A DNA stretch of 64,000 nucleotides from an uncultured Solirubrobacterales bacterium (lineage in GTDB: Bacteria > Actinomycetota > Thermoleophilia > Solirubrobacterales > Solirubrobacteraceae). Under the pieces are notes generated by a model that was given only the letters and a program-made list of their open reading frames with translations, was not told where the DNA came from and did no database searches. Of this stretch, positions 1 to 64,000 are shown piece after piece. Within the stretch, counting starts at the first letter, position 1. Each line of letters starts with the position of its first letter. A program made the position numbers and the translations under genes. The stretch covers positions 178,191-242,190 of the forward strand of contig CAWAVE010000008.1 of assembly GCA_963785435.1 (NCBI GenBank). Reading direction: 5' to 3'.

Positions 1-9
1 GCGACGAAG

Positions 10-255
10 ATGACGGCCGTGGCGACGCACCGCAGCGAGAGCCAGCTCGTAGAGGATGCGCTGCGCGCGTATGTCGTGGATGAGGGGCGCGGCGACGCCG
101 CGCGTGAGGACATGCGCCAGCTCCTTGACGAGTTGCGTGCGCGTCCCGAGCTAAACGACTTGGACGATGAGCAGTCGATGGCGCTCGCGGTTAGCGAGAC
201 TCGCGCGGTCAGACGCGAGCGGGCCGCCAAGGACCGAGGTCGCCCGGCCGGGTGA
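10..255 (+). CDS. type II antitoxin, ribbon-helix-helix/VapB-like (81 aa)
   Basis: Small ORF directly upstream of, and overlapping by 4 nt (252-255), a PIN-domain ORF; N-terminal RSESQLVEDALRAYV pattern typical of RHH antitoxins. Confidence 0.55.
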   Translation: MTAVATHRSESQLVEDALRAYVVDEGRGDAAREDMRQLLDELRARPELNDLDDEQSMALAVSETRAVRRERAAKDRGRPAG

Positions 256-680
256 CGACTGCTCTGCGGGCAGTGGCGGATGTCAACGTCCTCGTCCCGG
301 CGGCTCGCACGCCGAACGGGCTCTGCGGACGGCTGCTTGATGCGGCGATAGACGGGCGCTGGCGACCCGTGATCTCGCTAACATTGGTCCAAGAGCTTGA
401 GGATGTGCTCGCCCGACCGAAGTTCAGGGGTGTGCTTGGCCAGGAGACCACGGATCGCTTCCTCACGCGATTGCTCTCGATCTCGGAGTGGGCGCAAGAC
501 CCAAAGGGAGCGCCCGCCGCATTGACACGCGACCCCGACGATGACTATCTGCTCGCGCTTGCGCAAGCCAGCAACGTCGATGTGCTCGTCTCCGGAGATC
601 GCCATTTGACCGATCTCACAGACACACAGCCGCCGATCGAGACGCCAATGCAGTTCTCACAGCGCCTGGCTGAGCTATAG
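252..680 (+). CDS. vapC: PIN-domain ribonuclease toxin (VapC-like), 142 aa
   Basis: GTG start overlapping antitoxin stop; PIN hallmarks: N-terminal VADVNVLV (Asp), later acidic residues DDDYLLALA ... VLVSGD. Confidence 0.7.
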   Translation: MTTALRAVADVNVLVPAARTPNGLCGRLLDAAIDGRWRPVISLTLVQELEDVLARPKFRGVLGQETTDRFLTRLLSISEWAQDPKGAPAALTRDPDDDYLLALAQASNVDVLVSGDRHLTDLTDTQPPIETPMQFSQRLAEL

Positions 681-2411
681 CCGGATCTCGATCTGGGGGG
701 TGTCATTCGAGGGTTCGAGTCCCGTCGCTCCCGCCATTCGACCTATGTACGAACCCCGGCCCCGAAAATCGGGGTCGTGGTCGTCTTGGAGGGTTCCGGC
801 CTTATTTTGGGGCGCCCTGGGCCGTTTCTGGCCCGTGTGGGGGCGTTCCTTGGTCTCGCGCAGCTCTTGGATGAGCCGCGCGATGGTCTCATAGAGCGGT
901 GTTCGCTCTGCCTGGATGTTGTCGGGGTCTGAGACTACGAGCGCGAGAAACACGGCTTGGTTGACGAGCCGTCGGGCGCTCTCTGGCAGCGCCTCGTAGA
1001 TGACCTTCTCGTCCAGGATCGCCAGGGCGTCATCGAGGGCGGCCATCACGTCCTCAACCTCACGCTCGGCGGCGTCCGCCCACTGCTGCGCCTTGGCGCG
1101 CTCAGTCTCGATGCGCTCTTGCTCGGCCTTCAAGACCTCCTCGGAGACGCCGCCTTTGTAGTAGAGCTGCACGAGCTTCTGCTGCTCGCCGGTCAGGTCG
1201 TGCAGCCTGCGGGTGTGGCGGGCTGACTCACGGCGGGCAATCTCGCTCTTGGACTGCACGTAAGAGCGCAGGGCCTCACGGACTTCGTTTTGCTCGCTGG
1301 TTTTGTAGGTCTCGCGCTTGTAACGGCGCACGATCGCGCGTTCGGTGCGATCTACCGGGAAGTACGGCGCGGCGCACTGTTCCTCGCGTTGTACGCGGCT
1401 GAGGCAGGAGAAGTATTCGTACTGCCCGCCGCATTTGCCACGGTGGCGCCCGTAGCCGAGACGCTTCCCGCAGATACAGAAAATCGTGCCCTTGAGGTAG
1501 TGGTGGTGTTTGTGGGAGCGGTCTCCGCTGATGCGGTGGCTGTCGAGGACCTTCTGCACCTGATCGAAGGTGGCACGGTCGATCAGGGCGTCGTGGCGGC
1601 CCTTACCCTTCACGCCGTTGTGGGTGACTACACCCACGTAGTAGTCATCACGGAGCATCCGGTGGACCATGCTGCGCGTCATCGGTTTGCTCGGGCGCTT
1701 GAAGCTGCCACGCGTGCGCATCCCGGCACTCTCAAGAACGTCCGTGATCGTCGTGATGGTGTGGTCGCCGGTGGCGGCGAGATCGAACGCGAGCTGGACA
1801 TAATGAGCGCGGTCATCATCAACGGCGATTGCTGCGACCTCGCGGCCGGCCACGTTTTCGCGGACGTTCAGGTAGCCGATGCGGGCAACGCCGACAGTGC
1901 CACCATCGAGGAACTTACGTTCCAGGCCGACCTTGACCTTCTGTCCGTCGTCACGCGAGCGGAAGGCGTTGACCCCGGCCATGATCGCGAACAGCAGGAG
2001 TCCTTGGGGGCTGTCATCGACCGGCTCACGGGTGGACGTCAGCTTCGCGCCGTGGCTCTTGACCTGAGCCAGCAACCAAAAGGCGTCAGACTCCTCACGG
2101 GCGACCCGCGAGAGGTCATAGAAGATGACATAGGTCGGGCGTACCTCGCCAAGCTCTGAAAGCATCTGCTGGAGCGCCTGACGGCGGGTGTTGGTTCCAG
2201 TTCTACCAGGCTCGACATACTCACGAACGATACGCGCACCCAGTGAGGCGGCGTAGCGTTCGCAGGCTTGGCGCTGCGCCTCGATCGAGTACCCCTCTGG
2301 GTTATGCCCCGTGAGCTGCCCGGTGCTCGAAACACGCAGATAGATCACCGCCGTGATCTCCGACTCGAAGTCGAGCACATTAATTGGTGCTTCCTGCGTC
2401 AGTACGGTCAC
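675..2411 (-). CDS. large serine recombinase (integrase), 578 aa
   Basis: N-terminal resolvase catalytic domain (VIYLRVSSTGQ), recombinase domain, zinc-ribbon Cys cluster (CICGKRLGYGRHRGKCGG...FSC), coiled-coil C-terminus. Confidence 0.9.
   Translation of the reverse strand: MTVLTQEAPINVLDFESEITAVIYLRVSSTGQLTGHNPEGYSIEAQRQACERYAASLGARIVREYVEPGRTGTNTRRQALQQMLSELGEVRPTYVIFYDLSRVAREESDAFWLLAQVKSHGAKLTSTREPVDDSPQGLLLFAIMAGVNAFRSRDDGQKVKVGLERKFLDGGTVGVARIGYLNVRENVAGREVAAIAVDDDRAHYVQLAFDLAATGDHTITTITDVLESAGMRTRGSFKRPSKPMTRSMVHRMLRDDYYVGVVTHNGVKGKGRHDALIDRATFDQVQKVLDSHRISGDRSHKHHHYLKGTIFCICGKRLGYGRHRGKCGGQYEYFSCLSRVQREEQCAAPYFPVDRTERAIVRRYKRETYKTSEQNEVREALRSYVQSKSEIARRESARHTRRLHDLTGEQQKLVQLYYKGGVSEEVLKAEQERIETERAKAQQWADAAEREVEDVMAALDDALAILDEKVIYEALPESARRLVNQAVFLALVVSDPDNIQAERTPLYETIARLIQELRETKERPHTGQKRPRAPQNKAGTLQDDHDPDFRGRGSYIGRMAGATGLEPSNDTPQIEIRL
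700..746 (+). other. tRNA 3'-end-like fragment (T-loop GGTTCGAGTCC + acceptor strand CGCTCCC + G + CCA) with no 5' half: putative att core / integration-site remnant
   Basis: Sequence tcattcgagggttcgagtcccgtcgctcccgcca matches the canonical T-arm/acceptor/CCA layout but no D-arm/anticodon arm precedes it; lies inside the 3' end of the recombinase ORF; related copies at 20.4-20.75 kb and 29.72 kb. Confidence 0.45.
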
Positions 2412-2794
2412 ATATCCTCGTTTCTGTTGGGTAGTTGCCTGCTATCGCACGGCATCGTGAGCGAGGCTCCTTGACGCCGAATGCGTTTCCAGAGCCGCTG
2501 TTCAAGCTCCTGATTGCGCGCCAGCCTGTACGGGTCGGAAATCACGACACGGCGGATGCGCCCGTCCGATAGGTCATGCATCAATTGGTCAAGCGCGGGG
2601 CGGCACTCGGCCAAGCCGGACACGCCGACATCGGCATAGATAGCGCTAAGACGCAGTCCGAGAGCGTGCGCGTGCTGCTCGCAGGCTCGGTGCTGTCGCT
2701 CCAGGTCAATGCGGGTGCTTCGGTGATCGACGGTTGCCGTCCGCATGTAGGCGACGATCAAGGATTTAGTTGGTCTTTTCTGGATATCGTTCAT
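2408..2794 (-). CDS. resolvase N-terminal-domain-only protein (128 aa) with catalytic Ser replaced (YMRTATVDH instead of YxRVSTxxQ); probably catalytically inactive
   Basis: Alignment by eye to the resolvase catalytic domain of the adjacent recombinase; overlaps recombinase start by 4 nt (operon); AT-richer promoter-like region upstream (2795-2920). Confidence 0.55.
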   Translation of the reverse strand: MNDIQKRPTKSLIVAYMRTATVDHRSTRIDLERQHRACEQHAHALGLRLSAIYADVGVSGLAECRPALDQLMHDLSDGRIRRVVISDPYRLARNQELEQRLWKRIRRQGASLTMPCDSRQLPNRNEDM

Positions 2795-2920
2795 GCTTTT
2801 ACCTCCTTTTCTTGGTTAATTTGGCTTAACGATTTTCCCGTTAAGTCGTGATTTAAGCAACCTGTTAATTGGTGCTGCGAGCCGGTCAAGGTGTGTAACC
2901 CCGACCGACCCGCGTTTGTG

Positions 2921-3301
2921 TCACTTCAGCGCCTCCAAGCGCTCGGTGATGGCCTTCTTCCTCTCGGCGGCGCTGCCTTTGAGCGCTTCGTACTCCGACT
3001 TGGCCTCCTCGGCTCTGGATTTGGCGGCCTCGACCTCCCGGTCGATTGAGTCAATCGCCCGTTCGAGCGCTGCTCTTGCGTCAGCCAGCGCGTCATCGGG
3101 TGTCGTCTCACGGCGGCGGGTGCGTGGTTTGCTCTCGCCGCCCTCGAGCTTCTTCTTGTGGGAGTAGTAGGACCCGCGAACCGAATCGAAGGGCCTGCCG
3201 GTCTCCTCGGCGATCTGGCGGAAGGCGTCGGCCTTCTCGGTGCCGGCGGCGATCATCGCCTCGATCTGGTCGTATATCTCTTGGGCCTTGGTTACTGCCA
3301 T
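2921..3301 (-). CDS. hypothetical coiled-coil protein (126 aa)
   Basis: Internal ATG at 3299-3301 preceded by AAAGGAGAA RBS; Lys/Glu/Ala-rich heptad-like C-terminus; upstream part of the longer ORF has no RBS. Confidence 0.5.
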   Translation of the reverse strand: MAVTKAQEIYDQIEAMIAAGTEKADAFRQIAEETGRPFDSVRGSYYSHKKKLEGGESKPRTRRRETTPDDALADARAALERAIDSIDREVEAAKSRAEEAKSEYEALKGSAAERKKAITERLEALK

Positions 3302-3473
3302 GCGTGTTCTCCTTTGGGTTGAATGACCTTGGCGGCAGACAGAAAGACCTGGGTCCTTCCGCCCACCACAGGGCCATCCAGGCCGCCGGAGGCGCCGACA
3401 CTGAGTCGGCAAGATTGGTCTGCCGTGCTCATCGCGGCGCCTCCGGTTAGGCTCGTCTGGGCCACTCGAGGGC

Positions 3474-3854
3474 TTAGTCGTCCTCGGTCATGGCTTCCAG
3501 CGGAATGGTGCCCGCCTGACCTAGATGCCAGGCCACCTCAAAGCGGTCGGTATCGAAGTCGGCCAGCACGTCCAGTGACGTAACGATCAGGTAGTCAAGC
3601 TCATGCACTCTGGCGAGCTCCACGGCCTGATACAAACCAGGTCGCACAAACCGAAATTCACGGATGTCCACGAACTCACCGACCACTTCGGCCTTGAGCC
3701 TCGCCGCTTCTCGACGACAGAGTTCCCCTTGCCGAGCAACCGACAGTTCGGTGACGCCGTGTTTTGGGTTTGGTTCGCACATGTAGATAACGGCTCGCCA
3801 GACCTTTGGCTCCTCCTGACTGCGTTCGTCACTGTTGCGTCTTTCGAAATTCAT
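3474..3854 (-). CDS. resolvase-like domain protein lacking catalytic serine (127 aa)
   Basis: ATG at 3852-3854 with AAGGGAGA RBS; sequence AVIYMCEPNP..LSVARQ..LIVTSLD resembles resolvase N-domain topology but YxRVS motif is CEPN. Confidence 0.45.
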   Translation of the reverse strand: MNFERRNSDERSQEEPKVWRAVIYMCEPNPKHGVTELSVARQGELCRREAARLKAEVVGEFVDIREFRFVRPGLYQAVELARVHELDYLIVTSLDVLADFDTDRFEVAWHLGQAGTIPLEAMTEDD

Positions 3855-3922
3855 CTCTGATATCTCCCTTCTGCAAGACCTCCTTTTGTTGTTATGGGTT
3901 TCAGGGGGCTGCCGGCCCTGCT

Positions 3923-4933
3923 TCATGGCAGTACCTCCTGCTGTGCCGCTACTTCGGCCCAGTGGGTGAGGCGGGCGCAAGCGATGTCGACGTACTCTGG
4001 CTCCCGCTCAATTCCGAGGAACTGTCGTCCCTCGAGTACCGCTGCCGCGCCGGTGGAACCGCTGCCGGTGAACGGGTCAAGCACCATGCCGCCGGGCGGC
4101 GTCACCAATGCCACCAACCAACGCATCAACTCGATGGGCTTGACGGTGCGGTGAATGTTGCGCCGCAACCGTGGCGGGTGGTCGCGGCCGGTGTAGATCT
4201 GTACCGACTGTGTCGGGATCTGTTCGCACCCGGCTTCTCGCTCGTCCCGAGACGCCTTGGCGCAAAAGAACATCCGACTCAAGTTCTCCCGTTCACCGTC
4301 AAGCAGCTTCGCGGGACATTCGGCAACGCATCCTGCCTCGGTGCAGTTGCGAGCGTGGGAGAGCGTGAGGTGTGCGGGCCAGTATCCGTTCGTTCGCGTC
4401 GCCTCGATATTCAAGGTTCCAGTGCCCCACCGGGCACGGTTGCGGGCGGCCGTGCCGACGAACGGCGAGCGAGCCATCAAGATCGGCTCGAATGCGGGCT
4501 TGAGCGCGGTGCCGAGTCCGTTTGGCCAACGCCGGGATTTCGGTAGTCCTTGGGCGTAGAGCCACAACAACTGGTCGCGCACTTCAAGCCCGGCGTCCTC
4601 GATTCCACAGACGAGGCGGTGGAAGGTGCGCGGAGCCCCGAACGCGATCAGGTGCCCACCCGGCTTCAATACCCGCCGAGCTTCGTTGGTCCACACCCGC
4701 GTCCAACGCTCAAACACCTCACTGGCAGCCACATGCTCCTGGCCGCTGACGGCTCGGCGGATATCCGCACCGTCCCAGGCTTCCCCGCCGAAGTCGATCC
4801 CATACGGCGGATCGGTCACGATCGCGTCGACGCAGGCGTCGGGAAGTTTGGCGAGCGTCATCAGCGCGTCGGCCTCGAGCAACCGCCAAACCTCGCTGCT
4901 ATCGGAGTAGAGGGAGAGCTTGGGCGTACTCAC
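3923..4933 (-). CDS. DNA methyltransferase (N6-adenine/N4-cytosine, beta-class order: motif IV DPPY before motif I FTGSGS), 336 aa
   Basis: TDPPYG motif IV near N-terminus and LDPFTGSGSTG motif I near C-terminus; Cys-rich insert; GTG start overlaps stop of upstream gene; no adjacent restriction enzyme gene seen. Confidence 0.85.
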   Translation of the reverse strand: MSTPKLSLYSDSSEVWRLLEADALMTLAKLPDACVDAIVTDPPYGIDFGGEAWDGADIRRAVSGQEHVAASEVFERWTRVWTNEARRVLKPGGHLIAFGAPRTFHRLVCGIEDAGLEVRDQLLWLYAQGLPKSRRWPNGLGTALKPAFEPILMARSPFVGTAARNRARWGTGTLNIEATRTNGYWPAHLTLSHARNCTEAGCVAECPAKLLDGERENLSRMFFCAKASRDEREAGCEQIPTQSVQIYTGRDHPPRLRRNIHRTVKPIELMRWLVALVTPPGGMVLDPFTGSGSTGAAAVLEGRQFLGIEREPEYVDIACARLTHWAEVAAQQEVLP

Positions 4934-5838
4934 GAGCTCGCCCCGCTCGTCAGGAGCGCCAGCGCATCAGTGGTAGTGGCGACCACGAACAGACGGTGGG
5001 CGGCAGCCGGTAGCTGCGTGAGCGTCTCGCGGACGGCCTCGGCGCGATCCTCGCCCGGCACGATCCAGAGCACGCGGGGGAACACGCCACGGGCGGCCTG
5101 CTCGGTGCCGGTACGGAAGTAGTCGTGGTATCTGGCGGCTTTGGCTTTGACGGTCGAGAGCGCCTCGGTCGCCATGTCGGCCTCGATGAACCACGAGAAC
5201 TCGTAGTCGCCACGGGCGAGCTTCACGAAGGAATCGGGCTTGAGTACCTGCCGGGCGCCGAACCCGACCATGTAGGGACGCCAACACTCCGGCTCCGGCT
5301 CGAACCGGATCAACTCAGCCTGTTCCTGGCGCTCTGAGGCGACCAGGTCGACGTAGAGCTGGGTCACGGCCAGCGTGTGCGCGAGATAGCGCGCTCCTGG
5401 AGTGTGCGCCCGACGTACTCGCCGCTTTGACGGCACCACAGCTTGCAAGAGGTACTGTCCGGCCCGTCCCACGGCGAAGGTGGTACTGGCGCTCCCTGAG
5501 CGCACGCCACCGACCCGACGCGCGAGCGGCTGGAGCACGTCTAGCCGAGATAGGCGAGCCAGTCCCCGCCGTGCCACCCGTGCGCGAGCGTTCGGGGAGA
5601 CCTCATCCCACAACAGGGCTTGCAGTTGGGCTCCACTCATCACCCGGAAGCGGCTGACCAGCCGCAGCGCTTCATGGTCACGATGGGAGAGCTGCTCGGA
5701 GATGGCGGCTAGCTGGCGGGGAGACAAGCGCCTGGGAGGAGGCAGGTCTTTCGTTGGCGTAAGGCTCGCGGAACCCGCACCACTAGGCGACTTCAAGGCT
5801 CGGCTACTCGACGCGAGCGGATCAGCGAGCGGATTCAC
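4930..5838 (-). CDS. replication-relaxation family protein (putative relaxase-like), 302 aa
   Basis: Family recognised from overall sequence pattern and from its translational coupling (4-nt overlap) with the coupling-protein-like ATPase, as typical of actinobacterial integrative elements; family call moderate. Confidence 0.55.
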   Translation of the reverse strand: MNPLADPLASSSRALKSPSGAGSASLTPTKDLPPPRRLSPRQLAAISEQLSHRDHEALRLVSRFRVMSGAQLQALLWDEVSPNARARVARRGLARLSRLDVLQPLARRVGGVRSGSASTTFAVGRAGQYLLQAVVPSKRRVRRAHTPGARYLAHTLAVTQLYVDLVASERQEQAELIRFEPEPECWRPYMVGFGARQVLKPDSFVKLARGDYEFSWFIEADMATEALSTVKAKAARYHDYFRTGTEQAARGVFPRVLWIVPGEDRAEAVRETLTQLPAAAHRLFVVATTTDALALLTSGASS

Positions 5839-8006
5839 GCCTGCCTCCTTCGAGAACCGACGAGATCGTCGCCTTCATCGGCGCGGGGCTGCTCTTGGCG
5901 GTCAGTGTTCGGTGGCATTGGCGTGCTGCCAAAGAGGAGCGCTGAGCGGTCACGGATCGCGGCGCCTTGGCCGGTCTTTGCTGGCAGTGGCTCGGTGCGG
6001 CCGGTCACGACTGCGACCGAGCTACCCGTCCCGGTGCCGACACGTGCCGCGACCTCGAAGCGCCCCAGGGCCATCAGGTCATCCCCCGAGATACCGGGTA
6101 GCTCCCGTGCGATGGTCGCGGCTTCGATCGCTCCCGCTCTGAAGCTGACCAGCGTCGCCAGGTTCCCGAGCAGCGCCGAACGGGTCGGCTCCGGCACCCG
6201 GCCCAAGGTCTGCACCGCCACGGTCAGGCTGGCTCCGAGCCCGCGTGCCCGCTCGGCGATCAGCTCAAGGTTGCTCGGCAGACCGTTGACGATCGTCGCG
6301 GTCTCATCCACATAGATGTTGAGTAGGTGCCGCCGCTCAGGTGGCAACGCCACCCGTGCCTCGATCGCGGCCCAGGTCGCACTCATCACCGCCGAGCCGA
6401 CCAGAGTCGCAGCCTCGCCAAGCGTCCCTGGCGCCAGCGACACCAACAGGAATCGCTTCTCGGCCAGCAACCGCCCGATATCCAGCTTGGGATCACGGCT
6501 CGCGATGACGGCCCGCACTCGTGGACGCGCCAGCAACGCCATCGTCCGAGAGAGCGGAGCCTGTACCACGTCCACCTTGGCCGCCGGCGATAGCGCCTCG
6601 TAGTTCTGCCACGAGTCACGCAGGAACCCATCGCTGAGCTTTGCCACAGCCGCGCGACGGTAAGACTCGTCCGCGAACAGCCGACCAAGATCCATCAACG
6701 TCGCGCCGGGAACCTCGCTTAGCGTCCTGATCCCGAGCCGCCCGAAGGTCTCCGAGCGGATACCCCACTCAGGCACCAGCGACTTCAACGTCCTGATCAG
6801 AGCGTCCGCGCGAGCGTCCGGATCGCCGCCGTGCAGCACATCCAAACCAGGCGTAGGCCGCGTGTCGTCTCCTGCGTCAAGCACCACGATCCGCTCGGCG
6901 TGCTCGCGCGGGACACGCTCAAGGACGGTGTCGATCAGGTCGCCCTTCGGATCGATGACCACGCCGCCGTGACCGGCCTGAATGTCGCTGAGAATGGAGT
7001 TAGCTAGAAGTACGCTCTTGCCGACACCGCTCGGCCCGACTACGGCTACGTGGTGGGTCGCGGCCTCATCCGAAAGCGCTACCGGCCGCTCGCCGCTCCA
7101 ATCCCTCGCGATGAACAACCGCCGACCGGTGCGGGCGAGCCTGCGCGTCGCCAGGATCTCCGGCGAGCCGACCTCCACTCCCGGCACCGCCTCAGAACCC
7201 AGCACCCCGAGCAGCGGAAGCATCTCCGCAGTAGATAGCCAGCCTGATGTGCGCCCGACCTTCGGGAGCGCGGCCAGCGTGCGGTTGCCACGCTCATAGG
7301 TAGCTCGGACGCCGCCGGTGAGACCCCGACGACTACGCAGCACGTTCTCGACGTGCGAGGCCAACTCGCGAGCGCGAGCCTTAGTTGCAGCCCGAATGAG
7401 GACCAATCCGCTGACCCTCAACCCTTTGGTGGCGGTCTTTGCCGCCCAGGCTCGGGCGATCTCCCGCTGTCGTGATGTCGGCTCCTCCACCTGCCGTCGA
7501 GAGGGAGCACTACCGGGCGAGAGCGCCCAACGGATAACGACCGTCTCATCTCTGCGCAGTCCAGCTAGGCCGGTCAGCAGGGAGCGCGAAGCCGCGACGG
7601 CGTTGTCTGTCTTGAGGATGCTCGTGGGAACGAACAGCCGCAGACTCAGCGTGGAGGCATCACTTGGCGAAGGTGACGCCTCGCTGATGCGCAAACTCGG
7701 GATGACGCCGGTCAGGCTCGCGCGGACCGATTCACGCGACGCCTCGGGTACGAGCAAGCAGTGGGTAATGGAGCCCTCGCTTGCCACTAGCTCGGCAACC
7801 AGCTCGGTGGTATAGGGCAGACCGCCAGCTAGCCCATCCCAAGCGGCGGATACCTGCGCCGCCTCAAGGTTCATCGGGTAGCGAGTGGACAAACGGACCC
7901 GGTTGGCGCGCATCGTCTCAGCCTGTGCGTACTCGTGAGCGGCGATCCCGGCAAGCATGGTCGAGCCGCCTCCAGCTGCAACGAGAGCTAGGAGATCAGC
8001 GTTCAT
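5835..8006 (-). CDS. type IV coupling-protein-like / HerA-DUF87-like P-loop ATPase (conjugal DNA transfer family), ~723 aa
   Basis: Walker A VGPSGVGKS followed by DPKGD (DUF87/HerA-like signature), Walker B-like hydrophobic run + DE; start chosen at ATG 8004-8006 (MNADLL), maximal ORF extends to TTG at 8150. Confidence 0.6.
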   Translation of the reverse strand: MNADLLALVAAGGGSTMLAGIAAHEYAQAETMRANRVRLSTRYPMNLEAAQVSAAWDGLAGGLPYTTELVAELVASEGSITHCLLVPEASRESVRASLTGVIPSLRISEASPSPSDASTLSLRLFVPTSILKTDNAVAASRSLLTGLAGLRRDETVVIRWALSPGSAPSRRQVEEPTSRQREIARAWAAKTATKGLRVSGLVLIRAATKARARELASHVENVLRSRRGLTGGVRATYERGNRTLAALPKVGRTSGWLSTAEMLPLLGVLGSEAVPGVEVGSPEILATRRLARTGRRLFIARDWSGERPVALSDEAATHHVAVVGPSGVGKSVLLANSILSDIQAGHGGVVIDPKGDLIDTVLERVPREHAERIVVLDAGDDTRPTPGLDVLHGGDPDARADALIRTLKSLVPEWGIRSETFGRLGIRTLSEVPGATLMDLGRLFADESYRRAAVAKLSDGFLRDSWQNYEALSPAAKVDVVQAPLSRTMALLARPRVRAVIASRDPKLDIGRLLAEKRFLLVSLAPGTLGEAATLVGSAVMSATWAAIEARVALPPERRHLLNIYVDETATIVNGLPSNLELIAERARGLGASLTVAVQTLGRVPEPTRSALLGNLATLVSFRAGAIEAATIARELPGISGDDLMALGRFEVAARVGTGTGSSVAVVTGRTEPLPAKTGQGAAIRDRSALLFGSTPMPPNTDRQEQPRADEGDDLVGSRRRQA

Positions 8007-8372
8007 GGCCACCCGCGCTTTCCCGGTGCTGCCGCTTACCAGGAGAGGGAGCCGGACGTGTGGGTTTATCCTTCGCCGCGCGTTCCCGGCGCTGCTGAAC
8101 CAACCGCTTCCCCTGCAAAAAATAGACATAGGCAAGGAGATCAGTATCAATCTCCGTACGCCTAATCCCCTTGATATGAATTCTCCGTGCCATAAGTAAT
8201 TGCACCTCCTTTCACTGTGAGTTGTTGTTACATAGCTACCTCCTTGTTCGTGTTTTGTTCGGTATCAAACCTCCTGAGTATTGATCAACTGAAATGCTTG
8301 AGTCAAGGACTTTTTTACGTCACCAGGACTGAATCCGGCTGTGCTTTGGGACAAGGCCGAGCATCGTTTTAG

Positions 8373-8543
8373 CTATCTCGGGCCGGTCAGCCACCACACA
8401 CAGCGCAGCAGACCCACGACAATGCCGCCCACCAAAATGGGGGTAACGAGCGCCCCCGTGAGCCTGATAAGTGCCGGCGTAGCAGCGGCGAGAACGGCCA
8501 GCCCGATCACGCCGAGCAGCACCACTTGGATCAGCTTGTTCAC
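8373..8543 (-). CDS. small hydrophobic membrane protein (~56 aa), not in ORF track (below cutoff)
   Basis: GTG start overlaps TGA stop of upstream gene (GTGA coupling), GGAGG RBS 9 nt upstream; translation VNKLIQVVLLGVIGLAVLAAATPALIRLTGALVTPILVGGIVVGLL is two hydrophobic helices. Confidence 0.35.
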   Translation of the reverse strand: MNKLIQVVLLGVIGLAVLAAATPALIRLTGALVTPILVGGIVVGLLRCVWWLTGPR

Positions 8544-8839
8544 TGCCTAACCTCCACGGCGGTGCCCTCGATAACGTCACCGTCATCGAAACTCCGGTGA
8601 GTGCGCGCAGCGTCCAGCATGTCGTGGATCGCCTGCCGCCTAATACTGTGGATGGTCTGTTCGGCCCGGTACTGCTCCAGCCGCAAGTTCTGACCGCGAG
8701 ACATCCGCCGCCGCAGCTTGCCGGCGAGCTCCTCGATGGACACGATGGCGACGAACAGGACGCCCCCCGCCACCAGAAAGACCACGCCGGCAGCCAGCAG
8801 CCCAAGGACTACTTCAATCAGGTCACGGAGAATCATCAC
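8540..8839 (-). CDS. hypothetical membrane protein (99 aa)
   Basis: N-terminal TM segment LLAAGVVFLVAGGVLFVAIV; stop/start overlaps link it to a 4-gene minus-strand operon. Confidence 0.5.
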   Translation of the reverse strand: MMILRDLIEVVLGLLAAGVVFLVAGGVLFVAIVSIEELAGKLRRRMSRGQNLRLEQYRAEQTIHSIRRQAIHDMLDAARTHRSFDDGDVIEGTAVEVRQ

Positions 8840-9138
8840 AACTCCCGCCCGGTCCTGGCGACGACCTTGCCCATCGCCAGGCAGGCCGAGTCGGCGATAT
8901 GGCCGAGCCTGCCAGCGGCGGGGGGCGTACGCATGACGAGTGCCGCCTCCAGCCCGCTGACTGCCGAGGCGTTCAATAGCGCCGTCTCGGCTACGTCTGT
9001 GATCATGTCGAGCCGGGCTGATTCCCGTGCCGCCAACACGGAGCCGGCGGCACGGATGAGCGCGATCTCGTTGGCAGCGCGGCGTTCAAACTTTGAGAGG
9101 CCACGCGATGAGGCGAGAACGGGGTGGTTTGGCATCAC
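8836..9138 (-). CDS. hypothetical protein (100 aa)
   Basis: ORF with 4-nt overlaps to both neighbours (operon architecture). Confidence 0.45.
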   Translation of the reverse strand: MMPNHPVLASSRGLSKFERRAANEIALIRAAGSVLAARESARLDMITDVAETALLNASAVSGLEAALVMRTPPAAGRLGHIADSACLAMGKVVARTGREL

Positions 9139-9347
9139 GCCTCACCTCCCAGCAGCCCGTCCGTGAGTTCGGCGACCCACTCCGGGTCGATGCCTTGCTC
9201 GATGGCTACCTGCTTGATCGCGTCGGCCTTCTTGACGCCGAGCGAGACGTAGTGCTTGACCTCGCGGCTCAATACTGCTTCAAGCGCTAGGCGGGTGATG
9301 GGGCGGGGCATTGGGACTCCTTCTGCGTCTACGTTGACAATGACCAA
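9135..9347 (-). CDS. hypothetical small protein (70 aa)
   Basis: First gene of the minus-strand operon; divergent from 9466 gene. Confidence 0.45.
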   Translation of the reverse strand: MVIVNVDAEGVPMPRPITRLALEAVLSREVKHYVSLGVKKADAIKQVAIEQGIDPEWVAELTDGLLGGEA

Positions 9348-9394
9348 CGCAAGTCAGCATGTGGCCGCATCTTGAATCCGCCAAGGGGGCGACT

Positions 9395-9430
9395 GGCGGC
9401 AGTTGGCGCGCATGAGCGCCAACTGCCGCC
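9395..9430. promoter_or_regulatory. perfect 15-bp inverted repeat with 6-nt spacer (ggcggcagttggcgc gcatga gcgccaactgccgcc) in divergent promoter region
   Basis: Read directly; sits between divergently transcribed operons starting at 9347 (-) and 9466 (+): candidate operator. Confidence 0.4.
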
Positions 9431-9465
9431 TACTACCGATCAGGACTTCTCGCTAGGCTCCCCGC

Positions 9466-10614
9466 ATGGGTGTCTCTAAGCCTGAGCCTGGGTCTCTCAG
9501 TACCGACCTGCTTCCAACCCCCGAGGTACTCGCCGACGATCTAAAGGAGATCGTCCACAAACTCGCGGAATGGAAAAGTCGCCCATTGCTTGCGTTGCGA
9601 TCACTACCCTCAGTGCGATTTGCACGAGCGAGCGATGTAGGGCCTCACCAAGGCCCACCAAGCAACGGTGTCATACCGCAGCGCGTAGGGGCTGCTGTGA
9701 GCCGCCTAGCTGACGCACGAAAGCAGGAGGCACTACGAGCGCTCTTTACGTGGAATGATCTGGCCTGCCCCGTTGGCGAGCGGCTAAAGAAAGCCGCCGC
9801 CACGCTCGGCGTACAATACGACACCTTCCGCAAAGGAGCAGAGGCGGATCTGCTTGAGGCGCTTGCCTCCGAGATGTTCCGCGGCGAGCTTGCATGGGCG
9901 ATCTATCAGTTCGAGCCTATGGCATCGATACCTGGCGACTGGGGGGTCAGCAGCTGGTACGAGCTTATCGAGCTTGAACGCAGCTTGGTCATCGATGGCG
10001 ACGACTCACGCAAGCAAACCTGGACAACCCGTATGCGTATGCGCTGTGTCAAACACGACCTGCCACTCCTTGTGACTTCCCAACGCTGGACCGGCGGCGG
10101 CACTGATAAGGCTAGCCGCGAGCCCGGCAAAATTACTATCCTACCGGGCACACTCCCCACTAGAGGATCACCGCGACGTCCCGAGGCCAAGCTGATGGAC
10201 TGTCGTAGATATTCCGACAACGAGCTTAGCTTTTATGTTTACTTGTGGAACCTCGCTGAGATCAGACCTGTAGGCGAAGAGTTCGAGCACAGCTGGCAGC
10301 AAGAGCTAATCGACGAGGTGGGCAGCTTCAGGCCGTATATTGGCTTCGGGACAGAGTCGTTCCCTACAACGACGCGAATTCGCTTGCGCGTCAAGCTGCC
10401 GTACGTTAATGCCAACGTTCTAGGACGACATCTAACAACGCGAAACGGCTCCGTGTCCAGCACGTACGCTGGTGCTGCGCTAACAGCTGGGAGTGCTCCA
10501 ATCCCAATCAAGCAAACAGATTCAGAGGGTTACTATACTTATGAGCCGGAAGAAGTCATCTACCCAGACGTTTACGAGATATGGTGGGGTGACGATATTC
10601 CACCGGGCTCGTAA
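9466..10614 (+). CDS. hypothetical protein, 382 aa (lower-GC, likely horizontally acquired)
   Basis: Long ORF with A/T-richer codons than surroundings; no motif I can assign. Confidence 0.6.
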   Translation: MGVSKPEPGSLSTDLLPTPEVLADDLKEIVHKLAEWKSRPLLALRSLPSVRFARASDVGPHQGPPSNGVIPQRVGAAVSRLADARKQEALRALFTWNDLACPVGERLKKAAATLGVQYDTFRKGAEADLLEALASEMFRGELAWAIYQFEPMASIPGDWGVSSWYELIELERSLVIDGDDSRKQTWTTRMRMRCVKHDLPLLVTSQRWTGGGTDKASREPGKITILPGTLPTRGSPRRPEAKLMDCRRYSDNELSFYVYLWNLAEIRPVGEEFEHSWQQELIDEVGSFRPYIGFGTESFPTTTRIRLRVKLPYVNANVLGRHLTTRNGSVSSTYAGAALTAGSAPIPIKQTDSEGYYTYEPEEVIYPDVYEIWWGDDIPPGS

Positions 10615-10745
10615 CACTTGACAAACGCGCAAGCATAGGTGTATAACTGTGGAGCGCGGGCTCTTGAGCTGACGTGAACTCTCCTGCCGGTTGTGCGTGT
10701 CTCTGAATAGCATTCGGAGATAAGTCAGACCGTCAGGAGATAATC

Positions 10746-11015
10746 ATGGCTGATCCATCCAATGCCGGCGAGCCTCGCATTTGGCTCATCGGGGAGAGAT
10801 GCATGATCCTAGTTCGAGAGTGGAAGCACGGAGACCAAGCCGGTCTCACAGCAGAGCAGGTCTATGTTCGAATCGATGAATACGAAGACATGGCCGAGCT
10901 GACAGGCAACATGACGTGGCCCGAGACGACCAGCGAGAGCCTTGCCGAAGGTCTCGCGACAGGAAAGCTCCAAAGAATCGTATTGCCTTCATCGCCGCCA
11001 CATTCGAGCGACTGA
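10746..11015 (+). CDS. hypothetical small acidic protein (89 aa)
   Basis: ATG preceded by AGGAGA RBS (10733-10738). Confidence 0.45.
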   Translation: MADPSNAGEPRIWLIGERCMILVREWKHGDQAGLTAEQVYVRIDEYEDMAELTGNMTWPETTSESLAEGLATGKLQRIVLPSSPPHSSD

Positions 11016-11145
11016 TCCACCAATTCTCTGGCGGCGACTTCACCCAAAGCCCTTTCTCGCACACCGCCCTACGATCAAGACCCCGGTTCGACACTCTGTC
11101 GGGCCGGGGTCGTTTCATGGATCGCCGATCAACCCAATGAGGCTC

Positions 11146-12759
11146 TCATGGTCTCCCACTTCCATACCGCCCTTCCACGACTACGGCAAACGTCCAGGGC
11201 GTATACGCCGCGACCGTAAATGACGCCAGGCCGTGAGCTTGGAGCGGTAGTCGGTACTTCCCTCGTTCTCCGGCGTTGGAGTTCATCCAGTCGATGAAGG
11301 CTTTGCAGAGAGCTATGCGGGGATCGGTCCGGATACTGACTTCGTAGAACAAGGCAGGTTCAGGCTGCAGTTGGGGAATGCGAGGCTGAAAGGAAACCCC
11401 AAAGGTCACGTCCGCTGGAGGTTTGCCCTTTTCAAGCGAGATGTGGATGTGCCGTTGGTCTCCGTAGTGTTCGTAGTCTTGGGCCTCGACGCTCTTGATT
11501 GGGTGCTGACAACTTGAGCCCTTGCCCGTGTAGCGCGTGTGCGGCGGCAACACGGTTGGGTGGTGCCCACAGACCACGGTACGAAAGAGCTGTCCAGCAC
11601 CAAGCACGAAGCGGGCCACCAGCTCGCGCCCCAGACCGCGCATCCACACTACCCGCACGACCGCGAGACCGAGCGGCGGCTTGTCAGTCATGATCTCGAC
11701 CACGCCGGAGTAGAGCGCCAGTCCTGCTTGGGTGGGACGGGCGGAGACTTCCCACTCGGTACTACCGCCGCCCGTACTCACCAGCCGTCTGGATATGGCG
11801 ATGGCTTGGGGTGACTTCCCGGTGGGTTTGCCTTCGGTGTCGAGGCCGCTCCACAGCGGACAGGTGGCTTCGGCGTTAGTGGCTGAGGCCAGCCTGGCTT
11901 GGCTAACAGACCGCTGAGTCATGGCTTTGGGAGTGGTCGCCGCCGTCCTGCCTGAGTGCTTGAGTGCGACCGTGCCGGGAGGGTGGGTGTAGCGGGCGTA
12001 GGCTTGTCCGGTCACGTCGTCACCTTGAGGCAGCGGGCCGAGGATGGTCGGTGATAGTCCGCCGTGCGGTGCGATCGCGACGCGGTGATCGGTGAACAGG
12101 TTGGAGCGGAAGAAGCCTTCAAGGTTTGGTGTCAGCACGCGCATGGTGGCGGCGCAGATGATGATGTTGGGACTGTGGATGGCGACTTCGAGCTGGTAGT
12201 GCGAGGTCGTTTCCAGACCCGTTCCGTTGCCGTGATAGCCAGGCTGCAAGACCTTGACGCTGAAATCCTTGGTGTCGCCTGCAGGGCCGCCGAGCGTCTG
12301 GGCGCTGGTGAGTGGGTAGTTGCAGCTTGAGCCTGCCGGAGTTGGAGACCGGGCGGCTGAGATCACCAGTTGGCGTAGGTGCACGCGGGAGCTCGGTGGT
12401 TCTTTGTATTCGCCTCCCGATGGCGTCGGCGTGGCATACGGGAGCAGGCGTGTAGGCCCGACCCAGGAGCCGTTACCAAGCTGCACGCGGGCGCTACAGA
12501 CACGGTAGCCCTCTCGCACGACCCACTCCAACCACCACGGACGTTCAGCCTGGATCTCGATGGCGATACGGGCCGGGCCGCTGCCTACGTTGTTGGGATC
12601 GCCGGGTTTGAACGTGGCAGTCGCCGAATGAGCGCAGCTTGAGCCGGGAACGGTGCCGGCGGTAGCGGGCTGAGCCGCCGCCAGCATGAGCGTGGCTGTG
12701 ACCAGCCCCGCCACCCGAATGCGGCTGGCTGGCTTGCGTCCGTTCCGGCGTGCGCTCAT
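11146..12759 (-). CDS. secreted hypothetical protein (~537 aa) with signal peptide; weak metallophosphoesterase-like motifs (TDHRV, GDDVTG, VVCGHHP)
   Basis: N-terminal RRNGRKPASRIRVAGLVTATLMLAAAQPATAG = basic n-region + hydrophobic core + AxA; functional call speculative. Confidence 0.55.
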   Translation of the reverse strand: MSARRNGRKPASRIRVAGLVTATLMLAAAQPATAGTVPGSSCAHSATATFKPGDPNNVGSGPARIAIEIQAERPWWLEWVVREGYRVCSARVQLGNGSWVGPTRLLPYATPTPSGGEYKEPPSSRVHLRQLVISAARSPTPAGSSCNYPLTSAQTLGGPAGDTKDFSVKVLQPGYHGNGTGLETTSHYQLEVAIHSPNIIICAATMRVLTPNLEGFFRSNLFTDHRVAIAPHGGLSPTILGPLPQGDDVTGQAYARYTHPPGTVALKHSGRTAATTPKAMTQRSVSQARLASATNAEATCPLWSGLDTEGKPTGKSPQAIAISRRLVSTGGGSTEWEVSARPTQAGLALYSGVVEIMTDKPPLGLAVVRVVWMRGLGRELVARFVLGAGQLFRTVVCGHHPTVLPPHTRYTGKGSSCQHPIKSVEAQDYEHYGDQRHIHISLEKGKPPADVTFGVSFQPRIPQLQPEPALFYEVSIRTDPRIALCKAFIDWMNSNAGERGKYRLPLQAHGLASFTVAAYTPWTFAVVVEGRYGSGRP

Positions 12760-12928
12760 GTCGTTCCTCCACGGAGCCATACGAGCATGGCGGCACCGTG
12801 GGGAGTGCCGCCATGCTCGTATAGGTCGCTCTACTGGAATGTCATAGGCCGCGACTCTACCGCAATGTCAAGCAGGGGTCTACTCGGATGTCATTGCTCT
12901 GTGAACGGCCTGCGGGAAGGCTGGCCGG

Positions 12929-13216
12929 ATGTCTGCCTCTCCGGCCTTCCAAGCTGCTCTCGGTCTCGCCGTAAAGGCCCGCCGCCAAGAGCTCGCACTA
13001 ACCCAAGAGATGCTTGCCAATGACACCGGCTTGCATCAGCGCTGGCTCTCAAACGTCGAGACCGGCAAGCGCAACCCCAGCTATGGGAGCTTGCGCCGCT
13101 TGGCTGATGGGCTCGGGCTGTCCGCTTCTGAGTTGCTTGCCCGCGCCGAGCAGATCGAGGCGAGCGGTGTCGAGGGGCTCAACGCCTCGGGAGCGGGACC
13201 CTCCCGCTCCCGCTAA
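12929..13216 (+). CDS. XRE-family helix-turn-helix transcriptional regulator (95 aa)
   Basis: LTQEMLANDTGLHQRWLSNVETGKRNPSYGSLRRLADGLGL = classic Cro/C1 HTH. Confidence 0.7.
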   Translation: MSASPAFQAALGLAVKARRQELALTQEMLANDTGLHQRWLSNVETGKRNPSYGSLRRLADGLGLSASELLARAEQIEASGVEGLNASGAGPSRSR

Positions 13217-13423
13217 GCGGATCAAGGGCCGAGCCTCCTCCTGGCGGGCTGCGCGAGCGGAAGCGCCGTAGCGCTTCAGCGAGATCGAGCAGCTTGAGCG
13301 CCCAATAGGGCAAACGCCACGCCGTGACCAGGCCGACAAGGGCGAAGAACTGTGGCGAGCTGGATGCAGCACACCCAAAGGTTTACACCTCGGGTGTAGC
13401 GGAAACGGGGCTGTCCCACACCT

Positions 13424-13438
13424 TGACCTATCAGGTCA
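13424..13438. promoter_or_regulatory. palindrome TGACCTatcAGGTCA ~100 bp upstream of 13538 gene
   Basis: Perfect 6-bp arms with 3-nt spacer, read directly. Confidence 0.25.
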
Positions 13439-13537
13439 CACACCTCTAGCGTCGGCGGCTCCATAAAGCCCAAGCGGCTCCGGCACGGAGATTGAGTCCG
13501 CACCGGAGCCCGGACACGAAGGAGCTGTGAACTCCCC

Positions 13538-13804
13538 ATGCCCGATGAGCAGCCTACCCCTGACCCCACCGAGCTCTACCGCCAGCACGAAATGGAGATC
13601 ATCTATCTCCTGACCGACCCCGAGGACAACCAGCCGCTGTGGGCGCTTGAGGATCTCGCTCGTGAGATGAGTGAGCGCGACATCTTGCCCTACGTCCGCC
13701 GCCTGCAAGAGGCCGGGCTCGTCCACCGCACCTCGGACGGTCACGTCTTCGCTAGCCGCGCGGCCGTCCGCCAAGTCCAGATCGTCGGGCACAACGTCTG
13801 CTGA
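13538..13804 (+). CDS. hypothetical small protein (88 aa), possible winged-helix
   Basis: ORF followed by strong terminator hairpin. Confidence 0.45.
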   Translation: MPDEQPTPDPTELYRQHEMEIIYLLTDPEDNQPLWALEDLAREMSERDILPYVRRLQEAGLVHRTSDGHVFASRAAVRQVQIVGHNVC

Positions 13805-13847
13805 ACCAACCAGCGCAACCTCCGGCACACCACTCAACTCAAAGCTT

Positions 13848-13887
13848 CAGCCCGGCCGCTCCTTGTCTGGAAGGCGGCCGGGCTCGT
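13848..13887. terminator. GC-rich hairpin (cagcccggccgc ... gcggccgggctcg), bidirectional terminator between convergent genes
   Basis: 10-12-bp perfect stem, 13-nt loop, located between + gene ending 13804 and - gene ending 13916. Confidence 0.5.
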
Positions 13888-13915
13888 AAGTCGCGGGAAC
13901 GGCACTTGTGCGACG

Positions 13916-14812
13916 CTACGCAGAGTGGCCGTCCGCTGGCCGCACAACCACCGCGATACCTATCGCCGTGACGTCTCTGACATCGCCGCATATAGCGAGG
14001 CCACTTCGCTCTACGAGGCTCCGCAATGACGCATTGTCAAAGTGCTGAGAACGAAGTCCCTCCGTGGCGCGCAGGCAGTCATCACGCTCATACACATGAA
14101 GCCCGATCGCCTCGTAGCTCGCCTTGCGCGCCTCAATAGAGACCGGTGAGTAAACCGAGATTAGTGCACGCCCCGCCGGTCGCAGCACATCACGTAGTCG
14201 CTGGAGAAGCCCTTCCTGCTTCTCCGGCGTAAGATTGCCGAGTGTATTTGTCATGCAAATCGCGAGGTCGATGTCTTCATCGCCAAAGTCGATGAGGGTC
14301 GCAGCGTCTCCGACTATTAGAGCGACCCGATCTCCCAACTCCTCCTGATGCACTAGAGCGTTGGCGCGGCTAATATTGCTTTCCACGATGTCTACACCCG
14401 TTGCGTCAACGTTCGAGTAGCGTTTCAAGATAGAGAGGATGTCGTCGCCGGTTCCGCAGCCGATGTCGAGCAACCTATAGTTGCTATCTGCCTCTCTAGT
14501 GTCAGCATCCAAGCCGAACACTTCGCGCATGAATGTCGTAAGCAGCTCACGTTCTCCGTCCATCCAACGCTTCAGGAGCCGCGCATGTTCATCGCCTCGC
14601 CAGTGATCAGCGATCCATTTCCGCCAGCGGTCATAGTGATCGCGGTCGAAGAACGCCTCTGAGTCGAGCCATTTTGTCGAGGTACCTACAGCCACGCCGC
14701 CAAGTACCTCCGGTGCGTAGTTGTCCCAAATGGTATCTTCGGCAGCATGGCCACAAATAAGATCAAAGATAGCTGAGGCGTGCTTAAAGATTGTCTTCCT
14801 GATCATGGTCAT
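13916..14812 (-). CDS. class I SAM-dependent methyltransferase (298 aa)
   Basis: Motif I LLDIGCGTGD; lower-GC gene. Confidence 0.8.
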   Translation of the reverse strand: MTMIRKTIFKHASAIFDLICGHAAEDTIWDNYAPEVLGGVAVGTSTKWLDSEAFFDRDHYDRWRKWIADHWRGDEHARLLKRWMDGERELLTTFMREVFGLDADTREADSNYRLLDIGCGTGDDILSILKRYSNVDATGVDIVESNISRANALVHQEELGDRVALIVGDAATLIDFGDEDIDLAICMTNTLGNLTPEKQEGLLQRLRDVLRPAGRALISVYSPVSIEARKASYEAIGLHVYERDDCLRATEGLRSQHFDNASLRSLVERSGLAICGDVRDVTAIGIAVVVRPADGHSA

Positions 14813-15212
14813 GGCGAGCTTTCTTTACATTTCCCTTACTAGGGTACCACCAGACACTCGACGTGTCACTCGCCATGCCCGCATCTACCACAAGAAAGTC
14901 TGGGAACACTATCTTCCACGACTTCGGCAGAAGCCAACTCCAGCCTAGACGCAGCTGAATGCGCGCAAGCATCTGAGCAACACGCGACCTCGGTGGCTCC
15001 TTGTCGAGCGGCGTCTGTCCGAGACGCTCAGTGAGAGCCTGAAGTTCCGCACGCTCGTCTCCAGATAGGGCATCGTAAAGCCGATCTGCTACGAGGGGTA
15101 TACACGCGATACGCGCCGCGCTGTGAGATCGAATCAGCTGTTCGATCTCACCCTGATACTGGTGGTAAACCCACTCGGGATAGATCAGGACGCGCAAGCG
15201 ATGTTTGTGCAC
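14784..15212 (-). CDS. hypothetical protein; annotated from first GTG, but the reading frame stays open upstream to 15596 with no ATG/GTG/TTG (see findings)
   Basis: ORF track; my own translation shows 128 further in-frame sense codons upstream without a canonical start. Confidence 0.45.
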   Translation of the reverse strand: MHKHRLRVLIYPEWVYHQYQGEIEQLIRSHSAARIACIPLVADRLYDALSGDERAELQALTERLGQTPLDKEPPRSRVAQMLARIQLRLGWSWLLPKSWKIVFPDFLVVDAGMASDTSSVWWYPSKGNVKKARHDHDQEDNL

Positions 15213-15880
15213 CGGGCCGCCAGAGGTAGCGACTTCTTGCAGCAGGCTCTCACCTTCATCAAAAAACTGCTTTACATCGTCCTCATCGCGAGAAATGTGA
15301 TCGAGTGAGGAGCCAAAGCGAAAAGAATACGCTATGAGTGAGGCAACGGCGTCGAGATGCAGATAATAACGAAAATTAGGCCGACTCCACAGGCTCAGCC
15401 AGTTCGAGCTAACAGCGTACGTTGAGCGTATGGCTGAAGTAATCGATCCCGTGAGCTGAAGTGGATCGGGTTGATGCGTGGCCTCATCGTCCGACGGAAG
15501 GTAGAGGACAGCTCGCAGTGCATTCAGGATGACGAAGGTCGCGAGCGCAGAGCCGATGGGCGCAGTAAACGTCGAGACGTGGACGACGCTGCGATGCGCA
15601 AGTCAGGGCTACGATCAGGCCGACAATGACGGATGCTACAGCCTGCGCACGAAAACTCGCAAAGAAGCGGTCAGGGCGCCGGGGGCGCTTGATACGTGTA
15701 GGCTTCGGCATATGCGGCAAGCTCGATTAATGGACTCGGGGCGCGACCGAGAAGACTACACGCAACGGCGATCCGGACCGCGTCTGCCCCGACCACTAGC
15801 CCCAAAGCAATGGGATGCAGAAGCGAGGCTCGCCTCGCTCGAGGTGGGCCAGGAGCCCGCCTACGCTAGATGCCAATCTG

Positions 15881-16429
15881 ATGGGGGCCTTCATTTCGGG
15901 GATCTGCGCATCGCTCATCGCAGGCACTATGCTGTGGGCCGTCACGCACCAGGCCGAGGTCGGTTTCCTGATATCCGCGCGACGTCGGCGCTCGCAGGTT
16001 AGGGGTTCATGGCACTCTTATCATCTTTCGCGCGACTCGCTGACCAGCCCGCGTCCGATTTGGGTCGAACATAGGGACGATATTCGGGTTGATCTCTTTG
16101 GTCGTCTTCGTGGTCGGAGTCGTGCCCAATACGGCAAGGCAATGACGTACCGGATATCCGGCGCTATACGCGGTGCAGCGCTTCGTGTCTATCTGAAGAA
16201 TCAGGATGTCCACGAGGCTCCAGCTAGCATCTTGTATCCGAACCTTCTTGGAGGAGATGTCCTGGTGGGAATTATCGTTGGTGAAGACTTTGACCGGCAA
16301 TGGTATGCATCGCCAAGTGTGATGAGCAAGCAATTACTGTCACAGGAACGTCTCACCGCGTTGACCAGAAACCTGCGAATCAATCGGCCGCCACAGCGTC
16401 GTCGAGCGACGGATGTCGTTGACGGCTAA
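15881..16429 (+). CDS. hypothetical membrane-anchored protein (182 aa)
   Basis: ATG at 15881 begins MGAFISGICASLIAGTMLWAV (TM helix). Confidence 0.45.
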   Translation: MGAFISGICASLIAGTMLWAVTHQAEVGFLISARRRRSQVRGSWHSYHLSRDSLTSPRPIWVEHRDDIRVDLFGRLRGRSRAQYGKAMTYRISGAIRGAALRVYLKNQDVHEAPASILYPNLLGGDVLVGIIVGEDFDRQWYASPSVMSKQLLSQERLTALTRNLRINRPPQRRRATDVVDG

Positions 16430-16799
16430 GGTAGGCGATGAGCAAGATCGCGCTCTAGCGGCCTCATCGGGGCCGTCGCGACGCGCACTACCGGTCGTTC
16501 GACACGCGCGTGGTCCCGCGCGGGACGATGTCGGTGGCCTAGGGACATCGGGCGGCAACCGGCATGCGGGCGAAGTCTTCGCCGGAAACCACGCGGGCGT
16601 CGCCAAAGGCGACGATCATCGGTTCGCCGTTCGCGAGGTACGCTGAGAAGCCAATTTCTCGGCGCCTTCAAGTGAACATTGATGCTGCAGGCCGGCGAGC
16701 CGCTGCGACGGTCGTTGTGAGCTACGCGTTCACCGGTATAGATCTTTACTCCCATCGATCCACTATCAAACCCGTTTTCCGAGCTTGAATCTATACCTA

Positions 16800-17171
16800 C
16801 TACGACCCGAAGAGTGCTGAATTCCCCAGGGAGAACAAAGTGGCACAGGCCGAGCCGTCGGTACAGCCCTTGGTATCGATTGATACCCCGTGGCTAGCTT
16901 TTATGCCCCTAACGTCCGCCGCGCCGACCGAGACCTCGTTGCCGCCGCCGCTTCGCTGTAGTAGGTCGACATAGGTGGTGGAGTCCGGCGGCTCAGGGGG
17001 ATGAGCTTCAGTCGTGGCTGGCGTCGGCGGGGTCGGGCTGGGACCTTCAGGCTTCAATCCCAGATACGTCAGCACCGTGGCGACAGCCGCCGCGAGCAGG
17101 ATGGCACCGGCCACACGACCGCGTTTCGATCCACTGTCGTTCCCGGTCGCCATTGGTCTCAAGAGACCCAT
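16800..17171 (-). CDS. hypothetical small membrane-anchored protein (123 aa), Pro/Thr-rich linker
   Basis: TM segment AGAILLAAAVATVLTYLGL then PTPPTPATT linker. Confidence 0.4.
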   Translation of the reverse strand: MGLLRPMATGNDSGSKRGRVAGAILLAAAVATVLTYLGLKPEGPSPTPPTPATTEAHPPEPPDSTTYVDLLQRSGGGNEVSVGAADVRGIKASHGVSIDTKGCTDGSACATLFSLGNSALFGS

Positions 17172-17406
17172 CGCTGGGCCGCTCCTGTCTCCTACGTCTC
17201 GCTAAGGCGACGTGGTCGACTTGCCAGTTGGCAAGAGATCGCTTCGCGCGTGCTGAGCTGTAGACGAGACCGTCGCGCACCGCCGATTGTGCGACACGGT
17301 GCCGTATGGGCAAACAGTATCGGTGATCCATTAGCTAGTAGAGTTCGGCTGACACGATTGACGATATGCCCTGCAGGCGGGTCGCGGACCAGCTGGTGGG
17401 GATGTT

Positions 17407-17775
17407 GTGTCTCGGCCAGAACTATGGAGAACGGGGGACGAAGTGAGCACTCTAATCGTTGGTGCAGCGTTCGCGTTTGTCGTGGTAATCGTAGTGGCGA
17501 TCATCGCGTTGGTCGCGATGCACAAACCGAATGGCAGTGGCGAGAAGGTCGCCTTGGCGACGATCACTGGGCTGTTGAGCTTGATCAGCGGAGTAGGAGG
17601 AAGCCTGCTGGCCACGCACGGTGCCGCGGAAGCGCAAGAAACGACTGCCAACAATGCGGCGAAGGTCGCAAAGCAATCGGGCGAAGTCAATCTAAATCAA
17701 GTAGCGAGCAAAGCAGCGACGAAAGCGGTCGAAGCGAAGAAAGTTGAAGCTAGCGGCCCCGGCAAACGTAAATAG
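17407..17775 (+). CDS. hypothetical membrane protein (122 aa), Ala/Lys-rich tail
   Basis: Two hydrophobic segments; GTG start (alternative GTG at 17443 with GGGGGA RBS). Confidence 0.4.
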   Translation: MSRPELWRTGDEVSTLIVGAAFAFVVVIVVAIIALVAMHKPNGSGEKVALATITGLLSLISGVGGSLLATHGAAEAQETTANNAAKVAKQSGEVNLNQVASKAATKAVEAKKVEASGPGKRK

Positions 17776-17837
17776 AGGTCTGCGCCGGGGCACCGCTGAG
17801 TGTCGCAGACTGCCGCTTGTGCGACACACCCTCTGGC

Positions 17838-18353
17838 TCAGGTTTTTAGGAAGTCAAATAGCAAGGCGCGCCGTGGCAGCGTTGCTCGCGTTAGTTCTTT
17901 TCGGAAGACTTCGACCTGGGCGCGTAGATCCTCCATGCGATTGAAGAGAGTGCCCATGTTCATCTCGGTGTCTGTGGTGATCGGCGGCGAATTCCATGCG
18001 TCGTGGGCCTCGGCGCCTGCGGTACGTTGCGCGACCTTGACGAGCGTTTCGTAGGAAGCCGAGAGCCGTTCGTCGCCATCGGCGGCGAGCAGCACTTGGC
18101 AGGTTGTGAGCTCGGCCTTAACCGTCGAGAAGTGAGCAGCGAGGCGTACTCTCTCGCTGCTGGCATGCTCTGGCTCGTGACGGCGGCGGCGGATCATGAA
18201 CGGCATCTCTTGGTAGGCGAGGATCGCCGCGAGCGATCGGGCGTGCAGATCGCGACGACGTTGACGCTCTGTCCTGTCTCCGCTGAGCCAAAGGCCGGCG
18301 ATGACGCCAACGAATGCGATGATCGAGCCCGCGACTGGGCCGCTGATCTTCAT
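17838..18353 (-). CDS. hypothetical protein with single N-terminal TM helix (171 aa); candidate membrane effector of NTase operon
   Basis: Start taken at MKISGPVAGSIIAFVGVIAGLWL; last gene of 3-gene minus-strand operon. Confidence 0.5.
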   Translation of the reverse strand: MKISGPVAGSIIAFVGVIAGLWLSGDRTERQRRRDLHARSLAAILAYQEMPFMIRRRRHEPEHASSERVRLAAHFSTVKAELTTCQVLLAADGDERLSASYETLVKVAQRTAGAEAHDAWNSPPITTDTEMNMGTLFNRMEDLRAQVEVFRKELTRATLPRRALLFDFLKT

Positions 18354-18370
18354 GCTGAGCAGCGTCGCGG

Positions 18371-18817
18371 TCAGCAACACGGGCAGGCTGCTGGTCTGGG
18401 GTGTGTGCCGGGGGACTCGGGTTTTGGCCAAGGGTTCCCGGCACGGCACTCGGCTTCGCAGTAGGCGTGCTGCTCGACTTGGACGGCGAGGGCGAGCAAG
18501 CCGTCCTCGGGTGTCCATCGGTGCTCAACGGGGTCAGTACTGAACCACATACAGAGGGAGCTGTCCCCCCAGCGGTGCCGCAGACAGACCGGCCCATCGA
18601 TCCAAACCCGGGTCTCCGGTGGGGTTGCCTTGAAGACGGCCTGGACTAGTCGTTGGTGGTCGTGGACGGGTACGTCGATCGCGAAACGGTACGCCAGCCC
18701 AGGCGGGTCGCCGAGCAACTCCCGTTCGAAGGTCATCCCTTCCAGGCGTGCGTCACGCTCGAAGATGATCTGCTCCGCGATTCCTTCAAACCAAGCGGAT
18801 GCCCGGCTACGCACCAT
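18371..18817 (-). CDS. hypothetical Cys/His-rich protein (148 aa), middle gene of NTase operon
   Basis: ATG at 18815-18817 overlaps NTase stop by 11 nt. Confidence 0.5.
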   Translation of the reverse strand: MVRSRASAWFEGIAEQIIFERDARLEGMTFERELLGDPPGLAYRFAIDVPVHDHQRLVQAVFKATPPETRVWIDGPVCLRHRWGDSSLCMWFSTDPVEHRWTPEDGLLALAVQVEQHAYCEAECRAGNPWPKPESPGTHPRPAACPCC

Positions 18818-19898
18818 GTGAGCGGGTCAGCTTCGTGGGGCCTGGGATACTCAACGCGGCCGCTGCAGCCGTAGCATCAGAGGCTCTGAAAGCACTGTTG
18901 AGTACCTGCTTTTGGTGCTCGCGGATCGCTTCGATCTCGGTGCCATAGAGCTGCTGCAACTCGATACGGGCACCAGCCGTACTCAGCTGACCCGTAGCGT
19001 TCGTGACGATCTCGGCCATCTCGTACAGCCGCTCAGAGGCGCGCATCTGCGTAACTCCGTCGGGAAGGCTGATCGGACGCTCGACGACGGGAGATGGGTC
19101 CTCGGTCAACCCGACCTGGATGGCAGCAGCAGCATCCGCAAAGAAGCCCGCGAGTGTCTCGCCGATGTTGCATACCTCGGTTATGTGCTCAAGAGCAAGA
19201 GCGCTCACGTTCCATGAGCACATGACCTTCATCCGTCCAGGCATGAACTCGTCGCGCTTGATGGCTCGCTTTGCGAGTCGTATGGCTCGGGCGCGGTGTA
19301 CGCGAAGGGTCTTGTCGTCGCGCTTGGTCATGAGCCACGTGTGGTGTTGTGGATCGGCAGCGTCCCAGCTGTTCTGGCGACGGTTCGGAATCCACAAGCC
19401 GCGTCCTTCCGCACGTGCCAGGCCGACAATCAGATCGACATATGGGTCGACCGGACCCCAGGCATCGACATCGACGGTCTCGTTGAATTCGAACTTGATC
19501 GCGCGGTTGCCGTCGAGATTGACCGTTGCATCCGGGTAGCCTCGAGCGCGCAGGCGGGGAGCTATGAACTCCACGAACAGCTGGATGAACGCCTCAGGGC
19601 CACGGCCGGTAGCGCCAGCGTCAGGGCCAAACGCCCGGAACTCATCAAAGCGCCGGTCAATCAGGACGCCGCAGTCGGCATCTTCCAGAGGCTTGTTGTG
19701 AACGCCGTGCGCGATCGAACCGGAGACATAGCTATCACGAGCGGCCTGGTGCTCCATCGCGATTGCGAGTACTAGGTCTCGCCGGCTCTTTGCCACCGCA
19801 AGTACCGGCATCGGTACTGCGATCTCTTTGAGGATCTCCTGCAGGACGCTATCTACCGGGAGCTTGCTGCCGGTAGTACGGGTCATGAGGCTGGACAT
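18807..19898 (-). CDS. putative cGAS/DncV-like nucleotidyltransferase (Pol-beta superfamily, CD-NTase-like), 363 aa
   Basis: ATG 19896-19898 with AAAGGAGG RBS; GS-x10-[ED]hD motif (SGSIAHGVHNKPLEDADCGVLID), third acidic VDPYVDLIV, later basic helix + SWNVSALALEHI resembling the conserved C-terminal hydrophobic cGAS/OAS motif. Confidence 0.55.
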   Translation of the reverse strand: MSSLMTRTTGSKLPVDSVLQEILKEIAVPMPVLAVAKSRRDLVLAIAMEHQAARDSYVSGSIAHGVHNKPLEDADCGVLIDRRFDEFRAFGPDAGATGRGPEAFIQLFVEFIAPRLRARGYPDATVNLDGNRAIKFEFNETVDVDAWGPVDPYVDLIVGLARAEGRGLWIPNRRQNSWDAADPQHHTWLMTKRDDKTLRVHRARAIRLAKRAIKRDEFMPGRMKVMCSWNVSALALEHITEVCNIGETLAGFFADAAAAIQVGLTEDPSPVVERPISLPDGVTQMRASERLYEMAEIVTNATGQLSTAGARIELQQLYGTEIEAIREHQKQVLNSAFRASDATAAAAALSIPGPTKLTRSHGA

Positions 19899-20384
19899 TG
19901 GACCTCCTTTAGCTCGACTACTAGAACGCGTGAGGGCACCACACCCTCGACAGCCATATGAAATCAAGAGGTGCGGACGGTGACCTGCAGAAAGTTGGCG
20001 GCCCGCCACCCAGGGTGGTTAGGTCCGGGTACAGGCGGGCCGCCGAAGCGTTCCAGCAGAAGCGCCGCAGTTGTATCGGATACGGCTGATGGACGTTCTC
20101 GCGAGCGAGCGGCCCTGGTGCTAAGTGCGGACTGTGCGGCCCGGCGGTAGGGGGCCTCCCGGCTCCCGTACCTCAGATTCCGAACCGCTCCTCATGGAGC
20201 CGCCGAATAAGGGGCCACGGAGATTTCGAGAACCTTTCCGCCATCCCCGAGACGATGCATTTGCTCGAAATCTAGGAGTCTTGTTCGGGGCTCTGCTCAT
20301 GGATTCTGATCGCGTCTGCGGCCCGGTGTCGTGCTTGCCGACCTACTGGGTCCATGAGATGCTCAAGAAGGCGGTCGAGGATGG

Positions 20385-20750
20385 GGTTCGCACGTTGTCC
20401 CGGTCTCCCCGCCATTGGCCTTATCTTCGTTGTTTTCCCTGGAAAATCGCTACTTTTGGTGTCCGGTCGCTCAGGGGCCAAATGGTCGATGTACGAACCT
20501 GGGTTCGCAGCTTGTCCCGAAGCTCCCGCCATTGGCCTTATCTTCGTTGTTTTCCCTGGAAAATCGCTACTTTTGGTGTCCGGTCGCTCAGGGGCCAAAT
20601 GGTCGATGTACGAACCTGGGTTCGCAGCTTGACCCGAAGCTCCCGCCATTGGCCTTATCTTCGTTGTTTTCCCTGGAAAATCGCTACTTTTGGTGTCCGG
20701 TCGCTCAGGGGCCAAATGGTCGATGTACGAACCTGGGTTCGCAGCTTGAC
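20385..20750. repeat. 117-bp direct tandem repeat, 3 full + 1 partial copies; each unit contains internal inverted repeat (ggccaaatgg/ccattggcc) and a degenerate tRNA-3'/att-like core (gggttcgcagcttgacccgaagctcccgcca)
   Basis: gccattggcc recurs at 20411, 20528, 20645 (period 117); last unit switches to tactttaccc as at recombinase 3' ends. Confidence 0.9.
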
Positions 20751-21556
20751 CCGAAGCTCCCGTACTTTACCCCCGCCCTCCCTGTCGCTTCTTCGTGCCG
20801 GTTCTCGAAGAACGGCAGGAATGAGGGCTTTGGTTGGACCGCGACGACGCGGCCGTCGTCCAGCCATACGCCGTCGAAGATGAGGCTCAGGAACTGGCGC
20901 TTGTTGGCTGGGTCGCCCTCGTTGGTCCAGAAGATCGTGAAGTCTTCGAGCACCTTGCCGGCCTGGTCGAGATCGGGGATCGGTCCTGGAGCGAGGCTGG
21001 ATAGCTCGGCATTGATGGCGTCGCGACGGGCCACGTATTCGGGGCGGGGGAGGTCGCCGAGTTCGTAGAGATCGCGCATCCTGCGCAGGCGCTCTTCCAG
21101 CGCCCCCTGCCGCTTCGCGGTCTTGCCCGCGGTGGCGGCTGGGTTGGCGAGGCGCTGCAGGATCTCTTTCTGGATAGTGCGGCTGGGCGTGAAGCCAGTA
21201 AGGAACTGCACGAGCTGCTGCTCGACGCGCTCAGCGGGCGTGATCGGCTGGTCGCAGGAACGGTTCGCGCGACGGGTCGAGCAGTAGTAGCGGGCTTTCA
21301 GGTCTCGGCCTCCGCTGCTGCCTTGCATCTTTGCGTGGCAGCGCTTGCAGCGCGCGAGGCCACGCAGCACATACTTCGGTGACGGCCTTCCTGGCTCGAG
21401 TGTGCGGGCACGCTCCCGGCGCATCTGCTGCACATGGTCGAATAGCTCCTCAGGCACGATCGCCTCGTGCAGACCTTTGATCGCCTTCGACTTGTCGCGG
21501 CGCCCGGAGACGTAGCCGCAGGATTCGATCGCGATCGCGTTCGCGCCGCGATATCA
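20705..21556 (-). pseudogene. truncated large serine recombinase (recombinase domain + zinc ribbon + C-terminus; catalytic N-domain missing)
   Basis: In-frame TGA at 21557-21559; upstream of it sequence is unrelated; retained part has CKRCHAKMQG..YYCSTR zinc ribbon and recombinase-domain segment IESCGYVSGRRDKSKAIKGLHEAIVPEELF. Confidence 0.75.
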
Positions 21557-21577
21557 CAGGTCGACAACGACTTCATC

Positions 21578-22030
21578 ATGGAGCTCGCCGAGGCTCCGTT
21601 GGAGTGGATGATCGGCCTGCCGCCACATGAGGAGGACAGTTGGCGTCAAGAGGCGCTGATTGAGCTGCACGATGTGCCTGCAGGTCATGAGCAACACACC
21701 GTGGGGACGTTCGATTACCGCGATGCGATGTACGCGTTGGAGGATATCCATAGGCGTTACGGTCTCCTGAGCAACCTCTCCGTCGTGCCTCTTGGGTCAA
21801 AGATGCAGGCGGTCGGAATCACGCTGTTCTGCGTAGCACGTCCAGACATTGCCGTTGTGGTGGCTCAACCGCGCGAGTACAATGCCGCCGCTTACTCATG
21901 CGGTACGCGAGCATTGTGGCATCTACCGTTCGTCCCAACCAGCGACATTCGCCACCTTCTCCGGACCGTCGACACGATCCGGCTTGAATCGCTCGAGCAG
22001 CCACGCGAGCCCGACATTGTGCAGCCCTAG
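21578..22030 (+). CDS. hypothetical protein (150 aa)
   Basis: ATG 21578 (MELAEAPLEW..); ORF track extension upstream overlaps recombinase remnant. Confidence 0.4.
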   Translation: MELAEAPLEWMIGLPPHEEDSWRQEALIELHDVPAGHEQHTVGTFDYRDAMYALEDIHRRYGLLSNLSVVPLGSKMQAVGITLFCVARPDIAVVVAQPREYNAAAYSCGTRALWHLPFVPTSDIRHLLRTVDTIRLESLEQPREPDIVQP

Positions 22031-22139
22031 GTGTGGACGGCTTTCAACTATCGTTGCTCTGCGGGTGATGGTGACCGCGTGGAAGCCCGTCACTACTTAT
22101 AACACCGTCGCCTTCGCGGCGATTCCCCGCGCTCCAATC

Positions 22140-22450
22140 CGCTCGCAGTCTGATCAAATGCGGGCTCCCGATCCGATCCCCTACGTCAGCCAACCTGCGG
22201 TCGTCTTGGGGTTTTCGGCCTATTCCCAAGCGTCCCATGTAAGAACGCGCCGCGCGCGGTTTGACGGCGACGATCGTGCCGTCGTACTGCCAGATCTGCA
22301 GAGCGTTGTCAGTAGGCGGTGGCGCTCGGCGGGCGAGGTCTCGGCCTCCCAGAACGCCGCGAAGTCCAGCAGCAGCCGCTCGGCTTGGGCGCGCTGCGGG
22401 TCGGCGGGTGGCGCGAGCCGCTCGACCTCGTCTTGGACGGCTTGGCGGCG
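22140..22450 (-). pseudogene. degraded C-terminal remnant of a serine recombinase (frameshifted)
   Basis: Translations LLDFAAFWEAETSPAERHRLLTTL and QIWQYDGTIVAVKPRAAFLHG (different frames) parallel VLEDFTIFWTNEGDPANKRQFLSLIFDGVWLDDGRVVAVQPKPSFLPF of the 20.7-kb remnant. Confidence 0.45.
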
Positions 22451-22600
22451 CAGCGCTTTGGTTCGAGCTCTGCCTTGATTTGGGCCCACTCGTAAACCAC
22501 GACCCTCACGAAGATGCCACGTCCCGAGCCTTGACAAGCCGCGCCCGCTTAGCGAGACTGTTCGACTGTTTAGACCCAATGGCGAGGGAGGGGCCGGGAA

Positions 22601-22918
22601 ATGTCGTCTTCGATCGTGGTGGGGCCGGGAGACGCGAGCGTCAGAACGGTGGAACTCGCGTGGTCTGAAGTGCTGCTTGAGATGTCGACGCCTGAGAGTG
22701 CGGCTCAGTCGGCAGCTCACGGCCTAGGGATCGATCCCGTTTCCCTAACCCAAGCCAAGGTCGAGGTAAGCCAGCGTGAGGGCGACTTGGGGGTCACGTT
22801 TCTTGTGATACTAGGCGCCCCCGTCGCCAAGCATGCACTCGTATCGCTGTGGGACGATCTAGTGCGCCCAAGACTTCGGGCCAAGTTCGGCGTAGATGGT
22901 GGTCCGCACGTCGACTGA
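22601..22918 (+). CDS. hypothetical protein (105 aa)
   Basis: Stop overlaps next ATG (TGATG) - translational coupling. Confidence 0.4.
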   Translation: MSSSIVVGPGDASVRTVELAWSEVLLEMSTPESAAQSAAHGLGIDPVSLTQAKVEVSQREGDLGVTFLVILGAPVAKHALVSLWDDLVRPRLRAKFGVDGGPHVD

Positions 22919-23967
22919 TGCAGTCGGTTCCCGTACCACACGAAGACTGGCCACGCAACCGACCGCAAGAGATCGCGCTTGCTGCACGGATAGTTATGCT
23001 GTCTGCCGCCGCCAAGACGTGCCCGCCAGAAGGAGGTACCGACGGGCAGCGCGCGCTCATTCAATGCATTCAGCTAGCGACGCGCGCAGAAAATGTGGAG
23101 GGCCAAACATTCGACATGTTCCTGTCGCACGCTATTGCGACTCTAAGAGATCTCGCGGCGACGGTGCTCCAGCACGACTCCAAGATCAAGAGAACCATTG
23201 AAGATGTCGAAGCGTCGACGCCGCGCGACACCATAGGGGAAATGTACTCGCAACTTGTGCAACTCGTCTCTAACGCGTACGCTGATGCTCTCGGGGAAAA
23301 TATCGACGTTCCACTGGAGCGTACAGTGCGAATGACTCCCCCGAAGGATGCGCCGTTCGACCTATGTGGCCATGTGCCGCAAACGCGAACAGCAGTCATG
23401 CTGGTCCTCTATCTTGCCGACTTTGATCTTAAGTCGCTGGCGCTCCTTCCTCGCGTCCTGGCTCACGAGCTCGTCTGCCACGTCGGCGCTCGGCACACGG
23501 ATCTTTGGGAGCAGCCTCCAACGCCAGAGTGCCGCCAGTTCTTCTCAGATGGCTTTATGGACTGCATCGCGTGGCGACTTTTGCTGATCTGGCTCGACAC
23601 CGGAGACATCCCGTCCGCGACGGTCGTAGGACACCTTGAGGAGACTGAGGTTCCATACGCGTATCATCGTCCGGAGATATTCAGCGCCGGACGCGGGGCG
23701 TGGGGAAATTGCCGCGCAGCCGCGGTGCGGCTGGGGTCGGTCAGCCGTAACAGCAATGCGACCGACTCGGCTCGTAACCGCGCCGCAGCCGAATACGCCG
23801 CTCTGGAAGCCGCGATGCGGTTGAACGCATCCGTCAGCTCGATACGGCCGAAGGACAGGTTCGCGCTCAGCGCCAGAACCGCAGAGACGGCCGCCACCAC
23901 GAGATTCGCGGAGCTAGTCTCGGGGCACGCAACGCCTGGGCAACTACTGGAAGATTACGATTCGTAG
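22918..23967 (+). CDS. hypothetical HExxH-motif protein (349 aa), possible minimal zinc metallopeptidase
   Basis: VLAHELVCHVG with downstream Glu candidates (WEQ/PEC); first of lower-GC operon. Confidence 0.55.
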   Translation: MQSVPVPHEDWPRNRPQEIALAARIVMLSAAAKTCPPEGGTDGQRALIQCIQLATRAENVEGQTFDMFLSHAIATLRDLAATVLQHDSKIKRTIEDVEASTPRDTIGEMYSQLVQLVSNAYADALGENIDVPLERTVRMTPPKDAPFDLCGHVPQTRTAVMLVLYLADFDLKSLALLPRVLAHELVCHVGARHTDLWEQPPTPECRQFFSDGFMDCIAWRLLLIWLDTGDIPSATVVGHLEETEVPYAYHRPEIFSAGRGAWGNCRAAAVRLGSVSRNSNATDSARNRAAAEYAALEAAMRLNASVSSIRPKDRFALSARTAETAATTRFAELVSGHATPGQLLEDYDS

Positions 23968-23989
23968 GAACTTTTGCCGGGCATCCGAT

Positions 23990-24015
23990 AGTTTCGGTAG
24001 CATAATACCGAAACT
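23990..24015. promoter_or_regulatory. perfect 10-bp inverted repeat agtttcggta-gcataa-taccgaaact upstream of 604-aa gene
   Basis: Read directly, in AT-richer intergenic segment. Confidence 0.4.
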
Positions 24016-24032
24016 AATCTAGATCCAGTCCA

Positions 24033-24210
24033 GTGTCAGACCTCTCGTCCCATACGCTGCGCGTGCTCCGGGCCGCGCTGAAGCTCAAGGCATTTACCAT
24101 GCCACAACTCGCGACAGAGGCAGGAGTCAGCTATGAGTCGGTGAAGCGCACCGTCCGGGGGAGAAGGGGACCACCATGCGCCCCACCGGGCAGACTGAGC
24201 CGCGCGGAGT
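24033..24210 (+). CDS. possible small HTH DNA-binding protein (~59 aa), below ORF-track cutoff
   Basis: Translation ...HTLRVLRAALKLKAFTMPQLATEAGVSYESVKRTVRG resembles an HTH; overlaps start of downstream gene by 35 nt; GTG start uncertain. Confidence 0.3.
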
Positions 24211-25990
24211 AGGTCGTCCTGCGGAAATTTGGGAAGTCGTTGATCGGGCTCCGTTGGAGGAGAGACTCGCAGCCGTCGGTGAGGAGCTGCGCGTCACCCT
24301 TCCGAATGAGCTTCCCTCCGACCTCCCAGAGGTCGTGAGCACGGATGCGACCCTTGCGGTCGCGGAAAATGAACTGGTCTTCGCTACGCGTGCCCGCGAT
24401 CCGGTAGACGCAGCGACGTTTGCGCGTCACGCGATCGCGATACTGCAGGATACGGGAATCTCCCTAAATAACTCTGATGCCGCGATCTCGCCGCCGGGGA
24501 CTCTCGTTACGGAAGACAATCTAACTGAGCGCGAAGCCCGCGCCTCTATCGTCGGCGCACTAGCAGAATTCATTGTCAGTGACGAGGCCAGCGGCCTAGG
24601 CGGGCCGCTCTGGCGACACGCCTTCCGCCGCCTCTCGTCTGGAGTGTTGGCACAAGGCCTCAGTGTTCAGCAGCACTTCCTTATCGACCTTGTACGCATC
24701 GCCGACGAACGCATCACGGCGCACGATACTCTTCGGCGGCAGCCTCGAGAGCTAGCCGACTGGATCGTCGCACACCTCGAAAGCTCGGCAACCACGAGTC
24801 CGGACAGCCAGGACGACATTCGCCCGACAGATGAGCACACGAGGCTTGCCCTTGCGTGCTTGATTGCTGAAATCGCCTCGGGTGCCCGCGACCTTAGCGC
24901 TGATGCGCGCGAAAGGTTGCACCTCATTGTTCGCCAAGGGTTCGCTGCTGGGGGTGCTCCGCCATCGACCACTGTGAAAATGTTGGTCGATGGTCTTTGC
25001 GAACTAGCCCTCTCGGATGACGGGGAGGCGGCCGGCGCGGCGCGTGAAACACTGCTAGTGATTCGCCAGCCTCGCAGTAGCGACTTCTGGTATCGACTGA
25101 GATGGGCATCGCCCGACGTGTCCATGCCAAAGATATTTGAGGGTCTTGCCCACATCGATCTCGCGGAGGCGTTCTCCTACCTTCAGACCGAACTCGCCGA
25201 GTCGGACGCGGTCGAGGATGTAAGAAACGTTCTTATCACGTGCCTTCCGGCGCTTGACTACAGCAACCGCACGGCCGCCCAGGACCACTTCGCAGAATTC
25301 CTAGCTACCGTTCCGGTTGATCTCCGGATCCAGTTCGCGCCGCTTCCGACGGTTGCCGGACTTACCTGGCAGCCCGCTCCATTTGAGAGGCTTCTTGTTC
25401 GCCACTTCCTTAGCATCTTGATGCGTTGGCGTGCATACGCAAATAGCGATAGTCGAGACCCGCGTGTTCTTCGCCAGACCGAAGCCCTTGCACGCGAGCT
25501 TAAAGCTCTTGCCGCCGAAGTGCTCCTTCTTATGAGCCGTGATGAGCGGCGACGTCTCAGCCAGGTCCTAGCCGTAAACCTTTTCGATCAGCCCGCGGCC
25601 TCCCTTTGTGTGCCATTGCTACTGGAGCTAGGACTTGAGTCGGACGTCGCCCGCTCAGTGATCGAGTCAGCGCCTAGCAACGAGGAAGCATGGACTGAGA
25701 TAGCGGATTGGTATTGGGATGTCTGCCCGCGGTCTGAACTAGACGCGGGCCGTCGTAACGCACTTATTGCTGCGCTACGTGCCGGGCTTAAGCAGTACGG
25801 TGACATCTTTCTTTTCGCTCTCGCTAAGCGCGCATTGTCAGAAGGAGAGCTCTTGAGCGAGCTGACGGACAATCCTGACCTGGAGCCGAGAATCAAGCTT
25901 GAGCTTGAGATCGCAATGACACAGTCCTACGGCACCGCGGCAACGGACCTTGAGGCAGTGGTAAGCAACTTCGACGAATCGCTCGAATAG
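24176..25990 (+). CDS. hypothetical large protein (604 aa), predicted all-alpha, no recognisable catalytic motif
   Basis: ATG with GAGAAGGGGA RBS; lower GC. Confidence 0.7.
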   Translation: MRPTGQTEPRGVGRPAEIWEVVDRAPLEERLAAVGEELRVTLPNELPSDLPEVVSTDATLAVAENELVFATRARDPVDAATFARHAIAILQDTGISLNNSDAAISPPGTLVTEDNLTEREARASIVGALAEFIVSDEASGLGGPLWRHAFRRLSSGVLAQGLSVQQHFLIDLVRIADERITAHDTLRRQPRELADWIVAHLESSATTSPDSQDDIRPTDEHTRLALACLIAEIASGARDLSADARERLHLIVRQGFAAGGAPPSTTVKMLVDGLCELALSDDGEAAGAARETLLVIRQPRSSDFWYRLRWASPDVSMPKIFEGLAHIDLAEAFSYLQTELAESDAVEDVRNVLITCLPALDYSNRTAAQDHFAEFLATVPVDLRIQFAPLPTVAGLTWQPAPFERLLVRHFLSILMRWRAYANSDSRDPRVLRQTEALARELKALAAEVLLLMSRDERRRLSQVLAVNLFDQPAASLCVPLLLELGLESDVARSVIESAPSNEEAWTEIADWYWDVCPRSELDAGRRNALIAALRAGLKQYGDIFLFALAKRALSEGELLSELTDNPDLEPRIKLELEIAMTQSYGTAATDLEAVVSNFDESLE

Positions 25991-25997
25991 AGGGCGA

Positions 25998-28427
25998 GTG
26001 ACTACTGCGCGCGCTCAACGATTTCTCGAGGCATTTTCTGCTGCGGTACACGACCGTACTCTGGAAGAGAATAACTATCAGATATATCATTTCTTTGACG
26101 CTGACGTTCTCCTGCGGCTTATCTTTGGCTTCCGGGATGCATTTAACCTTCAGCTGATTCTCGACAGTAAAGCAAAAGATACTGATGGTTTGTCTGGCCA
26201 GAGGCTCCTTATGGGTGCGCTGTTGGGGCAGGGAATAGGTACACCAACGAACCTTCGCGCTCTGCCGCCCCATCTTTACGAGGTGCAGCGCGCGGTATCG
26301 ACGCGACGACCGATGGACTCACAACGCTTTCAATTTATCTCTGATCTCCTCGAAATCGATGAGCTGGTAGATGACCTCGTTAATGCGCTGCGAAATGATG
26401 ACCCGGATGCGCTTTTTGAGCGCTTTCTTCACTATAGTCCCCAAATATTCTACGGGGTGGAGCTTCTTAGTGGCGGGTGGGAGTCGAGATTGCGACGACT
26501 ACTGCGGCTAGGAATCGGATCCGGGAGTCCGCTCGATAGCGGCGCGGATATCCTTGAGAGTCAGGCTTTCGACCTAATTCTCCGGCATGTTGATGCCTCT
26601 CAACGAGACGACCAGTCTCGAGGCAGGGCAGGCGGTATATCGGGAGTCCGAGATGCCATGGCGCTCGCGCTCGTCGCTCGTCATATTTCCGAGTCGACGG
26701 TACAGCAGCCTCCCTTTGCAGTAATGAGATTCTATACGGAGACCGACAGGATTAGGCGAGCCTGGCGCAATAGAGACGTGCGCGACACACTAACCTATGA
26801 GATTCGAGAGCACGAGATTCCATCAATGGATCTCGGCGAGCACGGCGTTCTGCGCACCACCGAGTACTATCTCATCCGCGCTTTGTTTCCGAGGCTCGCC
26901 TATCTCGAAGACCCGCCTTCCCACGAGAAGGATGTGTCAGCACAGAGCCTCGTACGCGAGAAAATATTGGATATTTACACCATCGGGGACGAACTTGCGA
27001 AGACCGCGAGACGGCTAAGGCTAGGGGGGGTAACCGAGACGGCGCTAGCCGAGTTTCGTGTAGGAGATAGCACAATCGGGCGCTTTATGGACGAGGTAAG
27101 CGACTTGTCGTCTTGTGGTGCTGCTTGGGAACAGCTCATGACCACCCGCGTGCGGCCAGGTATCCCAGAGAGATTGCTTGAGCAGCTGACGAGAGTGCGC
27201 GAAATGAAAGAAGAGCGAGCAGACGACTTGGCCCAGTCACTTGAGATGCAAATTGGCATGCTAGATAAACGGACGCGAGAAGTCGCGGTATTCACCGAAG
27301 CGTACGTGCATGTGCATGAGGCGCTCGTCCGGTGGAAGGGTGCCGTGAGGCCAAGGTTCGGACGGCTCGGCGATCACGTAGGGCTTCGCCGGTGGGGTTT
27401 CTTGGTGGACGATATCGATGAGGAAGCTCTCGCAAATCTTGTCGACGCATACGATGACTGGCGGTCTGAGGCTAACGGCGACACTTCTGTCTGGCGCACT
27501 CACTTCACGATCGAACTTACACATCGGATGAGAGACCTAGCAGGAGCCCCATTGAATGACGGAGACGAAATAGGATCAGCTGTGGCGCTGCTCGGGTTCC
27601 TCTGGCTTATCGAGGACTACGCTTCGATCGCTAACAGAGGGCGAGCCCTCTTGGACGGAATTGGTTTCAGGCTCTCGCGTAGCGGGAGCGCACTCGCGAG
27701 AAAGAGCGACGCCGACGGGATGTGGGAAAGGGTTGGAGGTGCGGTCGAGAATCTGATTGCGGTTGCTGACGTAGCCCTTCTAGCCGCCCGGGTGCAGGAC
27801 GAGCCTCGCTCTCCAGATGTGGACGAGCTAGTTGCTCAGGCGCGGTCACGGGCTGCGCACCTTATGCCACCCCATCGGCGGTTTCCTGCGACCGAGAGTT
27901 CAATTGCCTTTGGTGGCGCATTTATTCGTTTTCGCATCTGGCGGGCGCTAAACCATGTCTTGATGGCGATAGGTGTCGGTGATGCACAGCGGCTTAGACA
28001 TCCGGCACTCGCGAAAGAAAGCCTTGAGATGAGCTCTCGCGCTCTTGAACTCACTGATCGTGAGGATCCCATGCACATTCTCCTTCTCAATCACTGTGTC
28101 TATGTGGCGAGTATCGCAGGGCTCCAGGTAGACAATCTTCCTGACCTAGTGCGCCAGTTGATTGCTTACAGGCCCGTAGGCACGCTGGAAGGTGGCTGGT
28201 CATACCACCTTGACTGTACCCTTGCTTATCATTACTATCGGCGTGCGGCTGCACTGATCGGCCACAGCGACCGCGACGCGAGGCTCGTCGGATCAGCTCG
28301 TAAGGACCTTCGGGAGGCGGAGCGGTGGCTTGATCTGGTGCCTGACGATGTTACTGACGCTGAGGTCATCGCCCATCGTGGATTGGTACGTGAGCTTGAA
28401 GTTGAACTGGAGGCATGGTTAGACTGA
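25998..28427 (+). CDS. hypothetical large protein (809 aa), no recognisable motif
   Basis: 8-nt intergenic gap to upstream gene (operon); lower GC. Confidence 0.75.
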   Translation: MTTARAQRFLEAFSAAVHDRTLEENNYQIYHFFDADVLLRLIFGFRDAFNLQLILDSKAKDTDGLSGQRLLMGALLGQGIGTPTNLRALPPHLYEVQRAVSTRRPMDSQRFQFISDLLEIDELVDDLVNALRNDDPDALFERFLHYSPQIFYGVELLSGGWESRLRRLLRLGIGSGSPLDSGADILESQAFDLILRHVDASQRDDQSRGRAGGISGVRDAMALALVARHISESTVQQPPFAVMRFYTETDRIRRAWRNRDVRDTLTYEIREHEIPSMDLGEHGVLRTTEYYLIRALFPRLAYLEDPPSHEKDVSAQSLVREKILDIYTIGDELAKTARRLRLGGVTETALAEFRVGDSTIGRFMDEVSDLSSCGAAWEQLMTTRVRPGIPERLLEQLTRVREMKEERADDLAQSLEMQIGMLDKRTREVAVFTEAYVHVHEALVRWKGAVRPRFGRLGDHVGLRRWGFLVDDIDEEALANLVDAYDDWRSEANGDTSVWRTHFTIELTHRMRDLAGAPLNDGDEIGSAVALLGFLWLIEDYASIANRGRALLDGIGFRLSRSGSALARKSDADGMWERVGGAVENLIAVADVALLAARVQDEPRSPDVDELVAQARSRAAHLMPPHRRFPATESSIAFGGAFIRFRIWRALNHVLMAIGVGDAQRLRHPALAKESLEMSSRALELTDREDPMHILLLNHCVYVASIAGLQVDNLPDLVRQLIAYRPVGTLEGGWSYHLDCTLAYHYYRRAAALIGHSDRDARLVGSARKDLREAERWLDLVPDDVTDAEVIAHRGLVRELEVELEAWLD

Positions 28428-28567
28428 GTTATCACCGGTAGCGCATGGTCCAACGGTGGCCGGTTGGTTGAACACATCCGCGCGGTCGCGACCGCACTCG
28501 ACAGTCGTCATTGGGCGCACGAGCGACTCGGCTTTTGTCTCCGATGAGCCCGATGACCATGGCGCTT

Positions 28568-28589
28568 AGCTGTTGAGGCCTCAACAGCT
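28568..28589. terminator. perfect 11-bp palindrome agctgttgagg/cctcaacagct, candidate terminator hairpin 140 nt after 809-aa gene
   Basis: Read directly; no U-tract. Confidence 0.3.
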
Positions 28590-29067
28590 GCGGCGAGTGC
28601 AGCTGGACTCCATTTTGGCCGGGCCCCACGACACCCAATACGCATCATTCTCGCACATACTCCCACCTGGCGTGTGCTGGCCTCGCTGGAGTTCGTCTGA
28701 GGTAGACGCCTACGGTGCCTCGTGGATCGTTGGCTTCGTCACTGGCGTTGAGCAGAAGGTCCTGCAGACCGCTCGGCGTGCTCGTCCTCGACGCCGACGA
28801 CGATCGTTAGCTTGGCGTCGGATTGCCGACATGGGCCTCGACGTAGCGCGGATCGACCGCCGCATCGAAATTGCCGGGCTGAGGGTCGGGATCTGTCCAC
28901 GGGTCGTGCGCCATATTCATCTCCGAGGCAGCTTACGCCTGCGCGGCAGGGAATCCCAGGCCGTTACGATCGGCCAGCTCCAGAGCAGCTCACCACAAGC
29001 CTTTTGGGACGACCGTATGGCACAAGTCGCGATGCTATTCTGTTCATGTGACCACGGAGGTGCCCAC

Positions 29068-29323
29068 ATGAAGGTTGTGACCGTCTGTGACTTCCGCGAC
29101 CACGCGACTGAGATGTTTCGCTCGGAGGACGTGATCCTGGTCACGCGCGAAGGGGCGCCAGCGGGGTTATTCCTGCCGTGGAACACGCCGGAGTTGCCGG
29201 TCGAGGTTCACAAGGGAGGTGTTCCTGCGACTATCTGAGGAGGTCGGGACGCAGCTAGCAGCGTCGGGGGTAAGCGAGTCAGAGGTGCTGGAAGATTTCG
29301 CTGCCTCCCGTAGTAGTCGCTGA
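29068..29323 (+). pseudogene. Phd/YefM-family antitoxin, copy 1, frameshifted (extra G near 29215 vs copy 2)
   Basis: MKVVTVCDFRDHATEMFRSEDVILVTREGAPAGLFLPW.. nearly identical to intact copy at 29954; caagggaggtg vs caaggaggtg. Confidence 0.55.
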
Positions 29324-29709
29324 CGCGAACGTAGTCCTCTTAGCGCTGATCGGTGGCCGCGCCCGCCTCGTCATCGCCTCCCCTCAAGGACCAGCCTGTA
29401 TCGCAACCCGGCGGTTGCCAAGGACAGCGCCCGCCACGTTCCTCGCCTCGCCGCAAAGCGCCGTCTCGATCAGGCACTTCTATTCGCGGCCCTGCGGTCA
29501 TGCCGATCGTGTGGAAGCCGGCGGCGACCTATGACGATCTGCGCGGGAGGCTGAACGGCGCACGCCGCTCGTGACCCCGACGATTGGCCGACCGTCGCGC
29601 TGGCCCTCAAGCTGGACCTACCAGTTGGTCCCAGGACAAGGATCTACGCGACGCTGGCGTCGAGGTCTTCACGACGGGTGATCTGCTCGACGCCCTACGT
29701 CAGCGATGA
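29311..29709 (+). pseudogene. PIN-domain toxin, copy 1, decayed (frameshifts/stops)
   Basis: Begins VVADANVVLLALIGG like copy 2, then loses frame. Confidence 0.4.
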
Positions 29710-29764
29710 GGCGGCTCGGCCCAAACCTCGATCTCCTCGATCTTCGGGGGCAAACCAGGGACCC

Positions 29765-29910
29765 CGTCGCTCCCGTACTTTACCCCCGCCCTCCTTGTCG
29801 CTTCTTCGTGTCGGTTCTCGAAGAACGGCAGGAATGAGGGCTTTGGCTGGACGGCTACGACGCGGCCGTCATCGAGCCAGATACCGTCGAAGATGAGGCT
29901 CAGGAAGTGG
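29765..29910 (-). pseudogene. ~145-bp 3'-terminal fragment of a serine recombinase gene (about 90% identical to 20755-20900), preceded by degenerate att-like core at ~29720-29764
   Basis: cgtactttacccccgccctcc..tgtcgcttcttcgtg..ggttctcgaagaacggcaggaatgagggctttgg shared by both loci. Confidence 0.5.
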
Positions 29911-29953
29911 CGCCGCGATGTTATCCTTCTCGTGTGACCACTGAGATGCCCAC

Positions 29954-30208
29954 ATGAAGGTTGTCACCGTCCGGGATTTCCGCGACCATGCGACCGAGAT
30001 GTTTCGCTCGGAGGACGTGATCTTGGTGACGCGTGACGGGACGCCAGCGGGGTTCTTCTTGCCGTGGGACACGCCGGAGTTGCCGGTTGAGGTTCGCAAG
30101 GAGGTGTTCCTGCGGTTGTCTGAGCAGGTCGGCGCGCAGCTAGCGGCTTTGGGGGTAAGCGAGTCAGAGGTGCTGGACGATTTCGCTGCCTCCCGTAGTA
30201 GTCGCTGA
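29954..30208 (+). CDS. type II antitoxin, Phd/YefM family (84 aa)
   Basis: MKVVTVRDFRDHATEMFRSEDVILVTRDGTPAGFFLPW.. characteristic of YefM/Phd. Confidence 0.75.
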   Translation: MKVVTVRDFRDHATEMFRSEDVILVTRDGTPAGFFLPWDTPELPVEVRKEVFLRLSEQVGAQLAALGVSESEVLDDFAASRSSR

Positions 30209-30596
30209 CGCAAACGTAGTTCTCTCAGCGCTGATCGGTGGCCGCGCCCGCCACGTCATTGCATCCCCGAAAGGGCCAGCCTGCGTCGCCACCCAGGCAG
30301 TCGCAGAAGAGATCGCCCGCCATATTCCTCGCCTCGCCGAAAAGCGCCATTTGGATCAGGCACTTCTATTCGCGGCTCTGCAGGTCATGCCGATCGCGTG
30401 GAAGTCTGGGGCTACCTATGACGAACTTCGGGAGGAGGCTGAGCGGCGCATCGCCGCTCGTGATCCCGATGATTGGCCTACCGTCGCGCTGGCTCTCAAG
30501 CTGGACATACCTGTCTGGTCCCAGGACAAGGATCTACGCGACGCTGGTGTCGAGGTCTTCACGACAGGCGATCTACTTGATGCCCTACCTCAGTGA
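30195..30596 (+). CDS. PIN-domain toxin (VapC-like), copy 2; no canonical start codon in frame (body starts VVVADANVVLSALIGG) - possibly non-canonical initiation or early pseudogene
   Basis: +1 frame relative to antitoxin; PIN N-terminal D, later acidic residues and QDKDLRDAGVEVFTTGD tail; no ATG/GTG/TTG found between upstream TAA and the PIN core. Confidence 0.5.
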   Translation, partial: VVVADANVVLSALIGGRARHVIASPKGPACVATQAVAEEIARHIPRLAEKRHLDQALLFAALQVMPIAWKSGATYDELREEAERRIAARDPDDWPTVALALKLDIPVWSQDKDLRDAGVEVFTTGDLLDALPQ

Positions 30597-30929
30597 GGCG
30601 GCTCCCTCCGACCTCGATCTCCCCGCCATCCGGAGGCAAGCCAGGGACCGACCCAATCGAGGCCGCGACCTCTCTGGGCCTCCGCGCCCACAGGGGTCTC
30701 GCTGACGAACGGCGCTCGCCAATCACCGATCCGCAGTTTCCACTCTGGTGTGTTCGTGAGCTTACGGATCGCTCCAGGCCTCCCGGATTCTCCGCAAGCC
30801 AGGCCGCGTCGCTCACTCGGAGTTCTGCAGCGCCTCATCCAGCGGCACCGTGTGCCCGTCAGCCAGGTCCGCCCAGCCTTCAGCCGCGGGCGGCCTTGCC
30901 GTCATCTCTCAAACGGTAACGCCCCGGCG

Positions 30930-31388
30930 TTAGGCCGATGCTTCCGGCTCTGCGCTCGCCGCCTTTCGGGAGCGGATGTGCGCTAGGCGCTCGACGGGTG
31001 GGAAGGGACTGATCGGCTCGTTCCCGTAGCTGTAGACCTCTAGCTGCGCCAGGCAGCCGTCGCGCGCAAAGACCAACGCCCTCCCGATGGCGTGACCGTG
31101 TGCGTCAAATACAGTCGCCTCGTTGGGGATCGGATAGGCGATCGCGTCGCTCGGAGGCGCATCGGGGATCGCGAGGTCTACCGTCGCGCAACCGCAGTCG
31201 CAGCCGCCCACGATGCGGATGACATCAACCTGTTCGCGTAGAGCCGCACGCCCCACAAAGTCGTCATAGCTCAGGATTGTGACCAAGGCATCCCGCTCAT
31301 CAGCCGATGGCGAGCGCGGCGTCCGCGCTGCGCGCGTGACACGATCGTGGCGACTGGTCACGATCTCAGGATAGTCCGGCTGCATCAC
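30930..31388 (-). CDS. hypothetical protein (152 aa)
   Basis: ORF track; Cys cluster GGCDCGC. Confidence 0.45.
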   Translation of the reverse strand: MMQPDYPEIVTSRHDRVTRAARTPRSPSADERDALVTILSYDDFVGRAALREQVDVIRIVGGCDCGCATVDLAIPDAPPSDAIAYPIPNEATVFDAHGHAIGRALVFARDGCLAQLEVYSYGNEPISPFPPVERLAHIRSRKAASAEPEASA

Positions 31389-31408
31389 AAATCAGCGAGG
31401 TCGCGAGC

Positions 31409-32593
31409 TCACCCGGCTCGTGGCGCGCTGACCTTCTCGGCAGCGTCCGGCGGCGGTGCAAGCTGGCCCTCGGCGTCATCAGCGGGCCCGGCGGCAGGCT
31501 GCTCGCCGTTGCCGTTCTCCGCCCACATCTGCCGTGCTGACTCATAGACGATCATCCCCTGTGACAAGAGGCCCGCGGTGACGTTGGCGAGCCCGTCGGC
31601 GCCGTCGAGGATGTTCACGTTGGCCTTGGAGAGCCCCACGGCGGCCTTCTCGACTATCTCGGGGAGTTGTTCGATCAGCATCCTGTCGAGCGCCACGCGA
31701 TTGCTCGACGCTGCGGCGGTGGACTTCACGGTCATCGCCTCCGCTTCCGCGGCGGCCGCCACACGGGTGCGCTCAGCATCCGCTTCGGCGGGCTTGACGA
31801 CTTCGCCGACGAGCTCCTGCTGGCGCAGGTCGGCCTTCTTCTGAGCGAGTTTCGTCTGCTCCTCGGTGACGGCTCGCTGCGCCTCTGCTTCTGCGAGCGG
31901 ACCCGCCTGCGCAGCTGCTGCCTGAGCCTTGTCGACTTCTGCCTTGTAGCCAGCCTGTGCGACGGCGGTCTCGCGCTCATATTCGGCCTGCTTGCGCGCG
32001 GACTCCTGTTCGGCTTCAGCCGACACCCGGTTGGCCTCAGCTTGAGCGACCTTCGCTTCCTGCTGGATTTTTGCGGTGTGCGGTGCGGCCATCGCTTGGA
32101 TGTAGCCCGAGCCCATGTCGTCGATCGAGCTGATCTGGAAGGAGTCGACGAGCAGCCCGAGCGCTCCGAGCTCACCCTTCGATGCCTCGAGCACCTCTTG
32201 CGCGAGCGCTTGGCGCTCACGCACGATCTTCTCCACGGTCATCGAGCCGATGATCGAGCGCAGGTGCCCAGCGACGATGCGTCCCACGAGCACCGACATC
32301 TGGTTCTCATCAGAGAGAAACCGTTGCGCGGCCGACACGATCGAGGAGGTGTCGTTGCCCACCTTGAACGCGCACACCGCATCCGCCTCGATCGTGATGC
32401 CCTGTTCGGTGACGCAGTGCTCCTGGACGACGGACTCCTGCATCGCAAGCGTGAGGAAGTTCACGTGACGAAAGAACGGCATCACAAACGCGCCCCTGCC
32501 TGTGACGACGCGGAATGGAGCATCGTCTTTTCCGGCCTTACCGCCAGAGATGAGCATCGCCTCGTCCGGGTCGGGCACACGGTATCCCAGCAT
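31409..32593 (-). CDS. flotillin / SPFH (band-7) family protein, 394 aa
   Basis: SPFH domain followed by long Ala/Glu/Gln coiled coil (AEAEAQ repeats); adjacent to NfeD-like gene. Confidence 0.85.
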   Translation of the reverse strand: MLGYRVPDPDEAMLISGGKAGKDDAPFRVVTGRGAFVMPFFRHVNFLTLAMQESVVQEHCVTEQGITIEADAVCAFKVGNDTSSIVSAAQRFLSDENQMSVLVGRIVAGHLRSIIGSMTVEKIVRERQALAQEVLEASKGELGALGLLVDSFQISSIDDMGSGYIQAMAAPHTAKIQQEAKVAQAEANRVSAEAEQESARKQAEYERETAVAQAGYKAEVDKAQAAAAQAGPLAEAEAQRAVTEEQTKLAQKKADLRQQELVGEVVKPAEADAERTRVAAAAEAEAMTVKSTAAASSNRVALDRMLIEQLPEIVEKAAVGLSKANVNILDGADGLANVTAGLLSQGMIVYESARQMWAENGNGEQPAAGPADDAEGQLAPPPDAAEKVSAPRAG

Positions 32594-32800
32594 CTAGCCT
32601 CCTGTGGTTAGCGGCTCAACGTCGACGCGACGCCCGCCGTGAGTGTCGTAGATCACAACAACCGTTCCTCTGGGAAGTGGCTCTGCGGAGTGCGCGATGA
32701 ATGCCTCTCCACCGTCTACCTGAACCTCGCCGGGACCGTCCTTGCCACGCGTGGCGATCGTCAGCGTGCCTCGTGAACCAATGCTCAGATCCGGCATCAC
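32594..32800 (-). CDS. NfeD-like C-terminal OB-fold protein (68 aa), partner of flotillin
   Basis: Gly/Val-rich beta pattern; immediately upstream of flotillin (1-nt gap). Confidence 0.5.
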   Translation of the reverse strand: MMPDLSIGSRGTLTIATRGKDGPGEVQVDGGEAFIAHSAEPLPRGTVVVIYDTHGGRRVDVEPLTTGG

Positions 32801-32936
32801 GTCATCCCCTCGTCACTGTTTGCGCACCAAAAAGCGCAAGCGTATCGATACCGCTGATCCGAACGAGTAGCCGTAAGGCAACTATCTGACCTCGCGGTCG
32901 ATCGAGCCGTGAGCCGCGCATCTCACCGCAGCTAGA

Positions 32937-35321
32937 GTGACCGCCATGACGGACAAGCAGTCGCCCGCGCCGCCACTGGCCGACAGCCACGAGTTGATCC
33001 GCGTGCACGGCGCGCGCGTGAACAACCTCAAGGACGTAAGCGTCGAGATCCCCAAGCGCCGCTTGACGGTCTTCACCGGCGTCTCCGGCTCGGGCAAGAG
33101 CTCGCTCGTGTTCGGCACGATCGCCGCGGAGTCACAGCGGCTGATCAACGAGACCTACAGCGCGTTCGTGCAGGGCTTCATGCCGACGCTTGCGCGGCCA
33201 GAGGTCGACGTGCTCGACGGGCTGACGACAGCGATCCTCGTTGACCAGCAGCGGATGGGCAACAACCCTCGCTCCACGGTCGGCACCGCCACCGACACGG
33301 GCGCGATGCTGCGCATCCTCTTCAGTCGACTTGGAAAGCCGCAGATCGGCTCGCCCAACGCGTACTCCTTCAACGTGCCCTCGGTGCGCGCCAGCGGTGC
33401 GATCACGGTGGATCGAGGCGGCAAGACCCTAACCAAGAAGGCGACGTTCAACCGCCTCGGCGGCATGTGTCCGCGTTGCGAGGGCCGCGGCGCGGTCACC
33501 GACTTCGACCTCTCGGTGCTCTACGACGAGCGCCTCTCGCTCAACGAGGGTGCGCTCACGATCCCCGGCTACAGCATGGATGGCTGGTTCGGGCGCATCT
33601 TCAAGGGCAGCGGCTTCTTCGATCCGGACAAGCCGATTCGCAAGTACAACAAGCGGGAGCTGCACGACCTGCTTTACAAGGAGCCGACCAAGATCAAGGT
33701 CGAGCAGATCAACCTCACCTATGAGGGCCTGATCCCGAAGATTCAGAAGTCGATGCTGTCGAAGGACCTCGACGCGCTGCAGCCGCACATCCGCGCGTTC
33801 GTGGAGCGCGCCGTCACCTTCACCACCTGTCCGGAGTGCGATGGCACGCGGCTCAGCAAGGAGGCCCGCTCATCGAAGATCAAGGGACTCAACATCGCCG
33901 ACGCCTGCGCGCTGCAGATCAGCGATCTTGCCGCGTGGCTTGGCGACCTCGAGGAGTCCTCGGTGGCGCCGCTACTGAACGCGCTGGGAGAGAGCCTCGA
34001 CTCGTTTGTGGAGATCGGGCTGGGCTATCTCTCACTCGAGCGGCCGTCGGGCACGCTGTCGGGCGGCGAGTCCCAGCGCGTCAAGATGATCGGTCACCTC
34101 GGCTCCTCGCTCACCGACGTCACCTACGTCTTCGACGAGCCCACCACGGGCCTGCACCCCCACGACATTCAGGGAATGAACGACCTGCTGCTGCGATTGC
34201 GCGACAAGGGCAACACGGTGCTTGTGGTGGAGCACGAGCCCGATACGATCGCGATCGCCGACCACGTCATCGACCTCGGCCCCGGCGCCGGCGCGGCGGG
34301 CGGCACCGTCTGCTTCGAGGGCACCGTTGTGCAGCTGCGCGCCAGCGGCACGATCACGGGCCGTCATCTAGCGGACCGAACTGCGCTCAAGGAGACGCTG
34401 CGGACTCCCGCCGGCACGCTGGAGATCCGCGGCGCGAGCGCGCACAACCTGCGCGACGTCGACGTCGAGATTCCGCTCGGCGTGCTCGTGGTCCTCACCG
34501 GCGTGGCCGGTTCGGGCAAGAGCTCGCTCGTGCGCTCCTCGATTCCCGCAGGCGCGGGTGTGGTGTCGATCGACCAGGACGCGATCCGCGGCTCGCGCCG
34601 CAGCAACCCGGCGACATACACCGGACTGCTCGACCCGATCCGCAAGGCGTTTGCGAAGGCCAACGATGTGAAGCCCGCGCTGTTCAGCGCAAACTCCGAG
34701 GGCGCCTGCCCCAGCTGCAACGGCGCCGGCGTCATCTACACCGATCTGGCGATGATGGCTGGCGTTGCGAGCATCTGTGAGGAGTGCGAAGGGAAGCGTT
34801 TTGAGGCATCGGTGCTGGAGCATCATCTCGGTGGCCAGGACATCAGTGAGGTGCTCGCGATGTCTGTCGTTGAGGCCGACGCGTTCTTCGCCACCGGCGA
34901 GGCGGCGACGCCGGCGGCGCAGAAGATCCTCACTCGGCTGCTCGAAGTGGGGCTCGGCTACCTGACCATTGGCCAGCCGCTCCCCACGCTGTCCGGCGGC
35001 GAGCGCCAGCGGCTCAAGCTGGCGAGTCACATGGCCGAGAAAGGCGGGATCTACGTTCTCGACGAGCCCACTACCGGCCTGCACCTCGCCGACGTGGAGC
35101 AGCTGCTGGGATTGCTCGACCGGCTCGTCGACTCCGGCAAGTCGGTGATCGTGATCGAGCACCACCAAGCGGTGATGGCACACGCCGACTGGATCATCGA
35201 TCTCGGCCCTGGCGCGGGCCACGACGGCGGCCGGATCGTCTTCGAGGGCACGCCTGCCGATCTCGTTGCCGCCGGCTCCACGCTCACGGGCGAGCACCTC
35301 GCGGCCTACGTAGGCGCCTGA
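32937..35321 (+). CDS. UvrA-like ABC ATPase, class II (UvrA2) paralogue, 794 aa
   Basis: Two ABC modules with Walker [10 protein letters not shown] / GVAGSGKSS, signatures LSGGESQR / LSGGERQR, Zn-finger Cys pairs; shorter than canonical UvrA (lacks UvrB-binding insert). Confidence 0.9.
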
Positions 35322-35398
35322 GCGAGCCCGCCGCAAAGGTTGGTGAAACGGGCGTCTCGGGCCTGCGGGCGATGAAACGCCGGCAGGCCCGATCTGCG

Positions 35399-35602
35399 CT
35401 AGACGACCTGGACGTTCGCGGCCTTGGGCCCTTTGTCGCTCGCTTCGGCCTCATATGAGACCTTGGCGCCTTCGGCCAGAGAGCGGTAGCCCTCGCCGAC
35501 GATCGCGGTGTGATGTACGAACAGGTCCTTGGACTCGTCATCGGGTGTGATGAACCCGAAGCCCTTGTCGTCGCTGAACCACTTTACGGTTCCTGTAGCC
35601 AT
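35399..35602 (-). CDS. cspA: cold-shock protein (CspA family), 67 aa
   Basis: [29 protein letters not shown] = RNP1/RNP2 of CSD; long 5' UTR. Confidence 0.85.
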
Positions 35603-35756
35603 TGTCTTTCCTCCTGCGTTGAAGTGCTGCGAACGCGGAGATTGCTGAGCAAAGGCTACGAGCGCGGGCACGACTTCGTCGGGCTGATTGCCCGACCTGA
35701 GCTAAAGACGGTAGCAGCGCGCGCCTGCGAAGCCCCTCACGCGGCCACTCGCTATA

Positions 35757-36266
35757 ATGCTTGCTGGCAAGCAATTATTTTTAGAGGATCGGGTTTTGTC
35801 AGCGCCACAGACAGAGGCAGTTTCAGCGCCGGGGCAAGAGGATGACGGCGCGCGCCTGCGCGCAGCGATCGGCAAGCTCTCACGTCGCCTGCGTCCAACG
35901 GTGGCGGGCTCGGGCCTCACGCCCTCAGAGATCTCGGTGCTGTTCACGGTCGCGCGCATGGGGCCGCTGCGCCTGTCTGAGCTGGCGGAGATCGAGAGCC
36001 TGAACCCCACGATGCTCTCGCGCATCGCCGCACAGCTCTGCGAGGCGGATCTGCTGCGGCGTGAGCCCGACCCCGAGGATCGTCGCGCGGCGCTCGTGCG
36101 CGCCACGGCGGCGGGACGGCGCATCCGCGAGCGCATCCATCGCGAGCGCACACAGGCGCTGAACGCGCATGTGGAAGCGCTCGAGGAGGATCAGCGCGAG
36201 GCTCTTTGGAGCGCGCTGCCGGTGCTCGAGGAGCTGGCAGAGCGCCTGCGGGGGCGACGCGCATGA
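35757..36266 (+). CDS. MarR-family transcriptional regulator (start uncertain)
   Basis: wHTH LTPSEISVLFTVARMGPLRLSELAEIESLNPTMLSRIAAQLCEADLLRRE; stop overlaps MFS start (ATGA). Confidence 0.7.
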   Translation: MLAGKQLFLEDRVLSAPQTEAVSAPGQEDDGARLRAAIGKLSRRLRPTVAGSGLTPSEISVLFTVARMGPLRLSELAEIESLNPTMLSRIAAQLCEADLLRREPDPEDRRAALVRATAAGRRIRERIHRERTQALNAHVEALEEDQREALWSALPVLEELAERLRGRRA

Positions 36267-37516
36267 CGCGCCTGATCGGCGTGGGGCGCGTGACCTTCGC
36301 GGCGCTTGCGATCCCCAACTTCCGCCGCTTCTACGCCGGTCAGTCGGTGTCGCTCGTGGGCACCTGGATGCAGATGGCCGCGCAGTCCTGGCTCGTGCTC
36401 ACGCTCACGCGCTCGGCCACTGCGCTCGGCTTGATCATCGCGCTGCAGACGCTGCCCGTGCTGCTGCTCGGCCCCTACGGCGGTGTGGTGGCAGACCGTG
36501 TGGACAAGCGCCGCCTGATGGTGATCCTGCAGATCGCGATGGGCTTGCAGGCGCTCGCGCTCGGCCTGCTCACGATCACGGGCGCGGTGCGTCTCTGGGA
36601 GGTCGGCCTGCTCGCGGCGCTGCTGGGGCTCAACAACGCTTTTGAGAGCCCCGCGCGCCAAGCGTTCATGCTCGAGCTCGTCGGTCCCGAGAGCCTGCGC
36701 AACGCGATCAGCCTCAACTCCGTGATCGTGAACGTCGCGCGCACGATTGGCCCGGCCATCGCCGGCGTGCTGATCGCGACGCTCGGCGAGGGCGTCTGCT
36801 TCCTGCTCAACGCGGCGAGCTTTCTCGCGGTGGTCGCCTCGCTGATCAGCCTCGACCGCGCTGCGCTGAAGCCCACGATCCCGAGCGGCCGCGAGCCGGG
36901 CCAGCTGCGTGAGGGCCTGCGCTACGTGCGCGCGAACCCCGAGCTCGGCGTGCCGCTCGTGATGATGGCGCTCGCCGGCTGTTTGGCCTATGAGTTTCAG
37001 GTCACGCTCCCCGTGATGGCGCGCCAGGGGTTGCACGTTGGTGCGACGGGCTTCGGCTTCATGACCTCCGCGATGGGTCTTGGCGCAGTGCTTGGCGGTT
37101 TGCTGATCGCTACCAAGGGCCGCACAGGGCTGGCGATGCTGGTCGCCTCCGCGTCCGCCTTTGGCGTGCTGCTGCTGCTCGCGAGCATCGCGCCGAATCT
37201 TCCCGTGGAGCTCGTGGCGCTCGCGCTTGTGGGCGGAGCGAGCATCGCGTTCATGGCGAGCGGCAACTCGACGCTGCAGCTCGCGGCCGCGCCGCACATG
37301 CGCGGCCGCGTGATGTCGCTGTGGTTTGTGGCCTTCCAGGGCTCCACGCCGATCGGTGGCCCGCTCGTGGGCTGGGTGATCGCGCAGGCGGGCGCGCGTG
37401 CGGGGCTTGGGCTCGGCGGGATCGCCTGCCTGTTCGTTGCGGCCTTCGGCGTCCTCGCGGTCCGGCGCCTGACGGGCGGCGGCCTGCGAGCGAGCTTCGC
37501 GCTCAGCGCGAGGTAG
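36263..37516 (+). CDS. MFS transporter (417 aa)
   Basis: 12 predicted TM segments, MFS-type loop motifs; coupled to MarR. Confidence 0.85.
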   Translation: MTRLIGVGRVTFAALAIPNFRRFYAGQSVSLVGTWMQMAAQSWLVLTLTRSATALGLIIALQTLPVLLLGPYGGVVADRVDKRRLMVILQIAMGLQALALGLLTITGAVRLWEVGLLAALLGLNNAFESPARQAFMLELVGPESLRNAISLNSVIVNVARTIGPAIAGVLIATLGEGVCFLLNAASFLAVVASLISLDRAALKPTIPSGREPGQLREGLRYVRANPELGVPLVMMALAGCLAYEFQVTLPVMARQGLHVGATGFGFMTSAMGLGAVLGGLLIATKGRTGLAMLVASASAFGVLLLLASIAPNLPVELVALALVGGASIAFMASGNSTLQLAAAPHMRGRVMSLWFVAFQGSTPIGGPLVGWVIAQAGARAGLGLGGIACLFVAAFGVLAVRRLTGGGLRASFALSAR

Positions 37517-37520
37517 CTGC

Positions 37521-37982
37521 GTGGGCGACGCGCCAAGCGCGGTCGTTCGCCTGCTCGCCGGGCCGGACGAGCGCGCGCAGGCCTATGCGCTGCGCGAGCA
37601 GGTCTTCTATGGCGAGCAGGGCGTGCCGCGCCAGGAGGATCTCGACGGGCTCGACGATCAGGCGCTGCACGTCGTCGCGCTCGCGCCCGGAGAGGCGCGT
37701 GTGATCGGCACGCTGCGCGTGGTCATCGACGGCTCGCGCGCAAAAGTCGGGCGGGTGGTCGTGGAGCGCGACTGGCGCGGTCGTGGCATCGCCTCACGGA
37801 TGCTCACGCTCGCGCTCGCGCAGGCACGCGAGCGCGGCTGCGAGCAGGTGCGCCTTGCCTCACAGCTGCGGGTCGTGGCGTTGTATGAGCGCGCCGGCTT
37901 CGTGGTCGAATCCGAGCCTTTCGAGGAAGCGGGCATCCCCCACGTGTGGATGGGCCTGCGCCTAAGCAGCTCGAGCTGCTAG
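37521..37982 (+). CDS. GNAT-family N-acetyltransferase
   Basis: RGRGIASRML acetyl-CoA binding motif (Q/RxxGxG/A). Confidence 0.8.
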   Translation: MGDAPSAVVRLLAGPDERAQAYALREQVFYGEQGVPRQEDLDGLDDQALHVVALAPGEARVIGTLRVVIDGSRAKVGRVVVERDWRGRGIASRMLTLALAQARERGCEQVRLASQLRVVALYERAGFVVESEPFEEAGIPHVWMGLRLSSSSC

Positions 37983-38086
37983 CGCGGACGGAGGATCGAT
38001 ACGGCGCATGGCGCCGCCACGAGTCTCTATGATCCGCCACTGATCAACCGCCGGTTCGTTTACGCTCCGGCGTAACGCCACGCACA

Positions 38087-39156
38087 GTGGCAAGAGGATC
38101 AATGGCCCAGCCAGCAATCGCGACCCGTGCCGCCACAGCCGGGAACCCAAACCCCGGCGGAGCCTTCTGGCGAGAGGCGCTGGCGCCCTACGCAAAACCG
38201 CACCTCGCCCGCAGCCTGTTGGACCTGCATGACCTCCGTGGTTCCCTATCTGAGCCTCTCGGTTGCGATGTACTACGCGCTGGATCTCTCCTACCTGCTC
38301 ACGCTCGCGATCGCGATCCCCGCCGCGGGGTTCTTGGTGCGCACCTTCATCCTCTTTCACGACTGCTCGCACGGCTCCTTTTTGCCCGGCAAGCGCGCGA
38401 ACATGTGGCTCGGCACGGTGCTCGGCCTGTTCGTCTACTCACCCTTCCTGCGCTGGCGCCACGACCACGCGATTCACCACGCGACCTCGGGTGACCTCGA
38501 CCGGCGCGGCGGTGGCGATGTGCGCACGCTGACCGTCGCTGAATACCACGCGCTCTCAGCGCGTAGCCGCCTGGCCTACCGCCTGTTCCGCAATCCGATT
38601 GTAATGTTCGGGATCGGCCCGATCGTCGCGCTGCTGATCGGCCCGCGGCTCGTCGCGCGCGATGAGCGCGCCGCGGCTGCGCCGTAGCGTGATCGGCACC
38701 AACTTCGCGTTGCTCGCGCTCGTGGTCGCACTCTGCTGGCTGCTCGGCTGGCGCGACTACCTGCTCGTGCAGGCGCCCACCGTGCTGCTCGCCGGCTCCG
38801 CTGGAATCTGGCTGTTCTACGTGCAGCATCAGTTCGAGGACGCCTACTGGGAGAGCGGTGAGGGCTGGAGCTACGCCGACGCGGCGCTGCGCGGGAGCTC
38901 CTACCTGAAGCTGCCGAAGATCCTGCAGTTCTTCTCCGGCAACATCGGCCTGCACCACGTTCACCATCTCAGCGCGCGCATCCCTAACTACAACCTGCAG
39001 CGTGCGCACGACGAGAACCCGATCTTCCACGACGTTCCGGTCCTGTCCTTCCGCGACGGCTTGCGCGCGGTGCGCTTCAAGCTGTGGGACGAGGAGCGTG
39101 CGCGGCTGGTGACCTTCGCGGAGGCGCGCAGCGCGATGCACTCAGCCGGTTCCTGA
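38087..39156 (+). pseudogene. membrane fatty-acid desaturase disrupted by at least two frameshifts (frames switch near ~38228 and ~38665)
   Basis: His boxes HDCSHG, HDHAIHH and HHVHH found in different frames; N-terminal LAPYAKPHLARSLLDL in a third frame. Confidence 0.6.
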
Positions 39157-39439
39157 AAAGGGGTGCGCAAAAGCGCGCGCTATCCTCAGAAGTGATGGTC
39201 ACACAGGCAGAGAGAGCAGCAGAGCGTCGCCGTGTGAAACTCGAGGACGTGCAGCGTCAGCTAAAAGAAGGCTCGCTGACGATTCGCAAGATGACCACGG
39301 AGGAGCGCAAGCTCTACCCGCCCGTGCCGGCCAAGGCAGGGCGCAGCAGGCGCTGAAGCCGGAGCACGGTCTCTGTCGAGTACCGTGTGAGCATCGTGCT
39401 CGCCGCTTATCACTGGCACGACCGCATCTTGAGGCGAGG

Positions 39440-39907
39440 ATGAGTCGCGACGGGGGGCCAAGCTCCTCGCGCGCGCTTGTTGAGGATGGGCCCTCTGAGT
39501 CGGGAGCCGCGCTTGCTGCGATATCGCGCCGCATCGTGGGTCTGCTCAAGGAGCACTACGGCAAGGGGCCCACGCAGGCGCGCACCTACTACTCGGGCGA
39601 GCTCGTGGTGGTGCTGCTCAGCGGTGGCTACACGCAGGCCGAGAAGACGCTGATCGAGGACGGACGTACGCGCGCCGTGATGGAGCTGCGCGCGCAGATG
39701 CAGGAAGTGATGAACGACCGTTTCCGGCAGGTCATCGAGGAGGAGCTGCAACGCAGCGTGGTCGCCTTCATGAGCGCCGCGCACCACGATCCCGACTACA
39801 ACGCCGAGGTCTTCGTGCTCGCGCCGCGTGGCGCAGAGGAAGCCGGCGTGCTCGATGGCGAGCATGCCGAGGAGCCGCAATATGCCGCGGAGGACAGCAC
39901 GGCCTAG
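39440..39907 (+). CDS. DUF2294-like hypothetical protein (155 aa)
   Basis: IVGLLKEHYGKGPTQARTYYSGELVVVLLSGGYTQAEKTL pattern. Confidence 0.55.
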   Translation: MSRDGGPSSSRALVEDGPSESGAALAAISRRIVGLLKEHYGKGPTQARTYYSGELVVVLLSGGYTQAEKTLIEDGRTRAVMELRAQMQEVMNDRFRQVIEEELQRSVVAFMSAAHHDPDYNAEVFVLAPRGAEEAGVLDGEHAEEPQYAAEDSTA

Positions 39908-40159
39908 ACGCGCTTCGTGAGCAGCTGAGCCGGCGCAGCCCGCGCGCAGAGCTGGACTTCAGATGACGGGCGGGTTGGGGCCCGGCGGCGTGGGATCGGG
40001 GCGCGGCGTGGGCGGCACCGGGTCTGGGCCCGGCGGCGGAGTGGGGCTCGGGGAGGGCGTGGGAGCGGGCGGTGAGGGGTCGGCGGTGAACTCGTGCATC
40101 GTGAGCAGAGCCTAGCGCCGCGAAGCTGCGCGTGGGGGTAGCGCCTAGAGTTCCTCGTC

Positions 40160-40951
40160 GTGTTCGACCTCGACGCCTATCTCGCGCGGATCGGCTTGGA
40201 GGGCCGCCCTGGGCTACGCGAGGTGCACCGCGCGCACAGCAGCTCGATCCCGTTTGAGAACCTCGATCCGCAGCGCGGCGTGCCGATCTCGCTTGCGCTC
40301 GAGGACCTCCAGCGCAAGCTCGTCACGCAACGGCGCGGTGGGTATTGCTTCGAGCAGAACCTGCTGTTGAAGGCCGCGCTCGAGGCGCTCGGCGCGGAGG
40401 TGGAGCTGCTGTTGGCGAGGGTGCGCGTGGGCGGTGTGGCGCCGGGGACGCGCCCGCGCAGTCATCTGCTGCTGCGCGTGCGCGCCGAGGGCGCGGAGTG
40501 GCACGCCGACGTCGGCTTCGGCCTCGGCAGTCTGCTGGAGCCGCTGCCCTTTGGTCCCGGTGGCGAGCACGAGCAGGGTGGCTGGCGCTTTCGCGTCGTC
40601 ACAGACGGTCGCGAGCAGGTGCTGCAGACGCTCGAGAAGGGCGCATGGGCCGACCTCTACGGCTTCCCGCTCGAAGCCGTCTTCCCGATCGACGTGGAGA
40701 CGGTCAACTGGTGGACATCAACCCATCCCCGCTCACCCTTCGTGACGGGCCTGATCGTGAGTCGCATCACGCCCGCTGGCACGCGGCTGGCGCTGAGCGA
40801 TTGGTCGGGCCTGGCTTTGAGCGAGCGCACGCCCAGTGGACGCCTCGATACGCCAGTGGCGCGCGAGGCGGTGCCCGGCCTGCTCGCGGAGCGCTTCGAT
40901 CTGGAGGGTTTCGAGCTCGACGCGGGCGGGCGTCTCGTGCTCAGCGCGTGA
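40160..40951 (+). CDS. nat: arylamine N-acetyltransferase (NAT), 263 aa
   Basis: Catalytic Cys in RGGYCFEQN motif, IPFENLD. Confidence 0.85.
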   Translation: MFDLDAYLARIGLEGRPGLREVHRAHSSSIPFENLDPQRGVPISLALEDLQRKLVTQRRGGYCFEQNLLLKAALEALGAEVELLLARVRVGGVAPGTRPRSHLLLRVRAEGAEWHADVGFGLGSLLEPLPFGPGGEHEQGGWRFRVVTDGREQVLQTLEKGAWADLYGFPLEAVFPIDVETVNWWTSTHPRSPFVTGLIVSRITPAGTRLALSDWSGLALSERTPSGRLDTPVAREAVPGLLAERFDLEGFELDAGGRLVLSA

Positions 40952-42093
40952 GCTTCGCGACGCTCGTTGTGATCGTGCTCGCCGGCCTCAGCGGGCCGCT
41001 GCTGGGCGCGCTTGGGCGAAGGCGCTTCGTGCCCGTGGTCGCAGGCGAGATCCTCGCGGGAATCCTGGTCGGGCCCACGGTGTTCGGTGGCGTGGACCCC
41101 GGCAACGCGACGGTCGCCACGCTCGGGCAGATCGGCTTCGCGATGCTGATGCTGACGGTCGGCATGCACCTGCCGCTACGCGACAGGCGGCTGGCCGCAT
41201 CGGCGCGCCACGGCGCGCTGCTCGCCCTGATCGTGTGCGTGGCGGCGCTGCCCGCGGGCCTACTCGCCGCGAGCATCGCGGGCAGCGGCCACGCGGCGAT
41301 CTACGCGGTCGTGCTCGCCTCGGGCTCGGCCGCGGTGCTGCTGCCCGCCTTTGAGGAGCTCGGCCTCGAGGGCGATGCGGTGATGAGCGTGATCGCGCAG
41401 GTGACGATCGCCGATGTGATCACGATCCTCTCGGTGCCGATCGTGCTCGAGCCGGGGCGCGTCACGCACGCCTTGCTCGGCGCGCTGCTCGTGGCAGGCG
41501 CAGCGGCGCTCACGCTGCTCGCGGCACGCGTGCTCGCTCGCCAGGAATGGGTGCACGAGGTGCGCCACCTCTCAAAGCAGCGTCACTGGGCGCTCGATTT
41601 GCGCCTGTCGCTGTTGATGCTGTTCGTGCTCGCTTGGATCGCGGAGAAGGGTGGCACGAGCATCCTGATCGCGGGCTTCGGCGCCGGCCTCACCGTCGCG
41701 GTGATCGGCGGCCCGAAACGACTCTCGACGCAGGTGCGCGGCGTCGCCGAAGGCTTCTTCATTCCACTCTACTTCGTGGTGCTCGGCGCAAAGCTCGACC
41801 TTGGCGGCTTGCTGAGCGCACCGTCGATGCTCGCGCTCGCCGCCGCGCTCGTGGCGCTCAACCTGCTCATCCACTTGATTGCAGCTGTCGTGTTGCGCCG
41901 CCCTGCGGCGGGAGCGTTGGCAGCGAGCGCGCAGCTTGGCGTACCCGCCGCGGTGGCCTCGCTCGGGCTCTCCGAGCATCTGCTCTCATCGGTGATCGCG
42001 ACCGCGATCGTGGCTGCGGCGCTCGCGAGCCTCGCGATCTGCACCGTCGGCGTGCAGATGCTCGCGCGTCTGGAACCGGCGAGCTGCAGCTGA
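40948..42093 (+). CDS. cation:proton antiporter (CPA family), ~381 aa
   Basis: GTG overlapping NAT stop (GTGA); multi-TM sequence. Confidence 0.7.
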   Translation: MSFATLVVIVLAGLSGPLLGALGRRRFVPVVAGEILAGILVGPTVFGGVDPGNATVATLGQIGFAMLMLTVGMHLPLRDRRLAASARHGALLALIVCVAALPAGLLAASIAGSGHAAIYAVVLASGSAAVLLPAFEELGLEGDAVMSVIAQVTIADVITILSVPIVLEPGRVTHALLGALLVAGAAALTLLAARVLARQEWVHEVRHLSKQRHWALDLRLSLLMLFVLAWIAEKGGTSILIAGFGAGLTVAVIGGPKRLSTQVRGVAEGFFIPLYFVVLGAKLDLGGLLSAPSMLALAAALVALNLLIHLIAAVVLRRPAAGALAASAQLGVPAAVASLGLSEHLLSSVIATAIVAAALASLAICTVGVQMLARLEPASCS

Positions 42094-42285
42094 GCTGAGC
42101 GATCGGGCTCGGCTCGGGCTCTGCAGCTACGAAGGGGCATCCCGGCCGGCGCGGCGTAGGCGTCGGGGGCGTCGAGCGTCTCGGCGTCGAGCAGCGCCTG
42201 AGCGAGGCTCTCGAGCTGCTCGCGATGCTCCTCGAGCAGGCTCGTCACCTCCGCGTGGGCGCTCTCGACGAGCCTGTGCACCTCG

Positions 42286-44080
<1,795 letters not shown>

Positions 44081-44272
44081 GGATGCGGATCGGAGCGCTC
44101 GCCGTTGCAGGCTGGGCGTCGGCGTTCCTCCGTGCACGAGCCCATGCTACGCCGCGCCGGCAGAGCTATCACCCACGTAGAAGTCCGCAACGCGCGCGAG
44201 TGGCCCGACTCCGGAGGAGCGCTCCGCCCGCGGCCTAGCATCGGCCGGTCAGCGAAACCAAGGAGAGTTGAG

Positions 44273-45127
44273 ATGTTCAAGAACGTGCTTGTAGGCGTCG
44301 ATGGCAGCGACCACGGGCGCGACGCCGTTGCGCTCGCCGCGCGCCTGATCGACGCCGACGGCGAAGCTGACGCTCGCCCACGTGCATCCCGGCGAGCTGC
44401 ATCCGCTGCATGCGGTCACGCCGGGCGCTGCTGCGAGAGGAGCGCGAGGCTTCTGACGATCTCTTGAAGCGCGAGCGCGACGCTGCGGCGCTCGATGCAG
44501 AGCTCGTCAGCATCGTGGCCGCCTCTCCCGGCGCGGGCCTGCATCGCCATGCCGAGGAGCAGCGACGCAGACCTGATCGTCGTCGGCTCCTGCTCGCGCA
44601 GCGCCTTCGGCCGCGCGATGCTCGGCGATGACACGCGCGCGGCACTCAACGGCTCGCCTTGCGCGGTCGCGATCGCCGCGCGCGGATACGCCGAGCACCC
44701 GACGCCGATCGCGAAGGTGGGCGTGGGCTACAACGAGTCGCCCGAGAGCGAGCGGTGCGCTGGCGTGCCGCGCAGGGCGATCGCCGCGCCGACGCGCGCG
44801 GCGGTGAACGCGCTCGAAGTCGTCGCGATCCCGACCTATGCCTACACGGGTCTGATGCCGCCGGCGCTCGGCGAGGGCATCGACGTCGATGCTCGCCGAA
44901 GCCAACGAGCGCCTGCGCAAGCTGCCCGACGTCACGGCCGCGCGGTGTACGGACTCACCGGCGAGGAGCTCGCGGCGTTCAGCGACGAGGTCGACGTGCT
45001 CGTGGTGGGCTCGCGCGGCTACGGGCCGTTGCGGCGGCTCGTGCTCGGCAGCACCTCCGACTACCTCGAGCGTCACGCGCGCTGCTCGCTGCTCGTGCTG
45101 CCGCGCCTGGCGCAGAGCGCAAGCTAG
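44273..45127 (+). pseudogene. tandem-domain universal stress protein (UspA) with frameshifts
   Basis: MFKNVLVGVDGSDHGRDAVALAARL.. and ..VLVVGSRGYGPLRRLVLGSTSDYLERHARCSLLVLP in different frames; AGGAGA RBS. Confidence 0.55.
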
Positions 45128-45136
45128 GCTGGGGGT

Positions 45137-45480
45137 GTGTATCGCCTCCCCACGGCACCCGTCGCGTCCGGCACGCTGATCGCGGGCTACGCGGTTGCGG
45201 TGACCAGCGGCTCGCGCCCGCTCGGCGGCGTCGTGCTGCTGATCGGCGGCGCGTGGTGTGCACGAGCCTGGAGCGCACGCCACGATCGACGTACCGCGCT
45301 CACGCTCACGTCGGTCGGTCTCGCCGCGTTCATCGTCTCGCACGTGCTCGCCACGCAGATCGGCGCGTGGCCCGCAGTGCTGCTGGTGGCGGCGCTCGCA
45401 GGAGCGTGCGTGTGGGTAGCGGCTGACTCGCGCGACTGGCGCGGCGCGCGGCGTTCAGCTGCCGGCGAAGCGCGCCGCTT
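45137..45480 (+). CDS. possible small membrane protein (2 TM); ORF runs on without stop through antisense of fdh, real end uncertain
   Basis: Hydrophobic helices; weak. Confidence 0.3.
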
Positions 45481-46664
45481 CCTCGGAGCCGCCGGTCGCG
45501 TCGCCCTCGCTGTAGGAGTGCGCGCCGGCGCCGGCGAGCTTGCCGCCATCGACGATCAGGTACTCCTCGCGGATCGGCCGCCCGTCGAAGAAGCACTCGA
45601 GGATCTCGCGCGTGCCCGCCGCGTAGCGGGCCTGGGCGGAGAGGCTCGTGCCCGAGGTGTGCGGCGTCATGCCGTGATGGGGCATCGTGCGCCACGGGTG
45701 ATCCTGCGGCGCGCGGCTGGGGGAACCACACGTCGCCGGCGTAGCCGGCCAGCTGCCCGCTCTCGCACGCGCGCGCGACGGCGTCGCGGTCGCAGATCTT
45801 GCCGCGCGCGGTGTTGATCAGGTAGGCGCCGCGCTTCATCTTGCGCGAGCAGCTGCGTCGTCGAACAGGTGCTCGGTCTCGGGGTGCAGCGGCGCGTTGA
45901 TCGTGACCACGTCGCAGACCTCCACGAGCGACTCGACGTTCTCGTGGAAGGTGACGCCGAGCTCCTGCTCGACCTCGCTGCCGGCAGCCGGTGGCGGTCG
46001 GTGTAGTGCAGGCCCACCTCGAACGGCTTCAGCCGGCGCAGCACCGCCGAGCCGATCCGCCCGGCGGCGACCGTGCCGACCTGCATCCCCTCCAGGTCGT
46101 AGGAGCGCGAGACGCAGTCGGCGATGTTCCAGCCGCCGTCGACGACCCACTGGTAGGAGGGGATGTAGTTGCGCACGAGCGCGAGGATCATCATCACCAC
46201 GTGCTCGGCGACGCTGATGCTGTTCGAGTAGGTGACCTCGGCGACGGTGATGCCCGCGCTCGATCGCCGCCTGCAGGTCGACGTGGTCGGAGCCGATCCC
46301 GGCGGTGATCGCGAGCTTCAGCTTGGGCGCCTTGGCGATCCGCTCGGCGGTCAGGTAGGCAGGCCAGAACGGCTGCGAGATCACGACCTCGGCGTCCGGC
46401 GAGCTCGCGCTCGAAGACCGAGTCGGGGCCGTCCTTGTCCGAGGTGACGATCAGCTCGTGCCCGCGCGCCTCGAGGAACTCGCGCAGACCCAGCTCGCCC
46501 GAGACGCTGCCCAGCAGCTCGCCGGGCTTGAAGTCGAGGCCGGCGGGCGTCGGCGCGGTCTGGCCGTCGTGATAGCGCTCGATCGTCGGGATCGCGTCGC
46601 GTGCATAGCTCGGCGGGTAGCCGTCGACCGGATCGTCGTAGAGCACGCAGAGGACCTTGGCCAT
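45455..46664 (-). pseudogene. fdh: NAD+-dependent formate dehydrogenase with >=4 frameshifts
   Basis: Pieces [107 protein letters not shown] match the classical bacterial FDH almost residue-for-residue but lie in five frames. Confidence 0.65.
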
Positions 46665-46710
46665 GTCCAGAACCCTAGCGGGCGGCGCGAGGCGAGTATC
46701 GTCGCTAGCC

Positions 46711-47376
46711 ATGGCTGGGGATGACAGCGTGGATGCGGCTCTTGCAGAGGAGGTCCACCATCCACTTTTCGCGCGCGTCTACATGCGCTTGGCGCAGGGC
46801 GCTGACGCGCGCGGCGGCGCTGAGCATAGGCGCGAGCTGCTCGCGGGCGCCAGTGGGCGGGTGCTCGAGATCGGTGCCGGTGCTGGGGCTAACTTCGCGC
46901 ACTATCCCGCCACGGTCGTCGAGGTGATCGCGCTCGAGCCCGAGCGCCACCTGCGTGAACGCGCCCAGCTAGCTGCTGCAGATGCTCCGGTGGCGGTCTC
47001 GGTACGCGAAGGCCACGCCTCACGACTGCCCGGCGCCGATGGCGAGTTCGACGTCGCTGTGGCCTCGCTCGTGCTGTGCACCGTTCCCGACCAGCCGCGC
47101 GCGCTTGCGGAGCTGTTTCGCGTGATCCGTCCGGGCGGCGAGCTGCGCTTTTACGAGCACGTGCGCGCACGCAAGCCCGGCGAAGCGCGCGTGCAGGATC
47201 TGGCGGATGCGACCTTCTGGCCGCGAATCGCCGGCGGCTGTCATCTCGGGCGCGACACCGCCGCGGCGATCACCGCAGCGGGCTTTGCGCTCGAGAGTGC
47301 TCGGCGCTTCGCTTTCGCGCCCGCGAAGTTCGTGCCGCCGGCGGCGCACATCCTCGGCGTAGCCCGCCGTCCGTGA
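46711..47376 (+). CDS. class I SAM-dependent methyltransferase (222 aa)
   Basis: VLEIGAGAGAN motif I. Confidence 0.7.
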   Translation: MAGDDSVDAALAEEVHHPLFARVYMRLAQGADARGGAEHRRELLAGASGRVLEIGAGAGANFAHYPATVVEVIALEPERHLRERAQLAAADAPVAVSVREGHASRLPGADGEFDVAVASLVLCTVPDQPRALAELFRVIRPGGELRFYEHVRARKPGEARVQDLADATFWPRIAGGCHLGRDTAAAITAAGFALESARRFAFAPAKFVPPAAHILGVARRP

Positions 47377-47395
47377 CTCGGACATAATCACGCTG

Positions 47396-48388
47396 ATGAG
47401 AGCTATCCAGATAGTGCAGGAGACAGGACCAGACAGCGCGCTCGCGCTCGTGGAGCTGGGAGAGCCCGAGGCCTCACACATGCTCACGCCTGGCGAGGGC
47501 GTGCTTGTGGAGGTGCACGCCGCGGGCGTGTCTTTCCCGGAGCTTCTGCAGACGCGGGGCATGTACCAGATGAAACCGCCGCTGCCCTTCGTGCCCGGCA
47601 GCGAGGTCGCGGGGATCGTGCAGAGCGCGCCCGCCGGTGCGGCGGTGGCGCCGGGCGATCGCGTGGCGGCCTTCTGCGCGCTGGGCGGCTTTGCCGAGAC
47701 GGCTGTGGCGCCCGCCTTCTTCACCTTCAAGCTGCCCGACTCGATGAACTTTGCGCAGGGCGCGGGCTTGATCCTCAACTACCACACGGCCTACTTCTCA
47801 CTCGCGCTGCGTGGGCGCCTGAAGGAGGGCGAGAGCGTGCTCGTGCACGGCGCCGCGGGCGGTGTGGGCACGGCATCGCTGCAGGTCGCCAAGGCGCTCG
47901 GTGCGAGCACGATCGCGCTGGTGTCCAGCGAGGCCAAGAAGCAGGTCGCGATCGCTGCAGGCGCTGATGAGGTGGTGATGCTCAGCGATAGCTGGAAGGA
48001 CGAGGTCAAAGAGCTATCCGGCGGCGGTGTGGACGTGGTGCTCGACCCGGTCGGCGGCGATCGCTTCACCGACAGCCTGCGCTCGCTGCGTGAGAACGGG
48101 CGGCTGATCGTGGTGGGCTTCACCGGTGGCTCGATCCCCGAGGTGAAGGTCAACCGGCTGCTGCTGAAGAACACCGAGGTGATCGGTGCGGGCTGGGGCG
48201 CCTACGTGATGGGCAAGCCGCAGCTGAACATCGAGATCGGTGAAGCGATCGCGGCGATGAACGAGCGGGGCTTCATCAAGCCGATCGTCGGTGAGCGCTT
48301 CCCGATGGAGCGCGCCGCCGATGCGCTGCACGCGCTCGACGAGCGTCGCGCAACGGGCAAGATCGTGCTCGACGTGCGCCCCGCCTGA
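47396..48388 (+). CDS. NADPH:quinone oxidoreductase / zinc-type ADH-like MDR family
   Basis: GAAGGVG Rossmann motif, MDR architecture. Confidence 0.85.
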   Translation: MRAIQIVQETGPDSALALVELGEPEASHMLTPGEGVLVEVHAAGVSFPELLQTRGMYQMKPPLPFVPGSEVAGIVQSAPAGAAVAPGDRVAAFCALGGFAETAVAPAFFTFKLPDSMNFAQGAGLILNYHTAYFSLALRGRLKEGESVLVHGAAGGVGTASLQVAKALGASTIALVSSEAKKQVAIAAGADEVVMLSDSWKDEVKELSGGGVDVVLDPVGGDRFTDSLRSLRENGRLIVVGFTGGSIPEVKVNRLLLKNTEVIGAGWGAYVMGKPQLNIEIGEAIAAMNERGFIKPIVGERFPMERAADALHALDERRATGKIVLDVRPA

Positions 48389-48431
48389 GGGCGCCCGCTC
48401 AGTCACGGCGCCCGCTCAGTGAAGGCGCCCG

Positions 48432-48806
48432 TCAGCTCGCCCGACCCTTGATCACGCCAATCACGTGTCCCTGCGGATCGGTGAAGAGGCCGATCTCGAT
48501 GCCCTCCATGACTTCCTCGGGCCCCATCATGCGGGTCCCTCCGAGCTGCTCGGCCTTCTGCATCGAAGCCTCGACGTCGGGCACCTCGACGTAGAAGGTC
48601 ACATGGCCCGGATAGCCCTCCGGACCTTGCGCGATGCCTCCGCCGATCCCGATCCCCTCGGCGCTTTGGTTCCCCTCGCGCGAGACGAGGCCGTAGGCCA
48701 TCGGGTTCTCGGCATTGATCTGCCAATCGAACAGCTCTCGGTAGTACTTGTGTAGAGCGGGGCTGTCGGTGCCGGTGATCTCAAAGTGCACGACCGGGTA
48801 TCCCAT
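48432..48806 (-). CDS. VOC (glyoxalase/bleomycin-resistance) family protein
   Basis: HFEI..GHVTFYV pattern. Confidence 0.75.
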   Translation of the reverse strand: MGYPVVHFEITGTDSPALHKYYRELFDWQINAENPMAYGLVSREGNQSAEGIGIGGGIAQGPEGYPGHVTFYVEVPDVEASMQKAEQLGGTRMMGPEEVMEGIEIGLFTDPQGHVIGVIKGRAS

Positions 48807-48847
48807 GTGTTTCTCCTTGCGCTCGGATGAACGCGTCGTGATTTCGC

Positions 48848-49756
48848 CTAGCCAGCCTTCAGCAGCTCGCGCCAGCCCTCGGCGTCGAGCATCGCGGGCT
48901 CGGTTGTGTCGATGAAGTCGCTGAGCACGTCGATGAAGCGCTCGGGCTGATCGAGCTGGGGGAAGTGCCCGGACTCGGCGAAGATCTCGAGACGGCTACC
49001 CGCCAGCAGCGCGTGCGTTTCGTGCCCGTGTGCGACGGGGATCAACGAGTCGTGCTCGCCCCACAGCAAAAGCAGCGGGAGCTGCTCGGTGAGATACAGA
49101 CGGTTGGCCGCGTTGACGCGCTGGCCGCCGGGCTCGACCACCGCGCGCAGCGTGTGCACGAAGGCCGAGCGGGTATCTGCGTCGGCGAGCGTGGCGTGCC
49201 CGCGTGCGATCTCCTCGATGTCAGTGCCGGCACGTAGGCCCAGGCGTCCCAACAGGCCGCCCGCCATGCGCCCGGCGGCGAGCAGCCGCGTGGCGGCGAG
49301 CAGCGGCAGCACGAGCTCCGAGCCCGGCAGCGTGGCGGCGCGCAGCAGCAGGCTTACCTCGCGGCCGAGGCCGCCGCTGTCGATCAGCGCGAGCCGCTCA
49401 CAGCGCTCGGGGAACTGATAGGAGAGCTGCATCGCGATACCGCCGCCCAGCGAGTGTCCGACGAAGGTCGCGCGGTCGTGTCCGAGCGCCACGAGCAGGT
49501 CGCGCACGACGCTCGCGTGGGCGCCGAGCGAGTAGTCGCCCTTGGGCTTGGCCGAGCCGCCGTGGCCGATCAGGTCGGGGGCGATAACGGTGAAGCGCCG
49601 CGCTAGGTAGGGCATCACCCGTCGCCATGTGCTCGAGTCCGAGGTGATCCCGTGGATCAGCACCAGCACGGGACCCTCCTCGCCCGCCTGGCGGTAGGCG
49701 AGGCGATGGCCGTGGAGCAGGATCTCGCGCAGCTCGAGATCCTCGGTCTCGCTCAC
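48848..49756 (-). CDS. alpha/beta-fold hydrolase
   Basis: HGxxS..nucleophile elbow GHSLGG. Confidence 0.8.
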   Translation of the reverse strand: MSETEDLELREILLHGHRLAYRQAGEEGPVLVLIHGITSDSSTWRRVMPYLARRFTVIAPDLIGHGGSAKPKGDYSLGAHASVVRDLLVALGHDRATFVGHSLGGGIAMQLSYQFPERCERLALIDSGGLGREVSLLLRAATLPGSELVLPLLAATRLLAAGRMAGGLLGRLGLRAGTDIEEIARGHATLADADTRSAFVHTLRAVVEPGGQRVNAANRLYLTEQLPLLLLWGEHDSLIPVAHGHETHALLAGSRLEIFAESGHFPQLDQPERFIDVLSDFIDTTEPAMLDAEGWRELLKAG

Positions 49757-49862
49757 GGTTCGCTCACAGTCATTCTTAGTTGCAGAGTAGCGCTCGGCCG
49801 CATGGGGGGGTCACGGGCGGAGGTCAGAAGGGATGCATCTATGTATACCTATGGTGATGCCC

Positions 49863-50078
49863 ATGTCACGCACCATCGTCGATGTCGATCTGGGCGCATT
49901 GGAGGCCGCCAGTATCGAGCTCGGGACAAAGGGTGTGAGCGCGACCGTCAACGCGGCGTTGCGCCAGGTCGGGCGGCGGCAAGTACTAGCTGACTTCGAC
50001 GTAGTCCGCGACATTGACGGCACGCCTACTGAGATCGAGGCGAGCCGGCAGCATCGGGACACTGAGCACCAAGTTTGA
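49863..50078 (+). CDS. VapB-type antitoxin-like protein (71 aa), apparently orphan
   Basis: MSRTIVDVDLGALEAASIELGTKGVSATVNAALRQV typical VapB N-domain; no PIN ORF follows. Confidence 0.55.
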   Translation: MSRTIVDVDLGALEAASIELGTKGVSATVNAALRQVGRRQVLADFDVVRDIDGTPTEIEASRQHRDTEHQV

Positions 50079-50180
50079 GCTCGACCCGTTCATAGGGGGC
50101 TAACCCCACTCGCGACGGGGGTTTGCCACGGCCCGCTCGGTGGTCGTCTGCATCGACATTCACGTCCGCGAGGCTCAGCA

Positions 50181-51116
50181 TTGAAGGGCATGAGCGATCC
50201 CGGTCCCACGCCCGAGGAGATTCGAGTTCCTGTGCTCAAGAACCTCGACCGTGCCGTCACAGCCTTGATCACGGCGCTGCCGCCCTTGCTGCTCGTGCTT
50301 GCCGCAGCGCAGCTTTGGGGTAGCGCCCTGCACTGGCGCGATCTGCTGATCTTCGTGGTGCTCTACGTGCCGATCGGCCTCGGCGTCACGGTTGGCTTTC
50401 ATCGTCTGCTCACGCACCGCGCCTTCAAGACCTCGCCCTGGATGCGAGGGCTCTTGGCGGTGCTCGGCACGATGTCCGTCGAGGGTCCCGTGATCTCCTG
50501 GGTGGCCGACCATCGCAAGCACCACGTCTACACCGACCGTCTCGGCGACCCGCACAGCCCGCACCTGGATCACGGCGGCGGCTGGCGCGGCGCGCTGCGC
50601 GGCCTGGCCCACGCGCACGTCGGCTGGCTGTTCGACCACTCCCAGCGTGGCGCGCGCGAACGCTTTGCGCCGGACCTGCTCGCAGACCGCGTCGTGAGCT
50701 TCGTGGACCGTACCTTCCTGCTCTGGTCGCTCGTGGGCCTTGCGCTGCCCTTCGCGCTCGGCCTGCTGATCGGTGGCACGCTCGGCGCGGCTCTCGAGGC
50801 GATGCTGTGGGGTGGTGCCGTGCGCATCTTCGTGCTGCACCACGTCACCTACTCGATCAACTCGCTCTGCCACTTCTTCGGGCGTCGGCGCTTTGTGACC
50901 GATGATCAGTCGCGCAACCTGCTCTGGCTCGCGCCGCTCTCCTTTGGGGAGGCATGGCACAACAATCATCATGCCTTTCCCACCTCCGCCTACCACGGCA
51001 TGGGGCGTGGCGAGCTCGACCTCTCGGGTCTTGCGATCTCCGCGCTCGAGCGCCTCGGGCTCGTCTGGGACGTGCAGCGCATCCCCCCAGAGCGGCTGGT
51101 CGCAAAGGCGTTCTGA
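50181..51116 (+). CDS. acyl-CoA (stearoyl-CoA 9-) desaturase, membrane, 311 aa
   Basis: His boxes HRLLTH, HRKHH, HNNHH. Confidence 0.85.
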   Translation: MKGMSDPGPTPEEIRVPVLKNLDRAVTALITALPPLLLVLAAAQLWGSALHWRDLLIFVVLYVPIGLGVTVGFHRLLTHRAFKTSPWMRGLLAVLGTMSVEGPVISWVADHRKHHVYTDRLGDPHSPHLDHGGGWRGALRGLAHAHVGWLFDHSQRGARERFAPDLLADRVVSFVDRTFLLWSLVGLALPFALGLLIGGTLGAALEAMLWGGAVRIFVLHHVTYSINSLCHFFGRRRFVTDDQSRNLLWLAPLSFGEAWHNNHHAFPTSAYHGMGRGELDLSGLAISALERLGLVWDVQRIPPERLVAKAF

Positions 51117-51140
51117 GCGCTGCGCACTCGCGCCACGCTC

Positions 51141-52268
51141 ATGCGTGCGAGGATTGCCGCGATGGACCAGCGCGCGCGGCTCCCGCTCGAGATGAGGATC
51201 GCGCCGGGTGTCGAGCACCGGCGCTGGATGCCCGCACTCGCCGCCGGGCTCTCGATCGGCGAATACGCCCGCTCGCTGCTGCGCCGTCTTGCGTTCCTCA
51301 CCGCGGTCCTGCTCGGCGCGATCTGGGCGCTCGACGGGCAGGGCTATCTGTGGCCCGCCTGGGCCTGGCTAGGGCTCGGCGATCTCGTGCTGCTCGACCT
51401 CAGCGCCGGCTGGGTCTGGCGGCGCCCGCCCGGACCGGAGCGCCGCGTCGCCTGCGTCTGGGCGCTCGTGGGCGCGGCGGCAGTGATCCTCATCTTCACC
51501 TGGCTGCTCACCTGGCTGCTCGCCGGCGTGCACGAGTTCTGGCCCGCCTGGGCGCTGCTCGGCCTCGCCACGGCCGGCAGCGGCTACTCGCTGATCGCGC
51601 TACAGGACCGCGTGCTCGTGGCGCGCGGGCGCCGCGCGCTGCGCGCGCGCATCGATCTGCTGACGCGTACGCGCCGCCAGGCCGTTGACGCACAGGCCGC
51701 CGAGCTGAGGCGCATCGAGCGCGACCTGCACGACGGCGCGCAGGCGCGTCTCGTCGCGCTCACCCTGCAGCTTGGGCGCGCCGAGCTGCGCGCCGTCGAG
51801 CAGCCCGCGCTGCAAGGCTTGATCCAGGACGCCAAGCGCGAGGCGGGCCTGGCGATCGCTGAGCTGCGCGACCTCGCGCGCGGGATCGTGCCGCCGCTGT
51901 TGGCCGACCGTGGGCTCGCCGCCGCCGTCGAGTCGCTCGCCGCCCGCTATGGCCTCGGCACCACGGTGCAGGCCGACACGCACCGCAGCTGCGGGCCCGC
52001 GATCGAAAGCGCCGCCTACTTCGTCGTCGCGGAGGCGCTCACGAACACCGCCAAGCACGCCCACGCATCGCACAGCTGGGTCGCGATGTGCAACGAGCAG
52101 CGTGCGCTCGTGGTGCGCGTCGGTGACGACGGGCGCGGCGGCGCTGACGCTGAGGGAGCGGGTCTCGCCGGCCTACGTGCGCGCGTGGAGGCGCTCGACG
52201 GCAGCATGAGCGTGCAGAGCGCGCCCGGCGAGGGCACCGTCGTCGAGGTGCGCCTGCCATGCGGGTAG
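51141..52268 (+). CDS. sensor histidine kinase (HisKA_3 / NarL-partner type)
   Basis: RDLHDGAQ H-box, N/G boxes, N-terminal TM segments. Confidence 0.8.
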   Translation: MRARIAAMDQRARLPLEMRIAPGVEHRRWMPALAAGLSIGEYARSLLRRLAFLTAVLLGAIWALDGQGYLWPAWAWLGLGDLVLLDLSAGWVWRRPPGPERRVACVWALVGAAAVILIFTWLLTWLLAGVHEFWPAWALLGLATAGSGYSLIALQDRVLVARGRRALRARIDLLTRTRRQAVDAQAAELRRIERDLHDGAQARLVALTLQLGRAELRAVEQPALQGLIQDAKREAGLAIAELRDLARGIVPPLLADRGLAAAVESLAARYGLGTTVQADTHRSCGPAIESAAYFVVAEALTNTAKHAHASHSWVAMCNEQRALVVRVGDDGRGGADAEGAGLAGLRARVEALDGSMSVQSAPGEGTVVEVRLPCG

Positions 52269-52912
52269 TGATCGCCGAGGATCTTGCGCTGCTGCGCGAG
52301 GGACTCGTGGCGCTGCTGCGTGAGAACGACATCGAGGTGGTCGCGCAGGTGCAGGATGGTCCCGGTCTGCTGCGCGCGATCGCCGGGCACAAGCCGGACC
52401 TCGCGATCGTCGACGTACGCCTGCCGCCGAGCTACAGCGACGAGGGTCTGCTCGCCGCGATCGAGGCGCGCCGGCGCCAGCCCGCCTTGGGTGTGCTCGT
52501 GCTCTCTCAGTACGTGGAGACCGCCTATGCGAGCGAGCTGATCGGCGATGACACCGCCGGCATCGGCTACCTGCTGAAGGAGCGCGTCGGTGACGTCGCG
52601 GCCTTTCTCGACGTGCTGCATCGCGTGGCCGACGGCGGCACCGTGCTCGATCGCCAGGTCGTAAGCGAGCTGATGGCGCCGCACTCCGAGCGCACGCAGG
52701 CGCTCTCCGCGCTCACTGCGCGCGAGCGCGAGGTGCTCGCGCTGATGGCCGAGGGTCGCTCAAACGCCGCGATCGCAGAGAGCCTCGTCGTCACCGCGGG
52801 CGCCGTCGAGAAGCACATCACGAACATCTTCGCCAAGCTCGAGCTGCCCACCTGCGAGGACGACCACCGCCGCGTGCTCGCCGTGCTCGCCTATCTGCGC
52901 GTCAGCTCCTAG
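52259..52912 (+). CDS. response regulator, NarL/FixJ family (LuxR-type HTH)
   Basis: Receiver Asp (IVDVRLP), C-terminal LTAREREVLALMAEGRSNAAIA. Confidence 0.85.
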   Translation: MRVVIAEDLALLREGLVALLRENDIEVVAQVQDGPGLLRAIAGHKPDLAIVDVRLPPSYSDEGLLAAIEARRRQPALGVLVLSQYVETAYASELIGDDTAGIGYLLKERVGDVAAFLDVLHRVADGGTVLDRQVVSELMAPHSERTQALSALTAREREVLALMAEGRSNAAIAESLVVTAGAVEKHITNIFAKLELPTCEDDHRRVLAVLAYLRVSS

Positions 52913-52963
52913 CCCGAGCCTCAGGTCTCGAACTGATAGAAACTCGCGGATGGGTGCCGCACG

Positions 52964-53452
52964 ATGACGGGCGATCTGCTCGAACGGATACACGCGGAGA
53001 TCGATGCGCGGCGCGCAGCGCTCGAGCCGCGCGTTGAGGAGTACCGCCAGCTGCTGAGCGCCGCAGACGCGCTCGGCCTGCCGATCGCATCGGCGCCGCA
53101 CGCGGGCAAAGCCCGCGCCCGTACCGCGAAGCCGCGCGCGGCCAAAACGCGAGGCAAAGTGCCCACGGCGCCCAAACCACGGTCCACGGCGCCCGCATCA
53201 CGCCACGCGGCTAAAGCCGCAGCAGACGCGCCCTCCGCGCCGCCCGCCCGTGCGCCGCGCGGCGCTGCTCAGGCCGCGATCCTTGCTGCGCTTGAGCACG
53301 GCTCACACACCGTTTCTGAGCTTGGCGTGGTCACCGCGCTGAGCGCTCAGATCATCCGTGAGAACCTCAGGCGCTTGCTCGGTACGGGCGCGATCACGCG
53401 CGCCAAGCGCGAAGGCAAGCCGGCCTACGCGCTCGCCACGCCGCCGAGCTGA
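52964..53452 (+). CDS. hypothetical protein, C-terminal winged-helix-like
   Basis: ORF track; Ala/Pro/Lys-rich linker. Confidence 0.45.
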   Translation: MTGDLLERIHAEIDARRAALEPRVEEYRQLLSAADALGLPIASAPHAGKARARTAKPRAAKTRGKVPTAPKPRSTAPASRHAAKAAADAPSAPPARAPRGAAQAAILAALEHGSHTVSELGVVTALSAQIIRENLRRLLGTGAITRAKREGKPAYALATPPS

Positions 53453-53493
53453 GCGCGGCGCTCGCCACGCCGCCAAGCTAAGCGTGCGGGAGC

Positions 53494-54906
53494 TCAGACG
53501 CCGGCGGGCGTCACGGCTTGCTTTCTCGCACGCGCCACACGCGCGGCCTCCTGTGGGCCGATGAAGGGCGTGAGCGCCATGTAGGTGAGCTGCGGCGCCG
53601 CCTCGGGGAGCCGATCGACGCAGCCGCTCTCGATGTAGTGGTGAAAGACCTGCCAGATGCCGCCCGCGATCGCCTCCGCGGTGATCTCTGGAACCGACGC
53701 GGGATCCGCGGCGAGCTCGAGGCCGGGGCGCAGATAGGCGGCGAAGGCGTGCATCGAGGTGGTGCGAATCTCGATCGCCTCGGGGCTCGCCGCGAAGGTG
53801 TCGACGAGGTTCAGATGCGCGTGCGCGGGCTCGGACGCGAGGTAGTCGATCAGCGCGTGCAGTCCCGCCGCGACCGCACTTGGCCAATCCTGATGCGCGT
53901 TGTATGCCGTCACAGCGACCTGCAGCGCCTGGTGCATGCCGACCTTCTGCGCGCCGAGGAAGGCCTCGTGCTTGGAGGGGTAGATGCTGTAGAAGGTCTG
54001 GTTTGAGACGTTCGCGCGGCGCGCGATCTCGGGGATCGTTAGGCCCGCGAGGCCCTTCTCGGCGACGATCGCGGCGGTCGCGTCCACGATCCGCTCGCGT
54101 TGGCTTTTGACGATGAACTGGCGCGGCAGGTCGCTGCGGCCACTCGGCAGGCGCCCCTCCGCGCGGCGCGCGCGCTCGGAGGTCTTCTCGACGCACGGCT
54201 TGCGCCGTGTGATCTCGGGCGCGCCGAGCCCGTTGGGGACCCTGCGTGGGTAGCAGCTCGCCCAGTCGGCCAGTTCATCGACGACGCTTGGCAGCTTCTG
54301 CGCCTGGCCTGTGCGCAGGCGCTCGGCGCTGACCTCGCGGATGCCGCCGAGGATCGCCTTGATCGTCAGATCGGCTTTGCCGCGCGCGGTTGTGCGATCA
54401 CGCGTGTTGAGGATGCTTTGCTCGAGCGCATCGAGCGTTCTGCGCCTGCGCTCGAGCGCTTTGGCGCCCGCACCGAAGGCGCCCAGCACGAGCATCGACA
54501 TCGACTCGGGCTCCGCCGCGGCGAGCTCCGCGAAGGCGTGCAGCGCTGCGCGCATGCGTGCCTCGCGCGAGCCTTCGGGCTCGTAGCTGCGCATCACCGC
54601 CATCGCGGTGCGCTGCGCGATCCCGTCGTAGGCGCTGAGGAACAGCTCTTCCTTGTCGCTGTAGAGGCTGTAGAAGGTTGGCTGCGAGACGTGCGCGAGT
54701 TTCGCGAGGTCCACGATGCGCACCGACGGATAGCCCTTGCGCGCCACCAGCTCGATCATCGCGCTCTGCAGGCGCTGACGCTGGTCAATCTTCACCAGTT
54801 CCGGGTCGAGACCGTGCGTGCCCGTCGGCAGCGGGCGGTAGCGCTCGGCCGGCTCGCCGGGACTCGCCTCCGCGAGCGGCTCGCTTGCAACATCGCCAGC
54901 CGCCAT
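53494..54906 (-). CDS. TetR/AcrR-family regulator with duplicated TetR modules (470 aa)
   Basis: Two HTH copies: VRIVDLAKLAHVSQPTFYSLY and LTIPEIARRANVSNQTFYSIY. Confidence 0.8.
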   Translation of the reverse strand: MAAGDVASEPLAEASPGEPAERYRPLPTGTHGLDPELVKIDQRQRLQSAMIELVARKGYPSVRIVDLAKLAHVSQPTFYSLYSDKEELFLSAYDGIAQRTAMAVMRSYEPEGSREARMRAALHAFAELAAAEPESMSMLVLGAFGAGAKALERRRRTLDALEQSILNTRDRTTARGKADLTIKAILGGIREVSAERLRTGQAQKLPSVVDELADWASCYPRRVPNGLGAPEITRRKPCVEKTSERARRAEGRLPSGRSDLPRQFIVKSQRERIVDATAAIVAEKGLAGLTIPEIARRANVSNQTFYSIYPSKHEAFLGAQKVGMHQALQVAVTAYNAHQDWPSAVAAGLHALIDYLASEPAHAHLNLVDTFAASPEAIEIRTTSMHAFAAYLRPGLELAADPASVPEITAEAIAGGIWQVFHHYIESGCVDRLPEAAPQLTYMALTPFIGPQEAARVARARKQAVTPAGV

Positions 54907-54990
54907 GTCCAGTCAACCTCCCCTTGACAACAACCGAGTCGAGATTATCAAACGGTGTCTACTGACAGACCTCTGAGAGCAGTTCGTGCG

Positions 54991-56910
54991 TCAACCATTG
55001 ACGACCTTCGAGGTGCCGATCACCGCGCCGCTCGCGTCGAGCGCCTGTGCTGCCACGTAGGCCACGCGCGTGGGCGCCGTGAGCCCTGTCTCAAAGCCGC
55101 TGCGCGGAGCGCTCGCGAGCGGCGTGAGCTGGCTCGCGCTCGGCCCGCCCAGTAGGCGCCAGCTGGCGGTGCGCGTGTCGCCGTTCCAGCTCACGTAGAC
55201 GCTCGTCGGAGCGCCCGCCGCGGAGCTCCTCGCAGACACGATCGTCGGCGCCTGCGCAGGCGTGCCCACCCAGTCGAAGCGATAGCCGCGATAGGACTGA
55301 TAGCTACCGTGCATGTGCGCGTCGAACAGCAGCTTGCCCGCGGAGCTGAACTCCGAGAAGTAGGGCGCCGAGCCCCAGCTGATGAGCGCATCGCCGTTTG
55401 CGAGCGTCTGAAAGGCGCCCTGGCTAGCGGAGGAGATCGGGCCCGGGTGCTCGTATTGCGCGAGCACCGCATCCGTTTTGTGCGTCGCGTCGAGCGCGAT
55501 CACGATGCCGCGCGACTGCGGATGGACCTTCGGCACCGCGCCGTTATCGAAAATGCTAATCGTCCCGTTTGCCATCTCGCTCGCGTCGTGCTGGTAGGCC
55601 GTCGAGGCACCCGCGCCGAGCTTGTAGTCCGAGTGCCTGCCGCCGATCCGCGCGAGCACCTGCCCGGTGGTCGTGTCCAGTTCATAGAGCGCTGAGGTGT
55701 TGCGCGCCGAGATCAGCGTGCGCCCGTTCGCCAGCTGCTGAAAGGAGTTGAGGTGGAAGTAGTCGTAGGGCCACGCCTCGCTCGAGTGCGTGGCGGTGCT
55801 GTAGGAGTCCGCGAGGCGCACGTGGTCGAGGCTGTGCCACTCGCGCCGCACGAGCCCCGTCGCCAGATCGATTTCCTGCATGATCGTGTCCGTCACCGCC
55901 GCTCCCGCCGGGCCGCCGAGCGCCGAGAGGTTGCAGTCGATCGGGTTGAAGACCGTCAGCAGCGCCGTGCCCTGCGGCGTGATGTGGAAGTCGTGCAGGT
56001 CCGCCTTCAGACCGTTGCCTGCGTGCACGCGGCCCACCTGACGGTAGGAGCTGTCATAGATCATCTCTTCGCCCTGGCCGAAGCCCTGTGTGGTGATCCG
56101 CCCCTGCCACCAGGTCAGCAGCGGCGTGTGGCCCTCGAGCTGGACTTGCAGGTTGGCCGACGCGCCATTGCGCAGCGGGTCGAACCACACGAGGTTGCCC
56201 GCTTCGTCGAAGATCATTGGGCCTGCGGGGCCGGGGCCTGAGTAGGGCGCCGCAAAGATGTAGCCCGGTGCGCTCTGCGGCGAGGTGGCGCTCACGACAA
56301 GCGAGGGCGCCTGCAGCTCGGGGCGCGAGCGGAAGTGCATCACCTGGCTTTCGCCGCCCGACACGTGCGCGATCGCTGCGTAGAGGTGTTCGTCCTCGCG
56401 CGCCACCACGAAGTTGTAAGCGAAGCGCTGTGTGCGCGTGCCCACGCGCAGATGTCCGCGCACGCTCACGCTCTCGCCCGCGAGGAATGGGTGCGAGGGC
56501 ACGAAGCTCGCGCCGTCGCCTTGTGAGTAGACGCGCAGCCGGCCGCTGTGCGCACCGCTTCTGGAGCCGTCCACGTGGATCTCCGAGAGCGCCTTCGCGG
56601 GCGCGCCGAGCATGCTGATCTGGGTGTACGGCGGCGCGTCGTAGGAGCCCGGCAGCGGCGACACCGCGAGGGTGCTGCCGCGCAGCAGCGCCGAGATGTT
56701 CAGCGCGCCCGCTTCACAGCGCCCCGCGCTCGGCGTCGTGAACGCGGCCTGCTCCGCGACGATCCGTCGCGAGGCGAGCGCGAGCGTGACCACGCTTGAA
56801 AGCAGCACGAGCACGCCGCCGCCGAGGAGACACCTACGCAGCTGCCAGTGCCTACGCAGTTGCCCGTGCCTACGCATCTGTCCATGCGCTGCGCGCCGCG
56901 CTGCGCTCAC
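54991..56910 (-). CDS. arylsulfotransferase (ASST)-family beta-propeller protein, secreted, paralogue 1
   Basis: Signal peptide; family-typical repeated blades; 4-nt coupled to paralogue 2. Confidence 0.65.
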   Translation of the reverse strand: MSAARRAAHGQMRRHGQLRRHWQLRRCLLGGGVLVLLSSVVTLALASRRIVAEQAAFTTPSAGRCEAGALNISALLRGSTLAVSPLPGSYDAPPYTQISMLGAPAKALSEIHVDGSRSGAHSGRLRVYSQGDGASFVPSHPFLAGESVSVRGHLRVGTRTQRFAYNFVVAREDEHLYAAIAHVSGGESQVMHFRSRPELQAPSLVVSATSPQSAPGYIFAAPYSGPGPAGPMIFDEAGNLVWFDPLRNGASANLQVQLEGHTPLLTWWQGRITTQGFGQGEEMIYDSSYRQVGRVHAGNGLKADLHDFHITPQGTALLTVFNPIDCNLSALGGPAGAAVTDTIMQEIDLATGLVRREWHSLDHVRLADSYSTATHSSEAWPYDYFHLNSFQQLANGRTLISARNTSALYELDTTTGQVLARIGGRHSDYKLGAGASTAYQHDASEMANGTISIFDNGAVPKVHPQSRGIVIALDATHKTDAVLAQYEHPGPISSASQGAFQTLANGDALISWGSAPYFSEFSSAGKLLFDAHMHGSYQSYRGYRFDWVGTPAQAPTIVSARSSAAGAPTSVYVSWNGDTRTASWRLLGGPSASQLTPLASAPRSGFETGLTAPTRVAYVAAQALDASGAVIGTSKVVNG

Positions 56911-58666
56911 CCGCCGCCCGGTGCGAGCGCCTTGGTGCTCGCGAGCTCTTTGCCCGCCGCGCTGAGCGCGCGCACCGCCACAACCGCTGTAGCCGGCGCG
57001 CTCAAGCTCGTCTCAAAGCCCGCGTTTGGCGCGCTCGCAAGCACGCTCAGGTGTGCCGCGCTCGCGCCACCGAGCAGCTGCCAGGTCGCCACCGTGGTGG
57101 CGCCGTTCCAGCTCGCATACGCCGTCGTCGTGCCCGCGCTCGTGCTCGCGCTGAGCGCCGGCGCTTCGCTCGGCTCGCCCGCCCAGGGCTCGCGGTACAC
57201 GCGGTAGCTGTTCTCGCCCGCGGGTAGCTGCGCGTCGAAGATCACCTGGCCGTGAGCATCGAATTCGGTGAGGTTGGGCAGCCCGCCCCAGCCCACCATG
57301 AAGCCGCCGTCTTCCAGCGCCTGTGTGTTGCCCTGGCTGTTCGTCGTGAGCGGACCGATCGTGCGCACGAGCTGGCCCGCGAGCGTCGCGGTCCTCGCCT
57401 TCGTGTCGAGCTTGATCAGCTCGCCGCGCGAGGGCGGAGCGATCGCCGGCGCGCCCTCGTCGTCGAACAGGCTGATCTCGCTCTTGCCCAGCCACATCGC
57501 GTTGTGCTGGTAGGCGAAGGGCACGCCCGCGCCGAGCTTGAAGCTGCTGCGCTTGCCGCCCAGACGCCACATGATCGCGCCGCTGCGCCCATTGACCAGA
57601 TAGATGCCCCACGTGTTGCGCGCCGAGATCAGCAGGTTGCCGCTGTGATCGCTCGTCAGCGAGTTGATGTGGAAGTAGTCGTAGGGCGCGCTCGCAAGCG
57701 CAGGCAGTTTCGAGTAGGACTCCGCCGGGTCCACGTGGCCGAGGCTGTGCCACTCCCACATCACGAGGCCCGTGTGGATGTCGATCTCCTGGATCACGCC
57801 ATCCACCGCCACGCCTGCCGCGGGGCCGCCCGCGGAGGTGAGGTTCGCTTGCACGGGGCTGTAGGCGAGCACGAACGCCGCGCCCTCGGACGTGAGGTTG
57901 AACTCGTGCTCGTCAGCCTGCAGCCCGTTGCCCGCGCGCACTACCGCAACCGTCTTGTAGTTCGCGTTCGCGATCACGCCCTCGCCGAGCCCGTAGCCGA
58001 GCTGGAGCGTGTGGCCCTGCCACCAGGTGAGCGCGTTCTTGCCGTGGAAGACCTGCGTGCGCAAGTCCGCCGCGTCTTCGCTGCCGCGCAGCGAGCGGAA
58101 CCACACGAGCCTGCCGGCGTTGTCGAAGATCATCGGCCCGTGCTGACCCGGTCCGAGGAACGGCGTCGCGAGCAGGTAGCCCGGCGCGCTCTCCGCGGAG
58201 GCGGCCTGATGCACGATCACCGTCGGCGGATGCAGTTCGGGCAGCGAATGAAAGCTCTGGATGTCCGCGGGCGTGCCCGCCGTGTTCGGGAACTCGCTGA
58301 GCGGCACCGTGACGGGGCTTGCGACCTTGAAGTGCGTCGCGAGGCGCACCGTGCGCTTGCCCACGCGCAGCGTCGCGTGCACGCTCACGTGCTCGTTTGC
58401 GAGGAACGGCTTCGAGGGCTGGAAGCTCGCGCCGAGCGCCGATGAGTACGAGCGCAGATGGCCGCTGTGGCGTCCGCTGCGCGAGCCCACCACCTGCACG
58501 TTGCCGAGCGCGGCCGCTGCCGCGCCGAGGAAGCTGATCTGCGTGCGTGGCATCGCCGTCGGCGTGCCCGGCAGCGGCGAGATCACAACCGCGCCCTGCG
58601 CGGCGGAGCTCAGCGCGAGGAGCGCCAGTGGCGCGGCGAGAACGGCGAAGCGGCTGCGGCGAGTCA
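56907..58666 (-). CDS. arylsulfotransferase (ASST)-family protein, secreted, paralogue 2
   Basis: TTG start with GGAGG RBS gives signal peptide MTRRSRFAVLAAPLALLALSSAAQG; strongly similar to paralogue 1. Confidence 0.65.
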
Positions 58667-58695
58667 AGGGACCTCCAGGGTTGCGTGGGTTGAGA

Positions 58696-60366
<1,671 letters not shown>

Positions 60367-60420
60367 CGCCTCCCATCTTAAGCTAGTCAGACGCCGCGAG
60401 GAGCAGGAGACAACCCGTAG

Positions 60421-60600
60421 ATGCGCACCAGCATGCAAAAGGAGCTCAGTCGCATCGTCGGCTCCGAGCACGTGCTCGAGGCGCCCGCGGGCTCGCCCTA
60501 CAACCACGACGCTGCGCGGCGACGTGGCGTCGACGGCCCCGCCGAGGCGGTCGTGCTGCCGGTGAGCGCCGCAGAGGTCGCGGCGCTCGTGCGCCGCGCT
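60421..60600 (+). pseudogene. N-terminal ~60-codon fragment of a GlcD-like FAD oxidase (paralogous to 62243 gene)
   Basis: [50 protein letters not shown] vs [50 protein letters not shown]; homology ends ~60600. Confidence 0.5.
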
Positions 60601-62165
60601 CATCGGTGCCGTTCGATGAGGGCGGCGCCGAGTGTGCTCAACGAGGCCAAAGTCGCAACGGTGCCGAGGTTGACCCACTCCGTGCCGGTGCCCCAGATGT
60701 TGTCGGGGAAACCGAGCAGCACAGCAAGCAGCACTGCCCAGACTCCGACGGCTGCCGTCTTCGCCCAGCGCCCGGTGAGCAGTCCGCAGAACGGTCCGGC
60801 CGCGAGCAGGCTGATGAGGACGACGTGGGGGAGCATTGCATCGGTGGCTGCGACAACTGCACTGAGGGCGAGAGCGAACCACCAAACTTGACTGACGGAC
60901 ATCCCCCTCAGCAGAGATTGATCGCGCGCGAGGAGGACCGACCCGCGACGTGCCGGCTGCGAAGCGCGTACCGCACGCTTGATCGCTCGCAGCGGCGCAG
61001 TCAGGCGCCAGCTCAGAGACGACTGCAGTTGGTCGAGGACCACGCCTTGTCGCTGGAGCCGATCCCCCAGCGTGGATAGCCCCACCTGTGTTTCGCTTTG
61101 TTGGACCGCGGCGGCCGTCAGTTCTGTGCGTGTGTGCTCGAGCTCGAGCTGGGCGCTCGCCAGCTGATCGCGAAACTGCTCTCGCTCTTGACCCAGCAGC
61201 GTCCTCAGCTCTGTCGCCTCCGCGCGGGCCTGGACCACGGCGTCGGTGAGTTCGCGTTGCTCATTCTGCAGCACGGTGGTCGTCTGCTGGGCCTCGGCAA
61301 AGGCGCAGCGCAGGTCATTGGCAGTGTGGCGCTCCCACCACAACTCCGGAGCGATGCGCCCGAGCGCCTCGGGTAGCTGCGCGTCACGCCCGCCGCCGGC
61401 ACGACGTGCATCCTCTGCGGCTCGCAGGGCAAGGAACAGGGTGCGTGCTGCTGGTGAGATGCCCCAGCTGGCGGCCAGTTCGCGTGGGGACGTCGCGTGG
61501 TGGCGCAGCGCCTGCGTAATCTCATCGGCTAGCCGCTGTGGCAGGCGGCCCCGCTCGGGAAGCTGGAGGTCGAGCAACGACGCCATTCTGGCAAGCTGCG
61601 CTTGAGCATCCTCAAAGAAGTCTTCATAGAAGACAAGCGTGCGCGTGCAGCCCTGCGTCTCCTTCAGTGCGCGGGCGGTGTACTCCAGCCAAAGCTCGCC
61701 CCACGCGCCGACCGACAGCTCGGGCTCGGGGCGACGCTGGATCGATGAGATTGCGTCAGCGGGGTTGCGCAGACAGATGACGTATCTGGCGTTTGGCACC
61801 AGCTCCTTCCAAAAGGGCAGCGTGAGCGTTGTGCGTGGGTCCTTCCAGCCCCACAGCTGGATGCCTGCAAAGGTCTGCTGCAGCAGACCGCGTGCTCGCG
61901 CGCGCAGCTCATCAAAGTCTGACGATCGCTGCCAGCCTGGCTCGGCTGGCAGCGATTGCCACCACACGGAGCCAAGCTTGGCCAGGATCTCGTCGTTGAG
62001 CTCGACCATCCACTGCTGCTCCCAGTATCCGCGTGCGTTATCCGCTTCCCCCGGCCCCAGGAGGTCCTCCTCTGGTCCGATCTGCACGCCGAGGAGGTTG
62101 AGCAGGCGCATCGTCAAAGAGGTCCCGCTGCGTCCGAAGCCGAGGACGCAGACAGGGCCGGTCAA
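60600..62165 (-). CDS. sulfotransferase-domain protein with coiled coil and C-terminal TM segments (521 aa)
   Basis: N-terminal P-loop-like GFGRSGTSL (5'-PSB motif), central coiled coil, hydrophobic C-terminus. Confidence 0.6.
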
Positions 62166-62242
62166 GTTGTCATTGACAGCGCTTATGCTGACACTCTAAA
62201 CCGACCGGTCGATTGAACGGTTGACATGACGCTACGCTCGCC

Positions 62243-63661
62243 GTGATGTTACGTAGCGAGCTCAGTCGCATCGTGGGCGCCGAGCACGTGCTCGACGTGC
62301 CGGCCGGCTCCGCCTACAACCACGACGCGGCCCGTCGGCGCGGCGTGGAAGGCCGCGCGGAGGCCGTCGTGCTGCCGGGCAGCGCCGCGGAGGTGGCTGC
62401 GGTCGTGGGCTGGTGCTACGCGCATGACATCGCGATCGTGGCGCGGGGTGGCGGCACGGGGATGATGGGCGGAGCGGTCGCCACCCACGGCGGAATCGTA
62501 TGCTCGCTGGAGCGCCTGGGAAAGGTGCGGGAGCTCGAGCCTGCCCTGTGGCGGATCCTGCCGGAAGCGGGGGTGAGCACGCGCCACGTTCAGCGCCTAG
62601 CGCGCGAGAACGGCCTCTTCTTCGGGCCGGACCCAGGCGCCTCCGAGCAGTCGCAGATCGGCGGCAACGTAGCGACGAACGCGGGGGGTCCCCACGCCCT
62701 GAAGTATGGGGTAACAGGCGCCTGGGTCGCGGGCCTGGAGGTCGTGCTCGCGCCGGGCGAGCTCGTCGAGGTCGGCGGCTGGGTCGGCAAGGACGTGGCC
62801 GGGTATGACCTCAAGAGCCTCTTGATCGGCTCGGAGGGGACGCTGGGGGTGATCACGGCGGTGCGCCTGCGCCTGCTGCCGGCGCCGGAGGCGACGCTCG
62901 CGCTGGTCGTGTTCCTCAGCACGCGCGAGGAGGGCTGCGCCGCGATCGGGGAGTTGCTCGGCTCGGGTCTGCGCCCGGCGGTGCTGGACTTCCTCGACAA
63001 AGAGACGTTGGCAATGGCGAGCGGCTCCTACCCTGGCGGTGCCCAGCAGGTAGGCCCGGGCGGCGTTGTCCCGGAGGGATCGGGCTTTTCCCTGATCGTT
63101 GAGCTCGACGGCACGCGCGCGGATGTCGAGGTTCAGCGGGCGGACGTGTTGCAGGCGTTCTCGGGCGGGGCGATCGCGGTGCAGGAGCCGCCACCGGTGG
63201 AGCTGTGGCGCTGGCGCGACGCCATCAACGGGGTCGTCACGGCGGTGCGCGGCGCGAAGGTCAGCGAGGACGTCGTCTTCCCGCTCGAGCGCCTAGGAGA
63301 AGGTCTTGAGCGCTTCGAGCAGATCGCCGAGCGTCACGGGCTGCGCTCGTGCGCCTGGGGACACGGCGGCGAGGGCAACGTGCACGCCACCGTGCTCGTG
63401 GACCCCGCGAGCGAGCCCGAGCTCGACGCTGCAGAGGCGGTCGGCGAGGAGCTGTTCGCGCTCGTCGTGGAGCTCGGCGGCTCGGTCGCGGGCGAGCACG
63501 GCGTGGGCTGGCTCAAGCGCGGGCGCCTGGAGGCGCAGTGGCAGCAGCGTGCGCTCGAGCTGCACGAGGAGCTAAAGCGCGTCTTTGACCCCAAGGGCCT
63601 GCTCAACCCAGGGAAGAAGCTGGCAAGGTACCCTGCGCCATCGCCGGTGACATCTACCTGA
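62243..63661 (+). CDS. FAD-binding oxidoreductase (GlcD / D-lactate dehydrogenase family), 472 aa
   Basis: FAD-binding PCMH-type N-domain, RGGGTG motif. Confidence 0.85.
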   Translation: MMLRSELSRIVGAEHVLDVPAGSAYNHDAARRRGVEGRAEAVVLPGSAAEVAAVVGWCYAHDIAIVARGGGTGMMGGAVATHGGIVCSLERLGKVRELEPALWRILPEAGVSTRHVQRLARENGLFFGPDPGASEQSQIGGNVATNAGGPHALKYGVTGAWVAGLEVVLAPGELVEVGGWVGKDVAGYDLKSLLIGSEGTLGVITAVRLRLLPAPEATLALVVFLSTREEGCAAIGELLGSGLRPAVLDFLDKETLAMASGSYPGGAQQVGPGGVVPEGSGFSLIVELDGTRADVEVQRADVLQAFSGGAIAVQEPPPVELWRWRDAINGVVTAVRGAKVSEDVVFPLERLGEGLERFEQIAERHGLRSCAWGHGGEGNVHATVLVDPASEPELDAAEAVGEELFALVVELGGSVAGEHGVGWLKRGRLEAQWQQRALELHEELKRVFDPKGLLNPGKKLARYPAPSPVTST

Positions 63662-63678
63662 AAGGAAGCGCCAAGAAA

Positions 63679-63963
63679 ATGAACAAGACCCAGCTGATCG
63701 AGGCTGTCGCATCCGACAGTGGCCTCTCGAAGGCCGACTCGAGCCGCGCGATCGAGTCGCTCCTCGACACGGTCACCAAGACGCTCAAAAAAGGCGACGA
63801 GGTGAGCATCACGGGCTTCGGCAAGTTCTCGGTCGTCAAACGAGCAGCTCGCCAGGGTGTCAACCCGCGCACGGGCGAGAAAGTCAAAATCAAAGCCTCC
63901 AAGGCGCCGAAGTTCACCGCTGGTGCGTCGCTGAAGCAGGCAGTGAGCCCCAAGAAGAAGTAA
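63679..63963 (+). CDS. hup: HU-family DNA-binding protein with Lys/Ala tail
   Basis: MNKTQLIEAVA...GFGKFSVVKRAARQGVNPRTGEKVKI = HU arm signature. Confidence 0.9.
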   Translation: MNKTQLIEAVASDSGLSKADSSRAIESLLDTVTKTLKKGDEVSITGFGKFSVVKRAARQGVNPRTGEKVKIKASKAPKFTAGASLKQAVSPKKK

Positions 63964-64000
63964 GGACGCCGCAAATGGCGCTCGTCACCGAGCTGGATCT

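Follow-up and report, generated by a model that had tools for sequence, protein, structure and literature searches.

How did toxin-antitoxin (TA) genes, tRNA-like junctions and the 3' ends of recombinase genes come to be repeated along the first 30.6 kb of a 64-kb stretch (the window) of a Solirubrobacteraceae chromosome? A sequence-only reading had proposed successive site-specific insertions followed by decay, and the present analysis supports this. Integrative elements very likely stand in tandem at the 3' terminus of a tRNA-Asp(GTC) gene, and positions 1-30649 would be the distal portion of this array, built by two distant families of large serine recombinases (LSRs), A and B, which are 26% identical over 143 aa.

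The target is identified by two segments:
707-736, plus strand: displaced tRNA-Asp(GTC) 3' fragment (T-arm, acceptor strand, G73 and CCA), exact across 711-736
29718-29775, plus strand: P arm of element E4 followed by a 13-nt tRNA-Asp core, CCCGTCGCTCCCG (29763-29775), an exact match to tRNA positions 62-74

Window positions 711-736 reproduce tRNA-Asp(GTC) positions 52-77 at 26 of 26 nucleotides, and the fragment at 707-736 aligns with full tRNA in 10 relatives, hence the att site first described merely as tRNA-3'-like does match a real tRNA. No complete tRNA occurs anywhere in the 64-kb window; judged from the junctions, the complete tRNA-Asp must lie to the left of it, off-window along with the E1 recombinase. 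No empty tRNA-Asp site was found in a close relative. Exact copies of the core stand at 721-733 and 29763-29775, the latter precisely on the boundary of repeats D4 and D13. A 12-mer core with one mismatch permitted was found 3 times against 2.16 expected in shuffled sequence, about the level of chance, so that the significance of the core comes from exact copies falling precisely on repeat boundaries and not from 12-mer frequency.

On the side of the tRNA the array consists of the end of one element, E1, and the whole of a second, E2:
1-255, plus strand: E1 antitoxin gene, truncated at the left by the window edge (ORF 10-255 inside the window), overlapping the start of the PIN_3 gene
252-680, plus strand: PIN_3 toxin at the right end of E1 (PF13470, E = 3e-17; TIGR00305, E = 6e-15)
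681-710, plus strand: E1 element-side (P) arm of B-family type, by homology to the arm at locus L022
675-2411, minus strand: LSR A, an intact 578-aa large serine recombinase (Resolvase, Recombinase and Zn_ribbon_recom domains; YLRVSS catalytic motif)
734-757, plus strand: P' arm of the A-family attP (CCATTCGACCTATGTACGAACCCC), an inverted repeat of the P arm at 20383-20393
2408-2794, minus strand: small ORF of 128 aa adjoining LSR A, with the serine-recombinase catalytic domain only (PF00239, E = 2e-16, profile 1-101 of 145)
2921-9347, minus strand: conserved E2 backbone (Pfam; NCBIfam TraD P-loop match), collinear with at least 12 relatives
12929-13916, plus strand: conserved E2 segment with an HTH regulator (12929-13216; HTH_31, E = 8e-13) and an 88-aa ORF (13538-13804)
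17838-20009, minus strand: CBASS-like cargo at the E2 right end (PADLOC cyclase, E = 3e-64; 1TM effector, E = 2e-27)
20310-20411, plus strand: E2 right end, including the attP(A) P arm at 20383-20411 (GGGGTTCGCACGTTGTCCCGGTCTCCCCG), aligning with the block after A-element remnants in L048 and L018

The TA module placed at 10-680 is indeed present, as a PIN_3 toxin with an antitoxin ORF upstream; the in-window part of the antitoxin has no Pfam match, and in an independent assembly its 109-aa product gives a weak RHH-type Pfam match. The E1 arm resembles the L022 arm left of the displaced tRNA-Asp fragment there (GCCGRATCTCGAT...GGGGT...TCGnGGGTTCGA). In E2 (734-20411) the recombinase, presumably active, was rightly described as intact with its C-terminus translated through the tRNA-like sequence, from which its final ~25 codons are read. 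Its homologues, 57-91% identical, occupy 18 Solirubrobacterales genome loci (L001-L018), and the small ORF beside it has a clear homologue in L001 only. The backbone comprises a 163-aa protein, an N6/N4 DNA methylase, a Replic_Relax protein, a 771-aa FtsK/TraD-like ATPase and small ORFs. The 12929-13916 segment is kept in L007, L009, L011, L013, L014 and L017; homology to L013 stops near 13916, with variable cargo beyond. No TA module lies at the E2 right end (the 17838-20009 region), where the CBASS-like cargo stands instead, and the notion that every element is TA-capped fails at the sole intact one.

The arms of E2 allow the family A attP to be reconstructed as a 53-bp inverted-repeat site, GGGGTTCGCAC-N31-GTACGAACCCC, in which GTACGAACCCC is invariant beside tRNA-Asp, tRNA-Ser and tRNA-Gln in relatives. 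By direct reading, the distance from GGGTTCG to the centre is ~25 nt in either attP arm, against 20 nt in the tRNA T-loop. On this reconstruction the 5-bp shift reproduces the canonical geometry of attP and attB in serine integrases, for which a 5-bp shift of the ZD motif is established as distinguishing attP from attB (PMC3783163). Because the spacer between the inverted repeats is odd (31 nt), the central dinucleotide would be ambiguous by one base, and family A would cross over at or beside the CC of tRNA positions 71-72. The crossover of family B may lie ~10 nt upstream, inside CCCGTCGC, and with this offset each family would leave the tRNA-side arm of the other usable. In L048, in L018 and in the window, a conserved P(A) arm follows A-element remnants and runs into B-family P' arms, which is what entry of A into a tRNA already occupied by a B element would produce.

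Farther from the tRNA the window holds the following remains:
20412-20762, plus strand: att scars of older A-type elements, three units of 117 bp with a decayed P' arm ... P arm apiece (TRF period 117, 3.0 copies, 99% identity)
20705-21556, minus strand: truncated LSR B of E3, C-terminal 282 aa (Zn_ribbon_recom, E = 2e-10)
22056-22244, plus strand: weak candidate for a decayed PIN_2 toxin relic (tblastn E = 0.08, 33% over 63 aa)
22248-22453, minus strand: B-family recombinase C-terminal relic at the E4 left end (tblastn to the L022 LSR, 47% identity, E = 5e-12)
22849-28427, plus strand: E4 cargo, three ORFs of 372, 604 and 809 aa
29068-29709, plus strand: decayed Phd-like antitoxin/PIN_2 toxin module at the E4 right end, 86% identical to the 29954-30596 copy
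29763-29913, minus strand: 3'-terminal 150 bp of an LSR B gene, all that remains of the E5 recombinase, 91% identical to 20750-20900
29954-30596, plus strand: uninterrupted E5 antitoxin (29954-30208) and PIN_2 toxin (~30198-30596; PF10130 PIN_2, E = 8e-26)
30600-30649, plus strand: E5 P arm, 82% identical to 29725-29763 (family D13)

The region 20385-20750, once taken for a TA module, is rejected as such: it is the A-element right arm followed by the 117-bp tandem att scars, and its tRNA likeness amounts to one degenerate string, CCCGAAGCTCCCGCCA. The arm similarity of these units was recognized by direct reading, by repeat family D7 and by alignment with relatives; being 99% identical, they must stem from recent amplification and not from three independent integrations. 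The E3 P' arm (TACTTTACCCCC) begins at 20763, and its LSR B, truncated as had been noted, has no catalytic domain at 20705-21556 and is 46% identical to the full-length LSR of L022, which abuts tRNA-Asp. As for the decayed remnant suspected at ~22140-22450, the recombinase relic holds, with blastn matches in L072, L085 and L108, while the PIN relic stays weak, having a 12-nt string, CCCTACGTCAGC, in common with the toxin 3' end at 29694. None of the three E4 cargo ORFs has a Pfam or PADLOC match.

At the E4/E5 junction the proposed succession of TA module, att core and recombinase 3' end (29765-29910) was borne out, with a TA module damaged by an antitoxin frameshift and by frameshifts and stops in the toxin, an exact core, and an LSR B end that shows 88% amino-acid identity over 52 aa. 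The segments 29028-29763 and 29914-30649 are 86% identical and both encode a Phd-like antitoxin and PIN_2 toxin pair; direct reading finds no ATG, GTG or TTG ahead of the first conserved Asp in the E5 toxin frame. The outermost junction (29954-30596/30600-30660) keeps its TA module and element-side arm but lacks the tRNA core and CCA expected after 30649, where homology ends at ...CCAGGGACC. Likeness between the E4/E5 and the E1/L022 arms is confined to the short CTCGATCT motif. Of the architecture said to occur four times, the junctions and recombinase ends do recur, while one TA block is a scar array, the last tRNA core is missing, and two LSR families are involved. Recombinase-distal TA modules in the window are PIN_3 once and PIN_2 twice, and in relatives HicAB (L018) and RHH with a BrnT-like ORF (L011); they probably stabilise the elements, and they persist as their last remnant.

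Such repetition might also come from local segmental duplication or unequal crossing-over within one composite island. This is suggested by 29028-29913 and 29914-30649, which are adjacent direct repeats at an 886-bp offset, and by the head-to-tail 117-bp units, whose 99% identity amplification alone could explain. However, the two TA copies differ by 14%, one decayed and the other uninterrupted; the two 91% identical LSR B 3' ends lie 9 kb apart; no third recombinase fragment follows unit 2; the tRNA core marks the repeat boundaries exactly; and junctions of the same types are found in other genomes among different neighbours. Local duplication accounts for the 117-bp array, not for the whole stack, for which it is an unlikely origin.

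Under successive insertion, every integration would restore a whole tRNA at the junction on the tRNA side and displace earlier elements outward, so that the newest element would be closest to the tRNA and the oldest farthest from it. The arrival order, from newest to oldest, would then be E1 (a B-family type end with the RHH/PIN_3 TA module), E2 (the intact 19.7-kb A-family conjugative-type element), the three 117-bp scars left by A-type elements of greater age, E3 (with its truncated LSR B), E4 (cargo between a recombinase relic and a decayed PIN_2 module) and E5 (150 bp of LSR B and the uninterrupted PIN_2 module). The A element is intact and the B-family elements lying fully within the window (20763-30649) are decayed, a gradient away from the tRNA which matches the prediction of successive insertion.

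Related loci extend this scenario. LSR A homologues have full tRNA-Asp directly beside them in L001-3, L006, L007 and L013-18 (at least 11 Solirubrobacterales genomes) and in 11 metagenome loci, and an identical junction with full tRNA is seen at more than 20 independent loci; other A-family targets are tRNA-Ser(GGA/TGA), tRNA-Gln and tRNA-Lys, where the P' motif and its distance from CCA are unchanged. B-family LSRs adjoin tRNA-Asp in L022, L028, L059, L072, L085, L108 and L117, the order in L022 being tRNA-Asp, B-family element, tRNA 3' fragment and LSR A tail. Independent tandem stacks with the same junction types occur in L022/L028, L018/L050, L048 and L011. Past the stack, the far flank is marked by one gene:
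32937-35321, plus strand: UvrA class-II paralogue (TIGR00630, E = 2e-200, below cutoff)

It has 82% nucleotide identity to the L048 copy, which lies 7.2 kb from tRNA-Asp, so that window position 32937 marks the conserved chromosomal flank; GC is ~60% until roughly 33 kb and ~70% past that point.

That a metagenome assembly joined strain variants of one island end to end is very improbable. All relatives compared are metagenome-assembled genomes, and repeats at element junctions are typical places of mis-joining, yet an independent read-set assembly (Logan ERR11571141) reproduces the TA/LSR A junction gene for gene, comparable stacks occur in several independent assemblies, and the elements are not variants of one island because their gene content differs. 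The weakest alternative, chance or compositional likeness to a tRNA 3' end beside unrelated recombinase debris, has only the 12-mer count in its favour and is refuted, with next to no probability left, by the 26-nt exact match, by the core lying exactly on repeat boundaries and by the junctions with full tRNA in relatives.

The pile-up of genomic islands is real and of a kind already known, in an unstudied bacterial group. Close precedents are the Dehalococcoides ssrA islands and the Mycobacterium tRNA-Leu AICEs. The former stand in tandem downstream of the tmRNA gene, whose 3' end is repeated at the limits of each island; their integration module (DsiB/DsiA), which some islands have lost, lies on the reverse strand beside attL and consists of a ~540-aa serine recombinase and then a small catalytic-domain-only protein (McMurdie et al. 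2011, PMC3146451). Its counterparts here are the 578-aa LSR A and the 128-aa ORF at 2408-2794, a likeness of size and layout. Unlike those islands, the elements here target tRNA-Asp rather than ssrA, in an actinomycetotal host (Thermoleophilia), insert in the acceptor strand and not the T-loop, have a conjugative-type backbone (FtsK/TraD-like and Replic_Relax), and share one site between two distant LSR families with putatively offset crossovers. The tRNA-Leu AICEs (2011, PMC3218068) are likewise actinobacterial and tRNA-integrated, and combine a serine integrase with a replication/relaxase-type protein and an FtsK-like translocase. That account describes AICEs in tandem at a single tRNA for those with a tyrosine integrase and calls serine-recombinase integration into tRNA genes rare, listing tRNA-Leu only (PMC3218068), whereas here the host belongs to Solirubrobacterales and the elements occupy tRNA-Asp, Ser, Gln and Lys. 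Neither RepSA, RepAM or Prim-Pol domains nor the Tra/Spd set of AICEs was identified in the window elements, Replic_Relax (PF13814) being found instead. With phage large serine integrases (A118/LI, Bxb1, phiC31) the recombinases share the Resolvase, Recombinase and Zn ribbon domains (Rutherford et al. 2013, PMC3783163), and their sites share an attP of ~50 bp with inverted outer motifs that lie 5 bp nearer the centre in attB (PMC3783163). The differences are that the present elements are conjugative or mobilisable islands, not phages, are known from sequence alone, and use the tRNA T-arm as attB arm; no recombination directionality factor was identified in the window elements. Finally, as in the accretion of Streptococcus ICEs, IMEs and CIMEs and in the tandem islands of Islander/TIGER (PMC5704250, PMC4383910), successive integrations would regenerate the target and leave displaced fragments, and the 117-bp units and E5 correspond to the decayed, gene-less, att-flanked CIME-like remnants described there. 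Tyrosine integrases built nearly all of those tRNA-site arrays, which have longer identity blocks, whereas the array here belongs to serine recombinases.

Two different recombinases, several recombinase relics and a number of toxin-antitoxin (TA) modules lie in the left part of the window, and the features concerned are as follows.

10-255: small ORF, cut by the window start and overlapping the next gene
252-680: PIN_3 toxin gene (also TIGR00305)
675-2411, minus strand: LSR A, intact large serine recombinase of family A
711-736: tRNA-Asp 3' fragment
2408-2794, minus strand: 128-aa ORF with part of a resolvase catalytic domain
3474-3980, minus strand: second ORF with a weak resolvase match (E = 3e-4)
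17838-18518, minus strand: 1TM effector (PADLOC E = 2e-27)
18807-20009, minus strand: oligonucleotide cyclase (PADLOC E = 3e-64)
20384-20762: tandem repeat of a 117-bp unit, 3 copies, 99% identity
20705-21556, minus strand: LSR B, truncated recombinase of family B
22248-22453: recombinase C-terminal relic (E = 5e-12)
22849-28427, plus strand: three large ORFs in succession (372, 604 and 809 aa)
29028-29763: Phd-like antitoxin and PIN_2 toxin, first copy, with frameshifts and stops
29763-29775: displaced 13-nt tRNA-Asp fragment
29914-30649: second copy of the Phd-like/PIN_2 module, uninterrupted (PIN_2 E = 8e-26)
32937-35321: UvrA paralogue

LSR A is a complete ORF, in which a Resolvase domain (PF00239, E = 1e-24) carrying the YLRVSS catalytic motif is followed by a Recombinase domain (PF07508, E = 9e-11) and a zinc ribbon (PF13408, E = 3e-5, at 24.7 bits slightly below the 25.3-bit cutoff); a catalytic domain with its serine, then PF07508 and PF13408, is the organization of a large serine recombinase (LSR). 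LSR B is represented by its C-terminal 282 aa only (PF13408, E = 2e-10), the catalytic domain being gone by truncation, and this domain is present in its relative at L022, one of the related genome or metagenome loci used for comparison. The two are 26% identical over 143 aa and are different recombinases. At the tRNA-proximal junctions of the elements, recombinase genes or relics follow directly on the right, from 737, 20763, about 22248 and 29776. A protein-seeded scan with one genome per species found LSR A homologues, 57-91% identical, at 18 Solirubrobacterales/Solirubrobacteraceae loci, by which the window is assigned to this family within the Thermoleophilia. Directly upstream of LSR A, the ORF at 2408-2794 covers only the first two thirds of the resolvase catalytic domain and has a clear counterpart solely in L001; the layout of LSR A with this ORF and that at 3474-3980 is reminiscent of DsiB/DsiA and CcrB/CcrA. 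In L018 an IS21-type IstB ATPase gene (4661-5890) stands immediately upstream of a truncated LSR B copy, and since it adjoins the truncation, this copy was cut by an insertion sequence, elsewhere than the window copy.

The sequence-only reading had proposed stacked recombinase elements with TA caps at a tRNA-like att site, and the 3' fragment on which it relied indeed belongs to a real tRNA: window 711-736 matches tRNA-Asp positions 52-77 at 26 of 26 nucleotides, so that the refutation set in that reading, absence of a matching tRNA, does not come about. ARAGORN detected no tRNA in the window and Rfam gave no match there at gathering thresholds, the fragment being too short for both. In alignment, the window tracks its relatives rightward from 707, while leftward other sequence takes the place of the tRNA body. 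In L001-3, L006, L007 and L013-18 the LSR A homologue runs with its 3' end into a complete tRNA-Asp(GTC) of convergent orientation, and the window 25-mer GGTTCGAGTCCCGTCGCTCCCGCCA is matched exactly at the overlap site in ten of these loci. Other members of family A, 68-85% identical, show the same arrangement at tRNA-Ser(GGA), tRNA-Ser(TGA) and tRNA-Gln, and a more diverged copy adjoins tRNA-Lys; at the Ser, Gln and Lys tRNAs the element-side motif GTACGAACCCC (GGAAACCCAC in the Lys copy) is found at a constant distance from CCA.

Metagenome contigs were scanned with the tRNA-Asp 3' half as an exact pattern, which yielded 98 loci, 24 of them with a Solirubrobacterales-type upstream region. 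Among these 24, an A-family element lies behind tRNA-Asp in 11 and a B-family-type junction in 10, most of the latter with an LSR 45-47% identical to the C-terminal half of LSR B; the other three (L095, L104, L112) are unassigned. No empty tRNA-Asp site was established among the 98 loci; 21/24 Solirubrobacterales-type loci are occupied by A- or B-family elements, and the site is a hotspot. At L017 (11685-11763) the tRNA-Asp beside the LSR A homologue has a 5-nt duplication (GTCCC) between T-loop and acceptor strand, which gives the tRNA arm the attP-type (+5) spacing and could be a scar or a change locking the element in. In many non-Solirubrobacterales loci among L025-L121 a conserved string AT(T/A)TTATCAATGACTTAGCC directly follows the tRNA-Asp 3' end; it may mark where another widespread integrative element ends, or act as a conserved terminator.

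The stack is read as five elements, E1 to E5 from the tRNA outward, of which E2 is the intact A element. Its backbone, consisting of LSR A, a 163-aa protein, an N6/N4 methylase, a Replic_Relax protein, a 771-aa FtsK/TraD-like ATPase and HTH regulators, is full-length and collinear in comparison with L001 and others. The 771-aa protein has only weak P-loop matches (AAA_16, DUF87, TrwB, a TraD fragment) and no FtsK_SpoIIIE Pfam match; of AICE-type replication initiators (RepSA, RepAM, Prim-Pol) none was found in E2, only Replic_Relax (PF13814, E = 2e-39). The right end carries cargo without a TA module, and the cyclase and 1TM effector genes there form a CBASS-like defence pair. Two intergenic palindromes, 9395-9430 between transfer genes and cargo (36 bp, 94%) and 12779-12822 upstream of an HTH regulator (44 bp, 82%), are candidate operators or transfer-origin sites.

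A second tRNA fragment within 10 kb upstream of LSR A was sought in 18 relatives and found in L022 only; since A elements exceed the flanks searched, the right end was taken from L048, L018 and the window. About 100 bp preceding 20412 align with the blocks that precede the string GGTTCGCAGCTCGTCCCGAAGCTCCCG in L048 and L018, and this string is confined to these A-element-end contexts, which makes it the P arm, at the right end of A elements, and gives E2 the limits 734-20411. Joining the P arm (20383-20411) to the opposite element-side arm, P' (734-757), reconstructs attP(A) as GGGGTTCGCAC-N31-GTACGAACCCC, with an outer inverted repeat matching at 10/11 positions and an inner symmetric motif, CGAA plus 4 nt, on both sides of the CC equivalent to tRNA positions 71-72. 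The identity block common to the two ends of E2 is CCCGCCATT, and that for the 117-bp units is GCTCCCGCCATT, with the predicted centre inside; the family A crossover is accordingly placed, as a prediction, at the CC of tRNA 71-72. GGGTTCG starts 25 nt from the centre in the P arm, mirrored at 24-25 nt in P', and 20 nt from it in the tRNA arm, where it is the T-loop. Serine integrases have an attP of about 50 bp with inverted outer motifs and a 2-bp crossover, and in attB the zinc-ribbon motif stands 5 bp nearer the centre than in attP (PMC3783163); with 25 versus 20 nt, the predicted A-family spacing would be the canonical one.

For family B, the sequence across the 29763 junction is P arm - CCCGTCGCTCCCG - TACTTTACCCCC, with outer inverted repeats GGGGGCAAA/TTTACCCCC, a 24-nt spacer and its centre at G|T of CCCG|TCGC, and the two ends of the L022 B element have CCCGTCGCTCCCGCC in common; these two facts put the predicted B crossover about 10 nt upstream of that of family A. 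L022 is an analogous stack with an intact tRNA-Asp at one end, the order in L022/L028 being complete tRNA-Asp, a 5.9-kb B-family element, a displaced tRNA-Asp 3' fragment and the 3'-terminal stretch of an LSR A gene. Its arm left of the tRNA fragment is homologous to window 681-710; a MAFFT alignment of four element-side arms misaligned E4/E5 with E1/L022, and the only solid homology is that of E1 with L022. By analogy with L022, a B-family-type E1 probably ends on the right with the TA module at 10-680, and its recombinase and tRNA would lie left of the window.

In L018/L050 tRNA-Asp is followed by an LSR A remnant, HicAB and GGTTCGCAGCTCGTCCCGAAGCTCCCG, then TACTTTACCCCC and LSR B, and in L048 the GGTTCGCAGCTCGTCCCGAAGCTCCCG string after an A remnant leads into the P' arm of a B element of L022 type. 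In L011 an RHH/BrnT-like pair and a piece of another tRNA stand before the A element. Junctions of the P(A)+P'(B) kind, seen at window 20762 and in L018 and L048, would be the product of an A element integrating at a tRNA-Asp already backed by a B element. From this follows a general rule, by which the newest element would be the one adjoining the tRNA. The decay gradient in the window fits this rule: E2 is intact, E3 lacks the catalytic domain, E4 has kept only a relic of its recombinase and a TA module that is broken, and E5 is down to 150 bp of recombinase and a TA module. E3 and E4 as one intact B element were ruled out by the internal recombinase relic at 22248-22453.

Both 10-255 with 252-680 (PIN_3) and 29954-30208 with about 30198-30596 (PIN_2) have the layout of a type II TA module, in which a small antitoxin gene abuts or overlaps the toxin gene downstream of it, with a recognised toxin domain; no window antitoxin has a significant Pfam match. 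TA pairs occupy the recombinase-distal ends of E1 (PIN_3), E4 and E5 (PIN_2) and of the L018 A-type remnant (HicAB), as does the RHH/BrnT-like pair in the element left of the L011 junction; a possible PIN_2 relic just upstream of 22248-22453 is weak (E = 0.08). E5 may be a TA module that outlived deletion of the rest of its element, and decay of the E4 module would be tolerable if the antitoxin of E5, the 86%-identical uninterrupted copy, cross-neutralises its toxin. From the stop at 30156 to the first conserved Asp, the uninterrupted PIN_2 frame (window 30156-30351) is free of ATG, GTG and TTG, the only start candidates being CTG (30186) and ATT (30180), with identical sequence in the decayed copy; the gene may use an unusual start or translational coupling, or be silent. 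Neither Pfam nor PADLOC gave a match for the ORFs of 22849-28427, which lie in a decayed element and may form an uncharacterised system of cargo genes.

Self-comparison of the region gave three significant repeats in total: the 117-bp array, 20750-20900 versus 29763-29913 (91% identity, the last 150 bp of LSR B), and 29028-29763 versus 29914-30649 (86%). A decayed P'-like arm opens each 117-bp unit and a P arm closes it, with an additional att-like relic and degenerate copies of the tRNA fragment within, and we therefore regard the units as scars that older A-type elements left behind; the 99% identity between units makes the triplication a recent amplification and rejects three separate integrations. 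The sequence-only reading had taken 20385-20750 for a TA module, in place of which this tandem att-scar repeat is found. The junctions of that reading at about 700, 29763 and about 22200 proved real, and of the last att site it placed, at 30600-30660, the element-side arm is there and the tRNA core is not, no tRNA fragment occurring at the junction at 30649. Local duplication, as a source of the repeated modules, accounts for the 117-bp array and may also have a part in the 886-bp repeat; it leaves unexplained the recombinase ends 9 kb apart, the 14% divergence, the boundaries at the tRNA core and the recurrence in further genomes. That the stack is a mis-assembly is unlikely, as an independent assembly reproduced the E1/E2 junction. 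The 26-nt match and the more than 20 independent loci leave no room for chance likeness of the junctions to a tRNA.

GC content is 65% over the entire window; from 1 to about 33000 it averages about 60%, with third-codon-position GC of 0.72-0.80, versus about 70% and 0.85-0.95 beyond, so that the stack lies inside a compositionally foreign island. The UvrA paralogue has an 82%-identical copy in L048, 7.2 kb from tRNA-Asp, and is therefore a conserved far flank, which puts the end of the stack between 30650 and 32937. Outside the island, an adjacent paralogous gene pair (639 and 624 aa, 67% nucleotide identity) occupies 54991-58781 on the minus strand.

The tRNA T-loop sequence GGTTCGA is universally conserved. 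As a tentative reading, which we hold to be possible rather than probable, A recombinases may read it as their zinc-ribbon motif, the attP arm being a tRNA mimic with a 5-bp insertion, while families A and B each regenerate the site of the other and make tRNA-Asp an open-ended landing pad, hardly ever empty in this clade; each would leave a usable site for the other because B crosses over about 10 nt upstream. If true, this could explain the moves of 68-91%-identical relatives among tRNA-Asp, Ser, Gln and Lys, and the A recombinases would be serine integrases retargetable in nature, with a specificity code that can be read. Both predicted arms of attP and a tRNA attB (the tRNA-Asp(GTC) 3' end) are now at hand for an uncharacterised LSR family with sister lineages at four other tRNAs, and these data are useful for understanding, perhaps engineering, target choice by serine integrases. 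The window is also a clean case of island accretion with an apparent age gradient, in which TA modules would outlast their elements.

Integration by serine recombinases in tRNA genes has been called rare (PMC3218068); throughout the Solirubrobacterales, a poorly studied soil clade, it is here the prevailing mode at one tRNA. The closest description is that of the Dehalococcoides ssrA islands, which stand in tandem at a tRNA-like gene with a reverse-strand integration module beside attL, the module beginning with a serine recombinase of about 540 aa and a small catalytic-domain-only partner (PMC3146451); LSR A and the ORF at 2408-2794 have an equal layout. A second precedent is found in Mycobacterium, where serine-recombinase AICEs occupy tRNA-Leu, and work on streptococcal ICEs, IMEs and CIMEs has made both tandem accretion and att-flanked remnants devoid of genes familiar. 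The type of stack is thus already known, and what is added here, as read from sequence, is a legible predicted attP/attB pair and an apparently tRNA-targeting LSR family radiated over several tRNAs.

Follow-up and report, generated by a model that had tools for sequence, protein, structure and literature searches.

A 117-bp tandem repeat in a Solirubrobacterales tRNA-Asp island is probably a triplicated relic of serine-recombinase attachment junctions

The closest described counterparts of the locus analysed here are the serine-recombinase genomic islands at ssrA in Dehalococcoides, which consist of stacked elements (PMC3146451), and the tandem arrays of integrative genetic elements (IGEs) (PMC7192596). 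There, a serine recombinase targets the T-loop/acceptor part of a tRNA-like gene; its own gene lies on the reverse strand beside attL, and direct repeats of the target's 3' end stand between one element and the next. All three traits recur in the 64,000-nt stretch of DNA studied here (the window), which comes from an uncultured Solirubrobacterales bacterium. It also resembles such arrays in harbouring what appear to be decayed elements that have kept only their ends and are flanked by att sites in direct orientation, as are the gene-less cis-mobilizable elements of IGE arrays. In kind, the biology of the island is thus known: accretion at a tRNA-like gene, a serine integrase and att-only remnants. 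Unlike the ssrA islands, the Solirubrobacterales locus has tRNA-Asp as its target, with a single core common to two recombinase families that are unrelated; unlike both ssrA islands and IGE arrays, the 'elements' between cores measure only 44–72 bp and one 117-bp block is present in three perfect copies. As a variant of this biology, the perfect tandem triplication of a putative double att scar is unusual, and no description of tandemly repeated att half-sites was found in a limited set of publications on integrative elements.

The leftmost ~36 kb of the window have a GC content of ~60%, compared with ~70% further right. This low-GC part in all likelihood represents serine-recombinase integrative elements piled up at the 3' end of a tRNA-Asp(GTC) gene; a search with ARAGORN found no tRNA gene within the window, only 3'-end fragments being present. 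An intact large serine recombinase gene, rec2, lies at the left, and a truncated gene of a second family, rec1, adjoins the array on the right (Table 1). The DNA between rec2 and the array encodes a DNA methylase, a Replic_Relax protein and an FtsK/HerA-like ATPase. In gene content the resident element resembles actinomycete integrative and conjugative elements (AICEs), which likewise combine such proteins with a site-specific recombinase beside a tRNA gene. Classical AICEs such as pSAM2 encode tyrosine integrases, whereas the recombinase of the resident element is a serine recombinase. Directly to the left of the array is a CBASS operon composed of genes for a cyclase, an E2 protein and a 1TM effector. 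For comparison, 44 related loci (L001–L044) and about 250 homologous proteins (P numbers) were used.

The initial annotation described a direct tandem repeat of 117 bp in 3.1 copies, with gccattggcc starting at 20411, 20528 and 20645, an inverted repeat ggccaaatgg...ccattggcc in each unit and a switch to tactttaccc in the final copy. All of these features are present, the switch falling at 20763. TRF delimits the repeat to 20408–20762 (period 117, 3.0 copies, score 703, with 99% matches and 0% indels); no other repeat in the window comes near it in strength. As assembled, the array has the layout X0-Y-X1-Y-X2-Y-X3, where X is 28 bp and Y 89 bp long. Matches to the 28-mer X (GGGTTCGCAGCTTGACCCGAAGCTCCCG; consensus GGGTTCGCAGCTTG(T/A)CCCGAAGCTCCCG) with at most one mismatch start at 20501, 20618 and 20735, with 0 expected from 100 shuffles. 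X0, at 20384–20411, is a fourth and more diverged copy, which differs from X1 at 7 of 28 positions. The X sites flanking Y are in direct orientation, and no homologous ORF is found in Y. The three copies of Y are 100% identical, in agreement with the earlier statement that the array, lacking unique spacers, is not a CRISPR. A reading of the array as a tRNA gene or pseudogene was rejected, no cloverleaf being detectable by ARAGORN.

Table 1. Features of the array and of the flanking recombinase elements (window coordinates)
Feature	Position	Strand	Basis or remark
attL-type junction of the resident rec2 element (predicted): GGGTTCGAGTCCCGTCGCTCCCG (711-733), then P' arm CCATTCGACCTATGTACGAACC (734-755)	711..755	+	exact tRNA-Asp 3'-end match
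rec2, intact 578-aa large serine recombinase	675..2411	-	Pfam Resolvase, Recombinase, Zn_ribbon_recom
Coding remnant, probable native C-terminal tail of a rec2-type recombinase (...NPILDRLLEHLMDPVGRQARHRAADAIRIHEQSPEQDS, stop)	20272..20383	-	BLASTP
X0, putative variant P arm and crossover core (GGGTTCGCACGTTGTCCCGGTCTCCCCG)	20384..20411	+	left array boundary
Y copy 1, 89 bp: segment a, core2, CCA and segment b	20412..20500	+	identical to the other two Ys
X1, putative consensus-type P arm and core, T at position 15	20501..20528	+	28-mer match
Segment a of Y copy 2: putative decayed P' arm and first bases of a rec2-type 3' end (CCATTGGCCTTATCTTCG...GGAAAATCG)	20529..20572	+	anchored identity
core2 and b of Y copy 2: TTGGTGTCCGGTCGCTCAGGGG, CCA, P' arm AATGGTCGATGTACGAACC; putative attL-like fossil	20573..20616	+	local alignment
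X2, putative P arm and core, A at position 15	20618..20645	+	28-mer match
Y copy 3	20646..20734	+	identical to the other Ys
X3, putative P arm and core; right array boundary, abuts the rec1-type element end	20735..20762	+	28-mer match
P' arm of the rec1-type element (predicted), TACTTTACCCCCGC	20763..20776	+	reverse complement conserved in ~27 loci
Truncated rec1 large serine recombinase gene, zinc-ribbon and C-terminal part	20780..21457	-	PF13408 only (Pfam)
Second rec1-type junction (predicted): core CCCGTCGCTCCCG, P' arm, 138-bp rec1 3'-end remnant	29763..29913	+	91% identical to 20750-20900

Judging by the related loci and the sources of the homologous proteins, the DNA apparently stems from a metagenome-assembled genome, and an assembler could in principle have produced the array by expanding a single 117-bp segment or stuttering on it. 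We consider this extremely unlikely. The sole base that separates X1 from X2 and X3 is T15A: X1 has T at this position, as do its relatives, and X2 and X3 have A. The deviating base of X1 matches the ancestral state seen in the relatives, which stutter would not give. In addition, the short-read Logan contig ERR11571141, which carries the neighbouring cyclase gene at its positions 540–1631, starts, according to the coordinates alone, at window position 20437. This is the end of the last 31-mer that still holds an X0-specific base, and it is there that a de Bruijn graph with an assumed k of 31 must branch if Y has several different predecessors. By this coordinate inference, with k=31 assumed, an independent short-read contig ends at the expected branch point, which indirectly supports the existence of the repeat in the reads.

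The right boundary of the array is set by the rec1-type element. The array ends exactly where the conserved P' arm of the truncated rec1, TACTTTACCCC, starts; this sequence is the conserved element end beside the recombinase gene in ~27 related loci, where it directly abuts tRNA-Asp(GTC) or 3' fragments thereof. Read on the other strand, the 'tactttaccc' side corresponds to GGGGTAAAGTACGGGAG, which lies just downstream of the recombinase gene in ~27 loci and is followed in nearly all rec1 loci by CGACGGG(A/G)(C/G)TCGAACCC. The rec1 relatives comprise 28 loci, found in a scan of one genome per species, all of them in Solirubrobacterales MAGs, and share 75–85% DNA identity with rec1. In seven of them (L001, L003, L004, L006, L010, L014 and L019) a complete tRNA-Asp(GTC) gene is reached, the 3' end of which is CCCGTCGCTCCCG; in other rec1 loci the conserved end is followed by tRNA-Asp 3' fragments of varying length. 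Since the core is shared with the tRNA-Asp 3' end in the related loci, the rec1 family is concluded to insert there, with CCCGTCGCTCCCG as the core. Elements or their remnants are commonly stacked in series at these loci. The homology of the window to most rec1 loci ends at 20750, in the middle of X, whereas window positions 20736–20777 are 95% identical to positions 6681–6722 of L003. The initial annotation had called this end of the array the recombinase side. A recombinase gene does adjoin it, but 20780–21457 is a truncated remnant of a family other than that of rec2: its ORF of 250 codons is truncated N-terminally and the catalytic domain is missing, and the two proteins are not close relatives (BLASTP E=0.9). 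Many of the 110 rec1 homologues are likewise fragments. An exact-sequence look-up of the truncated recombinase protein (P0001) gave no record.

The left boundary belongs to the rec2 family. In the resident rec2 element a perfect 23-nt fragment of the tRNA-Asp 3' end is found at 711–733 (711–736 with CCA), and the rec2 ORF reads through this att junction into tRNA antisense. Most rec2 homologues, of which 120 C-termini were inspected, also end in tRNA-antisense peptides, for example MAGATGLEPATSAVTGQRSN; in P0159, P0208 and the fragment P0239 the recombinase body and a native tail are found in one ORF. The C-terminus of rec2, ...GSYIGRMAGA, shares its frame with the tail encoded by X and its left flank. 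The rec2 frame thus runs across attP, and the sequence to the left of X0 therefore encodes the native C-terminal tail of such a recombinase. Consistent with this, the tail remnant (20272–20410) matches the C-terminus of P0159 with a BLASTP E value of 2.9e-16 and that of P0208 with 1.5e-7, and its flanks are homologous in L003, L033, L037, L038 and L039. We regard 20272..20383 as the predicted right-end flank of an integrated rec2-type element. Both recombinase families evidently use the same putative tRNA core, CCCGTCGCTCCCG. In L003 an intact tRNA-Asp gene is followed by the flank of the rec2 junction, 95% identical over 100 bp, and by a rec2 fragment.

In order to see what X represents, its occurrences outside the array are informative. 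A single-copy X is present in L003, L033, L037, L038 and L039, with the homologous left flank before it and the rec1 P' arm after it; the minus strand of X and the flank encodes a conserved short tail, GASG(R/Q)AAN...LLE.L.EPIGRKARRRAAEAIR, which ends at a stop codon. X1 differs from the X of L003/L033 by one mismatch across 27 shared bases. A scan with the X pattern retrieved 14 matches from metagenomes, of which 4 were true homologues and the others chance occurrences inside unrelated genes, and 0 matches from viral contigs. Two loci, L043 and L044, which are the contigs of P0159 and P0208 and have the same gene order as the element of the window, contain an uninterrupted attP (GGTTCGCAG...C(T/C)CCCG, CCAT...(C/A)AACC) within an ORF that goes on to encode the conserved tail; in L044 it reads GGTTCGCAGCTGGTCCCGAAGCTCCCG, crossover, CCATTTGCTTTGGTTTCAAACC. 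The complete rec2-type attP is 49 bp long and is delimited by inverted outer motifs, GGTTCG on one side and CGAACC (L043) or CAAACC (L044) on the other. Because X is carried both by these uninterrupted attP sites and by the ORFs that bear the tail, it can be assigned with confidence as the predicted conserved left half-site on the element side, i.e. the P arm and crossover core, of rec2-type elements.

These sites conform to what is known of large serine integrases. Those of phiC31, Bxb1 and A118/LI act on attP sites of ~50 bp with inverted outer motifs, the motif is displaced outwards by 5 bp in attP relative to the attB of the host, and the identity between partner sites is limited to a short core (Rutherford et al. 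2013, PMC3783163). When the left half-sites are compared, X spans 27 nt from GGTTCG to the last base of the core and tRNA-Asp 22 nt, so that the two putative half-sites fit the 5-bp attP/attB shift; the X core, CCCGAAGCTCCCG, has 2 mismatches to the tRNA core CCCGTCGCTCCCG. The rec2 system differs from the described integrases in that its putative attB is a tRNA 3' end and its recombinase ORF crosses its own attP. The repeat unit had been proposed to hold a degenerate copy of an att core resembling a tRNA 3' end. The att-like character stands; X, however, is a conserved attP-type half-site, longer by 5 bp, and not the product of random decay. X0 encodes MAGRPGQRANP on the minus strand, and tails of the type GRPG(R/Q)(P/R)ANP recur in P0231, P0237, P0239 and P0240; X0 would accordingly be classed as a second, common subtype of the rec2 P arm. 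The X of L003/L033, the closest relative of rec2, is closer to X1–X3 than to X0.

The Y segment can be divided into two parts of different evidential weight. The right part, core2+b (20573–20616), aligns with the attL-type junction of the resident element itself at 713–755 (TTGGTGTCCGGTCGCTCAGGGGCCAAATGGTCGATGTACGAACC over TTCGAGTCCCGTCGCTC--CCGCCATTCGACCTATGTACGAACC); its local score against window positions 700–760 is 17, a value attained by 0 of 2000 shuffles (mean 6.4, sd 1.3). Translated on the minus strand it yields GSYIDHLA, identical to residues 554–561 of P0145, a pre-core motif. We take core2+b to be a decayed tRNA-Asp end followed by CCA and a probable P' arm. This arm and the next P arm, X, stand back to back (CGAACC-T-GGGTTCG). 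The left part, segment a, shows 20/37 identity to the window from 734 onward (p=5e-5) and 19/37 to the right side of the L044 attP (p=7.5e-4) in core-anchored, ungapped comparison; the corresponding value for L043, 12/37, is not significant, nor is an unanchored alignment to window positions 734–800, which 189 of 2000 shuffles equal. Segment a, being only ~55% identical to real P' arms, may be called P'-arm-like, an assignment that is weaker than the one for core2+b. Each 117-bp unit would accordingly comprise an attP-like joint (X/a) and an attL-like joint (core2/b). The one att core per unit that had been proposed earlier is thus present as a remnant, but the unit apparently holds two such junctions.

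The putative origin of Y is read from short internal similarities only. No Y homologue was found by BLAST in the 28 related loci, an exact-pattern scan with the centre of Y gave 0 matches in metagenome and viral contigs, and the Y peptide had no match among 1.84e9 representative proteins. A longer parent element of Y was not found in the related loci or in the metagenome and viral scans, and window positions 20000–21500 had no BLAST match in plasmid and phage collections. Derivation of Y from the 3' end of rec1 was also considered and dropped, since unanchored alignment of Y to 60 post-core flanks was no better than to shuffles. It is formally possible that Y is a miniature insertion, bounded by a 9–10-bp inverted repeat (CCATTGGCC/GGCCAAATGG), inside the 49-bp attP; this reading can be dispensed with, since the near-palindromic CCA(A/T)(A/T)TGG opens both arms.

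Taken together, the array is probably made of recently triplicated fossil att junctions that border two serine-recombinase elements in a tRNA-Asp(GTC) 3'-end island, without a dedicated function. The earlier suggestion of amplified att sites is borne out by the conservation of TACTTTACCCC, by the identity of X as P arm and core of the rec2 family and by the tRNA-Asp fragment at 711–736. In the mechanism that we propose, rec2-type elements would first have stacked beside the rec1 element, and their interiors would then have been deleted, leaving X0-Y-X; X0/a and core2/b would be the remains of these elements, miniature and gene-less, with only the att ends preserved. Unequal exchange between the X half-sites, which are direct repeats, would subsequently have raised the number of 117-bp blocks (Y+X) from one to three. 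Because the 117-bp copies are perfect, local amplification rather than three separate integrations is indicated, and because the Y copies are perfectly identical it appears to have been recent. General recombination or replication slippage would be the simplest route, although an exchange at the recombinase core is also compatible. Like an ordinary minisatellite or tandem duplication, the array consists of near-identical head-to-tail copies bounded by a pre-existing direct repeat, for which no function is required. Unlike in an ordinary minisatellite, the bounding repeats are recombinase half-sites, and the exchange would have taken place in the crossover core, not in the longer blocks of identity.

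The position of this exchange raises the possibility that the recombinase itself made the array. X1 and X2 are whole consensus-type X copies, not X/X0 chimeras; the exchange therefore would lie in the terminal 4 bp of the core, CCCG, outside the longer X0/X identity blocks of 9 and 8 bp. Such a junction, within 4 bp of the predicted crossover, is compatible with recombinase-mediated exchange and also with slippage at microhomology and conversion. If core exchange between misaligned sister chromosomes had produced the repeat, the X sites would be a functional hot spot or landing pad, with variable end-points of excision or extra docking sites for incoming elements. An intact, family-matched rec2 is present in the same island, X1–X3 are nearer than X0 to the X of its closest relative, and the outer ends of the 49-bp attP (GGTTCG/CGAACC) fall on the unit boundaries, all of which would suit this view. 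Yet gene conversion after an ordinary duplication would also yield non-chimeric X copies, a circle of 117 bp is too small to serve as an integration substrate, and the array is absent from all related loci scanned (L001–L042). Moreover, both sites to be paired would be P-arm sites, contrary to PMC3783163, according to which large serine integrases normally pair attP with attB only, or attL with attR together with a directionality factor. For this last reason we favour ordinary unequal exchange or slippage and judge manufacture of the array by the recombinase to be unlikely. The amplification likely leaves intact rec2 of the resident conjugative-type element with four candidate right-end (attR-like) sites.

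The length of the unit, 117 bp, is divisible by three, which brings up the reading of the array as a coding repeat of 39 codons, whereby excision at X1–X3 would yield a recombinase with one to three 39-residue inserts before the tail. The minus-strand frame, which the unit shares with the rec2 pre-core motif as well as the native tail, is open from X3 to the stop codon of the tail at 20272, and the peptides MAGASGQAANP and GSYIDHLA are genuine C-terminal motifs of the rec2 family. Openness is weak evidence here, however, as long ORFs cross the array in at least four of the six frames, and a plus-strand ORF (20125–20883) is likewise without homologues. A phmmer search of 1.84e9 representative proteins with the minus-strand ORF matched the native tail only, the repeat peptide being absent, and no Pfam match was obtained; a coding role is therefore highly improbable. 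Somewhat akin to it is a combined proposal, in which the array would be a recombinase-generated set of right-end sites variable in copy number, excision at X0–X3 giving recombinases with 0–3 inserts of 39 residues. This too is very unlikely; if true, the variable set of right ends would act as a tunable switch that links the choice of att site to the structure or activity of the recombinase.

A structured ncRNA array had been offered as the alternative to amplified att sites, and a regulatory element of the adjacent CBASS operon might be added to it, given that the array lies ~490–860 bp upstream of the cyclase start (19898, minus strand) and contains short hairpins (CGAACC-TG-GGTTCG, AGCTT-N6-AAGCT and TTTTCC-CT-GGAAAA). 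Neither proposal retains more than a trace of probability. Structure prediction for the unit, on both strands and in two registers, was no better than for shuffled sequences (z from −0.92 to +0.64), no Rfam family reached its gathering threshold, the only other hit being noise at E=9.7, and promoter-like or terminator-like sites were not found. Y is conserved nowhere in the related loci or in the metagenome and viral scans. Because the fold test is null, promoter and terminator motifs were not found, and TRF detected no comparable att array in 42 related loci (L001–L042), we infer that a dedicated function is unlikely and that amplification without function is the most likely history. The array is best read as a by-product of mobile DNA, and not as a novel type of gene or RNA. 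Mainly a curiosity in itself, it is an example of att scars at a tRNA gene that have turned into a minisatellite through local amplification, and annotation pipelines could take such a minisatellite for an array of RNAs or a CRISPR-like one.

More useful than the array are the att sites to which it leads. They define putative attachment sites for two large-serine-recombinase families of uncultured Actinomycetota (Solirubrobacterales), both targeting tRNA-Asp, and include a 49-bp attP and a pair of half-sites that obey the 5-bp shift; well-delimited att pairs of this kind could be candidates for genome-engineering integrases. As rec2-type genes span their own attP, integration would replace the native tail: a conserved C-terminal tail of ~40 residues would be swapped for residues encoded by tRNA antisense, which suggests a testable way in which integration could control the recombinase.

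The rec1-type end is not confined to the array. A second copy of its P' arm is found at 29776, within the 150-bp remnant at 29763–29913, which sits between two copies of a 736-bp antitoxin/PIN module (PIN_2, Pfam). In L016, L020 and L021 the conserved rec1 end is joined to an inverted partner arm, GTCCCGGACTTTGCCCC, and then to a PIN toxin gene, forming an attP-like joint. The joint at 29763–29790 of the window resembles these, its partner arm being more diverged.

In the family of rec2, the intact large serine recombinase of the resident element, the recombinase ORF spans its own attP (positions 675–760 plus 20272–20411 of the window; 5230–5464 in L043 and 5540–5773 in L044, two related loci with a complete attP). 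In the unintegrated or tandem form the C-terminal end of this ORF is a conserved tail of ~40 aa (..LDRLLEHLMEPIGRQARRRAAEAIR), which after integration is swapped for tRNA-antisense-encoded residues (MAGATGLEP...). The ORFs of rec1, the truncated recombinase gene of a different family, likewise extend across their own att site. Such an arrangement could make control of the recombinase dependent on integration.

Among the rec2 relatives P0131–P0230, the antisense read-through resembles differing tRNAs (MAERAGFEPAMEF..., MAEREGFEPSNEV..., MVRMRGLEPPPG...), and these ends suggest that a single recombinase family switches its targets among tRNA genes. In the left half-sites, to which the comparison is confined, the stretch between the outer motif GGTTCG and the core end measures 27 nt in the element (20501–20528, as well as the attP of L044) versus 22 nt in tRNA-Asp (711–733), which places the motif 5 bp farther from the core in the element. 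For these left half-sites, the offset agrees with the shift of the zinc-ribbon motif known between attP and attB of large serine integrases.

Database relatives of rec1 (P0001–P0110) are mostly fragments of 150–400 aa, compared with ~435 aa for the small number that contain a catalytic domain, and in the related locus L003 the rec1 gene (3239–5819) is interrupted by an IS21-like insertion with IstA/IstB-like ORFs. Decay appears to be frequent in the rec1 family. A third decayed recombinase gene, represented by a C-terminal remnant (see table), is located less than 2 kb from the 117-bp tandem array. At 29028–30649, two copies of an antitoxin and PIN_2 toxin module (736 bp each, 86% identical), the first of which is degenerate, lie on either side of a 150-bp remnant of the rec1 3' end. 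The left junction resembles an attP-type joint, with the PIN module followed by P arm, core, P' and recombinase end; joints of this kind are found in three related loci (L016, L020 and L021).

Features of the island (coordinates in the window)
Feature	Position	Strand	Remarks
Conjugative-element-like module, after rec2	3923–8150	-	N6/N4 DNA methylase, Replic_Relax protein, 771-aa FtsK/HerA-like ATPase
CBASS operon	17838–19898	-	Immediately left of array
CBASS oligonucleotide cyclase	18807–19898	-	
CBASS E2-like protein	18371–18817	-	
CBASS 1TM effector	17838–18518	-	
Recombinase C-terminal remnant (…LLLDFAAFWEAETSPAERHRLLTTL…)	22220–22720	-	76% DNA identity to L004 (related locus) 8623–8821
Three successive large ORFs (372, 604, 809 aa)	22849–28427	+	Inside rec1-remnant element
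ABC/SMC-like ATPase, 794 aa	32937–35321	+	PADLOC models mad3, mad8 (MADS defence system components)

The methylase, Replic_Relax and ATPase gene order is common to the window, L043 and L044. The cargo of the latter two is not alike, consisting of HamA and a DEAD helicase in L043 and of a protein kinase in L044; in the window, the resident element carries the CBASS operon as cargo at its right end. The three successive ORFs had no match in Pfam, PADLOC or NCBIfam and may represent uncharacterised cargo or a defence system. At ~36000 the GC content steps up from about 60% to about 70%, a change that probably marks where the island ends on the right. This spot yielded no att core, the best candidate (36677–36689) having two mismatches.

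Another tandem repeat, with a period of 120 bp (6.8 copies, 85% identity), is present in the related locus L024 (915–1738). This repeat does not visibly resemble the att sequences and is possibly a coding repeat.
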